Virus genome (UHGV): UHGV-0033517
Direction: 5' to 3' (one strand)
Length of the DNA stretch: 38,521 nt
From: a virus
Part shown: positions 1 through 38,521 of the stretch, one piece after another
Layout: each line of letters begins with the position of its first letter
Numbering within the stretch: position 1 is the stretch's first letter
Translations under genes and position numbers: made by a program
Notes under the pieces: model-generated
What the model was told of the DNA's origin: nothing
The model's input: the letters and a program-made list of their open reading frames with translations, nothing else
Database searches by the model: none

Positions 1-376
1 TAATGTCGTTGCCACGGGTGCCGTTGTAAATGGCCGTGGCGGTCAAGCTCCCAAGCGTAGCCGTTGCCGCCGCAGCGTCCGAGGCCGCCGGGCGATACAG
101 CAGAATCTTGCTGGGGCCAGCCGTCCGGTCGCTGCCTTTAAAGATTTCGTTCAAAAACCGGGCTTGCGTAGCGTACACGGGATACCCGCAAACGGGGGCG
201 GTGTCCTCCCCGGCCACAACCTCGGTAATCTTGCCCACAGGCCCCCAGCTCATAGGCTCGCAAATCGCAACCGTGCCACGCTCACCAATGGTCAGGCCCT
301 TTTCCTTTTTCGAGTTGAAGTTGATGTATACGCCGGGGCGTACCTTATTCTGAGCACTCCAATTCCCACCGGGCAT
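1..376 (-). CDS. Tail sheath protein, N-terminal 125 codons plus 1 nt; continues at 38521 (wrap-around)
   Basis: ATG at 376 with GGAGGTG RBS. Open minus frame down to position 1 with no stop (checked triplet by triplet), leaving 1 nt. It sits directly upstream (in transcription order) of the tube gene if the ends are joined. Confidence 0.6.
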   Translation of the reverse strand, partial: MPGGNWSAQNKVRPGVYINFNSKKEKGLTIGERGTVAICEPMSWGPVGKITEVVAGEDTAPVCGYPVYATQARFLNEIFKGSDRTAGPSKILLYRPAASDAAAATATLGSLTATAIYNGTRGNDI

Positions 377-526
377 TAGCTTTCACCTCCAAAAAACGCT
401 TTCACAGCGGCCTCTGCTGCCGCAATCGTGTATTCCGGCTCCTTAAGAATCGCTGCAAGGAAGTCCGGCTGAACATGAGAAAAGCGCTTGCTTTTCAGCA
501 GCGCTTCCCGTGTGTACTTCTGTTGT

Positions 527-979
527 TTATCGGGCAACTACAACACCTCCAATGTTGTCTATCAATTCCATTTTCGCCGAATCCTCGGGAATTAAAACCA
601 CCGTCCGCACCTCGAACCGATAATGCAAAGCGTCAAGGTCTACCCGCCATTCCCGGGCATAGGCATGGAGCAGGGCGTTCCCCGTGCCATCGGAGTACGG
701 GAACGTATCCATAAGCAGGTCAAGGGTTTCCCCGGCCCGCTGGTACTGCTGTTGCATGTCCGGCAGGTTATAATCCAGCAGATACGTCAAGTCCAGCCCC
801 AGCGTCCGCAAATACCGGCCATCCAACATCTTGTCCACGTTGCCGTACCGGGTTTGCAGGAAGAACATGGGCGGGGCGCTGCCCTGCTGGTTCGGGTCTT
901 CGTAAAACGTCACGCCGGGGAAGTGCGGGGCTAGGTATCCGGCTAGGCTTTTCGCCAAGGTCTCCAGTGTGAAAGTCAT
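527..979 (-). CDS. Hypothetical phage structural protein (tail-associated position between gp10-like gene and sheath)
   Basis: 150-aa ORF in the late operon, start overlapping the upstream gene stop. Position is analogous to a tail completion protein. Confidence 0.4.
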   Translation of the reverse strand: MTFTLETLAKSLAGYLAPHFPGVTFYEDPNQQGSAPPMFFLQTRYGNVDKMLDGRYLRTLGLDLTYLLDYNLPDMQQQYQRAGETLDLLMDTFPYSDGTGNALLHAYAREWRVDLDALHYRFEVRTVVLIPEDSAKMELIDNIGGVVVAR

Positions 980-1488
980 TCCATCGCCTCGCTTATCTTC
1001 TTATCCAGTTCTGCCGTGATGGTGTCCTCGAACGCTTTTATCGCCTTGTCCACCATAAACTCGCCCTTGACGTACTTTGTTTTGGTTCCGACCACAATCC
1101 CCACGTCCATGCTTTCATCGTATTCCAAAAGCCCGCTGTCAGGGTTGACGTACAAATGCGGAACAAAGTGCCTGTCCATGCGGTGGCCATCGTTGACGTA
1201 GGACGCATACTCTTGGTTATTGTTCAGCTCGGTCACAAACTCGTTCCCACGTTGGGCGGCAACGGGCTTGCTGTCTCGCTGCCACGCCCCCTTTAGCTGG
1301 CCGCTTACCGTGTTGGTGCCAATATACGCACCACGGCCCGTGCCGGTCTTTGGCGGGGTTGCCGCCGCAGCGGCGGTAATGGCGGCATTGGTAGCCGTTT
1401 CCATGGTCTCCCGGATAATCCCCGGGATGTCCCGTTTCAGCTTTTTCAGCTGGCCCAGCCTGCGTTGGAGGGAGATGTTTACGCTCAT
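976..1488 (-). CDS. HK97 gp10-like head-tail/tail component protein
   Basis: 170 aa. N-terminal pattern RRLGQLKKLKRDIPGII..AITAAAAA..KTGTGRGA resembles the HK97 gp10 family. Position between connector genes and sheath. Confidence 0.45.
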   Translation of the reverse strand: MSVNISLQRRLGQLKKLKRDIPGIIRETMETATNAAITAAAAATPPKTGTGRGAYIGTNTVSGQLKGAWQRDSKPVAAQRGNEFVTELNNNQEYASYVNDGHRMDRHFVPHLYVNPDSGLLEYDESMDVGIVVGTKTKYVKGEFMVDKAIKAFEDTITAELDKKISEAME

Positions 1489-1871
1489 AGCCCCACCCGC
1501 TCCTTCTGGTACAGCTTAATCTGCTGGTGTGCCAGCCCCGGCAGCGCCGCCCCGAACGGCTCATAGTACGGGTTCGGCTCGGCGGCGAACGCCCGTATCT
1601 TTTTGGGGGTCTGCCCCAGTACCCCACCCCGGGTAATCCGCAGCTCGTCTCCCGCCCGCACGTCCACAGACAGGTCACAGGCCAGCATATATTGCGGGTT
1701 AATGCTGGCAGCGTCCTGTGCCATGGTTATGGGCCGGGCGTCCTTTTGGTACAAGCGGCAGGGCACCCCGGTTGCAATCTGTTCCCGGGTCTGTCGGGTC
1801 AGGCTCCCGTCCTCGGTTTTTGTCACACGGTAAAGGTCAAAGGTATCCGTGTACCAGTCAGCAAAGTTCAT
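1485..1871 (-). CDS. Head-tail joining / head closure protein
   Basis: 128 aa, 4-nt overlap with flanking genes in the head-tail connector block. Size and position are typical. Confidence 0.4.
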   Translation of the reverse strand: MNFADWYTDTFDLYRVTKTEDGSLTRQTREQIATGVPCRLYQKDARPITMAQDAASINPQYMLACDLSVDVRAGDELRITRGGVLGQTPKKIRAFAAEPNPYYEPFGAALPGLAHQQIKLYQKERVGL

Positions 1872-1880
1872 GCCCTCACC

Positions 1881-2369
1881 TCAAATCACATACGAACCGC
1901 CCATCCCGGCCATCCGGGCACGGGTAGCAAGCTGTTGGCCGTACTGGGTGGCGTTCAGGTCGCCCCAGTCCTGCGTGGCTTTCGTCAGGGCGGCGGTGTC
2001 GTAGCGGATACTGGTGTCCCCCAGCGTGGCCGATTCCACCACGCCGATGGTCGCCCCGGTGGCCGCCGCCTGTGCCGGGGTGGCGCTGCTCTCCGCATAC
2101 GTCCGCAGGTACAGGGTGGCGTAATGCGCCACATACAGCCCACAGGCGTACCGCCAGCCGTTCAGCCATTTATCCGGCTGGATACTGGCGTTGGCCTGAG
2201 CGATAAACTCAGCCAGCACGGCTTCGGGAACCAGCGACACGCCCTCCGCTGTGTAAAACTGGGGGAAGTCGGCCCGGAACATTTCTTCGGCGTAGGCTCC
2301 CGTACCGTGGCCGATGTTCGCCGCCGCTGATTTCACGCCGAAAAATTGGGGTTTTTCTAGGTCATACAT
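1881..2369 (-). CDS. Head-tail connector/adaptor protein (DUF4054-like)
   Basis: 162 aa. Motif VPEAVLAEFIAQANASIQPDKWLNGWRYACGLYVAHYATL resembles the DUF4054 connector family. Immediately downstream of the capsid block. Confidence 0.4.
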   Translation of the reverse strand: MYDLEKPQFFGVKSAAANIGHGTGAYAEEMFRADFPQFYTAEGVSLVPEAVLAEFIAQANASIQPDKWLNGWRYACGLYVAHYATLYLRTYAESSATPAQAAATGATIGVVESATLGDTSIRYDTAALTKATQDWGDLNATQYGQQLATRARMAGMGGSYVI

Positions 2370-2384
2370 TCCGGGCCGCCTCCT

Positions 2385-2642
2385 TTATTCCTTTCCGGAT
2401 TCCGTGGTTTTGGGCTTGCGGGTGCTCCGGGGCACCGGCTTTTCCAGCAGGGGCACCACGTCCCTGTCCTTGTAGCTTTTGGGTAAATCAATCCAGCCGG
2501 AATCCACGCAGGCCTGAAAATAGGCCGTTTTCGTGGCCCAGTCGGGAAGCTCGCCGATGTACCCCTTTAACAGGGGATAGGCAAGGCTCCCGTCCGGACT
2601 GGGTAGGATGATATTGCGTTTCGCAATCACACGCATACGCAC
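2385..2642 (-). CDS. Hypothetical small head-module protein
   Basis: 85-aa ORF tightly packed after the major capsid gene. Confidence 0.35.
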   Translation of the reverse strand: MRMRVIAKRNIILPSPDGSLAYPLLKGYIGELPDWATKTAYFQACVDSGWIDLPKSYKDRDVVPLLEKPVPRSTRKPKTTESGKE

Positions 2643-2648
2643 ACCGCC

Positions 2649-3680
2649 TTAAATGCCGTCCCAGTAGGTGATAGTCTGAGGATACAGCACCTGCACCTCG
2701 GACACGTTGGCCATGTAAGCGGTGTCATAGCAGACGCTGGTGGGGTTGGCCTGGCTCATAACCCGGGACAGGGGCACCAGCTCATCCACGTTCACAAAGC
2801 GCTCGTGGTTGACGTATACCACCATACGGTCAGCCCCGGAAGCGCCAGCGCCCTTGCACCAGCGGGTGCCGCCGATGTACAGGCTGCCGCCGTTCTTTGC
2901 GGCAATATTGTTCTTCATAATGTAGTCCATGATGGATTCGGTGGCCAAATTGGTCATGGGGGTGTTCATAATGTAGGTGTACTGGTCATAAGGCAGCAGG
3001 ATGTGGTTGGGCATGGCGGATTCATCATACTCAGCCGCCGCCCAGGTGGTGGTAATGGCCTTGTTGATGTCATCCAAAATCTGCAGGGGGGTTTTCTGCG
3101 ACCAGTTGGTGGAATCCCCGGTGCCGGTAGCGGCCACAGTGGTATGCACTGCGTCAGCGTTGTTCACAAGCCCGGTAGTGCCGTAGGTCGCCAGCCCGGT
3201 GTACACGTTTTCGTCCATGTGCTTGTCGTAGGCCATTCTTACGCCATCGGTCAGCATTTGGTCAAGCGAACGCCCGATGAAGTTGGCCCGCTGCATATCC
3301 TGAAACATAACACGCAAAGCCGCAGCGAATACATGTGCCTTAAACACTCCCTTGTCCACATTGGCCTGAATCACGGGCAGGCCGTTAGCGCCGCCGGCGG
3401 TCACGGGGCCGTCCCCGCTGCCGTTGGTCAGGCCGTAGCCCACGGACATGGCCGAAACATAATCAACCCAGCCTCCGCCGGTGTTGATGTTAATGTCCCG
3501 GGGGTAGGTCACACTGGTCAGGGGCTTCCGGATTAACGGGTCACGCTTTTCCAGTTCGGATTCCAGAAACGCCTGCCCGGAAGCAATCCCGGCAGCGTCC
3601 ATGGTGGGCACACCCAGCATGGGAGCGGTGGTTTTAGCGCCGATTACACCGGCATCAAAAGTTCCAACATTCGTATACAT
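2649..3680 (-). CDS. Major capsid protein (DUF2184-like)
   Basis: 343 aa. Follows the DUF2213-like and DUF2190-like genes (a recurring trio). Gly/Thr-rich N-terminus typical of this capsid family. Confidence 0.6.
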   Translation of the reverse strand: MYTNVGTFDAGVIGAKTTAPMLGVPTMDAAGIASGQAFLESELEKRDPLIRKPLTSVTYPRDININTGGGWVDYVSAMSVGYGLTNGSGDGPVTAGGANGLPVIQANVDKGVFKAHVFAAALRVMFQDMQRANFIGRSLDQMLTDGVRMAYDKHMDENVYTGLATYGTTGLVNNADAVHTTVAATGTGDSTNWSQKTPLQILDDINKAITTTWAAAEYDESAMPNHILLPYDQYTYIMNTPMTNLATESIMDYIMKNNIAAKNGGSLYIGGTRWCKGAGASGADRMVVYVNHERFVNVDELVPLSRVMSQANPTSVCYDTAYMANVSEVQVLYPQTITYWDGI

Positions 3681-3697
3681 ATCGGTTATACCTCCTT

Positions 3698-4210
3698 TTA
3701 GGCGTTGATGATGGTCATAATCCGCATGGCGGCCACCTTGTTGGTGTCAGCAGCCCCGCCCCACTGGCAGTTGGTCAGCTGTACGGTGTTGGTGCTGTCG
3801 GCCTCGGCCTCCAGCCCGCCCACAACAGCGTTGGGGAAGCTGGTGTTTGCGGCGACACGCAGATACACAGCGCCGCCCAGTGCGGGGGTGCCTTTCTGGC
3901 AAATAACGTTGACAACGCCACGCTTAAACACGGACACGGGTTCCCCGGGGGCGTACTGGCCTACGCCCTGCTCCAGATAGGCCAGGGTGGTTTTAACCTC
4001 CCGGGAAGCGATACCGACAAACTTGGCGGCGGTGTCGCTTGCGCCCATGGCCACCACCTTGGTGCCGTCATATTTCAGGGGGGTGCCAAAGGTGATAGCG
4101 GCGGTGCCGCCAGCGGGGTGGGTGTCAATAATCATATCGGGCTGCTGGGCATAAGACCCGGCGAACCCGTTGGGCATGGTTTTGCCGATAACCTGAGTAG
4201 TCAGTGCCAT
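3698..4210 (-). CDS. DUF2190-like head structural/decoration protein
   Basis: 170 aa between the protease/scaffold-like gene and the capsid gene. Composition and position typical of the DUF2190 family. Confidence 0.45.
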   Translation of the reverse strand: MALTTQVIGKTMPNGFAGSYAQQPDMIIDTHPAGGTAAITFGTPLKYDGTKVVAMGASDTAAKFVGIASREVKTTLAYLEQGVGQYAPGEPVSVFKRGVVNVICQKGTPALGGAVYLRVAANTSFPNAVVGGLEAEADSTNTVQLTNCQWGGAADTNKVAAMRIMTIINA

Positions 4211-4213
4211 TTT

Positions 4214-5410
4214 TTAGTCCTCCTTCTTCGTCTTGTGGGGGTTGCGAGAATCATAGGCCGACTTCTGGTCAGCGCAAATCTTGGTGTACCGGGCCGCAGA
4301 CTTCGCAGCGGTGCTTGCGCTGTCCTGCGTGGCTTTCAGTACGTTCTTGGCAAAGTTCTTGGTGTCCAAAGCCGCCAGCAAAGCGTCCGTTACCCGGGCC
4401 TTTTCGGTGGGGTCTTTGATTTCGGCCACAGCGGGGCGCACCTTTTTCAGCATTTCCACAGCGGTCTTGTTCTTCATGGGGTCTTTGCTCATCTCCTCGG
4501 CGGGCAGGGTCACAGCGTCCTCCTGCTCGGCCTTGGTCTCGCCGGACAAGCGACCAATCAGCTCGTCAATGTCGCCTTCATCGGTGACCTTCTTTTCTTC
4601 GTCCTCGGGCTTCATGCGCTTTTCCAGCGTTTCCAGCCGCTCTAAAATTCTGTCCAGCTTGCTGCCCAAATCGTCGCCCTTGGGGGCCTTCTCCACCATT
4701 ACGTCAGCTGCGGGTACATCCTCCGGCGCTTTTTCGGCGGGTACAGATTCCAGCGCAGTGGCGGCGGCATCGGCCATGGCCTCCATTTCCTCCGGTTCAG
4801 CGTCCTTTGCCGCTCGACCGAAGAGTTTCAGTACGTCCTTGGTAAATCCAGCCATTTTTTTACCTCCTTTAGGTTTGGCTTCGGGGTTTGCCCCCATTTC
4901 GTCTTTTATGGCTACTTCGTGGCCAGCTCGGCCACGGGGGACAACCGCCACATGGTTCCCCCGAATTTTTTTCTGCGCAAAGCCTCCCGGGGTCTCCACA
5001 TAATCGCAAAGATACCCACAGGAGATTTCTCGCTTGATACCGTTTTGCACGTCCTGAGCAAGGCAGGAATCGTTGATGTACAGGTCGCCCATTAGAAATT
5101 GGCCGTCCCTGCGTATGTTTTGGACGTGCCCCCGTGCGTAGGCCCCAAAGTTCTCCGGGCTTACGTTCTCGGCGGGGTGCCCGTCCGTGACCGGTTTCCC
5201 CTCGAAGCTGGCCATGGCCTCCGGGGAGAACACTTCGTCCTCCTCCCGCAACACCGTGATTGGCCGCATGGGGTCGCCGTCCAAACCCAGTTCCCCGGCA
5301 GTATAGGGCTGTTCCCCCGTCCGGGCAATGGGTACATTCTTGCAAATCAAAAAGCCCTCCGCCGTTTCCAGCTGGTTGGGGCTTATCGGTGTGCCGTAAT
5401 AATAAATCAT
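4214..5410 (-). CDS. Prohead protease/scaffold-like protein (DUF2213-like N-domain plus acidic coiled-coil C-terminal half)
   Basis: 398 aa. N-terminus YYYGTPISPNQLE..GKPVTDGHPAE is DUF2213-like. C-terminal half is E/K/A-rich and scaffold-like. Confidence 0.5.
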   Translation of the reverse strand: MIYYYGTPISPNQLETAEGFLICKNVPIARTGEQPYTAGELGLDGDPMRPITVLREEDEVFSPEAMASFEGKPVTDGHPAENVSPENFGAYARGHVQNIRRDGQFLMGDLYINDSCLAQDVQNGIKREISCGYLCDYVETPGGFAQKKIRGNHVAVVPRGRAGHEVAIKDEMGANPEAKPKGGKKMAGFTKDVLKLFGRAAKDAEPEEMEAMADAAATALESVPAEKAPEDVPAADVMVEKAPKGDDLGSKLDRILERLETLEKRMKPEDEEKKVTDEGDIDELIGRLSGETKAEQEDAVTLPAEEMSKDPMKNKTAVEMLKKVRPAVAEIKDPTEKARVTDALLAALDTKNFAKNVLKATQDSASTAAKSAARYTKICADQKSAYDSRNPHKTKKED

Positions 5411-5631
5411 CAGTCTACCCCCGGAATCAGCTGTTCTTGGTCGGCGCTCTCGCCGGATACCGCTTCCAGCAGCAGGTCGGCCACAATGGCCTGATGGTCG
5501 GTTTCATCGGCGTTCAGCTCTAAAAGCTTCGGCACGGCCTCCTCTGGGGCCAGCGCCAAAAGCGCCGTGTATATTCGCACTGTCTCCGTTTCCATGGCCA
5601 GCGCTCGTTTTAACAAAGTGATGTAATCCAT
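5410..5631 (-). CDS. Hypothetical protein
   Basis: 73-aa ORF. GGAGGTG RBS downstream of the duplicated terminator-like element. Confidence 0.35.
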   Translation of the reverse strand: MDYITLLKRALAMETETVRIYTALLALAPEEAVPKLLELNADETDHQAIVADLLLEAVSGESADQEQLIPGVD

Positions 5632-5646
5632 AGCGCACCTCCGTAA

Positions 5647-5680
5647 ATAAAAAAGCGCCTGCTATTGCAAACGCTTAAAA
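5647..5680 (-). terminator. Intrinsic terminator-like hairpin, copy 1 of an identical 34-bp element
   Basis: Minus-strand RNA: AAGCGUUUGC-AAUA-GCAGGCGCUU 10-bp stem (2 G.U) with tetraloop, followed by UUUUUUAU. Identical to the copy at 7747–7780. Confidence 0.45.
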
Positions 5681-5694
5681 CGAACTATTTTGTT

Positions 5695-5943
5695 TTACTC
5701 CTCGACGATTTCCCAGCGGCCCTCCGTTGTGCTGCCGTCTGGGGCGTGTGGATTTGTTTTGGGATAAAGATAATCTTCCCCGCTATCGTCAATTACCCGG
5801 TAATAGTCTTCATCTTCCTCCCACGCTTCATAAACCTTCCCGTTTGTAAGGCCGAAAAGATAAAACGATTCACCAACAAACCTTAACCGCATTGTCTTTT
5901 CCGGTTTGTTTATGGGCTCAGGCGGTTCATAATACTCCACCAT
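5695..5943 (-). CDS. Hypothetical protein
   Basis: 82-aa ORF between the MuF-like gene and the terminator element. Confidence 0.35.
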   Translation of the reverse strand: MVEYYEPPEPINKPEKTMRLRFVGESFYLFGLTNGKVYEAWEEDEDYYRVIDDSGEDYLYPKTNPHAPDGSTTEGRWEIVEE

Positions 5944-5944
5944 A

Positions 5945-7360
5945 TCAATTCTCCTTCCTGTTTTTCACTTTCGTATCGTACTGTACCCCGTCCTTTTCTA
6001 CCCAATGCACATCGAACGTATACTTGGCACTTTCAATTTTGCCAACTTTTTTACTCCAATCGTTGGGGTCTCCACCAAATCGCTCGGCATAGTCCTGTGC
6101 GTGCCGGAAGGCAACTTTGCTTCCCTTCCCTGCAATGGTGCGCACCGCTACAAATTTTGCACCAGTTGGAATAAAGGCGTTCTCCCCGTTCCAATTATAA
6201 TCCAAACGGCTTTGTAAGTAAAACCTTTCTTTGTATTCTTTTTCCCACTCTAGGTACTTCTCGTCCCCGGCCCGTTTGTGCTTTAAGAACGTCTGGAACA
6301 TTTTCGGACATTTATCCCCCAAGGCCAACCGATACCGCTCCCATTGCCGGTAGTCGTTTAACATCCGGCTCCGGGCCTTCTGGTTCCGGCGGTAAGCCTC
6401 TATCTGCTTCTGGCTTCGGGGGTCTACCGTGAACGGGTTGGTTTTTGGGCTGGAAAATCGCTTGATTCGTTCAATCTCCTCCGGGGTTTTTCCGTTTTTT
6501 GTCCACGGGAGGAGGATATGAAGGCAATTTGGGTGGATATTCAGCCAAGTGTTCGTCAGCTCGTCCGGGCCACCCGGGTCGATTTTGCCGAAGGCGCTGG
6601 CCAGCGGTGGGAAATCCGGGTCTTTTCCGCTTCGGGAGTACACCCGGCCCTCGAACGGAGCGCACACCGGGCAGGTGGTGGCATGGCTGCTTATCTGGTA
6701 CAGGTCATGTTCGGGGTCTGCGGTCAGCACGGCCATGATTTCCGCTTGCCGGGAGGTTGTCCGGCAGACCATGTTCCCGTAGGTGTGTAGGCTCCATTTT
6801 CGGCCTGCCTTGTCCACAAACGCCTCCACGCCGCTTTGTTGCAGCTCCCGCACCAGCTCCGGCACGGCTTTGCGAAACCCAATCCCCCGGGCCTCCATGT
6901 TTGCCACCGTCTGCAAGCCTACCGGCCGAAAAACATCGTTCCGGGGTGGGCCAATCACGCTTTCCCGTAGGGACTGCATGACGTGTAGCTCTGCCTCCAC
7001 CACCTCGCCCATCAGGTTGTTGACCAACTGCTGCACCACATCGTACTGGGTGGCGGTCAGGGCTTCGGCGGCAGCATAGCCCCGAAGGTGTTTCTCCACC
7101 GGCTCCAACACCCGCCGGGCCTCCGGAACCCGGACGTAAAACTGCTTTTCCACCATTTTGGGGACGTACTTCCAACATTCGTCCTCCAAACTTTTCAGGA
7201 TTTTTTGTACCCGGCTCAGCGCCGCCACGGCGTGGTAATCCACGTTCCCCAGCGACCGCAACCGGGCGATTTCGTTGATAATGTCCGTTTCGGCCTTGAG
7301 AAACGCTTTCCGCAGGGCTTCCAGCTCCGCCGCATTGGGGGCCTTGTTAATCTTCGGCAT
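5945..7360 (-). CDS. MuF-like head morphogenesis / minor capsid protein (SPP1 gp7 family) with about 200-aa C-terminal extension
   Basis: 471 aa. Conserved MuF motif region ..HATTCPVCAPFEGRVYS... Location after the portal. Confidence 0.65.
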   Translation of the reverse strand: MPKINKAPNAAELEALRKAFLKAETDIINEIARLRSLGNVDYHAVAALSRVQKILKSLEDECWKYVPKMVEKQFYVRVPEARRVLEPVEKHLRGYAAAEALTATQYDVVQQLVNNLMGEVVEAELHVMQSLRESVIGPPRNDVFRPVGLQTVANMEARGIGFRKAVPELVRELQQSGVEAFVDKAGRKWSLHTYGNMVCRTTSRQAEIMAVLTADPEHDLYQISSHATTCPVCAPFEGRVYSRSGKDPDFPPLASAFGKIDPGGPDELTNTWLNIHPNCLHILLPWTKNGKTPEEIERIKRFSSPKTNPFTVDPRSQKQIEAYRRNQKARSRMLNDYRQWERYRLALGDKCPKMFQTFLKHKRAGDEKYLEWEKEYKERFYLQSRLDYNWNGENAFIPTGAKFVAVRTIAGKGSKVAFRHAQDYAERFGGDPNDWSKKVGKIESAKYTFDVHWVEKDGVQYDTKVKNRKEN

Positions 7361-7363
7361 GGC

Positions 7364-7747
7364 TCACATCAGCGGCGAGATAACCGCCGTAGCAATCTCG
7401 CCAGCCGCCCCCAGAAAGCCGCCCACCCGCTTCATGGTGGAGTTTTCTTCCAGATATTCGATTCCTCGGGGGGAAATGGCAAGCCCGGAGGTCGGCTTAA
7501 ACTGCGTAGGCCGCCCAACGCCCTTAACCTCGACAATGCCCTCAATGTACCCATCTGCCAGCAGGTGGGAGAGCAGGTACACAAAGTATTCCTCGCCGAT
7601 GGGGAAATCCTTTGTATTCGGGGCCACAACCTCCCAGCTGGCCGGGGTGTTGGTTTTCAGGCAGCGGTAGAGATACCGTAGCAACTTGTAAACCAGTACA
7701 AAGTAATCATCCTTCGCCATGAGTTCCTCCTTCCCGGGAAACGGCAA
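7364..7747 (-). CDS. YjcQ-like phage protein
   Basis: 127 aa. Conserved pattern YFVLVYKLLRYLYRCLK..GYIEGI typical of the YjcQ family. Confidence 0.4.
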   Translation of the reverse strand: MPFPGKEELMAKDDYFVLVYKLLRYLYRCLKTNTPASWEVVAPNTKDFPIGEEYFVYLLSHLLADGYIEGIVEVKGVGRPTQFKPTSGLAISPRGIEYLEENSTMKRVGGFLGAAGEIATAVISPLM

Positions 7748-7780
7748 TAAAAAAGCGCCTGCTATTGCAAACGCTTAAAA
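7747..7780 (-). terminator. Intrinsic terminator-like hairpin, copy 2 of the identical 34-bp element
   Basis: Same sequence as 5647–5680, located between the portal stop and the next gene's RBS. Confidence 0.45.
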
Positions 7781-7817
7781 GGCTTTATTTGTTCACCCGG
7801 CTTTTCGTTTTTTATTG

Positions 7818-9821
7818 TTATTTGAGCTCTTTGATGATTTCCGGGTTGATAAGAAGCGGTTCTCCATCTGCTCCGGTTCGCCCCAAAAACCAGCCTCTCA
7901 CCTCATATTTTTTTATGCCTTGCCCCCCCTGAGTAACATCATAAATAGATGGTTTGGTCAAGTCCCCTTGCGTCCTGGCAATGCGAACAACACTTACTCC
8001 TTGCTCTAAATCCCCAGTCGCCCAGTTTTTGCTTCTCCCTGCCTCTGGTATTTCACCAAATCTGACGGCCGTAACATACTCTGGCTCGTCACCATAAAAA
8101 CCAGCCTTGTGGAATTGCCCTCGAATAAAATCCGTTTTAGGCCCACACGTCTCAAAATCTTCGAATATCCCATCTATCAGGCTTGGGTTTTCTCTCATTG
8201 CCGCATCTATGGCATTCCCGTAAGAATAGCCGGGGTATGCCGCAGCAAGCTTTTCCCCCTCCGAAAATCTTTTTTGCCACACTTCTTCAAGGGGGGGGGC
8301 GTCTGTTTTTATCGGGTCGGCGCTTTTATTTTCTCCTCCTCCTGCATAGACCCAGCGCCCATCTTTCCCTCTCGGTTGATTTGGGGAGTAGTCTTCGGCA
8401 ACCGTAAGTTCGTCCTGTGCGTATATTCCCGTCAGCCCCGCCATGGGGTCACGCAGCGCCGTCACGTCCTGAAAGGTTTTCCCGGCGTTGGCGGCTATCT
8501 GCTCGTCCGTCAGGCTGTCAAACATCCCTGTTACAGCGGACAGGCGTTTTAATTCTTTCTGGGCGGTGGCCAAATCCAAAAGCCCCGCCTGAAAGGCGTT
8601 GATGATGCTCTCGGTCTTGGCTTTGGCAATCTCCGCTTCTTCCTTTGCGTCTGGCGTCCACATCGGCGGGAACGATATATCCAAATCATCGGGGATGGCC
8701 CCCCAAGTTGACATGGCCATGACCGGCAGCAGCTTGTCCAGCAAGGGCCGCAACTTTTGTTCCCGGAGGCTGTCAATGTAATCATAATAGTTTTGCAGGT
8801 CGCTTTCCCCGGTGGCGTTCAGCCCGGACGGGGAGCGGCCAAACAGCTTTGTCAGCGGGATGTGCGAGGCCCCGGCCACGTCCATGCAAATGGAGTTATA
8901 CACGTCAGCCAGCCCCGCAAAGGTGTACTGGTGCTGGGTAATACTGTCGCCCTTGTTTACCAGCTGTGTACCAAAGTTGGAGCGCACCACCGACTGCGCT
9001 TGCAGGGTATTCCAGAACCGCCGCTGCTGCTCCGCCGGGGACAGGGAGAACAGCTGGTCAAGGTTTTGCACCTCCATCGTGTGCAGGTTGGCCTGAAACG
9101 TCAGGGCGGCCATGTTTGCGGCCACGTTGTCGTGCTTGACTACCTCACTGTAAATGCTCTCGACCTCGGAGGCCCCCCAGTACATCTCCGCCAGCCGCTC
9201 CAGATACGGCAGCTCTCGGCCTGTAAACCGTAACACCCGGCTATGATGTACCCGCATGACCAAGCGGTTGTCCGGGGAGTTGATGTTGTAATAATCGGGT
9301 AGCCCAAACTCCGGGTCTGACATATCCTGCACCAGCTCCACGCCGGGGGTCACGCCGCACCAGCGGTCAATGAGGTATATCCCCGCAAAGCTGCCCGGGT
9401 ATATCAGGTCGGGGTCTAGTGGCTCGTCCATCATGCCCTCCTGCCCCCGTATCATAATCAGCCCAGCGGCACCGCCGTATAAGCGGCCCCATTTCAGGCC
9501 GGTGTTTATTTTGTCCTTCACCCCGCTCACACGCTGGGCCTTTTCCAGCCGGGCCAGCTGCTCCGGGGATACGCTGCCGTTGACCGTTACCCACTTGCGT
9601 GTCATATCATCGGGGACAATGCCCACCACGTTTTGTACCAGCCAGTTATCACGATACAAGGCGTTTAACCGGGCGTAGTTGTCCGTCATCCGTGTCAACG
9701 GGTACTCGGTGGCCTCTAAGGGCGATTGCGACCCGTACCCCAGCCGGAAAAGCCGGTTGGAAAATGCGTCCGTGGTCGCCACCTGTGTATTGTTTGGCTT
9801 AGTTTTGTTGCGCCGTGACAT
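7818..9821 (-). CDS. Portal protein (SPP1 gp6-like) with about 190-aa C-terminal extension
   Basis: ORF 7818..9884, start refined to MSRRNK (GGAGG RBS at 7-nt spacing). Core resembles SPP1-type portals. Start overlaps the terL stop. Confidence 0.7.
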   Translation of the reverse strand: MSRRNKTKPNNTQVATTDAFSNRLFRLGYGSQSPLEATEYPLTRMTDNYARLNALYRDNWLVQNVVGIVPDDMTRKWVTVNGSVSPEQLARLEKAQRVSGVKDKINTGLKWGRLYGGAAGLIMIRGQEGMMDEPLDPDLIYPGSFAGIYLIDRWCGVTPGVELVQDMSDPEFGLPDYYNINSPDNRLVMRVHHSRVLRFTGRELPYLERLAEMYWGASEVESIYSEVVKHDNVAANMAALTFQANLHTMEVQNLDQLFSLSPAEQQRRFWNTLQAQSVVRSNFGTQLVNKGDSITQHQYTFAGLADVYNSICMDVAGASHIPLTKLFGRSPSGLNATGESDLQNYYDYIDSLREQKLRPLLDKLLPVMAMSTWGAIPDDLDISFPPMWTPDAKEEAEIAKAKTESIINAFQAGLLDLATAQKELKRLSAVTGMFDSLTDEQIAANAGKTFQDVTALRDPMAGLTGIYAQDELTVAEDYSPNQPRGKDGRWVYAGGGENKSADPIKTDAPPLEEVWQKRFSEGEKLAAAYPGYSYGNAIDAAMRENPSLIDGIFEDFETCGPKTDFIRGQFHKAGFYGDEPEYVTAVRFGEIPEAGRSKNWATGDLEQGVSVVRIARTQGDLTKPSIYDVTQGGQGIKKYEVRGWFLGRTGADGEPLLINPEIIKELK

Positions 9822-11046
9822 CCTCAAACCTCCAATCGGGCAGGGAGTTGATATAATACCGCAATGCGTCCATGCTGTGGTCAAACTGCTTTACCGGGCG
9901 CTCCTCGCCCCGTGCCGCCGCCTTGTCATCCCACACATAGGCCCCAAACTCATCCAGGACTGTGCGGCACTGGTCGTTGACCTGTATCTGCCGCCGCTGT
10001 AACAGGGTTGCGGTCTTGCGTATCCCGTCCATAACATCGTTATTGGCGGGGAGCACGTACATACCTCGGGAGCGCAGTTCGGCGATAAACGAGGCCGCCG
10101 AGGGGTCAACGATAATAGTCAACGGCTCGCCCCCGGTAAACGCCTCCAAATCATCGGCGTACTCGGCATCGGTCTTTTGCCGCAGCTGCTGGCGGCTGTC
10201 CCAGTTGTACTCCCGGTGTACCCGGATAACCTCCCCGTCATCGTATATATCCAGATAGCGTGTGGGGTTGGTCGTGCCGTAGTCAATGGCAATCGTCCGG
10301 GTAGACCGCCAAGCCATATCCACAGGGGCCGTCTGGTCGGTGTATACATTGTCCGTGGGGTCATACATACTATATATCGTGCCCTCGGCCATGACCCAGC
10401 GGCCCATGATATAGCGCTCAAAAAATACGCCGCTGTACATCGTGCGGTAGCGCTCCTTAATGCTCTCCGACAGTCCCGGGTTGTCATCCAGCAAAAAGTG
10501 CAGGTGCAGGGCGTTGTGTTTGGCAGGCTGTAAAATCCACTCCTGGCGGAACCAATGCGCCGGGCTTGCCGGGTTGCAATTAAACCAATACTTGCTGCCG
10601 GGGACGGAGCACCGGGCCAGCGCCTGGTCTACAAACGACTTAGGCATGAGCGCCACCTCGTCCATCAACACCCCGGCCAGCGTAATGCCCTGTATCAGCA
10701 TATAACTGCTCTCGTCCTTGCCGCCAAACAGGTATACCCGGTTTGTCTTGCCCCCCCGGCGTACCGTTAATACCCGTGTGCTACGGCTGTATTGCAAGTC
10801 GTAGTTGTCCGTCAGGTATCGCACGTTAAGCAGCGGGCCGATGATATTGCGCTCCACGGTGCCCACCGTTTTGCCGCAAAACGCAAAATTTTGGTTGTCA
10901 AAATTTGCCATCATCCACAGGACAAAGGCGATGGACATGATGGATGTTTTGCCGCTACGCACAGCCCCATCACAGATTAGTGCGTCATATCGGCTGGCCC
11001 CAAAGGCAAGTATCTTAAGCTGCTTAGTGCCCAGGCCCATCGTCAA
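9799..11046 (-). CDS. terL: Terminase large subunit (PBSX/XtmB-like)
   Basis: 415 aa. Walker A CDGAVRSGKT, nuclease-domain acidic residues. Directly upstream of the portal. Confidence 0.8.
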   Translation of the reverse strand: MTMGLGTKQLKILAFGASRYDALICDGAVRSGKTSIMSIAFVLWMMANFDNQNFAFCGKTVGTVERNIIGPLLNVRYLTDNYDLQYSRSTRVLTVRRGGKTNRVYLFGGKDESSYMLIQGITLAGVLMDEVALMPKSFVDQALARCSVPGSKYWFNCNPASPAHWFRQEWILQPAKHNALHLHFLLDDNPGLSESIKERYRTMYSGVFFERYIMGRWVMAEGTIYSMYDPTDNVYTDQTAPVDMAWRSTRTIAIDYGTTNPTRYLDIYDDGEVIRVHREYNWDSRQQLRQKTDAEYADDLEAFTGGEPLTIIVDPSAASFIAELRSRGMYVLPANNDVMDGIRKTATLLQRRQIQVNDQCRTVLDEFGAYVWDDKAAARGEERPVKQFDHSMDALRYYINSLPDWRFEDVTAQQN

Positions 11047-11479
11047 TCAGCTCCTTTAGCGCTGCCGTCAGCGGGTCATCCTGGCCAGTGCTGCCCTTGT
11101 CTGCCGTGTCCTTGCCCCAACCGTAATTGCAAGTCAGGGTAAATTGCGCCCCCTTAACCCCGTCACGGTCGTATAAGCGGCCCTCGGCGTAGGCCTCTAT
11201 CCGCAGTTTTGCTCGCATAATTGCGTCATTATAGGCCGGTCTGCCTTGATAATTGATTAGCGCCTGCCGGCTGGCAAACCCCAGGTGTAGGGCCAACCCC
11301 GTCACCGTTGGCGGGGACGGAGGCACCCGGTAAACAATATCCCCCTTGGGTGTTACCATCGGCAACCCATCATCATCGTAATAGGGGATACCATCACAGG
11401 CCGCAAAATACTCGTCAATCTTGCGTTGCATATCCTCCACCGACTTATACTTAAGCTGATTGCCTGTGATTTTGGCCAT
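11024..11479 (-). CDS. terS: Terminase small subunit
   Basis: Start refined to MAKITGNQ (GGGGGTGG RBS). 151 aa immediately upstream of and overlapping terL. Confidence 0.55.
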   Translation of the reverse strand: MAKITGNQLKYKSVEDMQRKIDEYFAACDGIPYYDDDGLPMVTPKGDIVYRVPPSPPTVTGLALHLGFASRQALINYQGRPAYNDAIMRAKLRIEAYAEGRLYDRDGVKGAQFTLTCNYGWGKDTADKGSTGQDDPLTAALKELIDDGPGH

Positions 11480-11522
11480 TTTACCACCCCCTAAAAAAAT
11501 TAAAAAACTTTGCAAAAAGGTA

Positions 11523-11551
11523 TTGACAATACGCACATATGAGCGTATAAT
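11523..11551 (+). promoter_or_regulatory. Perfect sigma-70/SigA consensus promoter (TTGACA, 17 nt, TATAAT) with A/T-rich UP region
   Basis: TTGACA at about 11523–11528, 17-nt spacer, TATAAT at about 11546–11551. Drives the plus-strand three-gene cassette, antisense to all flanking genes. Confidence 0.6.
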
Positions 11552-11602
11552 TTAATTACAAGGATGAGATGAGAGCAAAACAAACCCAAGGAGGACAAAC
11601 CC

Positions 11603-11935
11603 ATGAAGATTACCCAAGAGATTATCGACAAGCTCAACGCCACTATCGCCGACATGGAGCTGGACGAAAACTATGGCTACATCGGCGTCCGGGTGCAGGA
11701 GGTTCCCTTTGCCGTCGGCCCCATGGAGCACTGCTCCCATATCTGGGATGACGGCAACGACACCGGCGAGGAGCTGGACGGCGTAAGCGTAACCGAGGTT
11801 GACAGCCTCGCCAGGGTCAGCGGCTACTACTACGGCGACTATCTCGCCATCGTTTGTGGCAATCGGGCCGAGTACGGGCAGGACATCGGGGAACTTGTAA
11901 TCGCCGACCCCGTAGTAGTGGCCATTATTGCCTAA
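11603..11935 (+). CDS. Hypothetical acidic protein (moron gene 1)
   Basis: 110 aa, AAGGAGG RBS. Asp/Glu-rich with a Gly/Tyr-rich C-terminus. No recognisable family. Confidence 0.5.
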   Translation: MKITQEIIDKLNATIADMELDENYGYIGVRVQEVPFAVGPMEHCSHIWDDGNDTGEELDGVSVTEVDSLARVSGYYYGDYLAIVCGNRAEYGQDIGELVIADPVVVAIIA

Positions 11936-11962
11936 CCAACAAGCCGAGAGGAGGACGCAACA

Positions 11963-12184
11963 ATGCAACAGGCTTACATCCGCACTGTCAGCAGCAACAG
12001 CAGCAACGAGAGAGAGTACGAGGTCAGCACCCGGAGCGCCATGAAAGCGGCCATGGAGTTTGGCCGCTGTGAGGGCGGCGAGACCGTAACCATCCTTACC
12101 AAGGGCGGTAAGCCGATAAGCCGGGTGATTTGGCACCCCGAGGACGGCGGAAAATATATCCGGGTAGGTTTGTTCGCCGACTGA
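11963..12184 (+). CDS. Hypothetical small protein (moron gene 2)
   Basis: 73 aa, GAGGAGG RBS. No recognisable family. Confidence 0.45.
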   Translation: MQQAYIRTVSSNSSNEREYEVSTRSAMKAAMEFGRCEGGETVTILTKGGKPISRVIWHPEDGGKYIRVGLFAD

Positions 12185-12195
12185 AAGGAGGGCAC

Positions 12196-12417
12196 ATGGA
12201 GAATAATATTGCCGCCCTGCGGAAAACCGCCGGACTAACCCAAAAGCAGCTGGCAGACTTGTCCGGCGTTGGGATACGCCAAATCCAATACGCCGAGAGC
12301 GGGGAGCGCCAGTTAGCTAACTACACCGCCATCAACCTATTGCGTATCGCCGCCGTGTTGGGCGTTGACCCCTATGATTTGATTGGTTTATCCCGGGACG
12401 AAATCCCCCGGGCATAA
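12196..12417 (+). CDS. XRE-family helix-turn-helix transcriptional regulator (moron gene 3)
   Basis: Start refined to MENNIAALRK (AAAGGAGGG RBS). HTH signature LTQKQLADLSGVGIRQIQYAESGER. Hairpin follows the stop (about 12430–12462). Confidence 0.6.
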   Translation: MENNIAALRKTAGLTQKQLADLSGVGIRQIQYAESGERQLANYTAINLLRIAAVLGVDPYDLIGLSRDEIPRA

Positions 12418-12515
12418 CAATACCGGCCTTGCTACCATGCAGGGCCGGTATCTTATTATCCACACTACCATAATACCACGGACAAAGCGGACAAAACGGA
12501 CAACTTTTTCATTAT

Positions 12516-12920
12516 TCACCCCTCCGGGGGTGTTTTTTGTTGCAGCCACCGGATATGCGCCTTCCGCACCCCGGACGGGGTGTTTTTTCCGCCCATCCGG
12601 TAAGCCACCTCCGCCCAGCTGTTGCCATCCACATACCGCAGCCACAGGATACGCTGGATGTACAGGTCGTCCACTGCGTCAATGTATTCCATCAACCGCC
12701 GCTCTTCCCGGATTAGTTTTCCCCGTTCCCCGGCTATCTGTTCCTCCAGCGCCGCCAGCTGTATGGCCATATCCCCCACGGGGTCGCCCGGGCCTGTATA
12801 CACACCGCTGCCGCCCGGGGGCCGCACCTCCGACTTCTGCCGTAATTCCTTCAGTCGGCGCTCCAAGTCCTGTATCCTCCCCCGGATATGCCATAAACGT
12901 TTCAGTTCGTGTGGTTCCAT
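12516..12920 (-). CDS. ArpU-family / sigma-70 region-4-like late transcription regulator
   Basis: 134 aa. C-terminal ..YIQRILWLRYVDGNSWAEVAYRMGG..VRKAHIRWLQQ resembles a sigma region 4 HTH. Classic position upstream of the terminase genes. Confidence 0.55.
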   Translation of the reverse strand: MEPHELKRLWHIRGRIQDLERRLKELRQKSEVRPPGGSGVYTGPGDPVGDMAIQLAALEEQIAGERGKLIREERRLMEYIDAVDDLYIQRILWLRYVDGNSWAEVAYRMGGKNTPSGVRKAHIRWLQQKTPPEG

Positions 12921-12936
12921 CCACTCGCCTCCGGTT

Positions 12937-13134
12937 TCATTTGCTCAAATCAATTTCAGCCCCGGTCTCGGCTTTCAAGGTCTCCCGCAGGTCGTCCAGC
13001 GTGATATACCCACGCTCGAAGCTGTCGTATAATTCCAGTACCCCGGTTATTAACTCAGTCAGCCGCTTTTTGCCCCAGCCCTTTTTGTCGTGCAGCCACA
13101 TCACCGGCAGGCAAAACATCAGCTCCAGCGCCAC
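12937..13134 (-). CDS. Hypothetical protein
   Basis: 65-aa ORF in the early/middle operon. Confidence 0.3.
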   Translation of the reverse strand: MALELMFCLPVMWLHDKKGWGKKRLTELITGVLELYDSFERGYITLDDLRETLKAETGAEIDLSK

Positions 13135-13252
13135 GTCCCGGCCTGTTTGTTGGCGTTGGCCTTAATCCGCTGTACATCACTGGCCCGCAGATTCCAGTGC
13201 GGGTCTTTTTTCATTGCTTTTTCATTCCGTCTGCGTTCTGCCCGGTTCATTT

Positions 13253-13528
13253 TCATTCACCATCCATTCTCGCACCGCAGTTGGGGCAAAGCGCAGGGTT
13301 CACAATGTACTTGCTCCGGACTTTACACAAAGAACAAGTGCCACACATACATTCCCTAATAAGTCTGTTAGGCCCAAGAAATTCCCACCGCCCATGCCGC
13401 ACTGGGGTAACGTCGGCGGCGGCCTGCTTTCGGATGGCCCGGAAAACACTCCCGGTATTAAATGATTCTACGCTTTCGGAAAGTTCCTTCATCAACGCTT
13501 CCCGCTCGATATACTCGGCCATTTTCAT
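13253..13528 (-). CDS. Hypothetical Cys-rich (zinc-ribbon-like) protein
   Basis: 91 aa with CxC..CxxC..CxxC pattern. Confidence 0.35.
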   Translation of the reverse strand: MKMAEYIEREALMKELSESVESFNTGSVFRAIRKQAAADVTPVRHGRWEFLGPNRLIRECMCGTCSLCKVRSKYIVNPALCPNCGARMDGE

Positions 13529-13640
13529 TCCCCTTTTTCATTTCCGTTTGAATATCCAGTCCAGAACAGCCTCCAGCGCTACGGACAACACCGCCACCCC
13601 CGTGACCGCCGAAAGCACCAGCAGCACCAGCTGTAAGCCT

Positions 13641-13982
13641 TCAATCATCCGTTATCACCAGCCCTATCCATGCAATCACCAGCAGCCCCAACAGCCATAA
13701 AAACAAACCTGTCGGCATTCCCGACAACTTCCCAAACGCCCCCAGCCCGTAGGCCGCCATGCACAGCAGAATAAACCACTTGCACCGCTTGTGTATCCCG
13801 GCCTGGGTGTTTTTTTCATTCTGTGCCGCCGCCAGCTCCCGGACTTTCTCCGGGGCCAGTCCGGTGCTTTGGTACTTCATCAGTTCCCGGTAACATTGCC
13901 ATTCGCCGCATTCCAGCTTGTCGGCACACTGCCCGGTGGTTTCTGCCATGCAGTTCCCGCAAGGTTCGTCAAACTTTTTCAA
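13641..13982 (-). CDS. Hypothetical membrane protein with Cys-rich N-terminus
   Basis: 113 aa. CGNC..C..C motif, then two hydrophobic helices at the C-terminus. Confidence 0.35.
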   Translation of the reverse strand: MKKFDEPCGNCMAETTGQCADKLECGEWQCYRELMKYQSTGLAPEKVRELAAAQNEKNTQAGIHKRCKWFILLCMAAYGLGAFGKLSGMPTGLFLWLLGLLVIAWIGLVITDD

Positions 13983-14271
13983 GGTCGTTCCCCCATTCGT
14001 CCTCGCCGCTTATCAGCGCTTGCACCCGCCTCTCGGCTTCTTCCCGGCTCAAAAACAGCTCCTCACCCAAAACGAACTCGTCTATGCAAACGTCATCGTA
14101 GTAGATTTCCAGCCCCCCGTTTCTGCCAACCTCGATTTTCCAGCAATCGTCCCAAAGCTCTACAATCTCCGGGTTCTCCAAATCACCGCTCGGGAGCAAA
14201 AACTCGGAAATGTCGTATACCCTCGTCTCCGGCGGCCAAGGCAATTCAACCGTCATTTTCATTATCAACAC
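13969..14271 (-). CDS. Hypothetical acidic protein
   Basis: 100-aa ORF, overlapping start/stop with neighbours. Confidence 0.3.
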   Translation of the reverse strand: MLIMKMTVELPWPPETRVYDISEFLLPSGDLENPEIVELWDDCWKIEVGRNGGLEIYYDDVCIDEFVLGEELFLSREEAERRVQALISGEDEWGNDLEKV

Positions 14272-14515
14272 CCCTTTCCTCCGTTGTTCTGCTTTTCTCG
14301 GCCCTTGAACAATAATCGTTTTCTTCTACGCTGATTCCCCGGTTGTGCGGATGGGCACACCAGTATTCAGTTCCCTTGAACAGAACATTCATGCGGCTGA
14401 AATACTTGCATTCCCTACACCGAATCACAAACATTAGCATTGACAGGCTCTTTGGGGTTACTTGCATTCCGCTTCTCCTTTCCGCACTCGTCCGCTCATC
14501 CGTTCCACAACCCAC
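14246..14515 (-). CDS. Hypothetical Cys-rich protein (start uncertain)
   Basis: 89-aa ORF with CRECKYF...C motifs. May start at an internal Met. Confidence 0.3.
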   Translation of the reverse strand: MGCGTDERTSAERRSGMQVTPKSLSMLMFVIRCRECKYFSRMNVLFKGTEYWCAHPHNRGISVEENDYCSRAEKSRTTEERGVDNENDG

Positions 14516-14775
14516 TTGCAGGCGCTTACCGCCATCTGGTAATCACAAGCCCAAGTCCCCGCCTTCATCCGCTCCGGGCGAATATCGTTCAGGCTGTCAA
14601 TGGCCCGCTGGACTACCTCCGGGGTAAATTCCTCGGCCAGCCGTTGGAGCTGCCAGCGTGTCAGGCTCAGGCCCTTTTTGTCCAGCTCGTAGGTGTTCGG
14701 TTCAAGCCAATCCTTCTCACGCATACTTTGCCGCCCCCTCTCTCGGGATGCTGTCCAACACCAGGTGGTAATCAT
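14458..14775 (-). CDS. Hypothetical replication-module protein
   Basis: 105-aa ORF directly downstream of the repeat-bearing replication gene. Confidence 0.3.
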   Translation of the reverse strand: MITTWCWTASRERGRQSMREKDWLEPNTYELDKKGLSLTRWQLQRLAEEFTPEVVQRAIDSLNDIRPERMKAGTWACDYQMAVSACKWVVERMSGRVRKGEAECK

Positions 14776-15556
14776 CCCGGTATCGACCTTCTGCTATCGC
14801 CGTTGGCTTGTCCCGTGCGGCGGTGTCCAGCGCCATTTGGGCGCACTCCTCCCCCAGCAAGCCGGTCAACAGCCGCTTGTTGTTGTCGGTCAGCGACAGA
14901 CCGTGGTAGTTAATACCCCCGGGCTTTGGCTCCTCAAGGCTTTGTTCCTCGCGCGCATAACTAACAAACAAAGAGTTAATCTCTTGACCTTGACCTTTAT
15001 ATTCTTTTTCTTTATCTTTTTCTTTATTTCTTTCTTTGCTTCTTTCTTTCTTGTTTTCTTTTTCGGTTTCTTTTTCTTGCTCAAAACCCCCGGGTTTTTC
15101 ATCCAAAAGGGGGGGGTTATTCTCGGTTTTATTTTCAAAACCCCCGGGTTTTTTAATAGAAAGGGGGGGGTTATTTTCAAAAACCCCGGGGTTATTATCC
15201 AAAAACCCCCCGGTTTTTTCTTCTGCGCTCAAATCGTCAGGGGTTTCTTCTTGTGCGGTCTCGCTTTCAAAAGATGGGGTTTCCTCTTTAAAAGGGGAGG
15301 GTTTTTCCTCTGAAACGGCGTCCTTTTTCGGGCGACCGCCCTTCTTGCCGTTTTCTTTCCCGGCGGCTCTCTGTTCGTTCTCCGCATCAATCTGCGCTTT
15401 CGCAATGTCAAAAACAATCTCCGCCGCAAGGGAAAGGCCCTCTGGTTCTTCTCCGCACATTGAATACTCCATGGCCGCACGAAGCACTTCTCCCTGCTCG
15501 GCAGGAGAGAGCTTTTTGATAGTGGTATAAAAAATGGCCGGATACCGAAACATCAT
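14717..15556 (-). CDS. Putative replication initiation/organiser protein with central low-complexity repeat region
   Basis: 279 aa. Globular N-terminal domain with basic patch (GKKGGRPKK), then PGGFE/NNPPL repeats and a KE-rich tract encoded by DNA direct repeats and homopolymers. Lies in the replication module next to the Hjc-like gene and SSB. Confidence 0.4.
   Translation of the reverse strand: MMFRYPAIFYTTIKKLSPAEQGEVLRAAMEYSMCGEEPEGLSLAAEIVFDIAKAQIDAENEQRAAGKENGKKGGRPKKDAVSEEKPSPFKEETPSFESETAQEETPDDLSAEEKTGGFLDNNPGVFENNPPLSIKKPGGFENKTENNPPLLDEKPGGFEQEKETEKENKKERSKERNKEKDKEKEYKGQGQEINSLFVSYAREEQSLEEPKPGGINYHGLSLTDNNKRLLTGLLGEECAQMALDTAARDKPTAIAEGRYRDDYHLVLDSIPREGAAKYA
14999..15220. repeat. 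Polypyrimidine A/T-rich tract plus three direct repeats of about 42–54 bp with AAAACCCCCGGGTTTT near-palindromes and G8 runs (iteron-like)
   Basis: About 84-nt T/C tract at 14999–15082. Repeat units at about 15082–15136, 15137–15178, 15179–15220. G8 at about 15109–15116 and 15163–15170. Confidence 0.5.
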
Positions 15557-15867
15557 TCTTTGTCCCCCTTATACAACTCTAACCAGTCTGCTGCGGTCAT
15601 TGTTACCATCCAGCATTGGCGATTCCCCCGGTGGAACACCACCGGGGTCTCATCCTCCCGTGCGTCCCGCACTGCCTGCAATAGCGCCTGATATACGTTC
15701 AGGCGCTCCACCCGCTTGCACTCGATGTGTATCCCCGGCAAGCCTACTACATCAGCGTCCCCATTGGCCCCGGAATACTGCTGGCCACGCCGGGTATCAA
15801 ACCCGCAATCCCGCAGCCGCTTCGCCAGCTCCAGTTCCCCACGCTTTCCCTTTTCCCGGCTGTTCAT
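15553..15867 (-). CDS. PD-(D/E)XK nuclease, Hjc/VRR-NUC-like putative Holliday-junction resolvase
   Basis: 104 aa. GKRGELELAKRLRDCGF...GDADVVGLPGIHIECKRVE matches the PD-(D/E)XK core pattern (E...D...E.K). Confidence 0.45.
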   Translation of the reverse strand: MNSREKGKRGELELAKRLRDCGFDTRRGQQYSGANGDADVVGLPGIHIECKRVERLNVYQALLQAVRDAREDETPVVFHRGNRQCWMVTMTAADWLELYKGDKE

Positions 15868-15876
15868 GCTATCACC

Positions 15877-16326
15877 TCAAAACGGCCAATCATCGTCCTC
15901 TACGCCTTCGTCTATCGGGTAGTAGGCTTGCCCGCCAAGCTTCTCCTGTTTGTACTCCGCTGTGGGCTGCTTCTGGTCGCCCACGCTTGTCCAGCCGCCG
16001 CCATTGCTGTCCTTTTTGCTGTCGGCAAAATGCTGTTCTTCTATCACTACCTCGGTGGCGTAGCGCTTGTTCCCGCTGTCGTCCTCCCAGCTTCGTGTCT
16101 GGATACGCCCCACAACGGCAACCTGCTGGCCCTTGCGGAAATATTTGTTAGCAAACTCGGCAGTCTTGTTAAACGCCAGACAGTTGATAAAATCAGCCTG
16201 TTGTTCGCCGTCTTTTTTCCAAGGCCGATTTACCGCCAGCGTGTACCGGGTAATTGTCACATCATTGTTCGTGGTTTTGGTCTCCGGGTCTTTCGTCAAT
16301 CGCCCCAGCAACACAACCTTGTTCAT
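15877..16326 (-). CDS. ssb: Single-stranded DNA-binding protein
   Basis: Start refined to MNKVVLLGRLTKDPE (GGAGGAGG RBS). OB-fold pattern and acidic C-terminal tail ..DDDWPF. Confidence 0.8.
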   Translation of the reverse strand: MNKVVLLGRLTKDPETKTTNNDVTITRYTLAVNRPWKKDGEQQADFINCLAFNKTAEFANKYFRKGQQVAVVGRIQTRSWEDDSGNKRYATEVVIEEQHFADSKKDSNGGGWTSVGDQKQPTAEYKQEKLGGQAYYPIDEGVEDDDWPF

Positions 16327-16717
16327 GTGCTTCCTCCTCCAGATAGTTTTTACCCACCAAGGCCATCCATTGGGCCATTGTGTGGGTCTCCAGATATTTG
16401 TTTTCGCAGTCCCGTTGGATTTTTCGCCGCAACGCATACCCGTTTCGGTGTACGCTGTATGGTGCGGCGTTGTGGTATTCAGCCGTCAGCCATACCCAAA
16501 ACCCCTGCTTGTCGCTCATGGCACGCCGGGGGCCGCCGAAGATATGGTGCTTGTGTAGATTATCGGTGCGCCCGGTCAGGTAACAAACCTTCTCCCGGCC
16601 CTGTAACAGGCTTACGCTGTGCCCGGGCTTCTTTTTTGCTGTGTAGATGGCCGCCAACTCCTTTTCAGGCTTTCCAGTTCTTCCTCGGTCATGGTCTCGA
16701 TTCCCAACTGCTGGCAA
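16262..16717 (-). CDS. HNH-like endonuclease-family protein (start uncertain)
   Basis: Motif CYLTGRTDNLHKHHIFGG ... EYHN resembles the HNH/His-Me finger. The 105-nt overlap with the upstream gene suggests a downstream alternative start. Confidence 0.35.
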   Translation of the reverse strand: MPAVGNRDHDRGRTGKPEKELAAIYTAKKKPGHSVSLLQGREKVCYLTGRTDNLHKHHIFGGPRRAMSDKQGFWVWLTAEYHNAAPYSVHRNGYALRRKIQRDCENKYLETHTMAQWMALVGKNYLEEEAHEQGCVAGAIDERPGDQNHEQ

Positions 16718-17217
16718 TCCTGTACCAGCCCGTCAATCAACCGGGCCATTTCCGCTGTGTCGTATACGCTGCTGCCGTAGTAGGCCGCAAAGGTCAGGTA
16801 CTCGCCATCGTTGTCTAAATCCTCGGTAATCCAGCCAACACCGTTGTCCGCCCAGACCTCCTGAAAGCGTATCGCCGCCGGGGCGTACATTACGAAAGTG
16901 TTAAACGGGCCTGTCCGGCGCACCTGCCCCCGGTATACGTCCTCTTTGGTGTACACAAAATCACCCTTGCTTAATTCCTCGGCTATTTTCTGGCAAAGCA
17001 CCCAGCAGTAAGCGTTGGCGTTCAGGCTGCGCTTCTTTGTTTCTTTCCCGGCCTCCAGATGTATTCGGGGCAGGCTTGCCGTCCGAAGGGCTTCCACCCC
17101 CGCCCGGACGGAAAACTGCTCCATGGCCGGAACCACGAACGCCAACTCAATGTCGCCGCTTTCCAGTGTTTTCAGGCTTACCGCTGTGGCCTCTGCCTTA
17201 AGCAGCGGGGCCGCCAT
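16612..17217 (-). CDS. NinB/Orf-like recombination mediator
   Basis: 201 aa. KKRSLNANAYCWVLCQKIAEEL parallels lambda Orf RNRSLDQNRKLWACLGDVS. Confidence 0.45.
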   Translation of the reverse strand: MAAPLLKAEATAVSLKTLESGDIELAFVVPAMEQFSVRAGVEALRTASLPRIHLEAGKETKKRSLNANAYCWVLCQKIAEELSKGDFVYTKEDVYRGQVRRTGPFNTFVMYAPAAIRFQEVWADNGVGWITEDLDNDGEYLTFAAYYGSSVYDTAEMARLIDGLVQDCQQLGIETMTEEELESLKRSWRPSTQQKRSPGTA

Positions 17218-17869
17218 TGGCTTCTTGCGCCGCTACCCGCCGTTCTTCTTCCCGGCGCTCCCGCTCTTTCTTTTGGCACTCCCAGCACAGGGTGCGCCCG
17301 TACCTCTCCCGGCCACGCCGTGCAATTTCCTCGGCCGGCTTATAGGTCTTTCCGTCTTGGTAACTGCCTACGGTTTTCCCGCACTCCACACACTTTTCCA
17401 GTGCGTGTGTCGGTTGCGCCGCTTGCCGCTCCTCCTTCGCCTGATACTTCGTGCGGCCGGCCACCCAGTACACGTCAGCACCAATGCCCAGTGCCTTACA
17501 GGCCACGCTTAATGCGTCAGTCAGGGCCATCTTAAACACCTCATCACTGGTATACAGGCCGTTCTGTTCCTTGGCGATAAAACTGCTGCCGCCGGTGCCC
17601 GGTACGGCTTCGCTCCACTCGCCGTCACACTTGTAATACAAGCTAATATCCACAAACCCCGCCACTGCGCCGTTGGCTCCCGGCTCCAGCCACTTCCGGT
17701 CAATGGTGTACTTCCAGCCGATTCCACACGGCCCAAAAGCGTCCGTCAGCGCCTGAATGCGCCACATGGGGTTAATATCGGTAAACCCCTTGATTCTCCC
17801 CGCCTTAATCTCTTTTTTCGCCTCCGGGGGCGTTTCCCGGAAACGATTGTATAATTCAAGGTTATCCAT
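17198..17869 (-). CDS. Rad52/Sak-like single-strand annealing protein with C-terminal zinc ribbon
   Basis: 223 aa. TDINPMWRIQALTDAFGPCGIGW resembles Rad52-family SSAPs. C-terminal CVECG...CWEC. Confidence 0.5.
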   Translation of the reverse strand: MDNLELYNRFRETPPEAKKEIKAGRIKGFTDINPMWRIQALTDAFGPCGIGWKYTIDRKWLEPGANGAVAGFVDISLYYKCDGEWSEAVPGTGGSSFIAKEQNGLYTSDEVFKMALTDALSVACKALGIGADVYWVAGRTKYQAKEERQAAQPTHALEKCVECGKTVGSYQDGKTYKPAEEIARRGRERYGRTLCWECQKKERERREEERRVAAQEANGGPAA

Positions 17870-17870
17870 G

Positions 17871-18392
17871 TTATCCCTCCGTGGTTACCGTGATTCGCAG
17901 CTCCTTTTCCACCGTCACGCCGTCCAAAATTTCCCCGTCCAGCGCTACCCGGCCATCCTCCAGCACCGCTGCCGCCTTTTTCAGCTCGGCCTTGTTCAGC
18001 TTGTATTCGGTCTTTACGCACTCCGGTGCGGCCTCCCTCAGGGTTTGGGTCAGGGCTTCCTCGTCCCCGTAGTCCCACACCGTAGTGGTGCGCTTCGTGG
18101 CCTTTCCGTAGGGGGTGGAGCACTTAGCCTTCGGGTCGGCCTCCAGCTCCGTCCGGTAGTAGTGCTCAATCAGGCTGCTAAAATACCCCTCGTCCCGTTC
18201 AAGGCTTTCCAGCGTATCCTTAAGATAGCTGTTTATCCGTTCAATCTCTGCCGCAGCGGTCTCTTTTTGCTTTTCGATTTCGCCCCGAACCTTTTGCAGC
18301 TCCCGAAACGCCCACCACAGCCTTTCAAGGCTGTCAATCTCAAACGGCTTTTTTTCTTCTGTCTCCACCGAATAGGTTTCCAACTCAGTCAT
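17871..18392 (-). CDS. Gam-like / Sipho_Gp157-like coiled-coil protein (putative host nuclease inhibitor)
   Basis: 173 aa. N-terminal coiled coil, C-terminal ..STPYGKATKRTTTVWDYGDEEAL..KTEYKLNKAELKKA resembles Mu Gam-like proteins. Adjacent to the SSAP. Confidence 0.4.
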   Translation of the reverse strand: MTELETYSVETEEKKPFEIDSLERLWWAFRELQKVRGEIEKQKETAAAEIERINSYLKDTLESLERDEGYFSSLIEHYYRTELEADPKAKCSTPYGKATKRTTTVWDYGDEEALTQTLREAAPECVKTEYKLNKAELKKAAAVLEDGRVALDGEILDGVTVEKELRITVTTEG

Positions 18393-18639
18393 GGTTCAGG
18401 CCTCCCTTCTTCAGGTCGGCCAGCTCCGCTTCCAGTTTGCGAACATATTCTTTCAGCCTTTCGGCCTCATCGGTGGCCACGCCCACCGCCTTTTCCAGCG
18501 TGGTGACCTTCTCGCCAAGCTTCTCGTTTTGCTGGTAGGCCCACTTTAAGGCCTTGCGGTTGTCTTGCAACTCCACAAGGGCCTCAAACAGCCGGTTCTT
18601 GATTCCCGCCAAATCGTATTCGTTCCACTCCATTGACAT
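18385..18639 (-). CDS. Hypothetical coiled-coil protein
   Basis: 84 aa with heptad-like E/K/L periodicity. Confidence 0.35.
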   Translation of the reverse strand: MSMEWNEYDLAGIKNRLFEALVELQDNRKALKWAYQQNEKLGEKVTTLEKAVGVATDEAERLKEYVRKLEAELADLKKGGLNHD

Positions 18640-18700
18640 TTTCCCCTTTCTGTGCTACGCTTTCCTTGGTTTGTTTTGCTTTGCCGCTTCGGGTGTGTCT

Positions 18701-19042
18701 TCACTCGTTGCGGCTTTTTTGTTTTAGTTTCCCGGTCATCCGCAGCAGCGCCAGCTGGTGCCAGCCGTAAGACCCCCGGTATTCACCGCTCAAAGCGGTT
18801 ATCTCAAACAGTGCGTGGTGGGGGTATACCCCTACCAGCCTGAGCGCCCCAACAAAGTCGCCCTCCGGCTCTTTGCGTTTTTCATGCAGCGTGAATCTGT
18901 CTCCGGGGTTCAGTGCCCCGCACAGGTCACGCCAACCGTCCTCATCCAAGTGCATACTGGTGTCAGCTGCTTGTTGGATACGTGCTTCCTTGTGTAAACC
19001 GTTGCTCCACCAATGGTTCACGCCTGTTTTTCCCATGTCCAT
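18701..19042 (-). CDS. Hypothetical protein
   Basis: 113-aa ORF in the early operon. Confidence 0.3.
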   Translation of the reverse strand: MDMGKTGVNHWWSNGLHKEARIQQAADTSMHLDEDGWRDLCGALNPGDRFTLHEKRKEPEGDFVGALRLVGVYPHHALFEITALSGEYRGSYGWHQLALLRMTGKLKQKSRNE

Positions 19043-19218
19043 CCCTCCTCTCGCCTGTATGGATTGTCAGCAGCGGGAACCAACGGCTTGCCCGCTTTTT
19101 TCCGTGCAGCGTTTAAAATTTGATTCCAAAGCGCCCATCTGGTTTTATCCATGTTCTTTTTGCTATGTAACCGGTGCTTCTCAGCGCTTTTCGTTTCCCG
19201 CTTTGCTTCTTCTGTCAT
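19018..19218 (-). CDS. Hypothetical basic protein
   Basis: 66-aa Lys/Arg-rich ORF. Confidence 0.3.
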   Translation of the reverse strand: MTEEAKRETKSAEKHRLHSKKNMDKTRWALWNQILNAARKKAGKPLVPAADNPYRREEGWTWEKQA

Positions 19219-19344
19219 TTTTCAACGCCTCTTCCAGCTGTTCAGGGGATAAATACAATAGCCCATGCCCAAAGGTCTCAACCACTTCCTCTGCAATCCC
19301 CAACGCTTCGATTTCGTCAATCAACCGGAATTTCGATACCATGC

Positions 19345-19512
19345 TCAACGGAATGCACCTCCCAGCCAGCCAAACACCGCTGCCCCGGCCATACCCCCGA
19401 ACATCCCAACGGTGGCGGGGAGGTCAGCCATCGTGTCGCACTCCATACCCCCCACACAGCCGATTGCGATAATAAAGCACAGGGCCGCAAGGGCTAAAAA
19501 TTTAATTTTCAT
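19345..19512 (-). CDS. Small putative lipoprotein
   Basis: Start refined to MKIKFLALAALCFIIAIGC (GGAGGA RBS). Signal peptide with lipobox AIGC. 55 aa. Confidence 0.35.
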   Translation of the reverse strand: MKIKFLALAALCFIIAIGCVGGMECDTMADLPATVGMFGGMAGAAVFGWLGGAFR

Positions 19513-20380
19513 GGCTATCCTCCAACGGTACAAATTCGCCGCACATTAGGTTATCGGGTTTGATTTTGGCGGTCACAGTTCGGTTGGATTTATCGTATAG
19601 CTTGACTTTCAGGCCGGCGTAAATACCAAAGCCATAGCCAGCTTCAATCAACCCGCCAGCTTTAATCGACCCGTTAGCTTCAATCGACCCGCCAGCTTTA
19701 ATCAACCCGCCAGCGTTAATCAACCAGCCAGCTTCAATCGACCGGCCAGCTTTAATCCACTCGCCAGCTTCAATCGACCAGCCAGCTTTAATCCACTCGT
19801 CAGCTTTAATCGACCCGCCAGCTTCAATCAACCCGCCAGCTTCAATCGACCCGGCAGCTTTAATCGACCCGCCAGCTTTAATCAACCTGCCAGCTTTAAT
19901 CGACCCGTCAGCTCTAATCAACCCGGCAGCTTTAATCGACCCGCCAGCGTTAATCAACCAGCCAGCTTCAATCGACCCGCCAGCTTCAATCAACCCGCCA
20001 GCTTCAATCGACCAGTCAGCTTTAATCCACTCGTCAGCTTTAATCGACCCGCCAGCGTTAATCCACTCGCCAGCTTCAATCGACTTGCCCGATTTAATCA
20101 GCCCGCCAGCTTCAATCCACCGTTCGACAACAATCTTTCCCGCAAATACGACCGCCCCATCGGTTTTGATTTCGTCCACGGCCAGTACATCGTCTGTCGG
20201 CCCCAGCCTGTTCAGCAACCAGCTTGCAAAATCCGGTTGGTCGTGTTCGCAAGCAGTGTCCAGAACCTTTTGATACTCACCGCCATCGGGGTGGTGTTCT
20301 GCGAAGAATTCAAGTCCCTCGTCGCATGCTCCCAGTTCAATCAGCGTGTCCAGCGTGATTAAGTCAGTTCCCTTTCTCAT
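19502..20380 (-). CDS. Hexapeptide-repeat beta-helix protein (27 tandem xIxAGx hexads) with distinct N- and C-terminal domains
   Basis: 292 aa. Residues about 97–258 are perfect-period hexads (SIEAGG LIEAGG SIKADE WIKAGW ...), encoded by 18-bp DNA tandem repeats. Confidence 0.6.
   Translation of the reverse strand: MRKGTDLITLDTLIELGACDEGLEFFAEHHPDGGEYQKVLDTACEHDQPDFASWLLNRLGPTDDVLAVDEIKTDGAVVFAGKIVVERWIEAGGLIKSGKSIEAGEWINAGGSIKADEWIKADWSIEAGGLIEAGGSIEAGWLINAGGSIKAAGLIRADGSIKAGRLIKAGGSIKAAGSIEAGGLIEAGGSIKADEWIKAGWSIEAGEWIKAGRSIEAGWLINAGGLIKAGGSIEANGSIKAGGLIEAGYGFGIYAGLKVKLYDKSNRTVTAKIKPDNLMCGEFVPLEDSHEN
19600..20110. repeat. About 27 imperfect tandem copies of an 18-bp unit (consensus near CCAGCTTYAATCRACCCG), in frame within a coding gene
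   Basis: Visible directly in the sequence. Period 18 nt equals 6 codons. Confidence 0.8.
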
Positions 20381-20392
20381 TGCTTTTCCCCC

Positions 20393-20587
20393 TTATTGTG
20401 CCAGCCACCGTGCTACAGTGACCTTTGCATACATCGTTCCACACACCGGGGTAAGGTACTTCTGAATGGTGTGTAAGCTTACCCCCATGTAAACAGCTAC
20501 ATCTTTCTGGTTTATCAGTTCTTTCCCCGGAAAGGCTTTGTCCAGACGTTCTAAATTGTCACGGAACCCCTCTCTCTCCCTCGCCAT
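20393..20587 (-). CDS. Small HTH DNA-binding protein (excisionase/MerR-like HTH_17-type)
   Basis: 64 aa. LINQKDVAVYMGVSLHTIQKYL helix-turn-helix. Confidence 0.45.
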   Translation of the reverse strand: MAREREGFRDNLERLDKAFPGKELINQKDVAVYMGVSLHTIQKYLTPVCGTMYAKVTVARWLAQ

Positions 20588-20609
20588 TGTTTTCCCTCCT
20601 TTGTTGTGT

Positions 20610-20807
20610 CTACTGCCCAGAGGCCAGCAGGTTGATTAATTCCCACCATTCTATCTCGAGAACGGGGGCAATCCGCTTTGCCGCCCGGACACTCATGTTC
20701 AGCTCCCCGGAGGAGTATTTCAATACAGTGCCGTATTTTAGGCCCGTGGTGTTGCTGATTTCCTTTGCGGTGAGCTTCTTCTCTCGTAGCAGCTCTCCAA
20801 ACTTCAT
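20610..20807 (-). CDS. Cro-like XRE-family HTH regulator
   Basis: Start refined to MKFGELLREKK (GGAGGAGGG RBS). 65 aa. First gene of the leftward early operon after the regulatory gap. Confidence 0.55.
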   Translation of the reverse strand: MKFGELLREKKLTAKEISNTTGLKYGTVLKYSSGELNMSVRAAKRIAPVLEIEWWELINLLASGQ

Positions 20808-20821
20808 TCCATCCCTCCTCC

Positions 20822-20850
20822 GTTGACTGTTCCCATTTTTTGTGGTAAAA
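20822..20850 (+). promoter_or_regulatory. Promoter-like TTGACT, 17 nt, TAAAAT (TG-extended) overlapping the palindrome GGTAAAATTTACC
   Basis: Read directly from the 310-bp non-coding gap between the Cro-like gene and the next XRE gene. The 13-bp perfect palindrome overlaps the -10. Confidence 0.35.
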
Positions 20851-21123
20851 TTTACCTTGCAAGTACTGTGAAAGGGAGGTGGTACCTTTGACCAACCTTT
20901 TGTATTTGCACTGTTCCATTTGAATGACGGGGTATAGCGGAATCGGCGGATTTCAGGAACCCCGTCAAAAGTAATTGCAGTAGTGCGGTAGATTTCAGGC
21001 CGCATAAGGCAGGCCTCCAGCTGCCCAAGTTGCGCTGCGTCACAAGACACTATGAGGCAAACATAGTGCTGTCTATGGCCATAGGCGGCGGCAAGGCGCA
21101 AATGGTACAAAACCGGAGGGGCG

Positions 21124-21342
21124 TCATGTGTCGAGTTTGCCCTCGGCGCATGGCGTCGTTTTTATAAAACAAAACAACTCTCGGTGCGGCAATCCAAACA
21201 AATCTTCCAATTTGACAAGAACGGGGTAAGACGGGTTTCGCTGGCCGGTCTCGATTTTCTGAATTGCTGTCAGGGTCAACCCGGCTTGCTTTGCTACAAA
21301 TTCCTGTGTCCATCCTCGTTTAATTCGTTCTTGCCGAATCAT
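21124..21342 (-). CDS. XRE-family HTH regulator (switch cassette 1, leftward)
   Basis: 72 aa. WTQEFVAKQAGLTLTAIQKIETGQRNPS. Divergent from the plus-strand XRE gene at 21433. Confidence 0.55.
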   Translation of the reverse strand: MIRQERIKRGWTQEFVAKQAGLTLTAIQKIETGQRNPSYPVLVKLEDLFGLPHRELFCFIKTTPCAEGKLDT

Positions 21343-21371
21343 TCGTTCCACGTTTCCTCCTTTCCCTCTGT

Positions 21372-21418
21372 CTTAGACTTAAAGTCTAAGATAAGTATAG
21401 TAGACTTAAAGTCTAAAG
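21372..21418. promoter_or_regulatory. Two copies of the palindromic operator TAGACTTAAAGTCTA embedded in face-to-face divergent promoters
   Basis: Copies at about 21372–21390 and 21400–21418, 27 bp apart. Plus promoter TTAGAC, 17 nt, TATAGT. Minus promoter TTGACT, 17 nt, TATACT overlapping it. Confidence 0.5.
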
Positions 21419-21432
21419 TCAAGAGGTTTTTT

Positions 21433-21660
21433 ATGTTTGATAAATCTGTTTTTGGTTCTCGGGTTCTGGAGCTTCGTAAAAATGCCGGCTTCTCTCAACA
21501 GGCCCTTGCAGAACATTTAGGCGTATCCTTCCACCAAATCAGTAAAATGGAAACAGCCCAGCGTGGCCCGTCTCTTGAGGTTGCCTGCGCCCTTGCCGAC
21601 TTCTTTGATGTGAGCTTAGACTACCTCGTGGGCCGCTCTGACAACCCGGAACGCAGGTAG
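21433..21660 (+). CDS. XRE-family HTH regulator, paralog A1 (C-terminal FFDVSLDYLVGRSDNPERR)
   Basis: 75 aa. AAGAGG RBS. Operators immediately upstream. Confidence 0.6.
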   Translation: MFDKSVFGSRVLELRKNAGFSQQALAEHLGVSFHQISKMETAQRGPSLEVACALADFFDVSLDYLVGRSDNPERR

Positions 21661-21687
21661 TTATCTGCATTGCTTCTGTGGGCGCTG

Positions 21688-21963
21688 CTATCTGAAAAAC
21701 ATTACCGCAAACACCAGCGCTACGGCTACCAACGTAGCTACAACGCAAATGGTCGTTCGCTCTTTTTGGTAACTGTAAAGGTTCTGCAACGAACGCATTT
21801 GCTCAAGGGTGTAATTGGTCAGCCAGATTAGCCGCTTTCCCATTTCCTCCGGGGCCATTTCTTCCTGCTCCTCCGGCTCCTGTGCCCTCAACGCTTCTTT
21901 GGCTCGTTCTTCCAACCAGAGGTGTTGGCACTGCCTTGCGGCCTCCTGTTGCTCAGGGTTCAT
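21688..21963 (-). CDS. Small membrane-anchored protein (C-terminal TM helix), translationally coupled to upstream XRE gene
   Basis: 91 aa MNPEQQEAARQ...ICVVATLVAVALVFAVMFF. TAATG stop/start overlap with the XRE gene at 21963..22157. Confidence 0.4.
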   Translation of the reverse strand: MNPEQQEAARQCQHLWLEERAKEALRAQEPEEQEEMAPEEMGKRLIWLTNYTLEQMRSLQNLYSYQKERTTICVVATLVAVALVFAVMFFR

Positions 21964-22157
21964 TATTTCCCCTCCCCAAAAATCTCCTCCACCGTGGTGT
22001 CCAGTACCCGGGCTATGCGGATTGCCGTCTGCACCCGGGGCTCCCGTTTGCCGTATTCGTACCGCTGGTAGGCCACCTCGGCGATTCCGCTTTCCCTTGC
22101 GACTTGTGCCTGCGTCTTGCCGGACGCTGTGCGGGCCGCTTTTAACTTCGTGTTCAT
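21963..22157 (-). CDS. XRE-family HTH regulator (switch cassette 2, leftward)
   Basis: 64 aa, KTQAQVARESGIAEVAYQRYEYGKREP. Divergent from the plus-strand XRE paralogs A2/A3. Confidence 0.55.
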   Translation of the reverse strand: MNTKLKAARTASGKTQAQVARESGIAEVAYQRYEYGKREPRVQTAIRIARVLDTTVEEIFGEGK

Positions 22158-22176
22158 TTCCCCTCTCTTTCTGGAT

Positions 22177-22231
22177 TACACTACCGTTCGGTTGTGCTTT
22201 ACTATAATATACCACTACCGTTCGGTTGTGT
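22177..22231. promoter_or_regulatory. Direct repeat CACTACCGTTCGGTTGTG (x2) flanking a TATAAT-like element in a divergent intergenic region
   Basis: Copies at about 22178–22195 and 22213–22230, separated by ctttactataatatac. Confidence 0.45.
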
Positions 22232-22269
22232 CAATCCCCTCTGGATAAAATTATTGGAGGTGTTTTGCC

Positions 22270-22482
22270 ATGACATTAGCTGACCGATTGTGTGAGCTTC
22301 GTTCCGCCCGCAACTTAACACAAAAAGACGTGTACACCGCCATAGGAGTATCCCCCATTGTATATCAGCGGTATGAGTACGGAAGATTGCCCGCTTATGA
22401 TAAGTTCTTGGCTTTGGCTGATTTCTTCGATGTCAGCTTAGACTATCTGGCGGGGCGCTCCGATGAGCCTCGCCGCAGGTAG
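22270..22482 (+). CDS. XRE-family HTH regulator, paralog A2 (C-terminal FFDVSLDYLAGRSDEPRRR)
   Basis: 70 aa. GGAGG RBS. Confidence 0.6.
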   Translation: MTLADRLCELRSARNLTQKDVYTAIGVSPIVYQRYEYGRLPAYDKFLALADFFDVSLDYLAGRSDEPRRR

Positions 22483-22499
22483 TTTCAGGAGGTGTTGAT

Positions 22500-22718
22500 A
22501 TGACAGATTTTGTAACCCGGCTTAAGGAATGCCGAAAGGCCAACAAAAATACCCAAAAGCAAGTAGCGCTGGCCATTGGCTCGACTGAACAGAATTATCA
22601 ACGTTATGAGCGTGGTGTCCAGCAACCTACGCTCCCGGTTCTCCTCGCCCTCGCCGACTACTTCAACGTGTCCCTCGACTACCTTGTGGGGCGGTCCGAC
22701 AACCCCGAACGGCATTAG
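22500..22718 (+). CDS. XRE-family HTH regulator, paralog A3 (C-terminal YFNVSLDYLVGRSDNPERH)
   Basis: 72 aa. AGGAGG RBS. 17 nt after the A2 stop. Confidence 0.6.
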   Translation: MTDFVTRLKECRKANKNTQKQVALAIGSTEQNYQRYERGVQQPTLPVLLALADYFNVSLDYLVGRSDNPERH

Positions 22719-22921
22719 CACCCCAGATGATTCACAATGTCTCGAATCATGGCCGTGCCGCTGTCCATGGCTACGTTGATTCTCCGGCTCCCGCCGCCAA
22801 CGAGCCGCACCTCCACGATTTCCTTTTCCTTGTCGTAGGTCAGCGACTTTACGTCCCATGCGTTGCTGGTCGCCCGCAGGGTATCGGCTAACAGGTCACA
22901 GATTTTTTGCTTGTCCTCCAT
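22715..22921 (-). CDS. Hypothetical 68-aa protein downstream of a small RHH gene
   Basis: MEDKQKICDLL.... Preceded by the duplicated 5' region TGCGACATTTGACAAAGGGG. Confidence 0.4.
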   Translation of the reverse strand: MEDKQKICDLLADTLRATSNAWDVKSLTYDKEKEIVEVRLVGGGSRRINVAMDSGTAMIRDIVNHLGC

Positions 22922-22953
22922 TGTTTCCCCTCCCCTTTGTCAAATGTCGCAAA

Positions 22954-23088
22954 TCAGTTTCCACGACTGTCCAGCCAGTCTCGCAAAATCGTAACCAGCA
23001 AGGCGTTCATCGTGATTCCCAACCGCTTTGCCTCTGCCCGCAGCGCCTCTTTCGTTTCCTCCGTTGTGCGGATAAGCACCTGTGCCAT
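22954..23088 (-). CDS. Ribbon-helix-helix (Arc/CopG-like) protein, 44 aa (below the ORF-track cutoff)
   Basis: Hand-translated MAQVLIRTTEETKEALRAEAKRLGITMNALLVTILRDWLDSRGN. GGAGGTG RBS. Coordinates +/-1. Confidence 0.4.
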   Translation of the reverse strand: MAQVLIRTTEETKEALRAEAKRLGITMNALLVTILRDWLDSRGN

Positions 23089-23103
23089 TTTGTTCACCTC
23101 CAT

Positions 23104-23206
23104 TTGATATCTTTATGATATCACTTTATTTCCCGTGTGTCAACTTCTTTTTGATATCTTTTTGATTTCTTGCCGTTGATATCACTTTCAAATATAATTG
23201 ATATCA
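23104..23206. promoter_or_regulatory. Array of five GATATC-centred operator-like repeats (TTGATATCA) within divergent RHH-gene promoters
   Basis: GATATC at about 23106, 23117, 23153, 23178, 23200. Plus -10 TATAAT at about 23193. Minus TTGACA, 17 nt, TATCAT at about 23144–23116. Confidence 0.5.
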
Positions 23207-23225
23207 AATAAGGGGAGGTAATGTT

Positions 23226-23411
23226 ATGGGGATTCAAGCTAATCCATATCCGCTTCGGATTGAAAAGTCGTTGATGGAGAAACTAAAGATTGTCGCTGCC
23301 AGCAACGGCAGGTCAGTAAACAAAGAGATTGAATATCTCATCCGGCAGATGGTCGCTGCCTATGAGCAGGAACACGGGGCTATTCCCGTCCAGCCGGATG
23401 GCCTTTGTTGA
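23226..23411 (+). CDS. Ribbon-helix-helix (Arc/MetJ/CopG-like) regulator
   Basis: 61 aa. PLRIEKSLMEKLKIVAASNGRSVNKEIEYLI is a typical RHH N-terminal beta-strand plus helices. Confidence 0.5.
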   Translation: MGIQANPYPLRIEKSLMEKLKIVAASNGRSVNKEIEYLIRQMVAAYEQEHGAIPVQPDGLC

Positions 23412-23553
23412 TAAGCAGAAGAACATAGGCGTTAAAACTTATCCCGTGTTCAACTGCTTCCCGGTGGAGTGCTTCTTTTAAGGCACTGGGTAGCCGCAAC
23501 GTGACCGCCACTCTTTCCCCCTGCCCCGGCAGGGGCTTTTTTGTGTTCTCCAT
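23380..23553 (-). CDS. Ribbon-helix-helix protein, 57 aa (below the ORF-track cutoff), convergent with and overlapping the 3' end of the plus-strand RHH gene
   Basis: Hand-translated MENTKKPLPGQGERVAVTLRLPSALKEALHREAVEHGISFNAYVLLLINKG.... Preceded by the duplicated 5' region. Confidence 0.4.
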   Translation of the reverse strand: MENTKKPLPGQGERVAVTLRLPSALKEALHREAVEHGISFNAYVLLLINKGHPAGRE

Positions 23554-23583
23554 TGCTTCCCCCCCTTTGTCAAATGTCGCAGA

Positions 23584-23823
23584 TTAGCTGGCCTTATCTT
23601 GCGTTTTGCGTAAGTCGTCGGCAAAAAAAACCGAAACCGCCTCCTCTTTAGAATCAAAAAGGATATGGGCAATTTTAATCAAAACCCCGTAGGTGAATTT
23701 TTCGGGGTTTTTTAAGTATCCAGAAAGCGTGTTTCTGTCCACACCTACGTCTTTAGAAAGCGCCGTGATGGTGTACCCACGTTCGGCCATTTTCCCTCGA
23801 AGTTTTTGAGTGTCTACTCTCAT
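23584..23823 (-). CDS. XRE-family HTH regulator (switch cassette 4, leftward)
   Basis: 79 aa. ERGYTITALSKDVGVDRNTLSGYLKN. Confidence 0.55.
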   Translation of the reverse strand: MRVDTQKLRGKMAERGYTITALSKDVGVDRNTLSGYLKNPEKFTYGVLIKIAHILFDSKEEAVSVFFADDLRKTQDKAS

Positions 23824-23839
23824 TTGTTTCCCCCCTTTG

Positions 23840-23990
23840 GACTTTCGTATTGCGTAAGTCTATGATACTATATCGCCGCCGTCTTGTCAATACTTTTTGC
23901 GTATCTTTTTGCGCTAAACGCAAAAAAAATATTGCAATCATTCTTCGAGTGCTATATAATCACATTAAAGATTTAGTAAAAGAGGGAAGT
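23840..23990. promoter_or_regulatory. Divergent regulatory region with TTGCGTAAGTC repeats, palindrome TTTGCGCTAAACGCAAA and promoter TTGCAA, 17 nt, TATAAT
   Basis: TTGCGTAAGTC also occurs at about 23606. The plus promoter sits about 30 nt upstream of the 23996 gene. Confidence 0.45.
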
Positions 23991-23995
23991 GAAAA

Positions 23996-24319
23996 ATGAG
24001 CAATTTATCAACCGTATTAAAAGCCAGAAGAAAAGACCTCGGCTTAACACTTGCCCAAATCGCTGACGAAATGGGTGTGTCCGAAGCCACCGTGCAACGC
24101 TGGGAAAGCGGAAACATTAAATCTATTAGGCACAACAAGGTGGTAAAGCTGGCGCAGCTTCTTGATGTTTCCCCGGCGCAGCTCATGGGTTGGGATATAG
24201 ACACAAACAAAGAAGAATCAATTCTGGACAAAACTCTCCGCAGATTATTAGTTAACGCCACAGAAGAAGATAAACAGGCGTTGATTTTTCTGTTGGAGCG
24301 CTTGCAGGACAAAAAATAA
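23996..24319 (+). CDS. XRE-family repressor-like protein (cI-like candidate)
   Basis: 107 aa. N-terminal HTH LTLAQIADEMGVSEATVQRWESG plus C-terminal dimerisation-like extension. Nearest regulator to the integrase, same strand. Confidence 0.6.
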   Translation: MSNLSTVLKARRKDLGLTLAQIADEMGVSEATVQRWESGNIKSIRHNKVVKLAQLLDVSPAQLMGWDIDTNKEESILDKTLRRLLVNATEEDKQALIFLLERLQDKK

Positions 24320-24321
24320 AA

Positions 24322-24352
24322 GCCTCACCAGAAAGGCCGGTGAGGCAAGGTG
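24322..24352 (+). terminator. Hairpin GCCTCACC...GGTGAGGC after the repressor-like gene (weak T tract)
   Basis: 8-bp perfect stem followed by ..GGTGTTTTG. Confidence 0.35.
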
Positions 24353-24368
24353 TTTTGACCGTATACTT

Positions 24369-24500
24369 TTACAAGCACCAGAGCAGGAGTTTTCTAATCG
24401 CTCCTCTCCACACAACAAACCAGAGAATCGCCAATACCTTGGTGGCGGTTGGCTTGTCGCAGAATTTGAGCATAATCTTTGTGTCGGTGTCATTGTTCAT
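24369..24500 (-). CDS. Possible 43-aa hydrophobic peptide
   Basis: MNNDTDTKIMLKFCDKPTATKVLAILWFVVWRGAIRKLLLWCL with GAAGGGAGAA RBS. TG-extended TAAAAT upstream. Confidence 0.25.
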   Translation of the reverse strand: MNNDTDTKIMLKFCDKPTATKVLAILWFVVWRGAIRKLLLWCL

Positions 24501-24630
24501 AGTTGGTTCTCCCTTCGGGGGTCGGCTAACAATCCACCATGGTTTGTGTAATATTTTAGCACTAGTTTCCATAACTTTCTAGGGCAATGTTTCACAAAAG
24601 CGGCTAAGAAACGGCTAAGAATTTAAATTT

Positions 24631-24668
24631 GTAATAAAACAGAACCCCGCACCGGGGAGGGTGCGGGG
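24631..24668 (-). terminator. Intrinsic terminator (9-bp GC stem CCCCGCACC/GGTGCGGGG plus U tract), minus-oriented
   Basis: Hairpin at about 24645–24668. Minus strand followed by TTCTGTTTTATT. Confidence 0.5.
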
Positions 24669-24787
24669 TCTGTGAAAGGGTAAAAATGTAAAAGGAGAAA
24701 CAGTAGGTAGAACAAGTAACAGAAGGGATTCAGGGGGCAGGGGAGTACCCCCTACAATTACTGTACCACATTATTAAGGTTTACGCA

Positions 24788-24816
24788 ATAAAAAATCCCT
24801 GTGTTCCAGCACAGGG
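24788..24816 (-). terminator. Intrinsic terminator (CCCTGTG/CACAGGG stem plus AUUUUUUAUU), minus-oriented. Shields int from late-operon read-through
   Basis: 7-bp stem with 6-nt loop. T-run on the minus strand. Confidence 0.45.
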
Positions 24817-24919
24817 AAAAAGACTACACCGGGCAGGCCGGATATAGCCACCACCAAGGTCATTATATCACCTGCCCCGGGATTTTGCACGCAAAATTCA
24901 GAAAGGGCGGGTATTTTTT

Positions 24920-25945
24920 ATGCTGAAACGCAAAGACGGTCGTTGGCAGGAAGCGCTTACAACCACCAAAAACGGGGAAACCACAAGAAAATACTTCTAC
25001 GGCAAGACGAAGGCCGAAGTGGCCAAAAAGATGGCGGCATACCAGCAAAAACAGGAAGCTGGCCGCACCTTCGCAGCCGTTGCGGATGAATGGGACACCT
25101 ACCACAGCGAATTGGTCACCTACAACGCCCACGTTGCGTACAAAGCCCCTTACCGTATGGCGGTTGACCGCTTCGGGGATACGCCCATTCGAGAGATAAC
25201 GCCGCCGCAAATCCAGCAGTATATTAAACAGATTGCCGCCAAAGGCTACGCTCGGCGCACCGTGGCGGGGCATTTAACGCTGCTGAACATGATTTTCGAC
25301 TTTGGCGTTGTGTCCGGGGACTTGTTGACAAACCCCACGGCCAGTGTGGCCATTCCCCGGGGGCTTAAAACCACCCCGAGAACCGTTCCCGACAATTCGG
25401 ATATTCAGAAGATAAAGGAAAATCTTCATTTGCCCTTTGGCCTGTTCGCCTATCTGCTGCTTTACACCGGACTGCGCCGGGGCGAAGCGTTGGCCCTGAC
25501 TTATGAGGATATAGACCGGGCCGCCGGGGTTATCCACGTTAATAAGGCGGTGTACTTTGATGTAAACCAACCAGCCGTGAAAGATACAAAGACAAAGGCG
25601 GGAACCCGTACCGTCCCCCTGTTGTCCCCGCTGGAAGCCGCTCTGCCACGCAAGGGCCGTGGGCCGATATTTTGTACCACGGAGGGGAAGCTGCTCACGC
25701 AGACGGTTTTCCGGCGGCGATGGGCGGCCTACCAGAAGGCCACGGGGATTAAGTCAACCCCCCACCAACTCCGTCACCTCTATGCCACCATTTTGTTCGA
25801 GGCGGGGATAGAGGACAAAACCACGCAGGAGATTATGGGGCACTCCTCCATTGCCACCACTCGGGCAATTTATACCCATATCCGGGAACAAAAGCTGGCC
25901 GAAACCACCGACCGATTGAACAGCTATTTCGGCCAAAATATTTGA
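24920..25945 (+). CDS. int: Tyrosine site-specific integrase
   Basis: 341 aa. N-terminal RKDGRWQ arm-type domain. Catalytic-domain signature ..HQLRHLYATILFEAGIEDKTTQEIMGHSSIATTRAIYTH. Confidence 0.85.
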   Translation: MLKRKDGRWQEALTTTKNGETTRKYFYGKTKAEVAKKMAAYQQKQEAGRTFAAVADEWDTYHSELVTYNAHVAYKAPYRMAVDRFGDTPIREITPPQIQQYIKQIAAKGYARRTVAGHLTLLNMIFDFGVVSGDLLTNPTASVAIPRGLKTTPRTVPDNSDIQKIKENLHLPFGLFAYLLLYTGLRRGEALALTYEDIDRAAGVIHVNKAVYFDVNQPAVKDTKTKAGTRTVPLLSPLEAALPRKGRGPIFCTTEGKLLTQTVFRRRWAAYQKATGIKSTPHQLRHLYATILFEAGIEDKTTQEIMGHSSIATTRAIYTHIREQKLAETTDRLNSYFGQNI

Positions 25946-26031
25946 CACCAATTTGACACACAATCCTATGCGATTTTGTGCTAGAATTTGCTATTTTTTG
26001 CCGTCCCAATGTCTTAAAAAAAGTGCGTGTA

Positions 26032-26066
26032 AATGGCGGAAACACGCACTTTTTCGTGGATGAAGA
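26032..26066 (+). terminator. Intrinsic terminator after int (AGTGCGTG/CACGCACT stem plus TTTT)
   Basis: 8-bp stem, 13-nt loop, then TTTTCG. Coordinates +/-1. Confidence 0.5.
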
Positions 26067-26106
26067 TAGCTGGACTTGAACCAGCGACCTCTTGCATGTC
26101 AACCAT
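26067..26106 (-). other. tRNA 3'-end-like fragment (T-arm GCTGG-TTCAAGT-CCAGC plus acceptor strand plus CCA). Putative attP core
   Basis: Minus strand reads ..GAGGTCGCTGGTTCAAGTCCAGCTATCTTCATCCA. No foldable anticodon or D-arm, and no matching 5' acceptor strand upstream, so partial. Confidence 0.4.
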
Positions 26107-26299
26107 GCCAAAACGGCGAGTTTTCGCCATTTGTTTGGGTGCTGACACCAGGCCGACAAAATCACACCGCCGTTGGGTTTTAAAATCTCTTTTGATAATA
26201 GCAAATATCCCGGAGGATTTCAACCGCCGGGCAAACAAAAAGGCCCCCTTTCGGGGGCGTTAATTCTTTTGGGAAACAATATTCCTTATAACATATATT

Positions 26300-26965
26300 T
26301 TACAGTCTGCCCATTCTGTCCAGCACCACGAAAATCCGTATCATATCCTCCGACAGATTCAGTAAATTCGGGTCGGCAAAGGCCCCGGCGGCCACCAGCT
26401 TCTCCACGGTGGCCCGCCCCCATTCGGGCAACGATTCCACGGTTTGATAGTACATAACTTCGTCCTCCTGTTGTTTTTGTTTCAGATAAAAGTCCAGCCG
26501 CCCCCGGAAAAACGTCCAACTAAGCCCGGGCTGAATACAATCTTTTTTGATAAAGATTCGTGGACAGTCTTTGGGATACCAGTCACGGTGCCACTTAATG
26601 TCAGCAATTCCCAAATCGTATTCTCTCATTTTGTCGGCTACAAACTCGGCGGTAGTGTCCAACACGCCCCGGCGGTTGCCGCTTTCAATCATTTCAACGC
26701 TAACAGAAAACCGATTTCCCACCGTGTTTTTACAGTGATAGGCCTCCTCGGTGTCGGGAATGGCCTGAATCACCACTCCGTCACCAACAACGTAGTGAAA
26801 GGACGCTTCCCGCTGGTTAGCCGGATTTTCCAGCCAGTCCCGTTCGTTTTGCGGGGTACTGTTTGGGTTGGCCGTGCTGTGCAAGGTTATACTTTTTACA
26901 GGATAATTCCCCCCGGGCCTCCGAAAAAATCCTTTTGGCAATAACTGCTTCTTTAATTCGTACAT
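26300..26965 (-). CDS. Endolysin, N-acetylmuramoyl-L-alanine amidase (Amidase_2/PGRP-type)
   Basis: Start refined to MYELKKQ (GGAGGGAA RBS). Zn-amidase motifs ..HSTANPNS..ASFHYVV..CKNTVGNRFSVSVEM... Last gene of the late operon. Confidence 0.75.
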   Translation of the reverse strand: MYELKKQLLPKGFFRRPGGNYPVKSITLHSTANPNSTPQNERDWLENPANQREASFHYVVGDGVVIQAIPDTEEAYHCKNTVGNRFSVSVEMIESGNRRGVLDTTAEFVADKMREYDLGIADIKWHRDWYPKDCPRIFIKKDCIQPGLSWTFFRGRLDFYLKQKQQEDEVMYYQTVESLPEWGRATVEKLVAAGAFADPNLLNLSEDMIRIFVVLDRMGRL

Positions 26966-27121
26966 GGTTCCCTCCAAGTCTTTGAATTTGTGGGGCGATT
27001 TAAGCGATTCCCGCCCCGGTCGATAAATTACACGCCGAACAGGCAAAACGCATTCTAGCCCCCTTGTAGGCCATTCTGAGCGGTCATGTAAAAACAGGCC
27101 CCCTTGCGGGGGCTGTTTCGG

Positions 27122-27376
27122 TTACAGGCAAGCCTTGTACAGGGCCACGATTTCGGGAATCTCGGTCATTTTAACCCGTGCGCCGTTCAGGGCGTTCCCG
27201 CCGATATAGGCGGTTTCGAGGTCGTACATGGTCACGTCCTTGCCATCGTGCAAGGGATACCCGTGTTCGCAGGGGACTTCGGTCTCCACCACCTTGCCGG
27301 TGGCGTATTCCCTTGCGGTTTCCCGGCCCTCTACAACGTGCAAGATACCGCCTTTGTCGATGTACGCATAATTCAT
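27122..27376 (-). CDS. Hypothetical protein in lysis cassette
   Basis: Start refined to MNYAYIDKGG (AAAGGAGG RBS). 84 aa. Confidence 0.35.
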   Translation of the reverse strand: MNYAYIDKGGILHVVEGRETAREYATGKVVETEVPCEHGYPLHDGKDVTMYDLETAYIGGNALNGARVKMTEIPEIVALYKACL

Positions 27377-27453
27377 AGCAATGCCTCCTTTGGATTGGTT
27401 GTTTTTATGGTCTGCTGCCATCCGGCAAGCCCCACCAGCAGTTAATAACATGA

Positions 27454-28440
27454 TTATCCCTCCCGAACCAGAGTGATGGTTTTTGTCAGGTCGTCCCACA
27501 ATACCGCATACCCCAGCAGTTCGGCCACGTTCCGCAGCGGCACGAGGGTGCGCCAGCTTTGGGGGTCAACGATGGGGGCTTGCTCCCAAGTTTGGGGTTT
27601 CCCGTCCACCAATACCTCCTGTTTCCCGATGGTCATTTTGATGACGTGTTCGGTCAGGCCGTCATTCTGCAAGTCCACACAACAAAAAGCGTCCAGCCAG
27701 AGTACCCGGAGGCCGGTGTCTTTCGTGCGGTAGTCCAGATAATCATAGGGCAACCAACCGTACCCGTCTGCGCCCCAGTCGGTGCCCCAGCTGTTCTTGA
27801 TTAGCAGGTGCCCGGTATGCCCGGCATGGGTCAGGGTGTCGTCATACCCTACCACCGCAACCGCATGACCGCCGATGGGGATGATTTTATCCGGCAGCGG
27901 GACAAACGGGGATTCTTTTTTCACGGCGTAGATTTCCTTTGTGGCCTGAAACCCCAGCGCTACCGGCTTCCCCAAGGCCAGCGCTTCCTTGATTTCCTGC
28001 ACGCTGGTACACCGGGCGTAATTCCTGGAGCGATACCGATACCCGTAGATTTCAGCGGGGAATTTCAGACTGCCGGGAACATACTGTTCAAAGGGGCAAA
28101 ACATTTCCAGCACCGTCCCGGTCTTGCACATGGCCTTCATCAGCGCCAACAGGTCGCTGCCCTCCTCGCCGGGGTGATTGTCAATGGCCTTGACCTCTTT
28201 CGCCAACGCAAGGGGTGACATATCCTGTTGATAGCCCTTTTCCTTGTATTCCTGTACGTTCTTGATTTCTGCCCCTGTGAAGCTGTGACAGACCCCGGCC
28301 TCGCCCTGGTCACGCACCGGGCCGCAGCACTCCCGCAGGGATACCGCCTTCGGCAACACCGCCGGGGCCTTTAGCACCGACCGCAACAGCCAGTCGGAGG
28401 CGGCCTCCGGGGCTTTTTGTAGGTTCAGCTTGCGTTCCAT
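27454..28440 (-). CDS. Papain-like cysteine peptidase (C1 family) fused to a copper-amine-oxidase-N-type cell-wall-binding domain
   Basis: 328 aa. Catalytic Cys block [13 protein letters not shown], His block [12 protein letters not shown], Asn/Trp block [18 protein letters not shown]-terminal ..[29 protein letters not shown]. Confidence 0.7.
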
Positions 28441-28441
28441 G

Positions 28442-28669
28442 TTATTCCCCCTTGTCGGTTTTCCGGGTGAAAAAGTAGGTGATAACAGCGGTCACCACGG
28501 CGGTATACAGCTCCGTGGGGATGGGGGTGTCCTGCTTAATCGCCAGATAACACAAAACCCCCACCAGCGCAAAGGTAACAATGCTTTTCACCTCTACCAG
28601 CTTCGCCAGCTTTTCCTTGATAACGCCTTGCTTTTCAGTCATTTCCGTGCCCCCTTTCCAGCTCATCAA
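28442..28669 (-). CDS. Holin (two predicted TM helices)
   Basis: 75 aa. Hydrophobic segments [14 protein letters not shown] and [14 protein letters not shown], charged C-terminus. Adjacent to XhlA-like gene and hydrolases. Confidence 0.5.
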
Positions 28670-28865
28670 TGCGGTGGTGTGCGGATTTCGTGGATTGCTC
28701 CACCGCCACCATACGCTCTACCAGATTATTGTGCTTGGCCACCTTCGCCTCCAACGCCGCCAGCCGGAAGGCCACAAGGCGGTTGCTCTCCCGTACACCG
28801 AACCAGCTGCCGCAAATCGTGCCGACCATGGCGAGGGCTGCCACAATGATGGTTGTCCAGTCCAT
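28635..28865 (-). CDS. XhlA-like lysis-associated membrane protein (TM helix plus coiled coil)
   Basis: Start refined to MDWTTIIVAALAMVGTICGSW. Then LAALEAKVAKHNNLVERMVAVEQ coiled coil. PBSX xhlA-like position. Confidence 0.45.
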   Translation of the reverse strand: MDWTTIIVAALAMVGTICGSWFGVRESNRLVAFRLAALEAKVAKHNNLVERMVAVEQSTKSAHHRIDELERGHGND

Positions 28866-28960
28866 TTTATTCCTCCAATTCCTTTTCCACAGCGGCCCGC
28901 AACCGGGCGGGTACATCATCCAAAGTTTTCAGGCCGACCTGAATCAGTTTGGCATACAGC

Positions 28961-29161
28961 TTAACCATGGTTCGCACCCCCCTCGTAGAGGTCGGCAAGC
29001 GCCTGCATGATAATCATTTGGTTCTCGGCCAGTTCCTGTAAGGAAACCTCAGCTTGCGGTTCTGGTTCGCCCGGCGTGGTAACAGCGGTTTCCAATATCC
29101 GGATTTCGGTTCCGTTGTTATAGGTGCGGATAATATACCCGTTTTCTCTGCGCTCGGTCAT
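28961..29161 (-). CDS. Hypothetical small protein (XkdW/XkdX-like position)
   Basis: 66-aa ORF between the fibre gene and the lysis genes. Confidence 0.3.
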   Translation of the reverse strand: MTERRENGYIIRTYNNGTEIRILETAVTTPGEPEPQAEVSLQELAENQMIIMQALADLYEGGANHG

Positions 29162-29172
29162 GGTTGCCCTCC

Positions 29173-30069
29173 TTAATTAGTAATAACACCATAAGAAATG
29201 GTGGTTTTGACAAAGTCTCCTGTTGCCGTGCCCTTATCTACACAAATCAGCTGCAAACTATTGTGGAATTGCGGGACAAAAGACGGGACAAAGCAAACCA
29301 GGTAAGAAAAAATAGAATTGCCATTCTGGAACGGTGCCCAAGTACAACTAGAGGTTCCGTTTGCCTGCCCACGTTCCCCCCCAAAGAAAAGCTTGGACGA
29401 CACCGAGTTTCCATTGTTTGTATTAACCGTACAGTTTACAATTTCATTCCCATCCGCTATTAACTTCCATGTTGCGCTTTTTACATACTCAAATTCAATG
29501 GTATAAATTTCGCCCGCCCCGGTTATGTTAATGACAACGCTTTGCCCACTCGGCAAATTATCTGCCAGAAAGCTTTGTGTTACCACGTTGCTTCTTGCTT
29601 TTACAATCTGGCCGTTGGTCAGGTTACCCTCTGTCCCCTCTATGACCTTGTTTAACTTCCCCATGACCGTGGTGGTTCCGGTGTCGCTGGACGAACCAAC
29701 CTTCGTGTTCAGGTTGCTTACACCCGTCTGCACGGTCGCCACGTTGGTTTTAACCGTTTGCAAGGTAGCTTCCTTTGCCGCAGCGGTGCTCATGGTTTCC
29801 ACATCGGTCTTAACCTCTTGCAAAGTGGCTTCCTTTGCCGCACTGGTGCTCAGGTTTTCCACATCGGTCTTGACCCCTTGCAGAGTGGATTCCTGTGCCA
29901 CCCCGGTCATGTTGTCGCTCAGGGTGTTCACGCCGGCCTGGGCGGCGTTGACCTGTTTCATTAGGTAATTGTAGCCGTGCTTTGCGTCAAGCCCCACCTC
30001 CGTGCCGTTGGGGCTGATAATCTGCCCGGAAGTCCAGTTCTCGGGCAAGTCTGCGGGTAGTTTTGCCAT
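29173..30069 (-). CDS. Tail fibre / receptor-binding protein with internal 17-aa tandem repeats
   Basis: 298 aa. Repeats ESTLQGVKTDVENLSTSAAKEATLQEVKTDVETMSTAAAKEATLQTVKTNV (about 51-nt DNA repeats at about 29700–29900). C-terminal Asn/Gly-rich head. Confidence 0.55.
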   Translation of the reverse strand: MAKLPADLPENWTSGQIISPNGTEVGLDAKHGYNYLMKQVNAAQAGVNTLSDNMTGVAQESTLQGVKTDVENLSTSAAKEATLQEVKTDVETMSTAAAKEATLQTVKTNVATVQTGVSNLNTKVGSSSDTGTTTVMGKLNKVIEGTEGNLTNGQIVKARSNVVTQSFLADNLPSGQSVVINITGAGEIYTIEFEYVKSATWKLIADGNEIVNCTVNTNNGNSVSSKLFFGGERGQANGTSSCTWAPFQNGNSIFSYLVCFVPSFVPQFHNSLQLICVDKGTATGDFVKTTISYGVITN

Positions 30070-30956
30070 TAGTCTGCCGCCTCCTTAACCTTAATCTTGT
30101 GTAGGAAAATGGTGTTATCCGCAATCGCCACATACACCGGGGAGGACGCCAAAACATTCCCGGTGGAATCCAGCAGCGCCAGAGAGGTCACGGCGCTGGT
30201 GTCGGAGGGCTTCACGGTGTACTGGATACAGGCGGTGTCGCCCTCGGTGTACTTTGTCAGCGTGGTAATATTAACGCTGCCGTTGATTTTCGCCGCCGCC
30301 ACATCCCCGATAACGAAGGTGGCCGTGTCGGTCAATAGCTGTGTCTGAATGCTGTTTTTGGGGATAGTGACCACTCCTTTCTCCTGTGCGCTGGAAAAGG
30401 GCTTTTCCCCCAGTCCCCAGCTCCCCAGCTTATAATTCCAAACGATTTCCGCTAAGGAAAGGGAATGCCCCAGCCCCAGAGCGTCCGAAACCAGCGGGCG
30501 GTTAATATACACGATGTGGGCGGGCTTAATGCCGTTAATGGTGTACGACACTTCGGTGGCCCATTGCTGGTTCTCCACGCTGGATTCAATGTACAGCGTG
30601 TAATTCGGGTAATCCACCGTTACCGTCCACAGCCCCGGCCCAATAATCTGGTCGAGTTTTTGGTACAGGAACCCCAGCGTGAACGGGGGCCGGGTAGAGA
30701 TACGGTTTAATACCCGCTGCCGCCGGAACGCCAGTGTTTCGGTGTCGGGGTTGGGGATGATGTTAAAGACGTGCTCCCACATGGCCACGGCGGTTTCGTC
30801 CATGGTCTGAAAGAAATAGTTGTCGGCCACGGTGTTGATTTCGTCTGCCAGTGCCGCAAACTTATCCGTTTCGGCGGTCATAATCGCCTGATAGTCGATT
30901 ATCTGCCGGAACCAGTCCGGGAGGTATTCCACAAGGTTGCTGTTAAGCCGATACAC
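30069..30956 (-). CDS. XkdU-like (DUF2313) baseplate/tail protein
   Basis: 295 aa. N-terminal YLPDWFRQIIDYQAIMTAETDKF pattern typical of DUF2313. Follows the baseplate J gene. Confidence 0.45.
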   Translation of the reverse strand: MYRLNSNLVEYLPDWFRQIIDYQAIMTAETDKFAALADEINTVADNYFFQTMDETAVAMWEHVFNIIPNPDTETLAFRRQRVLNRISTRPPFTLGFLYQKLDQIIGPGLWTVTVDYPNYTLYIESSVENQQWATEVSYTINGIKPAHIVYINRPLVSDALGLGHSLSLAEIVWNYKLGSWGLGEKPFSSAQEKGVVTIPKNSIQTQLLTDTATFVIGDVAAAKINGSVNITTLTKYTEGDTACIQYTVKPSDTSAVTSLALLDSTGNVLASSPVYVAIADNTIFLHKIKVKEAAD

Positions 30957-32064
30957 TAAGCGTCACCGTCCCCATTGTCGGAACCTGCTGCGTGGTTCCG
31001 GTCTCCGTCAGCACAAGGTCTTGCGTCTGGTTGTTCAGTTTCGTGTTCTCGGCGTTTAAAACCCCGGTCACACCCACAATCGCCGCCACAATCTGCGCCC
31101 GGTATACGTTGGCCGTATACGTCACGCCCCCGGCTACCACGGGGGTGGCCCATGCTTTCCGTACGCTTAACAGGTACGCCGCAATGGCCGCTTCAATGGC
31201 CGGTTTCACCTGCCCAACGGTGTACCCCGGGGCCAGCGTCAGCGTGGAGGACACGTTCACCGTGACCGCCGTGGGGGCCACCACGGTTACCTTAGCACCG
31301 ATGGGCGCAATGCCCAGCCCCAACCCCTGATTGGGGGGCGGGTCAACGGCGTTCTGGACGGTTGTGACCAGCGTACCGGAGGCCGGGGCGAAGTCCGCAC
31401 CCAGAATGGAGCATTTCACCGTGCCGCCGCCGTCCCAAGTGGGGTACACCTGCACCGAACCAACGCCGTCAATGGCGGGGATTTCCGAACGATACGAGGC
31501 CACGTTCCCGCCAAAGGGGCGGTCAGTCAGAGCGGTAATCAGCCGTGCCCGGAGTTCTTCATCGGTCTCGGTGTCGTCACCGGGCACCAAAATATCCGTT
31601 AGCTGGGCCGTGGTCAGCCCTGCAATGAACGTAATCGGCAAAATCGTCCCGGAATAGCTGTTCCCAATCTCCCCGGGGGTCTCGGCGGTCAGCTGATACT
31701 GGTTAGCGGTATCCGTTGCCGCCGTCACGATAAAGTTGATACTGGTTGCGCCGTCCACGGTGGAGAACCGGGAACCCAGAGGCACGGCCATGTTAAACAC
31801 GCCCAGCCGCACCGCCGCCGAGGCCGGGTACCGGGAAATGCCGCCGATAATCGCCAGATAGTCCAGCGATTGGCCCACCGCCGTCTGGACGAAGGCCGCA
31901 CGCTGCACCTGATTCAGCGTTAAATAGTATTCCTCCAGCGCATACGCCGCCGGGCCTAACGCTGTCTGAATCATGCTGCCGTCACGCTTGTCCAGCGTGT
32001 CCGGCACATCATCCAGCATCCCGGCAAGAATATTCTGGTAGGTCTTTTGGGTAAAATCAATCAA
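30943..32064 (-). CDS. Baseplate J-like protein (XkdT-like)
   Basis: 373 aa. Size, position and conserved N-terminal region (..YQNILAGMLDDVPDTLDKRDGSMI..) typical of the Baseplate_J family. Confidence 0.65.
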   Translation of the reverse strand: MIDFTQKTYQNILAGMLDDVPDTLDKRDGSMIQTALGPAAYALEEYYLTLNQVQRAAFVQTAVGQSLDYLAIIGGISRYPASAAVRLGVFNMAVPLGSRFSTVDGATSINFIVTAATDTANQYQLTAETPGEIGNSYSGTILPITFIAGLTTAQLTDILVPGDDTETDEELRARLITALTDRPFGGNVASYRSEIPAIDGVGSVQVYPTWDGGGTVKCSILGADFAPASGTLVTTVQNAVDPPPNQGLGLGIAPIGAKVTVVAPTAVTVNVSSTLTLAPGYTVGQVKPAIEAAIAAYLLSVRKAWATPVVAGGVTYTANVYRAQIVAAIVGVTGVLNAENTKLNNQTQDLVLTETGTTQQVPTMGTVTLSVSA

Positions 32065-32471
32065 GACAACCCCACCTCCATTTGTTCTTCGATTTCCCCG
32101 AACACGGTGTTGACCGTAAAGGAAACCGTCATTTTATCGCCGGAAACCGAATGCTTAAAGTCGCTGATTCCCCGGATACGGGAATCCACCGAAAATGCGT
32201 CCTTCAACCGGCGTTGGAGCTCCACGGATACATACCCCGGCTGCTGGCCGATTAGCCCATCCCAGCGCATACCAAAGTTCGGGGTATAGATTTGCCATCG
32301 GAACCGCTCCACGTTCAGAATCACTTCAATGGTCTGGCGTATCGCCGTAAGCCCGTCCACCTTGCCGCTGATTCGATGGGAGACCGGGTCGGCATAGTAG
32401 GTCAGCCCCGGCTGGTTCCGGAACGTCACGCCCCCGGAAATATCTATGTTTGTGCTCGGTAAAACGCCCAT
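32061..32471 (-). CDS. Baseplate wedge-type protein (XkdS-like)
   Basis: 136-aa ORF, 4-nt overlaps in the baseplate gene string. Confidence 0.4.
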   Translation of the reverse strand: MGVLPSTNIDISGGVTFRNQPGLTYYADPVSHRISGKVDGLTAIRQTIEVILNVERFRWQIYTPNFGMRWDGLIGQQPGYVSVELQRRLKDAFSVDSRIRGISDFKHSVSGDKMTVSFTVNTVFGEIEEQMEVGLS

Positions 32472-32472
32472 G

Positions 32473-32916
32473 TTACACCTCGTAAACCTTAGATAGCACG
32501 ATAAATTTTTGCCCGTTCTGTACCCGCAGCAGCAGCACCTTGTCCCCGGCCTTTAGCCCGGGCTGGATGATAACGAACCCGTCCTCGCTGGGCACGGCCT
32601 TCCCGTCAATGTACCCCTGTACCCCGGACAACTCCGTGGAGCAGTTCCCCGCCGGTTGGCAAACCCCTTGGTTGTTGTAGAGGTCGGTCAATTCGTGGGT
32701 GTGCGTGGTCTCGTGGGAATGGGCCAGCGAAGTAAACTTCTTTTCGATAACGGATTCCGTCAGGATAAGCACCGGAGCTTTCAAGGGTGCCATCATACCG
32801 TTGATACTAATTTCCAGCGGGGAGGCGGAAACCACCGTGCCCACCCGCATATCCGTGGGCTGGGAGGCCCCTTGGCTTTGCTGTGCGATTTGATGTAATG
32901 CGTCCAACAGCTCCAT
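32473..32916 (-). CDS. XkdR-like baseplate protein
   Basis: 147-aa ORF in the baseplate gene string. Confidence 0.4.
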   Translation of the reverse strand: MELLDALHQIAQQSQGASQPTDMRVGTVVSASPLEISINGMMAPLKAPVLILTESVIEKKFTSLAHSHETTHTHELTDLYNNQGVCQPAGNCSTELSGVQGYIDGKAVPSEDGFVIIQPGLKAGDKVLLLRVQNGQKFIVLSKVYEV

Positions 32917-32927
32917 ACGCTTCCCCC

Positions 32928-33917
32928 CTAAATGGAATACAGCTCCAAAGTCATGGTGTGGTCGGAGTTCCGGAACGTGTGCGTGGCCTTTTCAATCAAC
33001 ATCCATTGGTCGAGGTCGATGTCCCCCAGACCTTTCACCTGCATAAGCACCATTTGCCCGGCGTTCAGGCCCAGTACCCCCAATGCCTCGGCGGTCACGG
33101 TACGCATTCGCCGGTTGTAGTATTCAAGGGTGGCCTCGGCCTGTGCCTTTAGTTGGGCTTCGTTCACGTCCCCGTCCACGGTCTGGTACAGCTGCAAAAG
33201 CCCCCAGCGGCCAATGGTGTCGGAGTTCTGGGCGATATACACGTCCGCTTTACCCGTTGATTCATTGGGGTGAACCAGCTTAACGGAGTTATAGGTCTGT
33301 TGGTCAATATCGGTTTTATAGTCGTAATCGGTCATCAGCGATTTGTCGCCCAGCATGACGTTGGATTTCATATCCCCGGCGGCCTTGAGGGAAAGGCCGT
33401 CCCCATTGTCGTAGAACACATACACCACACCGGTGTTCAAAAGGGTCTGGTTCACGGCCTCGCCGATAATATCAAGACAAGTCTGGTCTTCCTCAATTAA
33501 CGAGGGAATGGCGTACCCGGTGTTCGCAATCTCGCCCATAGGGAGTTCGAGGTCTGCGCCGATTTGCCGAATAATGTCCCCGGCGGTCTGCCCGTAAAAC
33601 GCATAGGAGGCGTTGGCCTTGAGATACCGTAGCCGGTCATAGCAGGTCACATCAATCACGCCCCAGCGGTCTTTGCTTTTAGTGAACACCCAACCAAAGA
33701 ACACCAGTTTCCCGTCCACCGAAAACCGTACCACGTCACCCTCCACAAAGGAAATATCCCCGGCCTTTATCAGCGTAAAGTCCAGCTGCCCCGGTTGCCC
33801 GGTGCGGTTTGTGGTATAGGTGGTCTCCGACACACAAGGCGCAGCGTCCCACAGCTTCCCGGTGCGCTTCTCTAAAATAATCAGTTCGCAGTTGGTCACT
33901 CGCTCACCACCTGACAA
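32928..33917 (-). CDS. XkdQ-like / late-control-D-like tail protein
   Basis: 329-aa ORF downstream of the tape measure and LysM-position gene, as in PBSX-like tails. Confidence 0.45.
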   Translation of the reverse strand: MSGGERVTNCELIILEKRTGKLWDAAPCVSETTYTTNRTGQPGQLDFTLIKAGDISFVEGDVVRFSVDGKLVFFGWVFTKSKDRWGVIDVTCYDRLRYLKANASYAFYGQTAGDIIRQIGADLELPMGEIANTGYAIPSLIEEDQTCLDIIGEAVNQTLLNTGVVYVFYDNGDGLSLKAAGDMKSNVMLGDKSLMTDYDYKTDIDQQTYNSVKLVHPNESTGKADVYIAQNSDTIGRWGLLQLYQTVDGDVNEAQLKAQAEATLEYYNRRMRTVTAEALGVLGLNAGQMVLMQVKGLGDIDLDQWMLIEKATHTFRNSDHTMTLELYSI

Positions 33918-34645
33918 TCTTCACTCTTCACCCAGCCAAGTGCGCCGCCGCTTTCGGTGTTGATATGCACCGGGTACGCCCGGGTGTCGTCATTGGTCAC
34001 GATGCGAGACACCACAAAGGTACCGCCATTGCCGTTCCCGTGGGGTTCGTCGCCGTAGCTGCTGTAATAGTAGGGGCCGTTGACAACAACTTTACTTCCC
34101 ACCACCAGCTGCGACTTGGGCACCTCCCTCGGGGTTTCCGTTGTGGCCACCGCATTCCCGCCGGTTGAATCGGTCTTGATGGTCACGGTCAGGGGCGTGT
34201 AATCCTTGTACTCGGTCAGTTCCAAATCGTAGTAAAAGTCCCCGGTTTCGGCCCCTCGCTCCTCATAGGAAAAGCCAGTCACCAACACCGGGAACCCTGC
34301 GTCCTCGGTCATGTACTGTTCGCCGTTTTCGTAGTAGCGAACGGGAGTATACACAAGAATTTCCTTCTCGGTCATAGCCCGGTCGAAAAAGTCAAGGTAG
34401 AACGCTGCCGTTTCAAACTCGCCCACAGTCAGGGTTAATAAGTCTGGCCGCCCGGGGAAATAGCTGGAAATCTTGATTCCCCGTAGTCCGGGGGTACGGG
34501 GCACCATGATGGGGCCTATCCCCAAAACGTTGTATTCCTCGTTTTCTGTGTCACGGGATACGGGCAGCGTTTCCGGGTTAATCGGTAACCGAACCAGTAG
34601 CCCATCGGTCTGCCGCCGGAAAATAATACTGTAATCGTTTCGCAT
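33896..34645 (-). CDS. XkdP-position tail protein (no obvious LysM motif)
   Basis: Start refined to MRNDYSIIF (TAAGGAGG RBS overlapping the TMP stop). 250 aa. Confidence 0.4.
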   Translation of the reverse strand: MRNDYSIIFRRQTDGLLVRLPINPETLPVSRDTENEEYNVLGIGPIMVPRTPGLRGIKISSYFPGRPDLLTLTVGEFETAAFYLDFFDRAMTEKEILVYTPVRYYENGEQYMTEDAGFPVLVTGFSYEERGAETGDFYYDLELTEYKDYTPLTVTIKTDSTGGNAVATTETPREVPKSQLVVGSKVVVNGPYYYSSYGDEPHGNGNGGTFVVSRIVTNDDTRAYPVHINTESGGALGWVKSEDCQVVSE

Positions 34646-34655
34646 GGCCGCCTCC

Positions 34656-36443
34656 TTAGAACGCCCGGGCCGTAGTCCGTACCGAACCGGACGCAGCCTG
34701 TTCCACAATAATGTCACGAATCGCCGCCGCCAGCGCCCGGCGGTCTTCCGGGGTGTTCCCGGTGTTCGCCCCGGTCACGTTAATGACGGGGGTCTGGGCT
34801 GTTAGGTTAATATTGTTCACATACTTCCGGGTAGCCACGTCCAACAGGCTTTTTACGTCCTCTTTGCTCATATCCACAGACTTCTGGATTGCCTTGGTAC
34901 TGTCCTTAATATCCCCCACGTCCGTGCCCAGCTGGTCAAAGGCCATGCCCCCCAGCCCGCTCATATCGAAGTCGGAACCGAAGTCGAACAGGTTTGAACC
35001 TTTGTCGTAGCCCTTGGCAAACTCTTCTGAAAGGTCGGCGTAGTCCTTGGTTTGGAAATACTCCGTCCATCCGGAGTTCTCCTTTTCGGCAGCGGACTTC
35101 CCGGCCAAATCGTTCACCAAATTGTCGATACCGGAGGTAAGGTCTACCTCTACTCCGGGGAGCTTGTTAATCAAATCTTCAATGCCGTGGGCAATATTGG
35201 AAATAAAGCCCAATACCGTAGTGGCCATATCGTAGAACAGAATTTTTACAGCGCTCACCGGAGAGTGAAACACATTCCCAATGAAGTTGGCAAAGTTCGC
35301 AAAGGCGTTCCACATAAAAGTGGTCACGTTATTGGCCACCGCTGCCAGCGTATATATGGCCCCTACGATAAGCCCAGTGGCGGATATGCTTTGCCCTGTG
35401 GCCTTGTTGTAGGCCGCTACGCCGGCATAAATCAGGCCGATAATCAGGGCAATGCCCATAATAATCCAGGTAATGGGGCTGGCCAGCAGCGCTGAATTGA
35501 ACGTAAACACCGCCGCCGAAGCCGCCGCCGTGTTCCCGGTCAGCATCCCGAAGGCAATGGACAGAATGTTGACCACCCCGGTGTATATCGTAGTTGCCAC
35601 CGAGGCAATTTTCGTCCAGTTGGCTGCAACTTGAAACACCGCAAACGCAGCGCCGACACCAATCACTAGCGGCCCGATAATCCGGATATTGCTGGCCAGC
35701 CAGGATACCCCCTTAAGCACCGGGTTCAGCGCCATAATCGCCGTGTTTCGGAACGAGTTCCACACCTGCCCCCAGGTCATGGGCATTTGCTCAAACTGAG
35801 CGTTGGTTTCCGCTGCCGCCTGTAGCATGGCATTCTTAACGACTGCTGCCGTTACCTGCCCCTGTGCGGCCATGTTCCGCATTTCCCCGGTGGTCACGCC
35901 CATGTATTGGGCAATGGTCTGGGCAATCATGGGGGTCTGCTCCAATATAGAGTTCAGCTCATCCCCTCGCAGCACCCCGGAGGACATGGCTTGTGTCAGC
36001 TGTAGCATGGCCGCTTGGGCGTTCTGTGTGTTCGTGCCGGAAAGCGCCATTTGTTTATTGATTTGCTCCGCAAAAGCAATAATTTCCGCTGTGCTGTCAA
36101 AGGCCGACCCGGCCAGTGTGCCCAGCTTGGCCACCATATCCGCCGTGTCCCGAAATGCCCCCCCGGAGCGCTGGGCCGACTGGTAAACCATCATAGTCAG
36201 CTGGTTGGTGGTCTGTAGGCCGTCATTCATCCGCTCCAGCCGGGCCGTGGTCTGGGTCAGTTCATCCGAAAGGCTCACCAGCATTTGAATGCCTTTTAGC
36301 CCGGCAAACCCGCCTGCCAACCGCCGCACGCTGCCCAAAAGCTTGTCGGTAGCCGTGTCCGCCATATCCATTTTCTGAATGTATTTATCCAGATTGATTG
36401 AGAATCGGTCGGTCAAAACCAGTTCTTCGTTGATTCTAGCCAC
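34656..36443 (-). CDS. Tail tape measure protein
   Basis: 595 aa. GTG start. Ala/Gln-rich helical N-terminal half, central multi-TM hydrophobic block, C-terminal Gly/Asp-rich region. Confidence 0.75.
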   Translation of the reverse strand: MARINEELVLTDRFSINLDKYIQKMDMADTATDKLLGSVRRLAGGFAGLKGIQMLVSLSDELTQTTARLERMNDGLQTTNQLTMMVYQSAQRSGGAFRDTADMVAKLGTLAGSAFDSTAEIIAFAEQINKQMALSGTNTQNAQAAMLQLTQAMSSGVLRGDELNSILEQTPMIAQTIAQYMGVTTGEMRNMAAQGQVTAAVVKNAMLQAAAETNAQFEQMPMTWGQVWNSFRNTAIMALNPVLKGVSWLASNIRIIGPLVIGVGAAFAVFQVAANWTKIASVATTIYTGVVNILSIAFGMLTGNTAAASAAVFTFNSALLASPITWIIMGIALIIGLIYAGVAAYNKATGQSISATGLIVGAIYTLAAVANNVTTFMWNAFANFANFIGNVFHSPVSAVKILFYDMATTVLGFISNIAHGIEDLINKLPGVEVDLTSGIDNLVNDLAGKSAAEKENSGWTEYFQTKDYADLSEEFAKGYDKGSNLFDFGSDFDMSGLGGMAFDQLGTDVGDIKDSTKAIQKSVDMSKEDVKSLLDVATRKYVNNINLTAQTPVINVTGANTGNTPEDRRALAAAIRDIIVEQAASGSVRTTARAF

Positions 36444-36615
36444 GCTGTACCCCCTTTTCGGCCTTCTCCCGGTTGGCTACATCCTGTTTTACAAATTCTG
36501 CTACCAGCAGGCGCTCCCGGAGAGGCAAGGCCGCATACTTGGACGGCGGCCAGCCCCAGTTAATCAGACAGTAATAGGCTACCGCCGTTTCCGGGTCGCC
36601 CCCCATCAGTTTTTT
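36436..36615 (-). other. Programmed -1 frameshift site (A_AAA_AAC at 36615–36609) plus 57-codon extension frame, giving an extended G/GT-type chaperone product
   Basis: Slippery heptamer immediately 5' of the chaperone stop (36608–36606). The -1 frame is open for 57 codons (verified triplet by triplet). It ends at TAG 36438–36436, overlapping the TMP GTG start. Confidence 0.5.
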
Positions 36616-37043
36616 ACTGCTTCCTCCAAATCCCCATACCCGGAGAAGTCGGAGATTTCGCTCAACAGCTTTTTAAACTCTCCGGCCTTTAGCAACCGGC
36701 CCACAGCAATCAGGGGGTCAATGGTTTCGGCCATATCGCAAACCTCTTTGGCGGCAAAGTCCGGGAATACCGTACCGGCTACCACCAGCCGCCGGGACAG
36801 TTCCAGTTCGTCCACGTATTCCATCCGCTGCCCGTCTACCTTTTTCGTTTTGCGGCACTGCTTGGCCATTCGCTCCGCTTCATCCTGCGACAGCGCCCGC
36901 ACCTTAAACAGGACGGGGTTCCCATCCTTGTCCCGGAACCGGTCGGAAATAAATACCTCCCGTTCCTCGTTGTTGTCTACGGGGTGCAGAAAATTATACA
37001 GTTCGCTGCTCATGTTTTTCCTCCAATTCTTTAGAATGGGCAA
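36606..37043 (-). CDS. Tail assembly chaperone (XkdN-like / gpG analogue)
   Basis: 145 aa between the tube and tape-measure genes. Acidic. Ends in the slippery sequence. Confidence 0.5.
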   Translation of the reverse strand: MPILKNWRKNMSSELYNFLHPVDNNEEREVFISDRFRDKDGNPVLFKVRALSQDEAERMAKQCRKTKKVDGQRMEYVDELELSRRLVVAGTVFPDFAAKEVCDMAETIDPLIAVGRLLKAGEFKKLLSEISDFSGYGDLEEAVKN

Positions 37044-37063
37044 CCGTCCATGGTGTGCCCTCC

Positions 37064-37546
37064 TTAGTTCCCCAGCTTTGCAGGGTCGTTAAACGCCTGC
37101 AACCGGGACATCCGGGTATAGGCAAAGTTAAAATCATAGTTCAGCATGGCCTCCTCGTCATTCAGAATGGCCGAGGGGATTGTCCCGGTCAGCGTACAGC
37201 CGTAATACGCCATGGCTTGCGTGCCAATGGTGGTGGTGGGGTCGCTGTTGGTAAGCTGAATATCAAACTCCGGCATAACGCCTTCGTTGGCGTATTGCAG
37301 CATCATATCCAAAAAGATATTGGACAACGGGCAGCCGAAATAGATATTCCCGGTTCCGGTCTGTTTCACGCCGTTGGCCTTGTTTTGTACGATTCGAGTA
37401 CCGATAACCCGCATGTCGTTGCTCTGGATTTCGGCCTCGGCCCGGATGTTCTTCATCCCGGCGACCTCGATGTTCTTACCGTTCAGGGTCACAAAAATTT
37501 TACCTTCTGCGCCGTTGACGGTATCCCGTGCCAGTAAGTAGCTCAT
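37064..37546 (-). CDS. Tail tube protein (XkdM-like)
   Basis: 160 aa directly downstream of the sheath gene. Size and position are typical. Confidence 0.55.
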   Translation of the reverse strand: MSYLLARDTVNGAEGKIFVTLNGKNIEVAGMKNIRAEAEIQSNDMRVIGTRIVQNKANGVKQTGTGNIYFGCPLSNIFLDMMLQYANEGVMPEFDIQLTNSDPTTTIGTQAMAYYGCTLTGTIPSAILNDEEAMLNYDFNFAYTRMSRLQAFNDPAKLGN

Positions 37547-37559
37547 GGTTTTCCCTCCT

Positions 37560-38521
37560 TTACGACACAGTAATGGACATGTAAATTTTTTCCACGGAAT
37601 CCACCGGCTGCACGCCGATGTTAATCACAATGGAATCAATGCTCTCGCCGGGAAGCACTTCCACGTCCTCGGCGGTGAAGTTTTGAATCCCCTGATTGCT
37701 CTGAATGTCCAGCAGGTACCCGACAATCGCCGATTTGAACAGCAGCCGCCCGGCCTCGTTGTTGTTGACCACGCCGATAAACTCGTTGGAAAACTGGGTG
37801 TACACATCGTTGGCAATGGTGCTCAGCAGTCGGATAACCCGGTTCTTGTGGTAGGCTTCGATGTACTGGTCGGTGTAGGTCTTAAAGCTGTCAATATCCC
37901 ACTCGACCTTGACTGCGCCGTTGTCGGCTGTCATCACCAGTTCCCCGGCCTGTAGTGCGGCAATGGTCTGGGCGTTGGTCAGTTTCGGGGACACGTCCAC
38001 GGCGGCGGGGTACTTGGCATAGGTCAGGCTTTCGTTGTATTTCGCCCCAGCCTGTACGCCGCCTACCCACCAACAGGTCTGTTGCGGGGTCAGGGTGGTG
38101 CCATCGTTCAGGACAACGCCGTTCTTGACGTTGATAATCTGCCAACTATCCGGGTCAGTTTGCCCGGCGGCCACCAGCTGGCAATACTTGCCTTCGTTGG
38201 CCCACATCCGCTTTACAAAGTTCTGGAAGGCGGCAATGGTGGTGGTGTCGCTGCCGTCATAGATTAAAATATCGAACCGATACGGTTCCAGCGCCGTCAG
38301 GAACGTGCTGTAAGCCGCAGCGTTCACCGTGCCGTCTGCGCCGCCGGTCAGCGCCACCCCGGCATTGGCGGTCAGCGCCCCGGTGCCGGTGAACCCTACC
38401 CAGCTATTATTAGACAGGTCGGCCACGGTTTTCCCGTTCTGGCTATCCACCACGGCACCGTCCACAACGGTTTGCACCGTGAACGTCCCAACGGTGTCGG
38501 GGTCGGCCACGACCACAACGG
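37560..38521 (-). CDS. Tail sheath protein, C-terminal 320 codons. Continues from 376..1 across the window junction
   Basis: Track ORF 37560..38516 (GTG). Frame extends to 38521 leaving 2 nt that complete an ACC codon with position 1. Combined product about 445 aa. Confidence 0.7.
   Translation of the reverse strand, partial: VVVVADPDTVGTFTVQTVVDGAVVDSQNGKTVADLSNNSWVGFTGTGALTANAGVALTGGADGTVNAAAYSTFLTALEPYRFDILIYDGSDTTTIAAFQNFVKRMWANEGKYCQLVAAGQTDPDSWQIINVKNGVVLNDGTTLTPQQTCWWVGGVQAGAKYNESLTYAKYPAAVDVSPKLTNAQTIAALQAGELVMTADNGAVKVEWDIDSFKTYTDQYIEAYHKNRVIRLLSTIANDVYTQFSNEFIGVVNNNEAGRLLFKSAIVGYLLDIQSNQGIQNFTAEDVEVLPGESIDSIVINIGVQPVDSVEKIYMSITVS

Follow-up and report, generated by a model that had tools for sequence, protein, structure and literature searches.

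A 38,521-nt human gut phage sequence very probably represents a circularly closed temperate-phage genome opened within its tail sheath gene

The window analysed here (i.e. the whole 38,521-nt stretch of UHGV virus genome UHGV-0033517) contains terminase, portal, capsid, XkdK-type tail, lysis, integrase, CI/Cro-like switch and recombination modules, each in one copy and none duplicated. The assigned features are as follows.

1–376, minus: tail sheath, 5′ part, i.e. codons 1–125 and base 1 of codon 126 (ORF, Pfam, PHROG, PDB)
376–537, minus: 53-aa gene
527–979, minus: tail terminator (Pfam Phage_tail_terminator_8)
976–1488, minus: Neck1-like (neck/connector block, 527–2369)
1485–1871, minus: head-tail adaptor (neck/connector block)
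1881–2369, minus: virion protein (neck/connector block)
2649–3680, minus: major capsid protein (head block, 2649–5410)
3698–4210, minus: cement/decoration protein (head block)
4214–5410, minus: maturation protease/scaffold (head block)
5945–7360, minus: minor head protein (packaging block, 5945–11479)
7364–7747, minus: YjcQ-like (packaging block)
7818–9821, minus: portal (packaging block)
9799–11040, minus: large terminase (Terminase_6N, PF03237; PHROG)
11024–11479, minus: small terminase, P22-gp3-like (GP3_package, PF16677; PHROG)
14717–15553, minus: DUF6291 protein (recombination/replication block, 14717–18392)
15553–15867, minus: RusA-like (recombination/replication block)
15877–16326, minus: SSB (recombination/replication block)
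16612–17217, minus: NinB/Orf-like (recombination/replication block)
17198–17869, minus: exonuclease (recombination/replication block)
17871–18392, minus: Mu Gam-like (recombination/replication block)
19637–20121, minus: tandem array, 18 nt × 27, inside a 292-aa gene at 19502–20380 (repeat analysis, contig comparison)
23584–23823, minus: Cro-like HTH (divergent pair, 23584–24319)
23996–24319, plus: repressor-like HTH (divergent pair)
24920–25945, plus: tyrosine integrase, 341 aa (PHROG 1, E 2e-70; Pfam Phage_integrase, PF00589)
26037–26118, minus: candidate attP core, a conserved 82-nt island resembling a tRNA 3′ half, next to int
26300–26965, minus: Amidase_2 endolysin (distal block, 26300–28440)
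27122–27376, minus: 84-aa gene, possible holin, no family match (distal block)
27454–28440, minus: Peptidase_C1/Cu_amine_oxidN1 protein (distal block)
29173–30069, minus: fibre-like (contractile tail module, 29173–37546)
30069–30956, minus: Mu Gp48-like (tail module)
30943–32064, minus: baseplate J (tail module)
32061–32471, minus: sheath initiator (tail module)
32473–32916, minus: DUF2577 (tail module)
32928–33899, minus: XkdQ/YqbQ-like (tail module)
33896–34645, minus: XkdP-like (tail module)
34656–36443, minus: tape measure (tail module)
36606–37013 plus 36436–36606, minus: chaperone, XkdN-like (tail module)
37064–37546, minus: tube, DUF2001/XkdM-like (tail module)
37560–38521, minus: tail sheath, 3′ part, i.e. 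bases 2–3 of codon 126 to the stop at 37560–37562 (ORF, Pfam, PDB)

The terminase pair matches PHROG 606 and PHROG 2, and a Pfam E217_gp27 match lies within the neck/connector block. When position 38521 is joined to position 1, the modules run in the order early/recombination, terminase, portal, head, neck, sheath, tube, chaperone, tape measure, baseplate, fibre, lysis, attP, int and repressor/Cro, which closes a canonical temperate-phage circle as the original prediction held. The sheath gene is then placed between the tail terminator gene and the tube, chaperone and tape-measure genes, i.e. in the position predicted for it. A tRNA scan of the window returned no tRNA, nor was any gene for partition or plasmid replication recognised in it.

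We then focused on the sheath gene that is split at the window ends. Its 5′ part starts at an ATG (374–376, minus strand), preceded by a GGAGGTG ribosome-binding site with a 7-nt spacer, and the frame stays open to position 1 (125 codons plus 1 nt). The 3′ part runs stop-free from 38521 down to the stop at 37560–37562 and is short by exactly 1 nt. Re-deriving the frames gave the same one-nucleotide complement that had been predicted, and joining 38521 to 1 again produced the codon ACC (Thr126) and a product of 445 aa. Four sheath Pfam domains, each above its gathering score, are present in the joined product: Gp18_domIII_N (residues 33–65), Phage_sheath_domII (100–188), Phage_sheath_1 (189–335) and Phage_sheath_1C (347–444). 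The scores in bits (cut-offs in brackets) are 100.7 (31.4) for PF04984, 83.6 (26.9) for PF17482, 57.5 (31.4) for PF17481 and 28.5 (27) for PF22671. PHROG 279 ('tail sheath') covers residues 1–445 in one stretch (profile positions 1–483 of 489; E 4e-115), and residues 1–436 of PDB 3hxl_A align with sheath residues 1–443 in a single stretch that is gapless through residue 126 (E 4.6e-104). The end-to-end alignment of the joined product thus bears out the proposed sheath identity, and the collinearity of both references across residue 126 assigns the two halves to the same protein. This is a genuine tail-sheath gene by sequence assignment, and its product would polymerise around the tube and contract.

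The same gene is found whole elsewhere. Records of 6 contigs list the exact 445-aa sheath as a single called gene, and a 445-aa gene is also intact in contigs L001, L002, L007 and L022. Two 95% relatives from two further samples (L002 and L003) both carry an uninterrupted sheath gene. Residues around T126 are conserved in 11 full-length sheath variants, and we therefore rejected the idea that the protein is hypervariable where the two halves meet. At the nucleotide level, an 18-nt indel occurs in the L003 lineage ~100 nt from the cut. An apparently split sheath in L004 (118 + 318 aa) was also rejected as a biological feature, because a scaffold gap of 10 N and a 27-nt fold-back copy mark it as an assembly artefact.

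The join was checked in ENA contigs retrieved by exact protein look-up, and closure rests on independent assemblies, all of them short-read de Bruijn. Two contigs from other samples, i.e. L001 (ERZ27287383, MEGAHIT, contig k141_975951) and L007 (ERZ15610037, SPAdes), match the window at 100% identity over 6.0 and 4.0 kb across 38521|1. When rebuilt, k141_975951 (38468 nt) aligns without gaps from window position 19876 via 38521|1 to 19822, and its 24 mismatches to the window all fall within the tandem array at 19637–20121. The ends of k141_975951 lie at window positions 19822/19876 (~19.85 kb), in a stretch that the window itself covers without a break. The two sequences each span the other's break and are therefore reciprocal circular permutations, which supports the claim that the window ends are contiguous. 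The MEGAHIT and SPAdes assemblies, from different samples, share the join and the unit length and differ in their break points. The join lies in unique coding sequence rather than in a repeat, the window contains no internal duplication beyond short tandem arrays, and all relatives are on contigs of ~37–41 kb and none is longer. The exact 34-nt junction pattern had no match in the viral contig collection.

No terminal repeat was found on the window itself under the CheckV rule (a direct repeat of at least 20 nt). Direct terminal repeats (DTRs) with lengths of 55, 77 or 99 nt are k-mers of the assembler that remain after a random cut of a circular template (CheckV, PMC8116208). One sibling, scaffold_1794, is 38576 nt long (38521 + 55), shows 100% identity over 30.7 kb and continues beyond the window end into window positions 1–77; its 55-nt overlap was deduced from length and offset over the 30.7 kb compared. 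Another contig with the exact integrase and capsid proteins measures 38598 nt (38521 + 77). Because the siblings exceed the window by 55 and 77 nt and one runs 77 nt into its start, the overlap was evidently trimmed from the window, and the absent repeat reflects the detection rule rather than a property of the molecule.

The 18-nt array affects how the length is to be read. The window spans it, whereas k141_975951 is broken there, with a spurious overlap of 55 nt between its ends. Array copy number varies between assemblies, so the genome length is uncertain by ~100 nt.

The original prediction also placed an attP-like site at 26067–26106, between the endolysin and int genes. It lies inside the 82-nt island at 26037–26118, which two diverged relatives share at 100% identity. 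On its minus strand the island has a segment resembling a tRNA 3′ half, with a T arm (GCTGG-TTCAAGT-CCAGC) followed by TATCTTC. The Rfam tRNA model scores 16.8 bits (below the 29-bit cut-off), and ARAGORN calls a tRNA at the 70% threshold only, as a degenerate Gln(TTG), whereas a hand parse gives an anticodon loop with GAC (Val). This segment follows the int gene at ~115–165 nt on the opposite strand, and distant integrase relatives with 47–48% identity lie ~145 nt from tRNA-Trp or tRNA-Ser on long Clostridia contigs. These features make it plausible that 26037–26118 is the attP. The predicted site is a reasonable candidate, given its location in a conserved tRNA-like island beside int, but its integrated counterparts did not appear: the collections searched, where absence is no proof of absence, yielded no attB, attL or attR. 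Among the genome contigs, the integrase search gave a single relative, with 24% identity, from an Oscillospiraceae MAG. The 29-nt tRNA-like core matched two phage contigs only among the metagenome contigs, both in the attP form, and nothing in the viral contig collection. With neither an integrated copy nor a host attB recovered, a temperate life cycle and the attP are read here only from genes and geometry.

Taken together, we consider it very probable, on the sequence evidence, that the window is one unit-length, circularly closed temperate-phage genome opened inside the sheath gene. Against this, a linear fragment could end by chance in two unrelated frames of compatible phase; phase compatibility alone has p = 1/3, as had been conceded at the outset, and the window lacks a terminal repeat. 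However, the joined product matches 3HXL and PHROG 279 collinearly over its full length, gapless at residue 126, which is far beyond such chance, and the identical join in contigs from other samples already refutes this reading, whose probability we regard as negligible. It is also very unlikely that a repeat made a false circle, or that the join is chimeric and the true genome longer or rearranged. False DTR circles at repeats do happen, and the 18-nt array here both breaks k141_975951 and creates a spurious overlap, but the join is in unique coding sequence, two assemblers agree on it and on the unit length in different samples with different break points, and the gene set is complete and non-redundant.

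The integrase and the tRNA-like site would also fit a prophage excised from a host contig, with ends at att sites or at arbitrary trimming points. This has next to no probability, because both ends fall within one essential structural gene away from the att region, int, attP and endolysin are contiguous (i.e. un-integrated) in every contig seen, and no contig exceeds ~41 kb or carries host flanks. A further reading accepts the circle but has the element live for the most part outside the chromosome, as an episome (carrier state or phage-plasmid-like), and not as an integrating prophage. Only the attP form occurs, in dozens of contigs from many samples, and attL, attR and attB were not found in the collections searched. 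By contrast, partition and plasmid-replication genes were not recognised, and an intact tyrosine integrase lies beside the conserved tRNA-like island with the geometry seen in integrated relatives. Moreover, where free copies accompany a prophage, short-read assembly often puts phage and host on different contigs, and the probable host may be missing from these collections. We therefore judge the episome reading improbable. The related idea that a free circular episome is the main form in which the phage persists in the gut, with the tRNA-like site little used or a relic, is only slightly less doubtful.

For the preferred reading, i.e. a closed temperate-phage genome, the source would be a temperate phage of the Caudoviricetes, with a contractile tail and a genome of ~38.5 kb, present in human-gut metagenomes. 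Its reads, derived from a template that is circular or circularly permuted, would form a cycle in the assembly graph, which the assembler would print as a linear contig with an arbitrary node cut and a k-mer-long end overlap. The overlap would have been trimmed later, leaving the cut in sheath codon 126; this cut may be located at a graph branch, because the 18-nt indel polymorphism lies ~100 nt away. Integration would proceed by the tyrosine integrase at the tRNA-like 26037–26118, and the P22-gp3-like small terminase suggests that virion DNA may be linear and headful-packaged. The join, the sheath identity, the circular permutation and the single complete gene set are established, and the virion DNA is probably linear and permuted. 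'Circular' describes the assembly, not the physical form (i.e. an excised or replicative circle versus linear, terminally redundant, permuted virion DNA). With this reading of 'circular', the prediction of a complete circular genome agrees with the single non-duplicated gene set and the shared unit length.

Compared with known systems, the sheath is close to the XkdK-like prophage sheaths of Firmicutes whose structures are solved, DSY3957 of Desulfitobacterium hafniense (3HXL) and Lin1278 of Listeria innocua (3LML). It has 445 aa versus 446/460 aa for the 3HXL/3LML class, shares the four Pfam domains with both and aligns end to end with both (E 4.6e-104 and 3e-58). 3HXL is listed as a simple two-domain prophage sheath (PMC9230969). 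The gene context of XkdK-like systems is also shared, i.e. an XkdM-like tube, XkdN-like chaperone, tape measure and XkdP/Q/S/T-like baseplate. The sequence differs from 3HXL and 3LML, and the gene here is split merely by the linearisation point of the record. As in CheckV 'DTR' circular contigs (PMC8116208), there is a unit length, an arbitrary cut, siblings longer by 55 and 77 nt and permuted relatives; unlike them, the window has had its overlap removed, so that the standard DTR test fails and closure is reached via other assemblies.

The GenBank entries 'MAG TPA: Caudoviricetes sp.' (NCBI nr) include sheath (DAH29572.1/DAK02324.1), capsid (DAH29578.1) and integrase (DAH29581.1) proteins that share 90%-identity clusters with those of the window and are not identical in sequence; the named sheath member P0018 is 98% identical to the window sheath. 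The best cultured matches are temperate myoviruses of Firmicutes of the Streptococcus phage EJ-1 and Clostridium phage phiCT453A type (~42 kb, annotated XkdK-like sheath, 39–42% sheath identity), a distant relationship, and megablast with the full window as query returned no nucleotide match among GenBank phages. The head module resembles a lineage other than EJ-1/phiCT453A (Pfam Pa193_gp24, E217_gp27 and Major_capside). Prophages whose tyrosine integrases target tRNA 3′ ends share the arrangement of int followed by an opposite-strand tRNA-3′-like segment; the relatives adjoin tRNA-Trp or tRNA-Ser, whereas here the site is a candidate read from sequence.

In brief, the finding is correct but routine, an already known kind of thing with near-identical proteins in NCBI nr. 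It adds nothing to phage biology, because most circular contigs can be expected to be opened within a gene, and its value is practical, mainly for annotation. The two edge ORFs are one whole sheath gene, as predicted, and no gene is missing at the edges. The sequence is usable as a complete genome, and rotation to start at the small terminase or the attP is advised before annotation or comparison.

A minus-strand ATG (374–376), preceded by GGAGGTG at a 7-nt spacer, opens a frame that runs without a stop down to position 1 (125 codons plus one base), and the frame ending at the stop 37560–37562 is open as far as 38521, one base short. Once 38521 is joined to 1, the codon across the junction reads ACC and the product has 445 aa. 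The original prediction had described these ORFs as one sheath gene split across contiguous ends, and our re-derivation of the start, ribosome-binding site, open frames, ACC codon and product length agrees with it in every detail. Compatible phase of two edge frames is by itself a 1-in-3 event; the match goes beyond chance because joining yields a whole tail sheath protein. In Pfam, Gp18_domIII_N, Phage_sheath_domII, Phage_sheath_1 and Phage_sheath_1C all score above their gathering thresholds and follow one another in the correct order. The alignment to sheath proteins proposed as a check is likewise full length: PHROG 279 ('tail sheath') covers residues 1–445 in a single stretch (E 4e-115), and PDB 3HXL (DSY3957, a solved prophage sheath of 446 aa) matches residues 1–443 in one stretch (E 4.6e-104), gap-free through residue 126 ('RGNDITVVVVADPD' versus 'RGNDITLVIQENID'). 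The identical 445-aa sequence is recorded as a single called gene on six contigs, and residues around the join are conserved in eleven full-length sheath variants.

ENA metagenome contigs from several other samples were retrieved by exact look-up of the adjacent tube protein. There the sheath gene is uninterrupted, with a 53-aa gene on one side and the tube gene on the other; its product has 445 aa in loci L001, L002 and L007 but 439 aa in L003. The joined window is reproduced at 100% identity, centred on the join, over 6.0 kb in L001 (ERZ27287383, MEGAHIT contig k141_975951) and 4.0 kb in L007 (ERZ15610037, SPAdes); the relatives L002 and L003 (about 95%) likewise span it. The predicted contiguity of the window ends is therefore borne out in other samples.

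We rebuilt k141_975951 (38468 nt) whole from three overlapping loci, without conflict, and aligned it to the doubled window. It aligns end-to-end and gap-free (19876 through 38521|1 to 19822), and its 24 mismatches all lie within the 18-nt tandem array at 19637–20121. The window runs uninterrupted through the repeat array in which this contig is broken, and the contig in turn runs through the window's own break; such reciprocal breaks are possible only with a circular, concatemeric or permuted template. A sibling contig, scaffold_1794 (ERZ28614723), has 38576 nt (38521+55), is 100% identical to the window across the 30.7 kb compared (offset 22 nt), and runs beyond the window's last base into 1–77, while another contig with exact integrase and capsid proteins has 38598 nt (38521+77). 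This is exactly the pattern reported by the CheckV authors (PMC8116208), in which direct terminal repeats cluster at lengths of 55, 77 and 99 nt, since an assembler opens a circular template at a random position, leaving a repeat of k-mer length. No terminal repeat is present on the window itself, so its overlap was presumably trimmed. Contigs with close relatives are about 37–41 kb, none longer. Nearly all window genes are on the minus strand, and each module occurs once, without duplication. They are given below in the direction of transcription, followed by the two plus-strand genes.

Minus, first in order: Cro-like and several small HTH genes
19502–20380, minus: 292-aa repeat protein
Next: Mu Gam-like, exonuclease, NinB/Orf-like, SSB, RusA-like, DUF6291
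Next: small terminase (GP3_package), large terminase (Terminase_6N), portal, YjcQ-like, minor head protein
Next: protease/scaffold, cement protein, major capsid protein, adaptor/neck/terminator genes
Next, spanning the join: sheath
Next: tube (DUF2001), XkdN-like chaperone, tape measure, XkdP/Q-like, DUF2577
Next: sheath initiator, baseplate J, Mu Gp48-like, fibre-like protein
Next: Peptidase_C1 protein, 84-aa gene, Amidase_2 endolysin
24920–25945, plus: integrase
23996–24319, plus: HTH repressor

The genome is that of an ordinary temperate myovirus whose tail is of the PBSX/XkdK type, and the join, the circular permutation and the single set of modules together support the predicted complete circular phage genome.

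Near the join (within about 100 nt), several assemblies are interrupted or faulty, a clustering that is partly selection bias since contigs were chosen for carrying the adjacent tube gene. The contigs scaffold_1794 and NODE_534 end at window 77 and 103. In L004, the sheath looks split (118 + 318 aa) not through a frameshift but through an assembly artefact at 8956–8985 (window about 41), where a 10-N scaffold gap precedes 27 nt of adjoining sequence copied in inverted (fold-back) orientation. The sheath gene of the L003/L005 lineage (439-aa product; L003 8668–9987) lacks 18 nt and diverges locally at window about 104–131, a GC-rich, Ala-rich stretch near residues 82–107, and several contigs end no more than about 100 nt away. 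A bubble in the assembly graph caused by strain differences is therefore a plausible reason for these contig ends.

The proposed attP-like site at 26067–26106 remains a good candidate. Between int and the endolysin, 26061–26110 (minus strand) resembles a tRNA 3' half (...AGGTC GCTGG TTCAAGT CCAGC TATCTTC A...), scoring 16.8 bits against the Rfam tRNA model (cut-off 29 bits) and called by ARAGORN as a degenerate tRNA at the 70% threshold only. The site also falls within an 82-nt island (26037–26118) perfectly conserved in two relatives whose identity across the region is 87% and 95%, with diverged flanks. On long Clostridia contigs, integrases 47–48% identical to that of the window are arranged in the same way: a tRNA-Trp or tRNA-Ser lies on the opposite strand, its 3' end about 145 nt away. 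All contigs seen have the un-integrated configuration, and no attB, attL or attR was found in the genome, metagenome and viral contig collections searched.

No GenBank phage matches the window at the nucleotide level, and the nearest cultured sheaths (Streptococcus EJ-1 and Clostridium phiCT453A) are 39–42% identical. Its sheath, capsid and integrase share 90%-identity clusters with NCBI nr entries named 'MAG TPA: ... [Caudoviricetes sp.]', including the sheath P0018 (98% identity). Sample names (Hadza, for example) suggest a human gut origin, and distant relatives of the integrase are named as Clostridia.

Several further features were also noted. The 18-nt unit (27 tandem copies) encodes about 27 hexapeptide repeats (GSIKAG, GLIEAG, EWIKAD and others) in the 292-aa protein, which has no PHROG match and is possibly a beta-helix-like repeat protein whose repeats vary in copy number; assemblies disagree on the array, which would be about 108 nt shorter if k141_975951 were closed on its 55-nt overlap. 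Within the DUF6291 gene (14717–15553), clustered short direct repeats at 14995–15331, comprising five 44-nt units (TCAAAACCCCCGGGTTTTT...GGGGGGGGTTATT) and 22-nt and 12-nt tandem repeats, resemble an iteron-type replication origin inside an initiator gene. Two 45-nt direct repeats (5646–5690 and 7746–7790; 91% identity, 2100 nt apart), each with the appearance of a minus-strand terminator-type hairpin, flank the block of YjcQ-like, minor head and 82-aa genes. The minor head protein (5945–7360) has 471 aa in the window; its counterparts in the 95% relatives are longer, at 715 aa (L002 264–2411) and 799 aa (L003 463–2862), and their Pfam Intein_splicing match indicates an intein that the window genome lacks. 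In L002, the sheath and tube genes are separated by a 224-aa NUMOD4/HNH_3 homing-endonuclease gene (9253–9927), which the window does not have at the corresponding place (about 37547–37559). Between the tail-fibre region and lysis genes, a 328-aa protein (27454–28440, minus) combines Peptidase_C1 (papain-like) and Cu_amine_oxidN1, an unusual pairing for a phage distal-tail/lysis block. Beside the Cro-like gene, overlapping convergent genes at 23226–23553 weakly match HicB (57 aa, minus) and Arc (61 aa, plus), possibly an antitoxin or regulator pair.

A closed assembly says nothing about whether the packaged DNA is circular. Given the P22-gp3-like small terminase and the Terminase_6N large terminase, family membership suggests headful-packaged, terminally redundant, permuted linear DNA as the likeliest form. 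Integration would open the circle at about 26.04–26.12 kb and leave the sheath gene whole in the middle. The split sheath is real, though it is a consequence of writing a circular assembly as a linear record; neither this kind of cut nor the phage lineage is new. In practice, the record should be treated as a complete genome, with the edge ORFs joined and the sequence rotated before annotation.

Follow-up and report, generated by a model that had tools for sequence, protein, structure and literature searches.

Phased repeats and an ultraconserved A/T-rich block point to a candidate replication origin within a DUF6291 gene of a phage genome

Does the repetitive DNA within a single gene of phage genome UHGV-0033517 serve only to encode a protein, or does it also act as a site in its own right? 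A first-pass annotation of the window (the whole stretch analysed, 38,521 nucleotides) had noted direct repeats with near-palindromes and G-runs beside a T/C-rich A/T tract, and had proposed a lambda-type origin, a slippage site, or both. From the computational analysis presented here, we consider it fairly probable that the segment is a replication origin lying within its own initiator gene, combining iterons with a DNA unwinding element. The features on which this reading is built are the following:

14717 to 15556, minus strand: gene of the DUF6291 protein, 279 aa (open reading frame, Pfam match, AlphaFold domains and 15 full-length homologs)
15083 to 15217, no strand assigned: six elements made of an A-tract, an 8-nt G+C core and a T-tract, candidate iterons (pattern scan, repeats and phasing)
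15083-15098, 15105-15120, 15137-15152, 15159-15174, 15180-15195 and 15202-15217: the six elements individually
15270 to 15306, no strand assigned: two weaker, degenerate elements, AAAAGATGGGGTTT and AAAAGGGGAGGGTTTTT, upstream of the array in gene sense
14912 to 14927, no strand assigned: possible seventh element, AATACCCCCGGGCTTT, a looser copy with two mismatches
14959 to 15064, no strand assigned: 106-nt ultraconserved block, candidate DNA unwinding element and loading site (identity, codons and duplex stability)
15065 to 15082, no strand assigned: rest of the T/C-rich tract, linking the block to the first element (homolog alignment)

The coding context is as the annotation described it: the repeats and the tract fall in the minus-strand coding sequence of the 279-aa open reading frame; its translation may actually begin at the second ATG (15553). 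The product matches Pfam DUF6291 (PF19808) over aa 9-77 (E 9e-15, 55 bits vs a gathering cutoff of 27.2) and comprises an N-domain (aa 1-68), a GGRPKK motif (aa 73-78), a linker (aa 71-212) and a helical C-domain (aa 213-279). AlphaFold models the linker as disordered (pLDDT <50) and the flanking domains as confidently folded. The candidate elements and the A/T block encode aa 113-200, within the disordered linker and between the folded parts (aa 1-68 and 213-279); the peptide encoded on the minus strand by the repeat and tract DNA includes ...EKTGGFLDNNPGVFENNPPLSIKKPGGFENKTENNPPLLDEKPGGFEQEKETEKENKKERSKERNKEKDKEKEYKGQGQ...

The description of this locus as a replication-module gene was an assumption. 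It is an uncharacterised DUF6291 gene that closes a recombination module encoding Gam, a single-strand annealing protein (SSAP), NinB, SSB and a PDDEXK resolvase. DUF6291 is the sole Pfam family matched by the 279-aa protein, the NCBIfam search gave no match, and the C-domain has no Pfam match even at E<=1. A Foldseek search of the PDB with the model of the window protein returned nothing, and a sequence profile run against PDB chains returned nothing meaningful. A structure search of BFVD retrieved nothing but further DUF6291 proteins, of which a few bear the submitter-given names 'replisome organizer' or 'DnaD domain protein'; these names are weak evidence. When the C-domain was searched by itself, by word index, a single fragment was the only match.

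The direct repeats themselves are present, with copies of the family D2 starting at 15081, 15135 and 15177 (spacing 54 and 42 nt; 68-100% identical), and the two G8 runs are exact, at 15109-15116 and 15163-15170. These 42-54-bp repeats are better described as paired units of ~16 bp with the form A(3-6)-[C/G]8-T(2-5), six in all, in which the G8/C8 runs are the cores. The near-palindromic character attributed to the repeats holds for some cores (CCCCCGGG, CCCCGGGG and CCCCCCGG) but not for others, which are homopolymeric (G8). Centre-to-centre distances between the six elements are 22, 21, 22, 32 and 22 bp, and all seven Pro codons within the repeats are CCC. A scan of the 38.5 kb for AAA-S8-TT gave nine strand-hits, all within the six elements, against 1.1 expected (none of 100 shuffles reached nine); the search for the repeat unit elsewhere, which the annotation had suggested, found these six to be the only ones in the 38.5-kb phage. 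The degenerate pair corresponds to D2 copies at 15267 and 15288 (61-64% identity) and is partly conserved among homologs. The possible seventh element sits across the A/T block from the array; its CCCGGGGG core occurs in most homologs and is lost in loci L005, L012 and L013.

Homopolymer runs of about 8 nt are slippage-prone in general, and the presence of two exact ones in coding DNA would favour reading them as a site of contingency (phase variation) or programmed slippage by which the protein is switched or truncated. The homologs make this extremely unlikely, and the slippage claim of the annotation was not borne out. The reading frame is intact in all 15 homologous proteins, and the runs differ by substitution (C8 to C7T or AC6, giving C8, C7 and C6 among homologs) and show no +/-1 indels. 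Homologs with core lengths of 6 or 4 lack long runs and keep the array, and the alternative frames encode nothing conserved.

The comparison set consisted of 15 full-length homologous proteins, with 12 loci (10 distinct sequences) for block identity; all belong to a single group of close phage relatives, so the counts compared do not represent independent events. Homologs bear between two and eight elements of the form A(n)-S(m)-T(n), in which the core is 8, 6 or 4 nt long. These elements occupy all three codon registers and encode peptides as different as KPGGF, NNPPL, NPGVF, KTPLS, ETPF, KPLF and KGVL. Elsewhere in the homologous loci (16-21 kb, plus-strand scan) there are no elements, or only two weak ones. 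Across homologs, element centres show helical phasing, with a peak at 10.5-10.75 bp, about 10.6 bp (0 of 2000 random placements), whereas only 15 of 35 spacings between homolog elements are divisible by 3. Under pure coding constraint, as the annotation had put it, the DNA repeats would vary freely among homologs and the peptide repeats would be conserved; the opposite was found, the DNA form being kept while peptide and register change.

The tract beside the array was likewise as described, namely a plus-strand stretch at 14994-15077 that is 90% pyrimidine, a strand skew unmatched by any other 84 nt of the window (mean 0.55, sd 0.07); the 50-nt segment 14995-15044 has a G+C content of 20%. 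The conserved unit reaches 14959, ~35 nt past the left boundary drawn earlier. The resulting block is composed of an A/T-rich tract, polypurine on the coding strand and polypyrimidine on the other (14994-15064), together with AAGGTCAAGGTC and TAACT-N11-AGTTA motifs (14959-14992). In gene sense, the element closest to the block begins 35 nt upstream of it, and within the intervening 15065-15082 the only departures from conservation are one codon that varies and a deletion of 12 nt carried by the P0006-type gene of L003 and L004. The duplex is predicted to be exceptionally weak at this site: 14995-15044 is the least stable 50-bp window and 14957-15056 the least stable 100-bp window genome-wide, more than 4 sd below the mean.

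The block is 99-100% nucleotide-identical in the 12 loci (10 distinct genes; one SNP), with flanks at 48-97%. It is the sole stretch of 34 nt or more that all nine loci have in exactly the same form, with boundaries equally sharp in all of them. None of its 23 third codon positions is variable, versus 117 of 202 outside (p=1e-8). Its codon usage opposes the preference of the phage: 15 of 17 Lys and Glu codons end in A, compared with 45% over the genes of the phage (p=4e-4), and both Arg codons are AGA, a 6% codon in this phage. As judged from these alignments, constraint acts on the DNA beyond coding needs, because the block is nucleotide-identical amid diverged flanks and the elements keep their DNA form while their number, core, register and peptide differ.

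A purely protein-level account would see in this region a plain low-complexity disordered linker, whose PGGFE, NNPPL and KE-rich peptide repeats arose by replication slippage and were kept for spacing, flexibility, charge or condensates, with no role of the DNA in cis. The predicted disorder of aa 71-212 agrees with such an account, as do the in-frame indels by which copy number varies among homologs, as slippage-prone DNA would, and the KE-, NV- and DK-rich linkers found family-wide, which could reflect a need at the protein level. Protein selection, however, cannot freeze ~35 consecutive third positions in a gene where 58% vary elsewhere, nor can a plain linker account for codon choices made against genome preference, for elements that hold their DNA form despite changed peptides and registers, or for a spacing that follows 10.6 bp and not 3 bp. 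We therefore regard this account as distinctly unlikely.

Other explanations for a conserved stretch of this kind were examined and set aside. Alternative frames are open over the block because the tract lacks stop-codon bases, and the open reading frames in them have inconsistent starts and lengths, making an overlapping gene unlikely. A known RNA family is not indicated (no Rfam match at the gathering score; best 23 bits vs 70), nor is strong single-strand structure: the z-score of -2.1 derives from the palindromes only, and the purine tract is unstructured. An attP site was rejected, the integrase lying 10 kb off (24920-25945), as was a pac site, the small-terminase gene being placed ~3.5 kb downstream in gene sense by synteny with L003 (GP3_package).

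Exact searches for the invariant block returned nothing in GTDB genomes, IMG/VR and JGI metagenomes, and no host or prophage copy was found in them; on this evidence the block does not appear to be a widespread mobile or host sequence. Scans seeded by protein alignment, in which the seeds were low-complexity KE peptides, yielded only two distant loci in IMG/VR and nothing in GTDB genomes. Among isolated phages, DNA and protein searches gave distant N-domain matches only.

The two sides of the block have different histories. Over the 10 distinct homologs, DNA identity is 56-95% in the N-domain and 78-94% in the C-domain, and N-terminal and C-terminal parts vary independently of each other on the two sides of the block. 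Against the window, L012 has 94.8% identity over the N-domain and 77.9% over the C-domain; for L010 the corresponding figures are 55.7% and 93.7%. N-domain type and element array seem to change together, and the block and C-domain stay. A core length of 8 accompanies MFRYP/MMYRFP N-domains, and lengths of 6 or 4 accompany MFGLPIEF N-domains, an association drawn from few independent lineages. The core-6 and core-4 groups differ only by an insertion beside the GGRP motif; the helical domains of the L005 and L010 groups are almost identical, yet their elements have cores of 6 and 4, so that the link between N-domain and elements is imperfect. Orphan N-domain reading frames of the opposite type lie just upstream in L003, L013 and L010. 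To judge by these alignments, this modular pattern is the one expected for an initiator evolving together with its origin.

The same pattern could also be read in another way, in which the block is mainly a homologous-recombination junction for swaps of initiator cassettes, or some other cis site (a promoter, antisense or for a primer, or a site for a host factor), and the elements are regulator sites. The independent assortment of N- and C-domain variants on either side of the block in L012 and L010 speaks for a junction, and the orphan frames upstream in L003, L013 and L010 would be scars of cassette exchange. For a promoter, there is a sigma-70-like match, TTGACC-17-TATCTT, on the antisense strand inside the block (14990-15018); it scores 9/12 and is no commoner than in shuffles (one found vs 0.9 expected). 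Recombination, moreover, follows from conservation and leaves the 106-nt invariance with identical sharp boundaries unexplained. A junction is compatible with an origin rather than exclusive of it, and the invariance of the block could in part be due to repeated homogenisation by recombination. As a replacement for the origin reading, we find this alternative unlikely.

What the phage encodes besides this gene bears on the question as well. Among the early-region reading frames tested, none matched a helicase, primase or polymerase, and a loader is likewise not encoded. The largest of them are the 279-aa gene itself and a 292-aa frame without a replication-domain match, neither of which is long enough to be a replicative helicase or polymerase. 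Cumulative GC-skew, which had been suggested as a check, falls monotonically through the site with no inflection; it is uninformative here because almost all genes lie on the minus strand and the skew follows the direction in which they are transcribed. Taken together, block invariance, repeats phased at the DNA level, lowest stability, linker position in a protein whose relatives carry DnaD-like and replisome-organizer C-termini, and the lack of another replication gene all point the same way, and each of these computational tests supports reading the segment as a putative origin.

The 279-aa protein is accordingly put forward as a candidate origin-binding protein, or replisome organizer, in which the N-domain would bind DNA and the C-domain would recruit other factors. 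We propose that the helical DUF6291 N-domain and the adjoining GGRPKK motif, which is AT-hook-like, bind the phased elements at 15083-15217, and that binding, on one face of the DNA, would wrap or bend it into a nucleoprotein complex. This complex would destabilise the adjoining block (14959-15064), where stability is low by computation and melting would follow binding. The C-domain, held on its long disordered linker, might then recruit the host helicase-loading machinery. The same DNA codes for the disordered linker and, therefore, the protein can tolerate whatever peptide the elements encode.

A bolder extension, to which we give little credence, is a plug-and-play origin system. The frozen 106-nt melting and loading block would be the homology anchor for swapping initiator cassettes, each made of an N-domain and its array; the length of the G+C core (8, 6 or 4) between A-tract and T-tract would, unusually, set a specificity read by the small helical domain and the AT-hook-like GGRP motif; and the orphan N-domain frames of L003, L013 and L010, instead of being scars, would be decoys that sit on a competitor's iterons and stop it from replicating, giving inter-phage exclusion.

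Relatives of the protein lend some context to the candidate origin-binding role. At E<=1e-3, DUF6291 has 607 representatives in a library clustered at 50% identity; no mention of it was found in the searchable literature library, and the family has no assigned function. Among 149 representatives, C-termini matched DnaB_2 in 10, Phg_2220_C in 5 and DUF7833 in 6, the only further family being one borderline MecA match (E 9.8e-4); Riemerella phage GRNRAP2 combines DUF6291 with Phg_2220_C. DnaB_2, a DnaD-like domain, is also found in the experimentally defined REP protein of TP901-1. The DUF6291 N-domain thus appears in an organizer architecture in relatives, and by sequence the window protein itself is not a member of the replisome-organizer families (Phage_rep_org_N / HTH_36 with DnaB_2 or Phg_2220_C). 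Short peptide repeats occur within 60 aa after GGRP in 91 of 113 representatives, mostly followed by NVNVN, DKDK or EKEK tracts. In the distant genes L001 and L015, repeats are again followed by an A/T-rich tract, with two 51-nt repeats in L001 and a spacing of 11/22 bp in L015.

If the origin reading is true, it would provide the first function for DUF6291, that of an origin-binding replisome organizer with a self-embedded origin, in a widespread and unstudied phage family. It would also give an origin signature for uncultured gut phages without recognisable replication genes, in which short repeats in helical phase precede an A/T-rich simple tract, both lying in the linker past the GGRP motif. 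The locus would, in addition, be a clean case of DNA-level selection overriding codon preference within a coding region, with a disordered linker that lets the protein tolerate it.

One close parallel in layout is the origin of phage lambda, located inside gene O, where four dyad-symmetric iterons, helically phased and intrinsically bent, are followed downstream by a strand-asymmetric A/T-rich region. That DNA specifies the linker that joins the DNA-binding N-terminal half of O to its recruiting C-terminal half. Across lambdoid phages, the N-terminal half and the iterons are type-specific, the A/T region and the C-terminal half are more conserved, and the O/ori regions are recombination junctions too. 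The window resembles lambda in the order of elements and A/T tract in gene sense, in the phasing and apparently in the modular pattern. It differs in having no homology to O and no P-like loader gene, in its host, which is probably a Gram-positive gut anaerobe, in a core that is a G+C run of variable length, and in an A/T block far more conserved than that of lambda, with 106 nt invariant.

In the Bacillus phage SPP1, oriL lies inside gene 38, which encodes the origin-binding protein and replisome organizer G38P, and there too direct repeats adjoin an AT-rich unwinding element (PMC6316719). Unlike the window phage, SPP1 has its own loader (gp39), a DnaB-type helicase (gp40) and a second origin, oriR; here neither such gene is found and the elements occur in one place only.

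The lactococcal P335-group phages TP901-1 and Tuc2009 offer a further counterpart. ORF13 (REP) of TP901-1 and Rep2009 of Tuc2009 bind repeats within their own genes and these repeats act as origin, so that a repeat-rich origin lies within the organizer's own gene, as proposed here (PMC8965321). In TP901-1 the repeats likewise fall in the DNA for the linker between an N-terminal HTH and a C-terminal domain, in a protein of about 270-280 aa, and the phage is likewise temperate and without helicase or loader. The gene order SSAP-SSB-organizer-resolvase gives matching synteny, except that the resolvase gene precedes the organizer gene here and follows it in TP901-1. The proteins are built differently, TP901-1 REP from HTH_36 and DnaB_2, and the window protein from DUF6291 and an unassigned C-domain, with no detectable homology between them (hhalign insignificant, E 0.25). 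The repeats differ as well, having the form A-tract/G+C-core/T-tract in a phage of 55% G+C, in contrast to the A/T-rich direct repeats of TP901-1. Because such an arrangement has long been known, the general picture of phage replication would be unchanged; for the DUF6291 family, an origin with the layout of lambda, SPP1 and TP901-1 would be new.

The repeats lie in an ORF on the minus strand, and the features behind the first-pass annotation's proposal of an origin and/or slippage site are borne out at these positions:

14717-15556 (minus): ORF of 279 aa, containing the flagged segment
14994-15077: T/C-rich tract, 90% pyrimidine on the plus strand; no other 84-nt stretch of the window is as strand-skewed
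Starts at 15081, 15135 and 15177: direct repeats, beyond the T/C-rich tract
15109-15116 and 15163-15170: two G8 runs

The repeats are real, but the unit first proposed was too long: the basic repeat is an element of about 16 bp, A(3-6)-[C/G]8-T(2-5), with six copies within 15083-15217 and a looser copy at 14912-14927. In a scan of the 38.5 kb, AAA-S8-TT gave 9 strand-hits against 1.1 expected, all confined to the six sites, and the observation is therefore not due to chance. According to nearest-neighbour parameters, the least stable 50-bp and 100-bp windows of the genome are 14995-15044 and 14957-15056, each more than 4 sd below the mean. Most of the remaining low-stability sites are intergenic regulatory regions, at 21.4 and 23.1-24.0 kb. 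The A/T-rich segments concerned (21353-21452, 23101-23250 and 23884-24033) are situated within or close to the part of the genome with the lysogeny switch and the integrase, in which G+C drops to 0.44, and would be the alternative places for an origin should the model proposed below fail.

Fifteen full-length homologs (56-100% identity) come from human-gut metagenomes, and the DNA of twelve loci, representing ten distinct sequences, was aligned by codon. Across all ten, the 106 nt at 14959-15064 are identical but for one SNP, whereas DNA identity outside this block is 56-95% in the N-domain, 48-97% in the repeat zone and 78-94% in the C-domain. The block comprises an A/T-rich purine tract, AAGGTCAAGGTC and TAACT-N11-AGTTA, and no other stretch of 34 nt or more is perfectly matched in all nine loci over the shared region. 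In its longest run none of 23 third codon positions varies, against 117 of 202 elsewhere in the gene (p=1e-8). Moreover, codon choice in the block goes against the phage's own preference: 15 of 17 K/E codons end in A, compared with 45% in the phage's usage (p=4e-4), and Arg is twice encoded by AGA, which accounts for 6% of that usage. Overlapping genes as a constraint on the block were unsupported, and the segment matched no known RNA family. The part of the block outside the A/T tract (14959-14992) carries a tandem AAGGTC x2 and the 5-bp inverted repeat TAACT-N11-AGTTA, and could be a loading site, host-factor site or primer promoter.

In every homolog, an array of two to eight A(n)-S(m)-T(n) elements precedes the block, whose G+C core measures 8 nt in the group that includes the window, 6 nt in the group of loci L005, L008 and L014, and 4 nt in L010 and L011. 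The elements occupy all three codon registers, encoding KPGGF, NNPPL, NPGVF, KTPLS, ETPF, KPLF and KGVL; their centre-to-centre spacings (11, 21, 22, 32, 43 and 54 nt) are multiples of three in 15 of 35 cases, and spacing periodicity peaks at 10.5-10.75 bp, a value matched by 0 of 2000 random placements. What recurs is therefore an element of the DNA, placed on one face of the helix, and not a peptide. The first-pass annotation had named freely varying DNA with a conserved peptide as the pattern that would speak against an origin, and our data show the reverse, since the DNA is conserved while the encoded peptides differ. A low-complexity linker with a role at the protein level only is contradicted by the synonymous-site and codon-register evidence, and we consider it distinctly unlikely. 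As for slippage or phase variation at the G8 runs, also suggested initially, none of the 15 homologs carries a frame-breaking variant and long runs are missing in groups with shorter cores, which makes this explanation highly improbable.

The 279-aa protein matches Pfam DUF6291 at aa 9-77 (E 9e-15), and domain searches returned no other domain. AlphaFold predicts, with confidence, a three-helix N-domain (aa 1-68) and a helical C-domain (aa 213-279), joined by a stretch modelled as disordered (aa 71-212), which is where the coding sequence holds the elements and the A/T tract. The window comprises nearly all of the genome of a temperate phage with a contractile tail, in which amidase, sheath protein, baseplate J and tape measure protein are encoded together with:

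Upstream of the 279-aa gene, same strand: Mu-Gam-like, single-strand annealing protein (SSAP, phrog_7838), NinB-like, SSB and PDDEXK/RusA-like resolvase genes
24920-25945: tyrosine integrase

Helicase, loader, primase and polymerase matches were all lacking among the early-region ORFs tested, and even the largest of these ORFs, at 279 and 292 aa, fall short of the size of a replicative helicase or polymerase. Related contigs of about 40 kb have the same gene content.

Other genes of the window deserve mention. The 292-aa protein (19502-20380, minus), the largest of the early region, shows sub-threshold FapA and haemagglutinin-repeat (beta-solenoid-like) matches alone and no PHROG match. Between the NinB-like and SSB genes, a 151-aa ORF (16262-16717, minus) matches phrog_7566, of unknown function (E 7e-23). 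This ORF and the SSB ORF in its long form overlap, so that translation of SSB probably begins at an internal Met near 16326; in the long ORF, the Pfam SSB domain is matched from aa 38 onward, and the SSB products called at the homologous loci are 139-149 aa. A 134-aa protein (12516-12920, minus) matches phrog_36 'transcriptional regulator' (E 9e-15). Its gene closes the early region, about 1 kb ahead of the inferred small-terminase gene, and the protein is likely a late-gene activator. In the lysis region, a 328-aa protein (27454-28440, minus) with papain-type Peptidase_C1 and Cu_amine_oxidN1 domains adjoins the amidase (26300-27046, minus), an unusual endolysin partner.

Our literature search found no paper on DUF6291. 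With the N-domain as query, a complete HMMER search yielded 607 representatives at E<=1e-3. Among the best 149 of these, DUF6291 is N-terminal in the 148 with a single matched stretch, and its C-terminal partners are DnaB_2 (DnaD-like; 10), DUF7833 (6) and Phg_2220_C (5), the only other family being one borderline MecA match (E 9.8e-4). A protein of Riemerella phage GRNRAP2 combines DUF6291 with Phg_2220_C, and the experimentally defined REP of TP901-1 combines HTH_36 with DnaB_2. From these architectures, DUF6291 sits at the N-terminal, origin-binding position of replisome organizers; domain, structure and profile comparisons placed the 279-aa protein itself in no known organizer family by sequence. 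Behind the domain, a GGRP motif, which resembles an AT-hook core, is nearly invariant in the family. Short peptides are repeated within 60 aa after GGRP in 91 of 113 representatives, compared with 3 of 113 in the N-domain, and NVNVN, DKDK or EKEK tracts come next in most of the linkers listed. At the DNA level, locus L015 has AAACC-type repeats at 11/22-bp spacing followed by an A/T-rich tract, and L001 two 51-nt repeats followed by a polypurine A/T tract.

The sequences flanking the block assort independently of each other: identity to the window is 95% (N-domain) and 78% (C-domain) for L012, and 56% and 94%, respectively, for L010. Directly upstream of the full-length gene, three loci carry a stand-alone DUF6291 N-domain ORF:

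L003 9690-10004: 104 aa
L013 2693-3004: 103 aa
L010 2783-2998: 71 aa

Each is of the N-domain type opposite to that of the same phage's full-length gene, and no A-S-T elements adjoin them; the window lacks such an ORF. These ORFs may be remnants left when cassettes were exchanged, or may act in trans as decoys against phages of the other origin type. Both this mosaic pattern and the orphan ORFs would fit a recombination junction or other cis site, a reading that we nevertheless regard as unlikely, given that recombination alone leaves the sharp, shared limits of invariance unexplained and that a weak antisense promoter-like site inside the block (TTGACC-17-TATCTT, 14990-15018) is no better than chance. 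Downstream of the DUF6291 gene, L011 encodes a PAPS-reductase-family protein (2664-3746; 360 aa), also found in the early region of GRNRAP2; the window has none.

The best-supported model, which we hold to be fairly probable, is that the segment is an origin embedded in its own initiator gene. The N-domain would bind the helically phased iterons, the adjoining unwinding element would melt, and the C-domain would recruit host helicase-loading factors. The analysis establishes the layout, selection at the level of the DNA, the helical phasing, the low duplex stability, the domain architectures of the family and, among the ORFs tested, the lack of other replication genes, whereas binding, melting, recruitment and origin activity are inferred. 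The lambda ori lies within gene O in the layout proposed here. The same layout is found in SPP1, with oriL within gene 38 (PMC6316719), and in TP901-1 and Tuc2009, whose origins lie within their own organizer genes (PMC8965321). The mechanism is of a known kind; its new features are the family to which the protein belongs, the type of element (A-tract, G+C core of variable length, T-tract) and the frozen 106-nt block.

Follow-up and report, generated by a model that had tools for sequence, protein, structure and literature searches.

Stacked divergent regulator units as a probable mosaic and expandable immunity island in an uncultured human-gut temperate phage

The window, that is, the whole stretch of viral DNA analysed (UHGV-0033517, 38,521 nucleotides), carries between its early operon and its integrase gene a segment (positions 20393-24319) which, together with a structured RNA, FuFi-1, forms the island governing immunity and early control in a temperate phage that is uncultured, has a contractile tail and comes from a human-gut Firmicute. 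Fourteen small genes (P1-P14) lie in this segment and are arranged as four divergent units, with the minus strand reading in the early direction and the plus strand in the lysogenic direction. The features are as follows:

20393-20587, minus: P1, 64 aa, weak HTH (Pfam, PHROG), early operon
20610-20807, minus: P2, 65 aa, RstR/Cro-like HTH below cut-off
20823-20851, plus: promoter-like site TTGACT-17-TAAAAT with TG, consensus match only
20984-21156, plus: FuFi-1 structured sRNA (Rfam RF02986), 3' terminator hairpin at 21120-21157
21124-21351, minus: P3, 75-aa XRE, early direction, HTH_3 59.7 bits
21374-21415: putative unit 1 operators, two 15-bp palindromes TAGACTT-A-AAGTCTA (21374-21388 and 21401-21415)
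21433-21660, plus: P4, 75-aa XRE, lysogenic direction, HTH_3 54.6 bits
21688-21963, minus: P5, 91-aa ORFan "cargo" with C-terminal membrane anchor
21963-22157, minus: P6, 64-aa XRE, early direction, HTH_3 57.6 bits
22179-22230: putative unit 2 operators, two 18-bp imperfect palindromes CACTAC-CGTTCG-GTTGTG (22179-22196 and 22213-22230)
22270-22482, plus: P7, 70-aa XRE paralogue, lysogenic direction, HTH_3 43.3 bits
22500-22718, plus: P8, 72-aa XRE paralogue, HTH_3 60.6 bits
22715-22921, minus: P9, 68 aa, early-gene family widespread in Firmicutes phages, no named family
22929-22957 and 23559-23587: two copies of a 29-nt linker repeat, 90% identical, bracketing P10-P11-P12
22954-23103, minus: P10, RHH, early direction, FitA-like 23.8 bits, below Pfam cut-off
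23105-23206: putative operators of unit 3, an array in which TGATATC occurs five times (one pair spaced 11 bp), overlying predicted back-to-back promoters
23226-23411, plus: P11, 61-aa Arc-family RHH, lysogenic direction, PF03869 26.3 bits (cut-off 20.4)
23380-23553, minus: P12, 57-aa RHH (HicB family), downstream of P13, PF05534 25.7 bits (cut-off 21)
23584-23823, minus: P13, 79-aa Cro-like XRE, early direction, HTH_26 34.4 bits
23842-23924: putative unit 4 operators, CTTTCGTATTGCGTAAGTC, TTGCGTATC and palindrome TTTGCGCTAAACGCAAA
23996-24319, plus: P14, 107-aa cI-like primary repressor, HTH_3 50.3 bits
24920-25945, plus: tyrosine integrase (PF00589), end of the island
about 26058-26108: attP core with tRNA 3' fragment (relative L002: junction at window position 26108, tRNA at 7361-7434 of L002)

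Nine of the fourteen proteins pass curated Pfam cut-offs (seven XRE-HTH, two RHH) and three more give weaker HTH or RHH matches (P10, P2 and P1), which bears out an earlier note on this DNA that had counted at least ten small XRE/RHH proteins. P1, found in all variants, also matches the XRE HMM built in this analysis; P2 reaches 20.2 bits with HTH_26 (cut-off 22) and matches NCBIfam RstR under its cut-off (E 4e-5); P10 has PHROG RHH and Arc-like matches. The three plus-strand XREs P4, P7 and P8 are 46-47% identical to one another, against 14-29% to the other XREs, and are thus paralogues as had been proposed. The XRE density of the island is exceptional, with nine ORFs in 4 kb matching an XRE HMM derived from the window's own proteins, against a maximum of three among 126 other viral loci.

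Across the small ORFs, most substitutions relative to related phages are synonymous, and none of the frames was seen to be interrupted by a stop codon. Synonymous to non-synonymous counts were 15.5:3.5 and 17:3 for P1, 12:0 for P2, 8:0 for P3, 10:1 and 11:2 for P4, 6:0 for P6, 14:0 for P7, 9:1 for P8, 6:1 for P10 and 8:0 for P11; only weak constraint was seen on P5 (9:12). Because synonymous far exceed non-synonymous substitutions, and two control frames behaved as noncoding (0:10 and 1:11), these ORFs are taken to be real genes; to judge from these counts, purifying selection is strong on nearly all of them. A 76-aa ORF antisense to P8, called on a public contig, was rejected as a gene (0:10, noncoding).

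Each unit possesses promoter-like sites and its own repeats, absent from the rest of the 38.5-kb genome, so that four divergent units with distinct operator types can be recognised as first described. The operator motifs are confined to the intergenic region of their own unit, where every one of them overlaps a predicted -35 box, -10 box or start site. Promoter-like sites number 14, against 5.4 +/- 2.6 expected; units 1, 3 and 4 each have two that face one another, and unit 2 has a minus promoter plus a perfect plus-strand TATAAT. In unit 1, XRE faces XRE (P3/P4) around two palindromes spanning two overlapping, predicted face-to-face promoters, in agreement with the earlier reading. TAGACTTAAAGTCTA occurs twice (21374 and 21401), and allowing up to three mismatches on two strands gives four matches against 0.35 expected, a number equalled in 0 of 100 shuffles.

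Unit 2 does contain an XRE (P6) and a membrane-anchored protein (P5) facing the two XRE paralogues P7 and P8. The stop codon of P6 overlaps the ATG of P5, which is translationally coupled to it. P5 has a C-terminal transmembrane segment (KD19 maximum 2.98), no family in profile searches (Pfam, PHROG, NCBIfam, PADLOC) and homologues in two clusters only, at 95% identity or more, and is thus lineage-restricted; P6 is nearly invariant among variants wherever present. The repeats here, CACTACCGTTCGGTTGTG at 22179 and 22213 (two copies against 0.06 expected), had been described as direct repeats; there are indeed two copies, but each is itself an 18-bp imperfect palindrome, CAC(T/A)AC-N6-GTTGTG. 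They overlie a minus promoter (TTGACA-17-TATATT) and an overlapping plus-strand TATAAT (22203-22208), and P6 is the best candidate to bind them. In variant C the arms are retained and the spacer is altered in both copies. Since the operators of units 1 and 2 lie over both facing promoters, these units may be co-repressed autoregulated modules instead of bistable switches.

In unit 3, an RHH (P10) with the 68-aa P9 faces another RHH (P11) around a five-site array, as had been claimed: all eight window matches to TGATATC (five sites, both strands) fall within 23105-23206, against 1.6 expected, and the sites are invariant among variants while the spacers differ. The true start of P10 is probably at 23088, giving 44 aa, as suggested by a ribosome-binding site (GGAGGTG) and by the orthologue in variant B, a 43-aa RHH to which P10 is 53% identical. 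P9 has 174 homologues across many phages (55-96% identity), always in the early-operon direction, and its AlphaFold2 model (pLDDT 93.6) is an alpha-beta3-alpha structure that matched no known fold. The 3' ends of P8 and P9 overlap. The predicted P11 transcript runs antisense through P12 to a terminator at 23518-23545, and P12 co-travels with P10 and P11 (variants A, C and E). This RHH cassette (P11/P10-P9, plus P12) matches the layout of immI in phage P22.

Unit 4 (P14/P13-P12), adjoining int, is the primary CI/Cro-type switch. An XRE plus an RHH facing a cI-like XRE with motifs between them had been described, and this arrangement stands, except that one TTGCGTAAGTC copy falls within the 3' end of P13, a gene that contains a distal operator-like site (23598-23616). 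CTTTCGTATTGCGTAAGTC lies at the start of the minus promoter and the TTTGCGCTAAACGCAAA palindrome between both -35 boxes. TTGCG[TC] half-sites number six in 23560-24000 and 45 window-wide on both strands. P14 consists of an HTH and a tail of about 40 aa, with no S24 domain in the Pfam search, and is followed by a bidirectional terminator (24322-24346); a search for a LexA/Cheo box found none. In phage L117, FuFi-1 adjoins a cro-like XRE that shares 40% identity with P13 and a 140-aa repressor to which P14 is 31% identical along its entire length, which indicates that P13 and P14 are homologous to the pair abutting this RNA in simpler phages of that type.

P1, P2 and FuFi-1 itself had been left out of the original description, which was incomplete in this respect. 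Encoded on the lysogenic strand, the RNA lies in the 316-bp gap 20808-21123, runs antisense to the early operon and overlaps the 3' end of P3; it belongs to the anatomy of the island and marks its early-gene-side boundary, with P2 directly after it in the early direction. The window copy matches the full model with 41 of 45 pairs (56.7 bits, E 1.4e-11), 2.9 bits under the Rfam gathering score of 59.6; the L002 orthologue scores 59.9 bits, and a model made from the window copy retrieves true FuFi-1 RNAs. Its fold is stronger on the plus strand (z -6.1 vs -1.4 on the minus strand), and it is 97.7-98.8% identical across variants with a noncoding substitution pattern. The promoter-like site at 20823-20851 could drive its transcript. 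Among distinct FuFi-1 RNAs in IMG/VR, an XRE gene lies within 1 kb downstream in 30 of 35 and upstream in 5 of 39, and the cI-like gene closest to the RNA shares its strand. In 13 of 30 other phages FuFi-1 sits upstream of cI and is co-oriented with it, so an exclusively antisense function cannot hold in general. The interval from P3 to P2 showed neither a strong minus-strand terminator nor a minus-strand promoter-like site, so early transcription has to traverse the FuFi-1 gene.

Among close relatives a shared backbone (int, lysis, tail, Gam and SSB genes in common) carries no fewer than six regulatory layouts, the number of divergent units ranging from one to four:

Layout A: the window
Layout A' (L002): P3 and unit 1 operators deleted; extra 74-aa gene
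Layout B (L028): cI-S24/cro only, P3 truncated to a remnant, microhomology junction
Layout C (L031-33): double-HTH repressor, without P7
Layout D (L034-36): without unit 3; extra 90- and 115-aa genes
Layout E (L158): without P5 and P7; P9 replaced by a plus-strand 85-aa gene

The int-proximal repressors are of three unrelated kinds, namely the 107-aa cI-like P14, a 210-aa cI with an S24 domain and a 185-197-aa double-HTH protein. Breakpoints are located at 22933 (variants B and D) and 23573 (variant C), at the two linker copies, and the sequences show that recombination at such short linkers and microhomologies has added, removed and exchanged both cassettes and small ORFan cargo genes, as the suggestion of mosaic acquisition had anticipated. 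Relatives with one to four units point to exchangeable add-on control modules, not one fixed switch. One relative, variant B, depends on just one switch, a classical cI-S24/cro pair, which goes halfway towards the refuting case named in the earlier note (relatives with a conserved arrangement and one repressor); its backbone works without units 1-3, which are thus accessory. However, variant B arose by deletion, and stacks of several units (five of six layouts) are the rule in this lineage. Phages with bipartite immunity (immC/immI of P22) or with a tripartite system (P1, N15) are textbook knowledge, so the statement that a typical temperate phage has one switch was too strong; the density seen here is nonetheless exceptional. 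We read the island as an immunity region that is mosaic and open to expansion, a novel form of the multipartite immunity known from P22 and P1/N15.

A mechanism with one lock per internal early promoter can be inferred. The route from the switch to the replication genes would be the sole transcription path, and a cassette placed there would insert an early-direction promoter and hence also carry its own lock. In the lysogen, the set co-oriented with int (P14, P11, P7/P8, P4 and FuFi-1) would be expressed, each repressor acting on operators that overlap the opposed early promoter. Leak-through would be damped by convergent or antisense transcription (P4 against P5, P8 against P9, P11 against P12), and the FuFi-1 transcript would also damp read-through from P3 to P2. 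After induction, the early-direction regulators P13, P12, P10, P6 and P3 would take control and transcription would pass the FuFi-1 gene to P2, P1 and the replication genes. Layered immunity and anti-repression, one of the original proposals, may plausibly apply. We give the mosaic stack of cassettes combined with this working model about an even chance of being the best explanation as a whole.

It is conceivable, but rather unlikely, that the cassettes are regulated cargo units (acr-aca-like or moron-like), in which the XRE and RHH proteins autoregulate strong promoters for fast-turnover ORFans; P5, P9 and the 74-, 85-, 90- and 115-aa genes of relatives would then have anti-defence, exclusion or host-takeover roles and the stack would be a cargo hotspot, not part of the lysis-lysogeny decision. 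These genes are the most variable parts of the layouts, have no Pfam, PHROG or PADLOC family and, for P5, are restricted to the lineage; they also follow regulators in operons (P6-P5, P10-P9, P8-85aa, P4-115aa) with palindromes over the promoters. Unit 1 of the window, however, has no cargo, nor have P7, P11 and P12; regulators too are gained and lost, and the P9 family is conserved, unlike typical anti-defence ORFans. Less probable still is that the extra plus-strand proteins P4, P7, P8 and P11 serve to repress the matching cassettes of superinfecting relatives, widening lysogen immunity beyond the range of the primary repressor. Relatives in circulation alongside this phage have units 1-3 in common with it, down to the operator arms, but differ in carrying unrelated primary repressors; the early genes of an incoming relative can be reached only via these cassettes, and the P8 alleles differ in the HTH region (that of L002 has a different HTH and the same tail). 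Yet, as the units are not separated by a strong minus-strand terminator, read-through from the primary promoter of an incoming phage, if unrepressed, would get past the internal locks, and variant B, lacking the cassettes, would escape.

Hidden regulator-toxin or exclusion pairs had also been suggested, and toxin-antitoxin or abortive-infection pairs of an RHH/XRE antitoxin and a small toxin (P10-P9, P6-P5, P13-P12) now seem very improbable. P5 is small and membrane-anchored, and there are weak RHH/XRE matches to the antitoxin families FitA-like, HicB, BrnA, HigA and MqsA, but these are generic DNA-binding folds. Searches of Pfam, NCBIfam and PADLOC matched none of the non-regulator genes to a toxin or defence family. 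P12 belongs to the RHH proteins itself, P9, a common early gene, occurs in other phages without an RHH neighbour, and in variant D a 490-nt insertion parts P5 from P6. That units 1-3 are inert, decaying leftovers of former immunity regions is disfavoured and hardly to be expected. Variant B continues to circulate although most of them are gone from it (its version of P9, P0004, was read on 17 contigs), and L002 has lost P3 and the unit 1 operators; against this stand the purifying selection and intact reading frames described above, the prevalence of multi-unit layouts, predicted promoters that are intact, and operators that are conserved while their spacers drift.

The regulatory island (20393-24319) lies between the early operon and int and holds fourteen small genes, numbered P1 to P14 from left to right; the early direction is the minus strand and the lysogenic direction, towards int, is the plus strand. 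Four divergent units, each with its own repeats, are present as the earlier note described: unit 1 (P3 facing P4), unit 2 (P5-P6 facing P7-P8), unit 3 (P9-P10 facing P11) and unit 4 (P12-P13 facing P14). The repeat motifs occur far above chance, and each is restricted genome-wide to its own intergenic region. Promoter-like sites number 14 (5.4 +/- 2.6 expected), with facing pairs in the gaps. The predicted promoters of units 1, 2 and 4 are as follows.

Unit 1, plus strand: -35 at 21374 and -10 at 21396, predicted promoter
Unit 1, minus strand: -35 at 21422 and -10 at 21399, predicted promoter, overlapping the plus promoter face to face
Unit 2, minus strand: TTGACA-17-TATATT, with one palindrome in the spacer and a second just past the start
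Unit 4, minus strand: TTGACA-17-TATCAT, predicted promoter
Unit 4, plus strand: TTGCAA-17-TATAAT, predicted promoter

Palindrome O1 of unit 1 spans the plus -35 box and the minus start, while O2 spans the minus spacer and the plus start; with this placement over both promoters, a bound dimer would silence both. The repeats of unit 2, earlier described as direct repeats, were found to take the form of 18-bp imperfect palindromes (CAC(T/A)AC-N6-GTTGTG). On the plus strand of this unit a perfect TATAAT overlaps the minus -10 box and lacks a good -35 box, which may leave room for activation from the upstream palindrome. Coverage of both promoters by the putative operators of units 1 and 2 argues for co-repression over a toggle. 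A divergence in repeat specificity of unit 2 in one group of relatives (layout C, below) was considered and rejected, the palindrome arms being kept and the spacer alone changed. Unit 3 has back-to-back promoters with five TGATATC sites, two per core and one between; two of these are 11 bp apart, the spacing expected of arrays bound by ribbon-helix-helix (RHH) proteins, and the sites are invariant among the layouts while the spacers drift. Six TTGCG[TC] half-sites were identified for unit 4 in 23560-24000, with one putative operator at the minus-strand start and the palindrome TTTGCGCTAAACGCAAA between both -35 boxes. The earlier placement of the unit 4 motifs needs one amendment, in that one TTGCGTAAGTC copy sits inside the 3' end of P13; a distal site copy in P13 lies approximately 245 bp away (244 bp).

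No strong terminator was found on the minus strand from P13 to P1, nor a promoter-like site between P3 and P2, so that early transcription could arrive at P2, P1 and the replication genes only by crossing, in antisense, the gene of the structured RNA in the P2-P3 gap (below). Three plus-strand genes are convergent with a minus-strand gene (P4 with P5, P8 with P9, P11 with P12), and strong terminators follow plus-strand genes only after P11 and P14.

XRE-type HTH domains (PF01381 and relatives) were identified above the Pfam curated cut-offs in P3, P4, P6, P7, P8, P13 and P14. P2 falls below the XRE/HTH cut-off and P1 is marginal, both being weak HTH proteins. P11 (Arc, PF03869, 26.3 bits against 20.4) and P12 (HicB-family) are RHH proteins above the Pfam cut-off; P10 is an RHH protein under it, with PHROG RHH and Arc-like matches and a 53%-identical RHH protein in a relative. 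No family was found for P5, which has a C-terminal membrane anchor, or for P9. P4, P7 and P8 are mutually 46-47% identical and are true paralogues. The density of regulators is exceptional by an HMM derived from the window's own proteins, with which nine XRE ORFs were counted per 4 kb against a maximum of three in 126 other viral loci (1.27 Mb).

Coding status was assessed by comparing the window with relatives differing by 2-12% in DNA and counting synonymous and non-synonymous substitutions. The ratios were 12:0 for P2, 8:0 for P3, 10:1 for P4, 6:0 for P6, 14:0 for P7, 9:1 for P8, 6:1 for P10, 8:0 for P11 and 17:3 for P1; P5 (9:12) and P12 (6:13) are under weaker constraint, with reading frames still intact. 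Since substitutions in the small ORFs are overwhelmingly synonymous, these are real genes, and the reservation in the earlier note that they might not be expressed is not borne out. The start of P10 was revised from the earlier call and is probably at 23088, giving a protein of 44 aa. Two competing ORFs were rejected as genes: a 76-aa ORF antisense to P8, which the public gene call had chosen (0:10, with a stop in the relative L036), and a 166-aa ORF running through the P2-P3 gap and P2 (1:11 and 3:14, with a stop in the relative L033). Annotation traps are flagged accordingly. On public contigs the antisense 76-aa ORF (22485-22715, minus strand) is called in place of P8, P3 (21124-21351, minus strand) is left uncalled on several, and a cro-like XRE gene of layout D (L034, 6786-6989) is likewise uncalled.

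The window is a complete, circularly permuted temperate-phage genome, organized outside the island as follows.

1-12 kb, minus strand: head and packaging genes
12-20.4 kb, minus strand: early genes (Gam, SSB and others)
24920-25945, plus strand: tyrosine integrase
About 26058-26108: attP core with a tRNA 3' fragment
Past the attP core, minus strand: lysis genes and Mu-like baseplate and sheath genes

Positions 15996-32319 are 100% identical to scaffold_1794 of the human-gut metagenome ERZ28614723. That scaffold is 38,576 bp long, i.e. the window plus 55 bp, and the excess would fit a circular assembly with a k-mer overlap. The same phage occurs as an integrated prophage in the comparison locus L002, where the junction corresponds to window position 26108, a complete tRNA is found at 7361-7434, and the host genes past it are DAGK-like and NMO. 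The tRNA fragment at attP and the complete tRNA at the prophage end indicate integration into a tRNA 3' end. A megablast of 14 kb against INPHARED gave no match, tblastn with P9 gave no close cultured relative, and an integrase scan of IMG/VR gave no relative; the same scan of GTDB genomes yielded only a 24%-identity match in an Oscillospiraceae MAG. The head protein matched only human faecal virome fragments, at approximately 60% identity. Next to the island, an early protein of 292 aa (19502-20380, minus strand) is built from periodic repeats of approximately 18 nt (6 aa; GGSIKA/EWIKA-like), has a weak FapA beta-solenoid match and many BLAST self-matches, and varies in length from approximately 206 to 310 aa across relatives.

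Relatives were found by look-ups through homologues of P9 and of the integrase. Six layouts of the island were identified on a shared backbone of int, amidase, Peptidase_C1 protein, baseplate, Gam, SSB, P2 and P1; FuFi denotes the structured RNA of the P2-P3 gap.

Regulatory layouts in the window and in numbered comparison loci (a hyphen joins same-strand genes and "facing" separates oppositely oriented genes)
A (window): FuFi / P3 facing P4 / P5-P6 facing P7-P8 / P9-P10 facing P11 / P12-P13 facing P14 / int
A' (L002): P3 and the unit 1 operators deleted; extra 74-aa gene; P9 paralogue between P2 and P1
B (L028-30): FuFi / P3 remnant / P9-P10'-DUF739 cro facing 210-aa cI with S24 domain / int
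C (L031-33): as A, without P7; pair of XRE64/68 facing double-HTH 185-197-aa protein in place of P13 facing P14
D (L034-36): without unit 3; uncalled 67-aa XRE cro directly before P9; double-HTH repressor; 115-aa gene after P4; 90-aa gene between P5 and P6
E (L158): without P5; 85-aa plus-strand gene after P8 in place of P9; unit 3 kept; double-HTH repressor

Three unrelated primary repressors thus serve one phage. The breakpoints of the immunity swaps are copies of a 29-nt linker at 22929-22957 (layouts B and D) and 23559-23587 (layout C), and because swaps break at both copies the units are exchangeable. The mosaic acquisition proposed in the earlier note is therefore supported by cassettes exchanged at linkers across the six layouts. 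Layout B is a deletion derivative, since P3 is joined to the last ~25 nt of P8 via a microhomology of ~10 nt; in layout A', the deletion of P3 and the unit 1 operators puts the RNA terminator directly before the ribosome-binding site (RBS) of P4. Turnover is fastest among the non-regulator genes, which, with the exception of P9, are ORFans. From these alignments, the island is a mosaic of self-contained, predicted promoter-operator-regulator cassettes with FuFi-1 and int as borders, its genes under selection and its linkers used for exchange. Units 1-3 are accessory, yet the rule in this lineage. Holding one to four repressor-operator modules, the six layouts are a ready system for the role of extra switches in lysogeny, induction timing and cross-immunity of gut phages, and the 29-nt linker, a conserved XRE tail and the microhomologies are concrete recombination joints for the exchange of immunity specificity and cargo.

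The two linker copies are 90% identical, immediately precede the RBS of P9 and that of P12, and bracket P10-P11-P12; they contain a TGCGAC-like element similar to GTCGCA-TTAT-TGCGAC, the operator palindrome of the L117 group of comparison phages. The XRE tail was seen in alleles of P8, those of L002 (3499-3714) and the window (22500-22718) having unrelated N-terminal HTH regions and the same C-terminal tail LADYFNVSLDYLVGRSD; this tail resembles a joint at which recombination could exchange the DNA-binding specificity. A small ORF (24369-24500, minus strand) between the cI-like gene and int encodes a 43-aa hydrophobic peptide (MNNDTDTKIMLKFCDKPTATKVLAILWFVVWRGAIRKLLLWCL) of no family; it has an RBS, a TG-extended -10 box, a promoter-like site at 24581-24553 and a strong terminator at 24346-24322, and lies inside the segment swapped together with the immunity cassette. 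The peptide could represent a moron, or else resemble a type-I toxin.

A structured RNA overlooked in the earlier note is encoded on the plus strand in the 316-bp gap that separates P2 from P3 (20808-21170 with its promoter-like site and terminator). This non-coding gap exceeds its neighbours in conservation: among relatives, the RNA motif is 97.7-98.8% identical and the flanking genes 88-94%. An Rfam E-value scan matched FuFi-1 (RF02986) at 20984-21156 on the plus strand over the full length of the model (1-175); the match includes each of the six helices and the intrinsic terminator at the 3' end, and 41 of the 45 pairs are canonical. The score of 56.7 bits (E 1.4e-11) is below the gathering score of 59.6, which the 98.8%-identical orthologue in L002 exceeds (59.9 bits). 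Compared with shuffled sequences, the plus strand gave a far more stable fold (z -6.1), and the minus strand did not (z -1.4). The flanking signals are as follows.

20823-20851, plus strand: strong promoter-like site, TTGACT-17-TGgTAAAAT
21120-21157, plus strand: terminator hairpin with U-run to 21165, overlapping the 3' end of P3

A covariance model built from this lineage only matched, at full length, 83 of 100 IMG/VR loci pre-picked by a loose sequence pattern, and all 13 loci that were re-tested are FuFi-1 by Rfam (120-147 bits), a range from which the GC-rich copy of the window, at 56.7 bits, stands apart as an outlier. Compensatory changes were seen in 30 of the 45 pairs of the FuFi-1 structure. 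On the full-length match, the conserved fold and the recovery of Rfam-confirmed members by the lineage model, the gap element is predicted to be a divergent, GC-rich FuFi-1. No other Rfam family was found in 21300-26350 at E values up to 0.1.

In the main text of Weinberg et al. 2017 (PMC5737381), FuFi-1 is described as an orphan that shows features of sophisticated function and no self-cleavage; unlike for its sister motifs, no protein association is given for it there, and the cI/cro-adjacent phage context found here is likewise absent from that main text. No further mention of FuFi-1 was found in the literature searched. Among 42 distinct FuFi-1 RNAs of IMG/VR phages, counted where flanking sequence sufficed, an XRE gene lies within 1 kb downstream in 30/35 and upstream in 5/39. 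Pfam confirms these neighbours, one cI with an S24 domain among them, and the RNA shares its strand with the nearest cI-like gene. Two arrangements were distinguished. In the first, seen in 17 of 30 other phages, a cro-like XRE gene of 65-86 aa converges on the RNA, its 3' end abutting the RNA terminator, and a 119-140-aa cI-like XRE gene comes next on the RNA's strand. In the second (13 of 30), the RNA and the cI-like gene share a strand, with the RNA 150-230 nt upstream. The window, where FuFi-1 precedes P3 and P4, has the first arrangement. The pair next to FuFi-1 in the L117 group is closest to P14/P13 and not to P3/P4 (full-length identity 31% for P14, E 1e-18; 40% for P13, E 4e-14), which indicates that in simple phages FuFi-1 abuts a P13/P14-type switch. 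In the window, approximately 2.4 kb of extra cassettes (P3 to P12) separate the two.

FuFi-1 is hereby placed at the phage lysis-lysogeny switch, and a seven-year-old question of function becomes directly testable. Tentatively, and with rather less than an even chance, FuFi-1 may be a lysogeny-side "gate" RNA marking the distal border of an expandable immunity island; in this lineage, self-locking cassettes with or without ORFan cargo would have entered the stretch from the RNA to the primary switch and produced a modular, multi-lock immunity. If true, this would give the orphan FuFi-1 class its first biological role and point to recombination-driven layering and diversification of immunity in temperate phages.

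It is proposed that each cassette would bring an early-direction promoter into the sole route to the replication genes and, with its promoter entering that route, would have its own lock in the form of a repressor gene transcribed in the lysogenic direction. The products made in a lysogen would be P14, P11, P7/P8, P4 and FuFi-1; each repressor would silence its facing promoter, and leaks would be damped by convergent and antisense transcription; after induction, P13, P12, P10, P6 and P3 would take over. This overall picture of a mosaic island with locks is given about an even chance of being correct, with much higher confidence in its descriptive part and lower confidence in the lock logic.

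Alternatively, the regulators may chiefly control the variable ORFan cargo, in an acr-aca-like or moron-like manner. Rapid turnover of the cargo is consistent with this, and we consider it unlikely, as unit 1, P7, P11 and P12 are without cargo. In acr-aca operons, HTH or RHH Aca autorepressors are found beside small variable genes. The island shares with them small HTH/RHH regulators accompanied by variable ORFans and inverted repeats over strong promoters; the architecture is similar only partly, since in the island the cargo follows its regulator, many regulators are cargo-less and divergent pairs lie between cI and the early genes. Less probable still is a role of the extra repressors as hetero-immunity decoys, directed at co-circulating relatives. 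The idea is attractive in view of layouts A to E, in which cassettes are shared and the primary repressor differs; the locks would, however, be bypassed by read-through if the primary promoter were unrepressed.

The regulator-toxin pairs suspected in the earlier note were not found: no toxin or defence family was identified in Pfam, NCBIfam or PADLOC for any non-regulator gene (P5, P9 and the cargo of the relatives). As, in addition, both P9 and P5 can occur apart from their partners, toxin-antitoxin pairs are very improbable. P5 homologues were found in two near-identical clusters only. P9 (22715-22921, minus strand, in the window; 1625-1831 in L002; 10170-10376 in L034) belongs to a family of 67-69-aa early proteins of many Firmicutes phages (174 clusters), and a second, 75%-identical copy lies between P2 and P1 in some relatives. 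Its confident AlphaFold2 model (alpha-beta3-alpha) is without a neighbour in the PDB (best E 0.35), and in BFVD it is matched by uncharacterised viral proteins only; as modelled, the fold would be new. Neither a Pfam, PHROG or NCBIfam family nor an ANT domain was found in P9. It is absent in layout E. Elsewhere it is kept alongside three unrelated primary repressors, which makes an antirepressor role unlikely. That the units are inert relics is equally improbable, being contradicted by purifying selection and operator conservation.

Several known systems resemble parts of the island. The bipartite immunity of P22 consists of immC (c2/cro) and immI (mnt facing arc-ant, with sar RNA). As in P22, a primary CI/Cro-type switch is accompanied by a separate divergent unit of two RHH repressors with putative operators over both promoters, and unit 3 (Arc-family P11 facing the RHH protein P10, then a downstream gene) has the predicted layout of immI; the gene after P10 is P9, and not an Ant, KilAC or AntA antirepressor. 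The island differs further from P22 in the attachment of a third RHH gene (P12), in the side-by-side position of the units, which are far apart in P22, and in two more XRE units. P1/P7 and N15 have tripartite immunity (immC, immI with antisense C4 RNA, and immT), C4 being a processed, target-specific antisense RNA. The likeness lies in immunity spread over several loci together with a small RNA, theirs being made in the lysogen and acting against early/antirepressor transcripts. The island has no homology to those loci and no icd/ant genes, and FuFi-1, in contrast to C4, is an RNA of 175 nt and several helices whose conservation extends over unrelated phages. Multipartite immunity is already established in P22 and P1/N15, and the link of FuFi-1 to the lysis-lysogeny switch is the more novel product than the regulator stack itself.

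Lambda OOP and P22 sar are antisense RNAs. FuFi-1 resembles them as a short, terminated RNA in the cI direction, convergent with the 3' end of the early gene just past cro, a position it takes relative to P3 here and to cro-like genes in 17/30 other phages. To our knowledge, neither OOP nor sar is conserved in structure or sequence across unrelated phages, whereas FuFi-1 is conserved in both. Judging by its position upstream of cI on the same strand in many phages (13/30), plain antisense action cannot be its general role.

Unit 4 has features of a lambda-type CI/Cro switch, P14 (plus strand) and P13 (minus strand) being divergent XRE genes beside int, which begins 600 nt past P14, with several related putative operators over the promoters. 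It departs from that type in that P14 (107 aa) lacks the Peptidase_S24 domain of autocleavage and RecA-dependent induction, and no LexA/Cheo box (GAAC-N4-GTTC) was found within the window. The CI/MOR switch of the Firmicutes phage TP901-1 has a non-cleavable CI and three operators (OR, OL and OD). By analogy, unit 4 may be comparable to it in having a small CI that lacks a protease domain, half-sites repeated at the promoters and a distal site; it differs in half-site sequence and number of sites.

Other structured RNAs were noted in the comparison loci. A RAGATH-8 RNA (278 bits) was identified in the regulatory region of a P9-family phage (L023, 881-1157), and Skipping-rope RNAs are present in two FuFi-1-bearing contigs (L073, 4906-4989; L076, 10560-10630).

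What the first reader, a model, noticed from the sequence alone, without database searches (positions are those of the whole stretch)
27454..28440. Lysis cassette carries a papain-like C1 cysteine peptidase fused to a copper-amine-oxidase-N-type wall-binding domain, next to the amidase endolysin
All three C1 catalytic blocks (Cys, His, Asn/Trp) are recognisable, followed by a Cu-amine-oxidase-N-like domain used by Clostridia for cell-wall association. Phage peptidoglycan endopeptidases are usually CHAP/NlpC-P60 or M23. A papain-family C1 enzyme between the holin and the amidase is unusual. It may be a second lysin module with a different bond specificity or a moron acting on host surface proteins. 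An extra 84-aa ORF (27122–27376) is also inserted here.
Basis: partly seen in the sequence, partly recalled or inferred. Interest (0 to 1): 0.55.

Follow-up and report, generated by a model that had tools for sequence, protein, structure and literature searches.

The report
Papain-type protease in phage lysis cassette
A temperate phage of an uncultured gut Firmicute carries, between its holin and its wall-cutting amidase, an optional extra gene for a papain-family protease with a cell-surface anchoring tag; no enzyme of this family has been characterised in phage lysis, and what it cuts is still unknown.

Summary
ORF 27454-28440 (- strand, 328 aa) is a complete C1A papain-family peptidase. It passes the Pfam cut-off, all four catalytic residues are invariant in 22 relatives, the AlphaFold2 model has pLDDT 90.5, and the best structural match is xylellain (3OIS). 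It ends in one Cu_amine_oxidN1 unit.

It has no signal peptide, and its start codon lies 1 nt after the holin stop. All 15 distinct contexts found for this two-domain family are phage lysis cassettes. The companion endolysin is Amidase_2, Amidase_3, Peptidase_M15_4 or CHAP.

A sister phage has the same holin, 84-aa gene, amidase and integrase but lacks exactly this gene (1,054 bp against 63 bp). The peptidase is therefore an optional add-on.

Best reading: an accessory lysin that reaches the envelope only through the holin. Its substrate is unresolved: peptidoglycan peptides about 0.4, wall or S-layer proteins about 0.3.

Papain-family genes in tailed phages were already catalogued, but I found no characterisation. 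I rate it a new variant of a known kind, of moderate interest.

The parts
28635..28865 (-). 76-aa protein with an N-terminal transmembrane segment and a coiled coil, first gene of the lysis block
   Evidence: phrog_1863 at E 4e-15. TM segment at aa 4-22. The XhlA match is only E 0.73. Conserved upstream of the holin in L002, L178 and L179.
28442..28642 (-). Holin candidate, 66 aa
   Evidence: phrog_13256 at E 1.5e-8 and holin phrog_4237 at E 0.008. Hydrophobic segment at aa 12-30, plus a second weaker one that I read by eye. 79% identical to the L179 holin. Its ATG overlaps the stop of the upstream gene.
27454..28440 (-). The C1A cysteine peptidase gene with one CuAO-N unit (328 aa); the finding
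   Evidence: The ATG lies 1 nt after the holin stop, preceded by AAGGGGGAA.
28354..28440 (-). N-terminal extension, aa 1-29, with no signal peptide and a conserved SPE..RDW motif
   Evidence: Pro11 and Asp16 are nearly invariant. No TM or signal-like segment. The Foldseek alignment to xylellain spans 283-286 columns of a 267-268-residue chain.
27676..28353 (-). Papain-fold catalytic domain, aa 30-255. Catalytic codons: Gln45 28306-28308, Cys51 28288-28290, His192 27865-27867, Asn216 27793-27795
   Evidence: Pfam PF00112, invariant residues, codons read, fold match.
27457..27669 (-). Single Cu_amine_oxidN1 ('stalk') unit, aa 258-328; the presumed envelope-targeting module
   Evidence: PF07833 at E 5e-11 when scanned alone, matching profile positions 50-107 of 108. 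Predicted strands and one helix. Relatives carry two units. 52,299 representative proteins carry such units.
27122..27376 (-). 84-aa soluble protein (p84), a resident gene of this cassette type, function unknown
   Evidence: AAAGGAGG ribosome-binding site. Homologues lie on either side of the peptidase in five phages. Also present without the peptidase in L179-L182. Model pLDDT 83, with no PDB fold match.
27098..27113 (-). Terminator-like hairpin plus T-run between p84 and the amidase gene
26300..26965 (-). Amidase_2 endolysin, about 221 aa from the ATG at 26965. Its C-terminal ~50 aa (26319-26477) form a separate targeting module
   Evidence: PF01510 at E 3e-16 and many lysis PHROGs. The C-terminus is shared at 68-77% nt identity with M15_4 endolysins of L173, L183 and L003.
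24920..25945 (+). Tyrosine integrase bounding the lysis block
   Evidence: PF00589 at E 4e-24. Syntenic in L179 and L173.

Best explanation
The gene encodes a catalytically intact, xylellain-type C1A cysteine endopeptidase that serves as an optional second lytic enzyme.

Shown:
- It has the full Gln-Cys-His-Asn set and the papain fold.
- It lacks a signal peptide and a classical propeptide.
- It ends in one CuAO-N unit, a module that related phages also attach to their amidase endolysin.
- It is translationally coupled to the holin.
- It stays inside the lysis cassette while the companion endolysin is exchanged among four enzyme classes.
- It is dispensable, because a sister phage lacks it.

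Inferred: it accumulates in the cytoplasm late in infection. It reaches the wall only when the holin opens the membrane. The CuAO-N unit then holds it on the envelope, where it cuts peptide bonds alongside the amidase and so speeds or completes envelope breakdown.

Nominal target: the peptide part of peptidoglycan (stem or cross-link), by analogy with CHAP and NlpC/P60 lysin domains of the same clan. I put the general role as a holin-dependent, envelope-directed accessory lysin at about 0.7. The specific peptidoglycan substrate I put at about 0.4.
For: - Catalytic competence.
- No signal or TM segment.
- ATG 1 nt after the holin stop, and no promoter-like site.
- Context: 15 of 15 distinct contexts are lysis cassettes, and 13 show a wall hydrolase. 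These are window/L002 and L093 (Amidase_2; in L093 recognised by sequence motif only); L173/L174, L183, L003 and L177 (Peptidase_M15_4); L175/L176 (CHAP+SH3_3); L004-L006, L011/L012, L013 and L115 (Amidase_3); L009/L010 (Amidase_3+CuAO-N); and L007 (Amidase_2, 3.5 kb downstream). The two with no adjacent hydrolase, L007 and L178, have a holin immediately upstream.
- Shared targeting module: the L009 endolysin carries the same domain. The closest CuAO-N units sit on proteins with signal-peptide-like N-termini, including Amidase_3 and YkuD.
- Independent fusions of C1 domains to wall modules in other phages: MMB025 ORF0095 is C1 + Rv2525c-like glycoside hydrolase + PG_binding_1. BFVD entries are named 'Peptidoglycan binding-like' and 'N acetylmuramidase'.
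- Amidases are among the most frequent neighbours of C1-only phage genes. L130 and L140 are examples.
Against: - From my own knowledge, no C1A peptidase is known to cut peptidoglycan, and I found no such report.
- The xylellain-type family also occurs in archaea and in giant viruses of amoebae, so its ancestral substrates are proteins.
- The peptidase is never the only wall hydrolase in a cassette. It also co-occurs with endolysins that are themselves peptidases (M15_4, CHAP), so it is not filling a missing bond specificity.
- Its targeting module differs from that of its own amidase.
- Lysis evidently works without it.
- A CuAO-N probe is not among the five probes reported to label Paenibacillus cells in the one study found.
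- No enzymatic data exist.
Confidence: 0.4

Rival explanations
1. It is an envelope-protein protease, a 'third lysis function' for a monoderm host. After the holin releases it, the CuAO-N unit docks it on the wall. It then cleaves S-layer or other wall-anchored surface proteins that the amidase cannot remove. This would free virions from a proteinaceous sacculus, as spanins or LysB deal with layers outside the peptidoglycan.
For: - C1A enzymes are proteases of ordinary L-peptide bonds.
- The closest functional analogue is Cwp84, a wall-anchored C1A enzyme that cleaves the S-layer precursor SlpA (PMC4089489).
- CuAO-N modules anchor many surface proteins, including a putative S-layer protein of Syntrophomonas (PMC3582634).
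- The gene persists whatever the bond specificity of the companion endolysin, and it is never the sole hydrolase.
- It uses a different targeting module from its own amidase.
- S-layers are real barriers around the wall (bioRxiv 10.64898/2026.09.23.753664).
Against: - The host is unidentified, so it is unknown whether it has an S-layer.
- I found no precedent for a phage lysis protease of this kind.
- The sister phage lyses without it.
- C1 fusions to muramidase and PG-binding modules fit a peptidoglycan role at least as well.
Confidence: 0.3
2. It is a receptor-destroying or other post-lysis factor. Once released at lysis, it would degrade surface proteins on debris or neighbouring cells, for example to prevent progeny adsorbing to dead envelopes. 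It would not contribute to lysis itself.
For: The gene is optional. It is a wall-binding protease released with the virions.
Against: The gene is tightly and repeatedly embedded between holin and endolysin, with translational coupling. It has no promoter of its own. There is no evidence about the phage receptor.
Confidence: 0.1
3. It is a processing or regulatory protease of the lysis system. It would cut a phage lysis protein, for example trimming the endolysin's targeting module or a holin or antiholin, possibly together with the 84-aa protein.
For: It is adjacent to p84 in five phages, on either side. The conserved N-terminal extension might gate activity, as reported for xylellain. That report comes from my own knowledge and the title cited in PMC10380794; the paper itself is not held.
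Against: The companion endolysins and holins belong to unrelated families, so no common substrate is evident. p84 occurs without the peptidase and is absent from more distant family members. A wall-anchoring module is unnecessary for a cytoplasmic processing role.
Confidence: 0.07
4. It is an inactive or decaying passenger gene with no role.
For: It is dispensable in the sister phage.
Against: The catalytic residues are invariant across relatives of 33-95% identity. The reading frames are intact in about 22 protein clusters from many samples.
Confidence: 0.03

Closest known systems
Xylellain (Xylella fastidiosa cysteine protease, PDB 3OIS) and the 'short bacterial C1A' group
   Same: Closest solved structure and sequence: phmmer E 3e-15, Foldseek E 9e-18 with target-normalised TM 0.74. 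Both are short papain-family enzymes without the classical I29 propeptide, with a short N-terminal extension. PMC10380794 reports xylellain-type peptidases as acquired by tailed phages.
   Different: Xylellain is a cellular single-domain enzyme with no wall-binding module and no lysis context. Identity is only about 24-25%.
CHAP and NlpC/P60 cysteine-peptidase domains of modular Gram-positive endolysins (e.g. LysK, PlyC; reviewed in PMC10318531)
   Same: Papain-like clan, Cys-His nucleophile, an N-terminal catalytic domain followed by a C-terminal targeting domain, no signal peptide, holin-dependent, encoded in the lysis cassette.
   Different: A different family: C1A with the Gln oxyanion residue and Asn. 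There are no CHAP or NlpC/P60 Pfam matches. It is a separate, optional gene beside a complete endolysin, and peptidoglycan cleavage is unproven.
Cwp84 of Clostridioides difficile (PMC4089489)
   Same: A C1A cathepsin-L-like protease of a Clostridium-class organism, joined to a wall-anchoring module and acting in the wall compartment.
   Different: Cwp84 is host-encoded and secreted with a signal peptide and propeptide. It has a lectin-like domain and CWB2 repeats, and it matures the S-layer rather than destroying the envelope. It is not among the top 60 of 124 sequence matches in the PDB.
Alicyclobacillus phage MMB025 ORF0095 'endolysin' (PV686781.1; bioRxiv 10.1101/2025.06.28.662109)
   Same: A phage lysis protein with an N-terminal C1 domain (Pfam E 3e-6).
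   Different: There the C1 domain is fused in one 753-aa chain to an Rv2525c-like glycoside hydrolase and PG_binding_1. Identity to the window protein is 22.6%. It was annotated by HHpred only and not tested.
Accessory lysis proteins for non-peptidoglycan layers (spanins; mycobacteriophage LysB)
   Same: An extra lysis-cassette gene beside holin and endolysin. Under the S-layer reading it would be a functional analogue.
   Different: There is no sequence or fold relationship, and those systems target outer membranes or mycolic acids. This analogy rests on my own knowledge and was not tested here.
Baculovirus V-cath (viral cathepsin), which works with chitinase
   Same: A virus-encoded C1A protease that works with a polysaccharide hydrolase to break the host's envelope for release. 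BFVD lists viral cathepsins among the fold matches.
   Different: It is a eukaryotic cathepsin-type enzyme with a propeptide, acquired from insects (PMC10380794), and acts in an unrelated host and tissue context.

Membership tests
Peptidase family C1, subfamily C1A (papain) | Profile match above the curated threshold | tested here: met
   PF00112 at 55.6 bits against a cut-off of 20.7, E 1e-14.
Peptidase family C1, subfamily C1A (papain) | Catalytic Gln, Cys, His and Asn in that order, with the flanking motifs | tested here: met
   Q45, C51, H192 and N216 are invariant in 22 sequences and align to the catalytic positions of cathepsin L.
Peptidase family C1, subfamily C1A (papain) | Two-lobed papain fold | tested here: met
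   Model pLDDT 90.5. Foldseek E 1e-14 to 1e-17, with target-normalised TM up to 0.81 to papain, cathepsins and Der p/f 1. Triad distances could not be measured.
Peptidase family C1, subfamily C1A (papain) | Signal peptide and I29-type propeptide of classical cathepsins | tested here: not met
   No I29 Pfam match and no hydrophobic N-terminus. This is normal for the short xylellain-type group (PMC10380794).
Peptidase family C1, subfamily C1A (papain) | E-64-sensitive endopeptidase activity | not testable with these tools
   Needs recombinant protein.
Cu_amine_oxidN1 (PF07833) surface-protein module | Profile match above the curated threshold | tested here: met
   37.7 bits against 24.2; 42.9 bits for the C-terminus scanned alone.
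Cu_amine_oxidN1 (PF07833) surface-protein module | Units occur in pairs or multiples | tested here: not met
   The match covers only profile positions 50-107 of 108, which is one unit. Relatives and nearly all of the best 150 library matches have 2, 4 or 6 units.
Cu_amine_oxidN1 (PF07833) surface-protein module | Binds a cell-wall ligand | not testable with these tools
   Only indirect support: it partners Amidase_3 and YkuD, and carrier proteins have signal-peptide-like N-termini. The ligand is unknown.
Phage endolysin (functional class) | Encoded next to a holin, without a signal peptide, with a catalytic domain plus a targeting domain | tested here: met
   the context holds in 15 of 15 family contexts.
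Phage endolysin (functional class) | Degrades peptidoglycan | not testable with these tools
Phage endolysin (functional class) | Acts as the required wall hydrolase of the phage | tested here: not met
   A canonical endolysin is always present as well, and sister phage L179 lacks the gene.
CHAP / NlpC-P60 lysin peptidases | Profile match to PF05257 or PF00877 | tested here: not met
   No match at E <= 0.1. The only other peptidase hit is a weak Peptidase_C39_2 match at 21.8 bits, below its cut-off of 24.
Cwp84-type S-layer protease | Signal peptide, propeptide, lectin-like domain and CWB2 repeats | tested here: not met
   None detected.
Moron (independently expressed lysogenic-conversion gene) | Own promoter and terminator, expressed from the prophage | tested here: not met
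   The start codon is 1 nt after the holin stop and no promoter-like site was found. The consensus scan is weak evidence.

The most novel reading that the evidence does not exclude
The peptidase is a dedicated S-layer or wall-protein protease that phages of S-layer-bearing Clostridia carry as a third lysis component. It would be delivered by the holin and docked by the CuAO-N unit. It would dismantle the proteinaceous outer layer that amidases cannot touch, as a monoderm counterpart of spanins or LysB.
Probability: 0.3. Interest if true: 0.75.

Novelty: new variant of a known kind. Interest (0 to 1): 0.45.

Why it matters
If the enzyme cuts peptidoglycan, it adds the C1A papain family to the catalytic domains used by phage lysins. 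It would also add the CuAO-N unit as a targeting module for gut Clostridia, which is useful for engineered lysins against hard-to-culture anaerobes.

If it cuts surface proteins instead, phage lysis of Gram-positive cells would gain an accessory step aimed at a protein layer, which has not been described.

Either way, the natural with/without pair (the window phage against L179) and the clean modular junctions give a directly testable system. It would also correct database names such as 'Copper amine oxidase' for these phage proteins.

Tried and rejected
1. p84 as a dedicated inhibitor or chaperone of the peptidase. It lies next to the peptidase, on either side, in five phages. However, it occurs without the peptidase in L179-L182 and is absent from the more distant family members. 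Its model (pLDDT 83) matches nothing in the PDB. I dropped this as an obligate partner.

2. NCBIfam scan of the five lysis proteins: no hits.

3. Word-indexed protein search with the single CuAO-N unit: only 2 hits. I replaced it with the exhaustive profile search.

4. Pfam assignment of the amidase's C-terminal ~50 aa. I suspected an SLH-like module, but there was no hit even at E <= 10.

5. Host identification. There is no tRNA in the window, no megablast match to GenBank phages, and no organism names for family members beyond 'Firmicutes/Bacillota bacterium' and 'Clostridiales bacterium UBA4139'.

6. The xylellain structure paper is not held. The idea that the N-terminal extension blocks the active site is therefore a lead from memory only.

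9. Literature searches for a phage lysis protease acting on S-layers, or for a C1 endolysin domain, found no characterised example.

10. I ran the neighbour census on only the first ~40 of the 80 viral loci.

Full report
**1. The observation**

The ORF is at 27454-28440 on the - strand (328 aa). Pfam finds Peptidase_C1 (E 1e-14, 55.6 bits against a cut-off of 20.7, aa 30-229). It also finds Cu_amine_oxidN1 (E 2.1e-9, 37.7 bits against 24.2, aa 264-323). PHROGs assigns it to phrog_16701, 'peptidase'.

In an alignment of 22 proteins with the same architecture (33-95% identity), Gln45, Cys51, His192 and Asn216 are invariant. Ser217 and Trp218 are nearly invariant. HMMER aligns these residues to the catalytic residues of cathepsin L. 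I read the codons directly.

An AlphaFold2 model built on that alignment has pLDDT 90.5 and pTM 0.81. Its best PDB matches are xylellain 3OIS (E 9e-18), then Der p 1, cathepsins K/L/S and papain. I could not measure triad distances because coordinates are not exposed.

**2. Anatomy of the locus (- strand)**

| Coordinates | Feature |
|---|---|
| 28635-28865 | 76-aa membrane and coiled-coil protein |
| 28442-28642 | 66-aa holin candidate |
| 27454-28440 | The peptidase |
| 27122-27376 | 84-aa soluble protein (p84), strong AAAGGAGG ribosome-binding site |
| 27113-27098 | Terminator-like hairpin |
| 26300-26965 | Amidase_2 endolysin |
| 26258-26243 | Second terminator-like hairpin |
| 24920-25945 (+ strand) | Tyrosine integrase |

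- The peptidase ATG lies 1 nt after the holin stop and is preceded by AAGGGGGAA.
- The peptidase has no hydrophobic N-terminus and no I29 propeptide.
- It has a conserved 29-aa N-terminal extension, in which Pro11 and Asp16 are nearly invariant.
- Its C-terminal domain is a single ~70-aa unit. Relatives such as P0011, P0013, P0014, P0016, P0021 and L013 carry two units, which then match the whole Pfam profile (E 1e-33).

**3. Relatives and their contexts**

The two-domain family is small. It comprises about 22 clusters among 5.8 billion proteins and one full-length match among 185,579 species-representative genomes, in Clostridiales bacterium UBA4139. Two full-length matches turned up among the best 80 of 400 relatives in IMG/VR.

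Every distinct context is a phage lysis cassette.

| Locus | Gene order |
|---|---|
| window, L002 | holin, C1, p84, Amidase_2 |
| L173/L174, L183 | holin_5_2, C1, p84, Peptidase_M15_4 |
| L003 | holin_5, p84, C1, Peptidase_M15_4 |
| L175/L176 | holin_5_2, p84, C1, CHAP+SH3_3 |
| L177 | C1, M15_4-like |
| L004-L006, L011/L012, L013 | holin_4_1, Amidase_3, C1 |
| L115 | Amidase_3, C1 |
| L009/L010 | C1, Amidase_3+CuAO-N, holin_1 |
| L093 | holin-like, C1, small ORF, Amidase_2-like, recombinase (Amidase_2 by sequence motif only) |
| L007 | two-TM holin-like, C1, then Amidase_2 3.5 kb downstream |
| L178 | membrane/coiled-coil protein, holin, C1 (the contig ends soon after) |

So the peptidase stays in the cassette while the endolysin changes among four enzyme classes and the holin among several families. 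It is never the only wall hydrolase seen.

**4. The peptidase is the variable element**

L179-L182 belong to a sister phage. It is 70-79% nt identical to the window over the baseplate, holin, p84-amidase and integrase regions. Its order is holin, p84, Amidase_2, with no peptidase. The window has 1,054 bp (28449-27396) where L179 has 63 bp.

The junction is clean. The holin end (AAGGGGGAATAA) and the peptidase end (GGGAGGGATAA) are similar, and the same spacer follows in both phages. This looks like exchange of a whole gene module.

The 84-aa ORF is resident and the peptidase is the insertion or deletion. p84 lies on either side of the peptidase in five phages. It is not an obligate partner, and it has no recognisable family or fold.

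**5. The C-terminal module**

A profile of the unit finds 52,299 representative proteins, usually with 2, 4 or 6 units. Of the best 149, 102 have signal-peptide-like N-termini.

Among 113 of them scanned with Pfam, the partner domains include Glucodextran_B, LRR and internalin-type repeats, Amidase_3, YkuD, cohesin and Ig-like domains. In L009/L010 the neighbouring endolysin itself carries the domain.

From the literature:
- A putative S-layer protein of Syntrophomonas carries it (PMC3582634).
- A 2026 preprint lists it among the predicted wall-binding modules of Paenibacillus wall hydrolases. All five probes that labelled cells carried SLH domains, so the CuAO-N probe was not among them.

I conclude that the unit is a general surface- or wall-association module whose ligand is unknown. 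In the window, the amidase uses a different C-terminal module. That module is shared at the DNA level with M15_4 endolysins and has no Pfam match.

**6. Wider family**

The nearest relatives without the C-terminal unit are ~290-aa 'C1A family cysteine proteases'. They are spread across many bacterial and archaeal phyla. Giant viruses also carry them. The ancestral activity is therefore almost certainly ordinary proteolysis.

PMC10380794 already records that xylellain-type short C1A peptidases were acquired by tailed phages, but gives no context or function. GenBank phages rarely have them: 10 of 50,697 records.

One of those is MMB025 ORF0095, a 753-aa 'endolysin' made of C1, an Ig-like domain, an Rv2525c-like glycoside hydrolase and PG_binding_1. 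It was annotated by HHpred only.

BFVD adds three points:
- A phage protein of the same architecture is mis-named 'Copper amine oxidase'.
- One phage entry with a matching C1-like fold is named 'Peptidoglycan binding-like'.
- Another is named 'N acetylmuramidase'.

Among the +/-2 neighbours of C1 genes in about 40 IMG/VR loci, Amidase_2 (5 members) ties for the most frequent family, and Amidase_3 (2 members) also appears.

**7. How it most likely works**

Shown: an intact papain-type active site, no export signal, coupling to the holin, a surface-association module, conserved residence in lysis cassettes, and dispensability.

Inferred: the protein accumulates in the cytoplasm and reaches the wall through holin lesions. 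Its C-terminal unit retains it there, and it cuts peptide bonds in the envelope in parallel with the endolysin. I put this general role at about 0.7.

The substrate is not resolved.
- For peptidoglycan peptides (about 0.4): the endolysin-like architecture, the fusions to muramidase and PG-binding modules, and the repeated recruitment of papain-like folds for wall hydrolysis.
- For wall or S-layer proteins (about 0.3): the chemistry of C1A enzymes, the Cwp84 precedent (PMC4089489), persistence beside endolysins that are already peptidases, the separate targeting module, and the fact that it is never the sole hydrolase.
- Smaller possibilities: a post-lysis receptor-destroying role, processing of lysis proteins, or an inactive passenger.
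- A prophage-expressed moron is unlikely, given the lack of a signal peptide and of a promoter of its own.

**8. Comparison and novelty**

The protein is a member of family C1A: profile, catalytic residues and fold were all tested and met. It belongs to the short xylellain type, which lacks the signal peptide and propeptide.

It works like the cysteine-peptidase module of a modular Gram-positive endolysin. It is not a CHAP or NlpC/P60 member, and it fails the test of being the required lysin. It is not a Cwp84 homologue in architecture.

The gene family is already in databases and is catalogued as phage-borne. I found no characterisation of any phage C1A enzyme, and no description of its conserved place in lysis cassettes. 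I rate it a new variant of a known kind, with interest 0.45. The most novel reading still open is a dedicated envelope-protein protease as a third lysis component. I give that a probability of about 0.3 and an interest of about 0.75 if true.

Noticed in passing
window 27098-27113 and 26243-26258 (- strand): There are two G+C-rich hairpins with T-runs. One lies directly after the p84 stop, and so before the amidase gene. The other lies after the amidase stop. No promoter-like site lies between them, so the endolysin gene appears to sit downstream of a terminator-like element.
   Followed up: partly
window 26319-26477 (- strand); L173 4874-5024, L183 5669-5828, L003 9359-9506: The last ~50 aa of the Amidase_2 endolysin are 68-77% nt identical to the C-termini of Peptidase_M15_4 endolysins in related phages. 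This shared targeting module has no Pfam match even at E <= 10 (phrog_23201). L007 encodes a free-standing 55-aa copy of its own amidase's C-terminus, with a weak SLH hit.
   Followed up: partly
window 27122-27376 (- strand): The 84-aa protein family is small, with 12 clusters. It is confined to these lysis cassettes and is soluble. Its confident model (pLDDT 83) has no PDB fold match, and its function is unknown.
   Followed up: yes
window 28635-28865 (- strand): A 76-aa protein with an N-terminal transmembrane segment and a coiled coil (phrog_1863; XhlA only at E 0.73) precedes the holin. It is conserved in L002, L178 and L179, and may be a second holin or antiholin-type component.
   Followed up: partly
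L179 6168-6802; L173 7338-7980: Sister phages carry a HicA/HicB toxin-antitoxin pair near the integrase. In L179 it lies between the endolysin and the integrase; in L173 it lies beyond the integrase. The window has only ~350 bp between amidase and integrase, so this is another variable slot.
   Followed up: no
window 28867-28998 (- strand): A 43-aa ORF (phrog_1382, E 1e-10) lies just upstream of the lysis block. ORFs of 42-47 aa occupy a similar position in L003, L175, L007 and L004, but I did not test their homology.
   Followed up: no
BFVD/UniProt A0A8S5SPG9 and A0A8S5SPM7 (Phage sp. ctPjm15): A phage protein whose model matches the whole window protein is named 'Copper amine oxidase' in UniProt. 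A second protein of that phage with the same name matches only the C-terminal unit. These names are likely misleading, transferred from the domain name.
   Followed up: partly
L004 11223-17123, L003 1-3811, L002 7510-10463: Very large proteins (1,966 to 3,835 aa) lie close to the lysis cassettes of several related phages. They carry PBECR3, or helicase with LPD38, domains.
   Followed up: no
L115 4116-4793 (- strand): A 225-aa protein with a signal-peptide-like N-terminus and CuAO-N-like sequence is encoded divergently, just upstream of the Amidase_3 and C1 genes in this viral contig.
   Followed up: no
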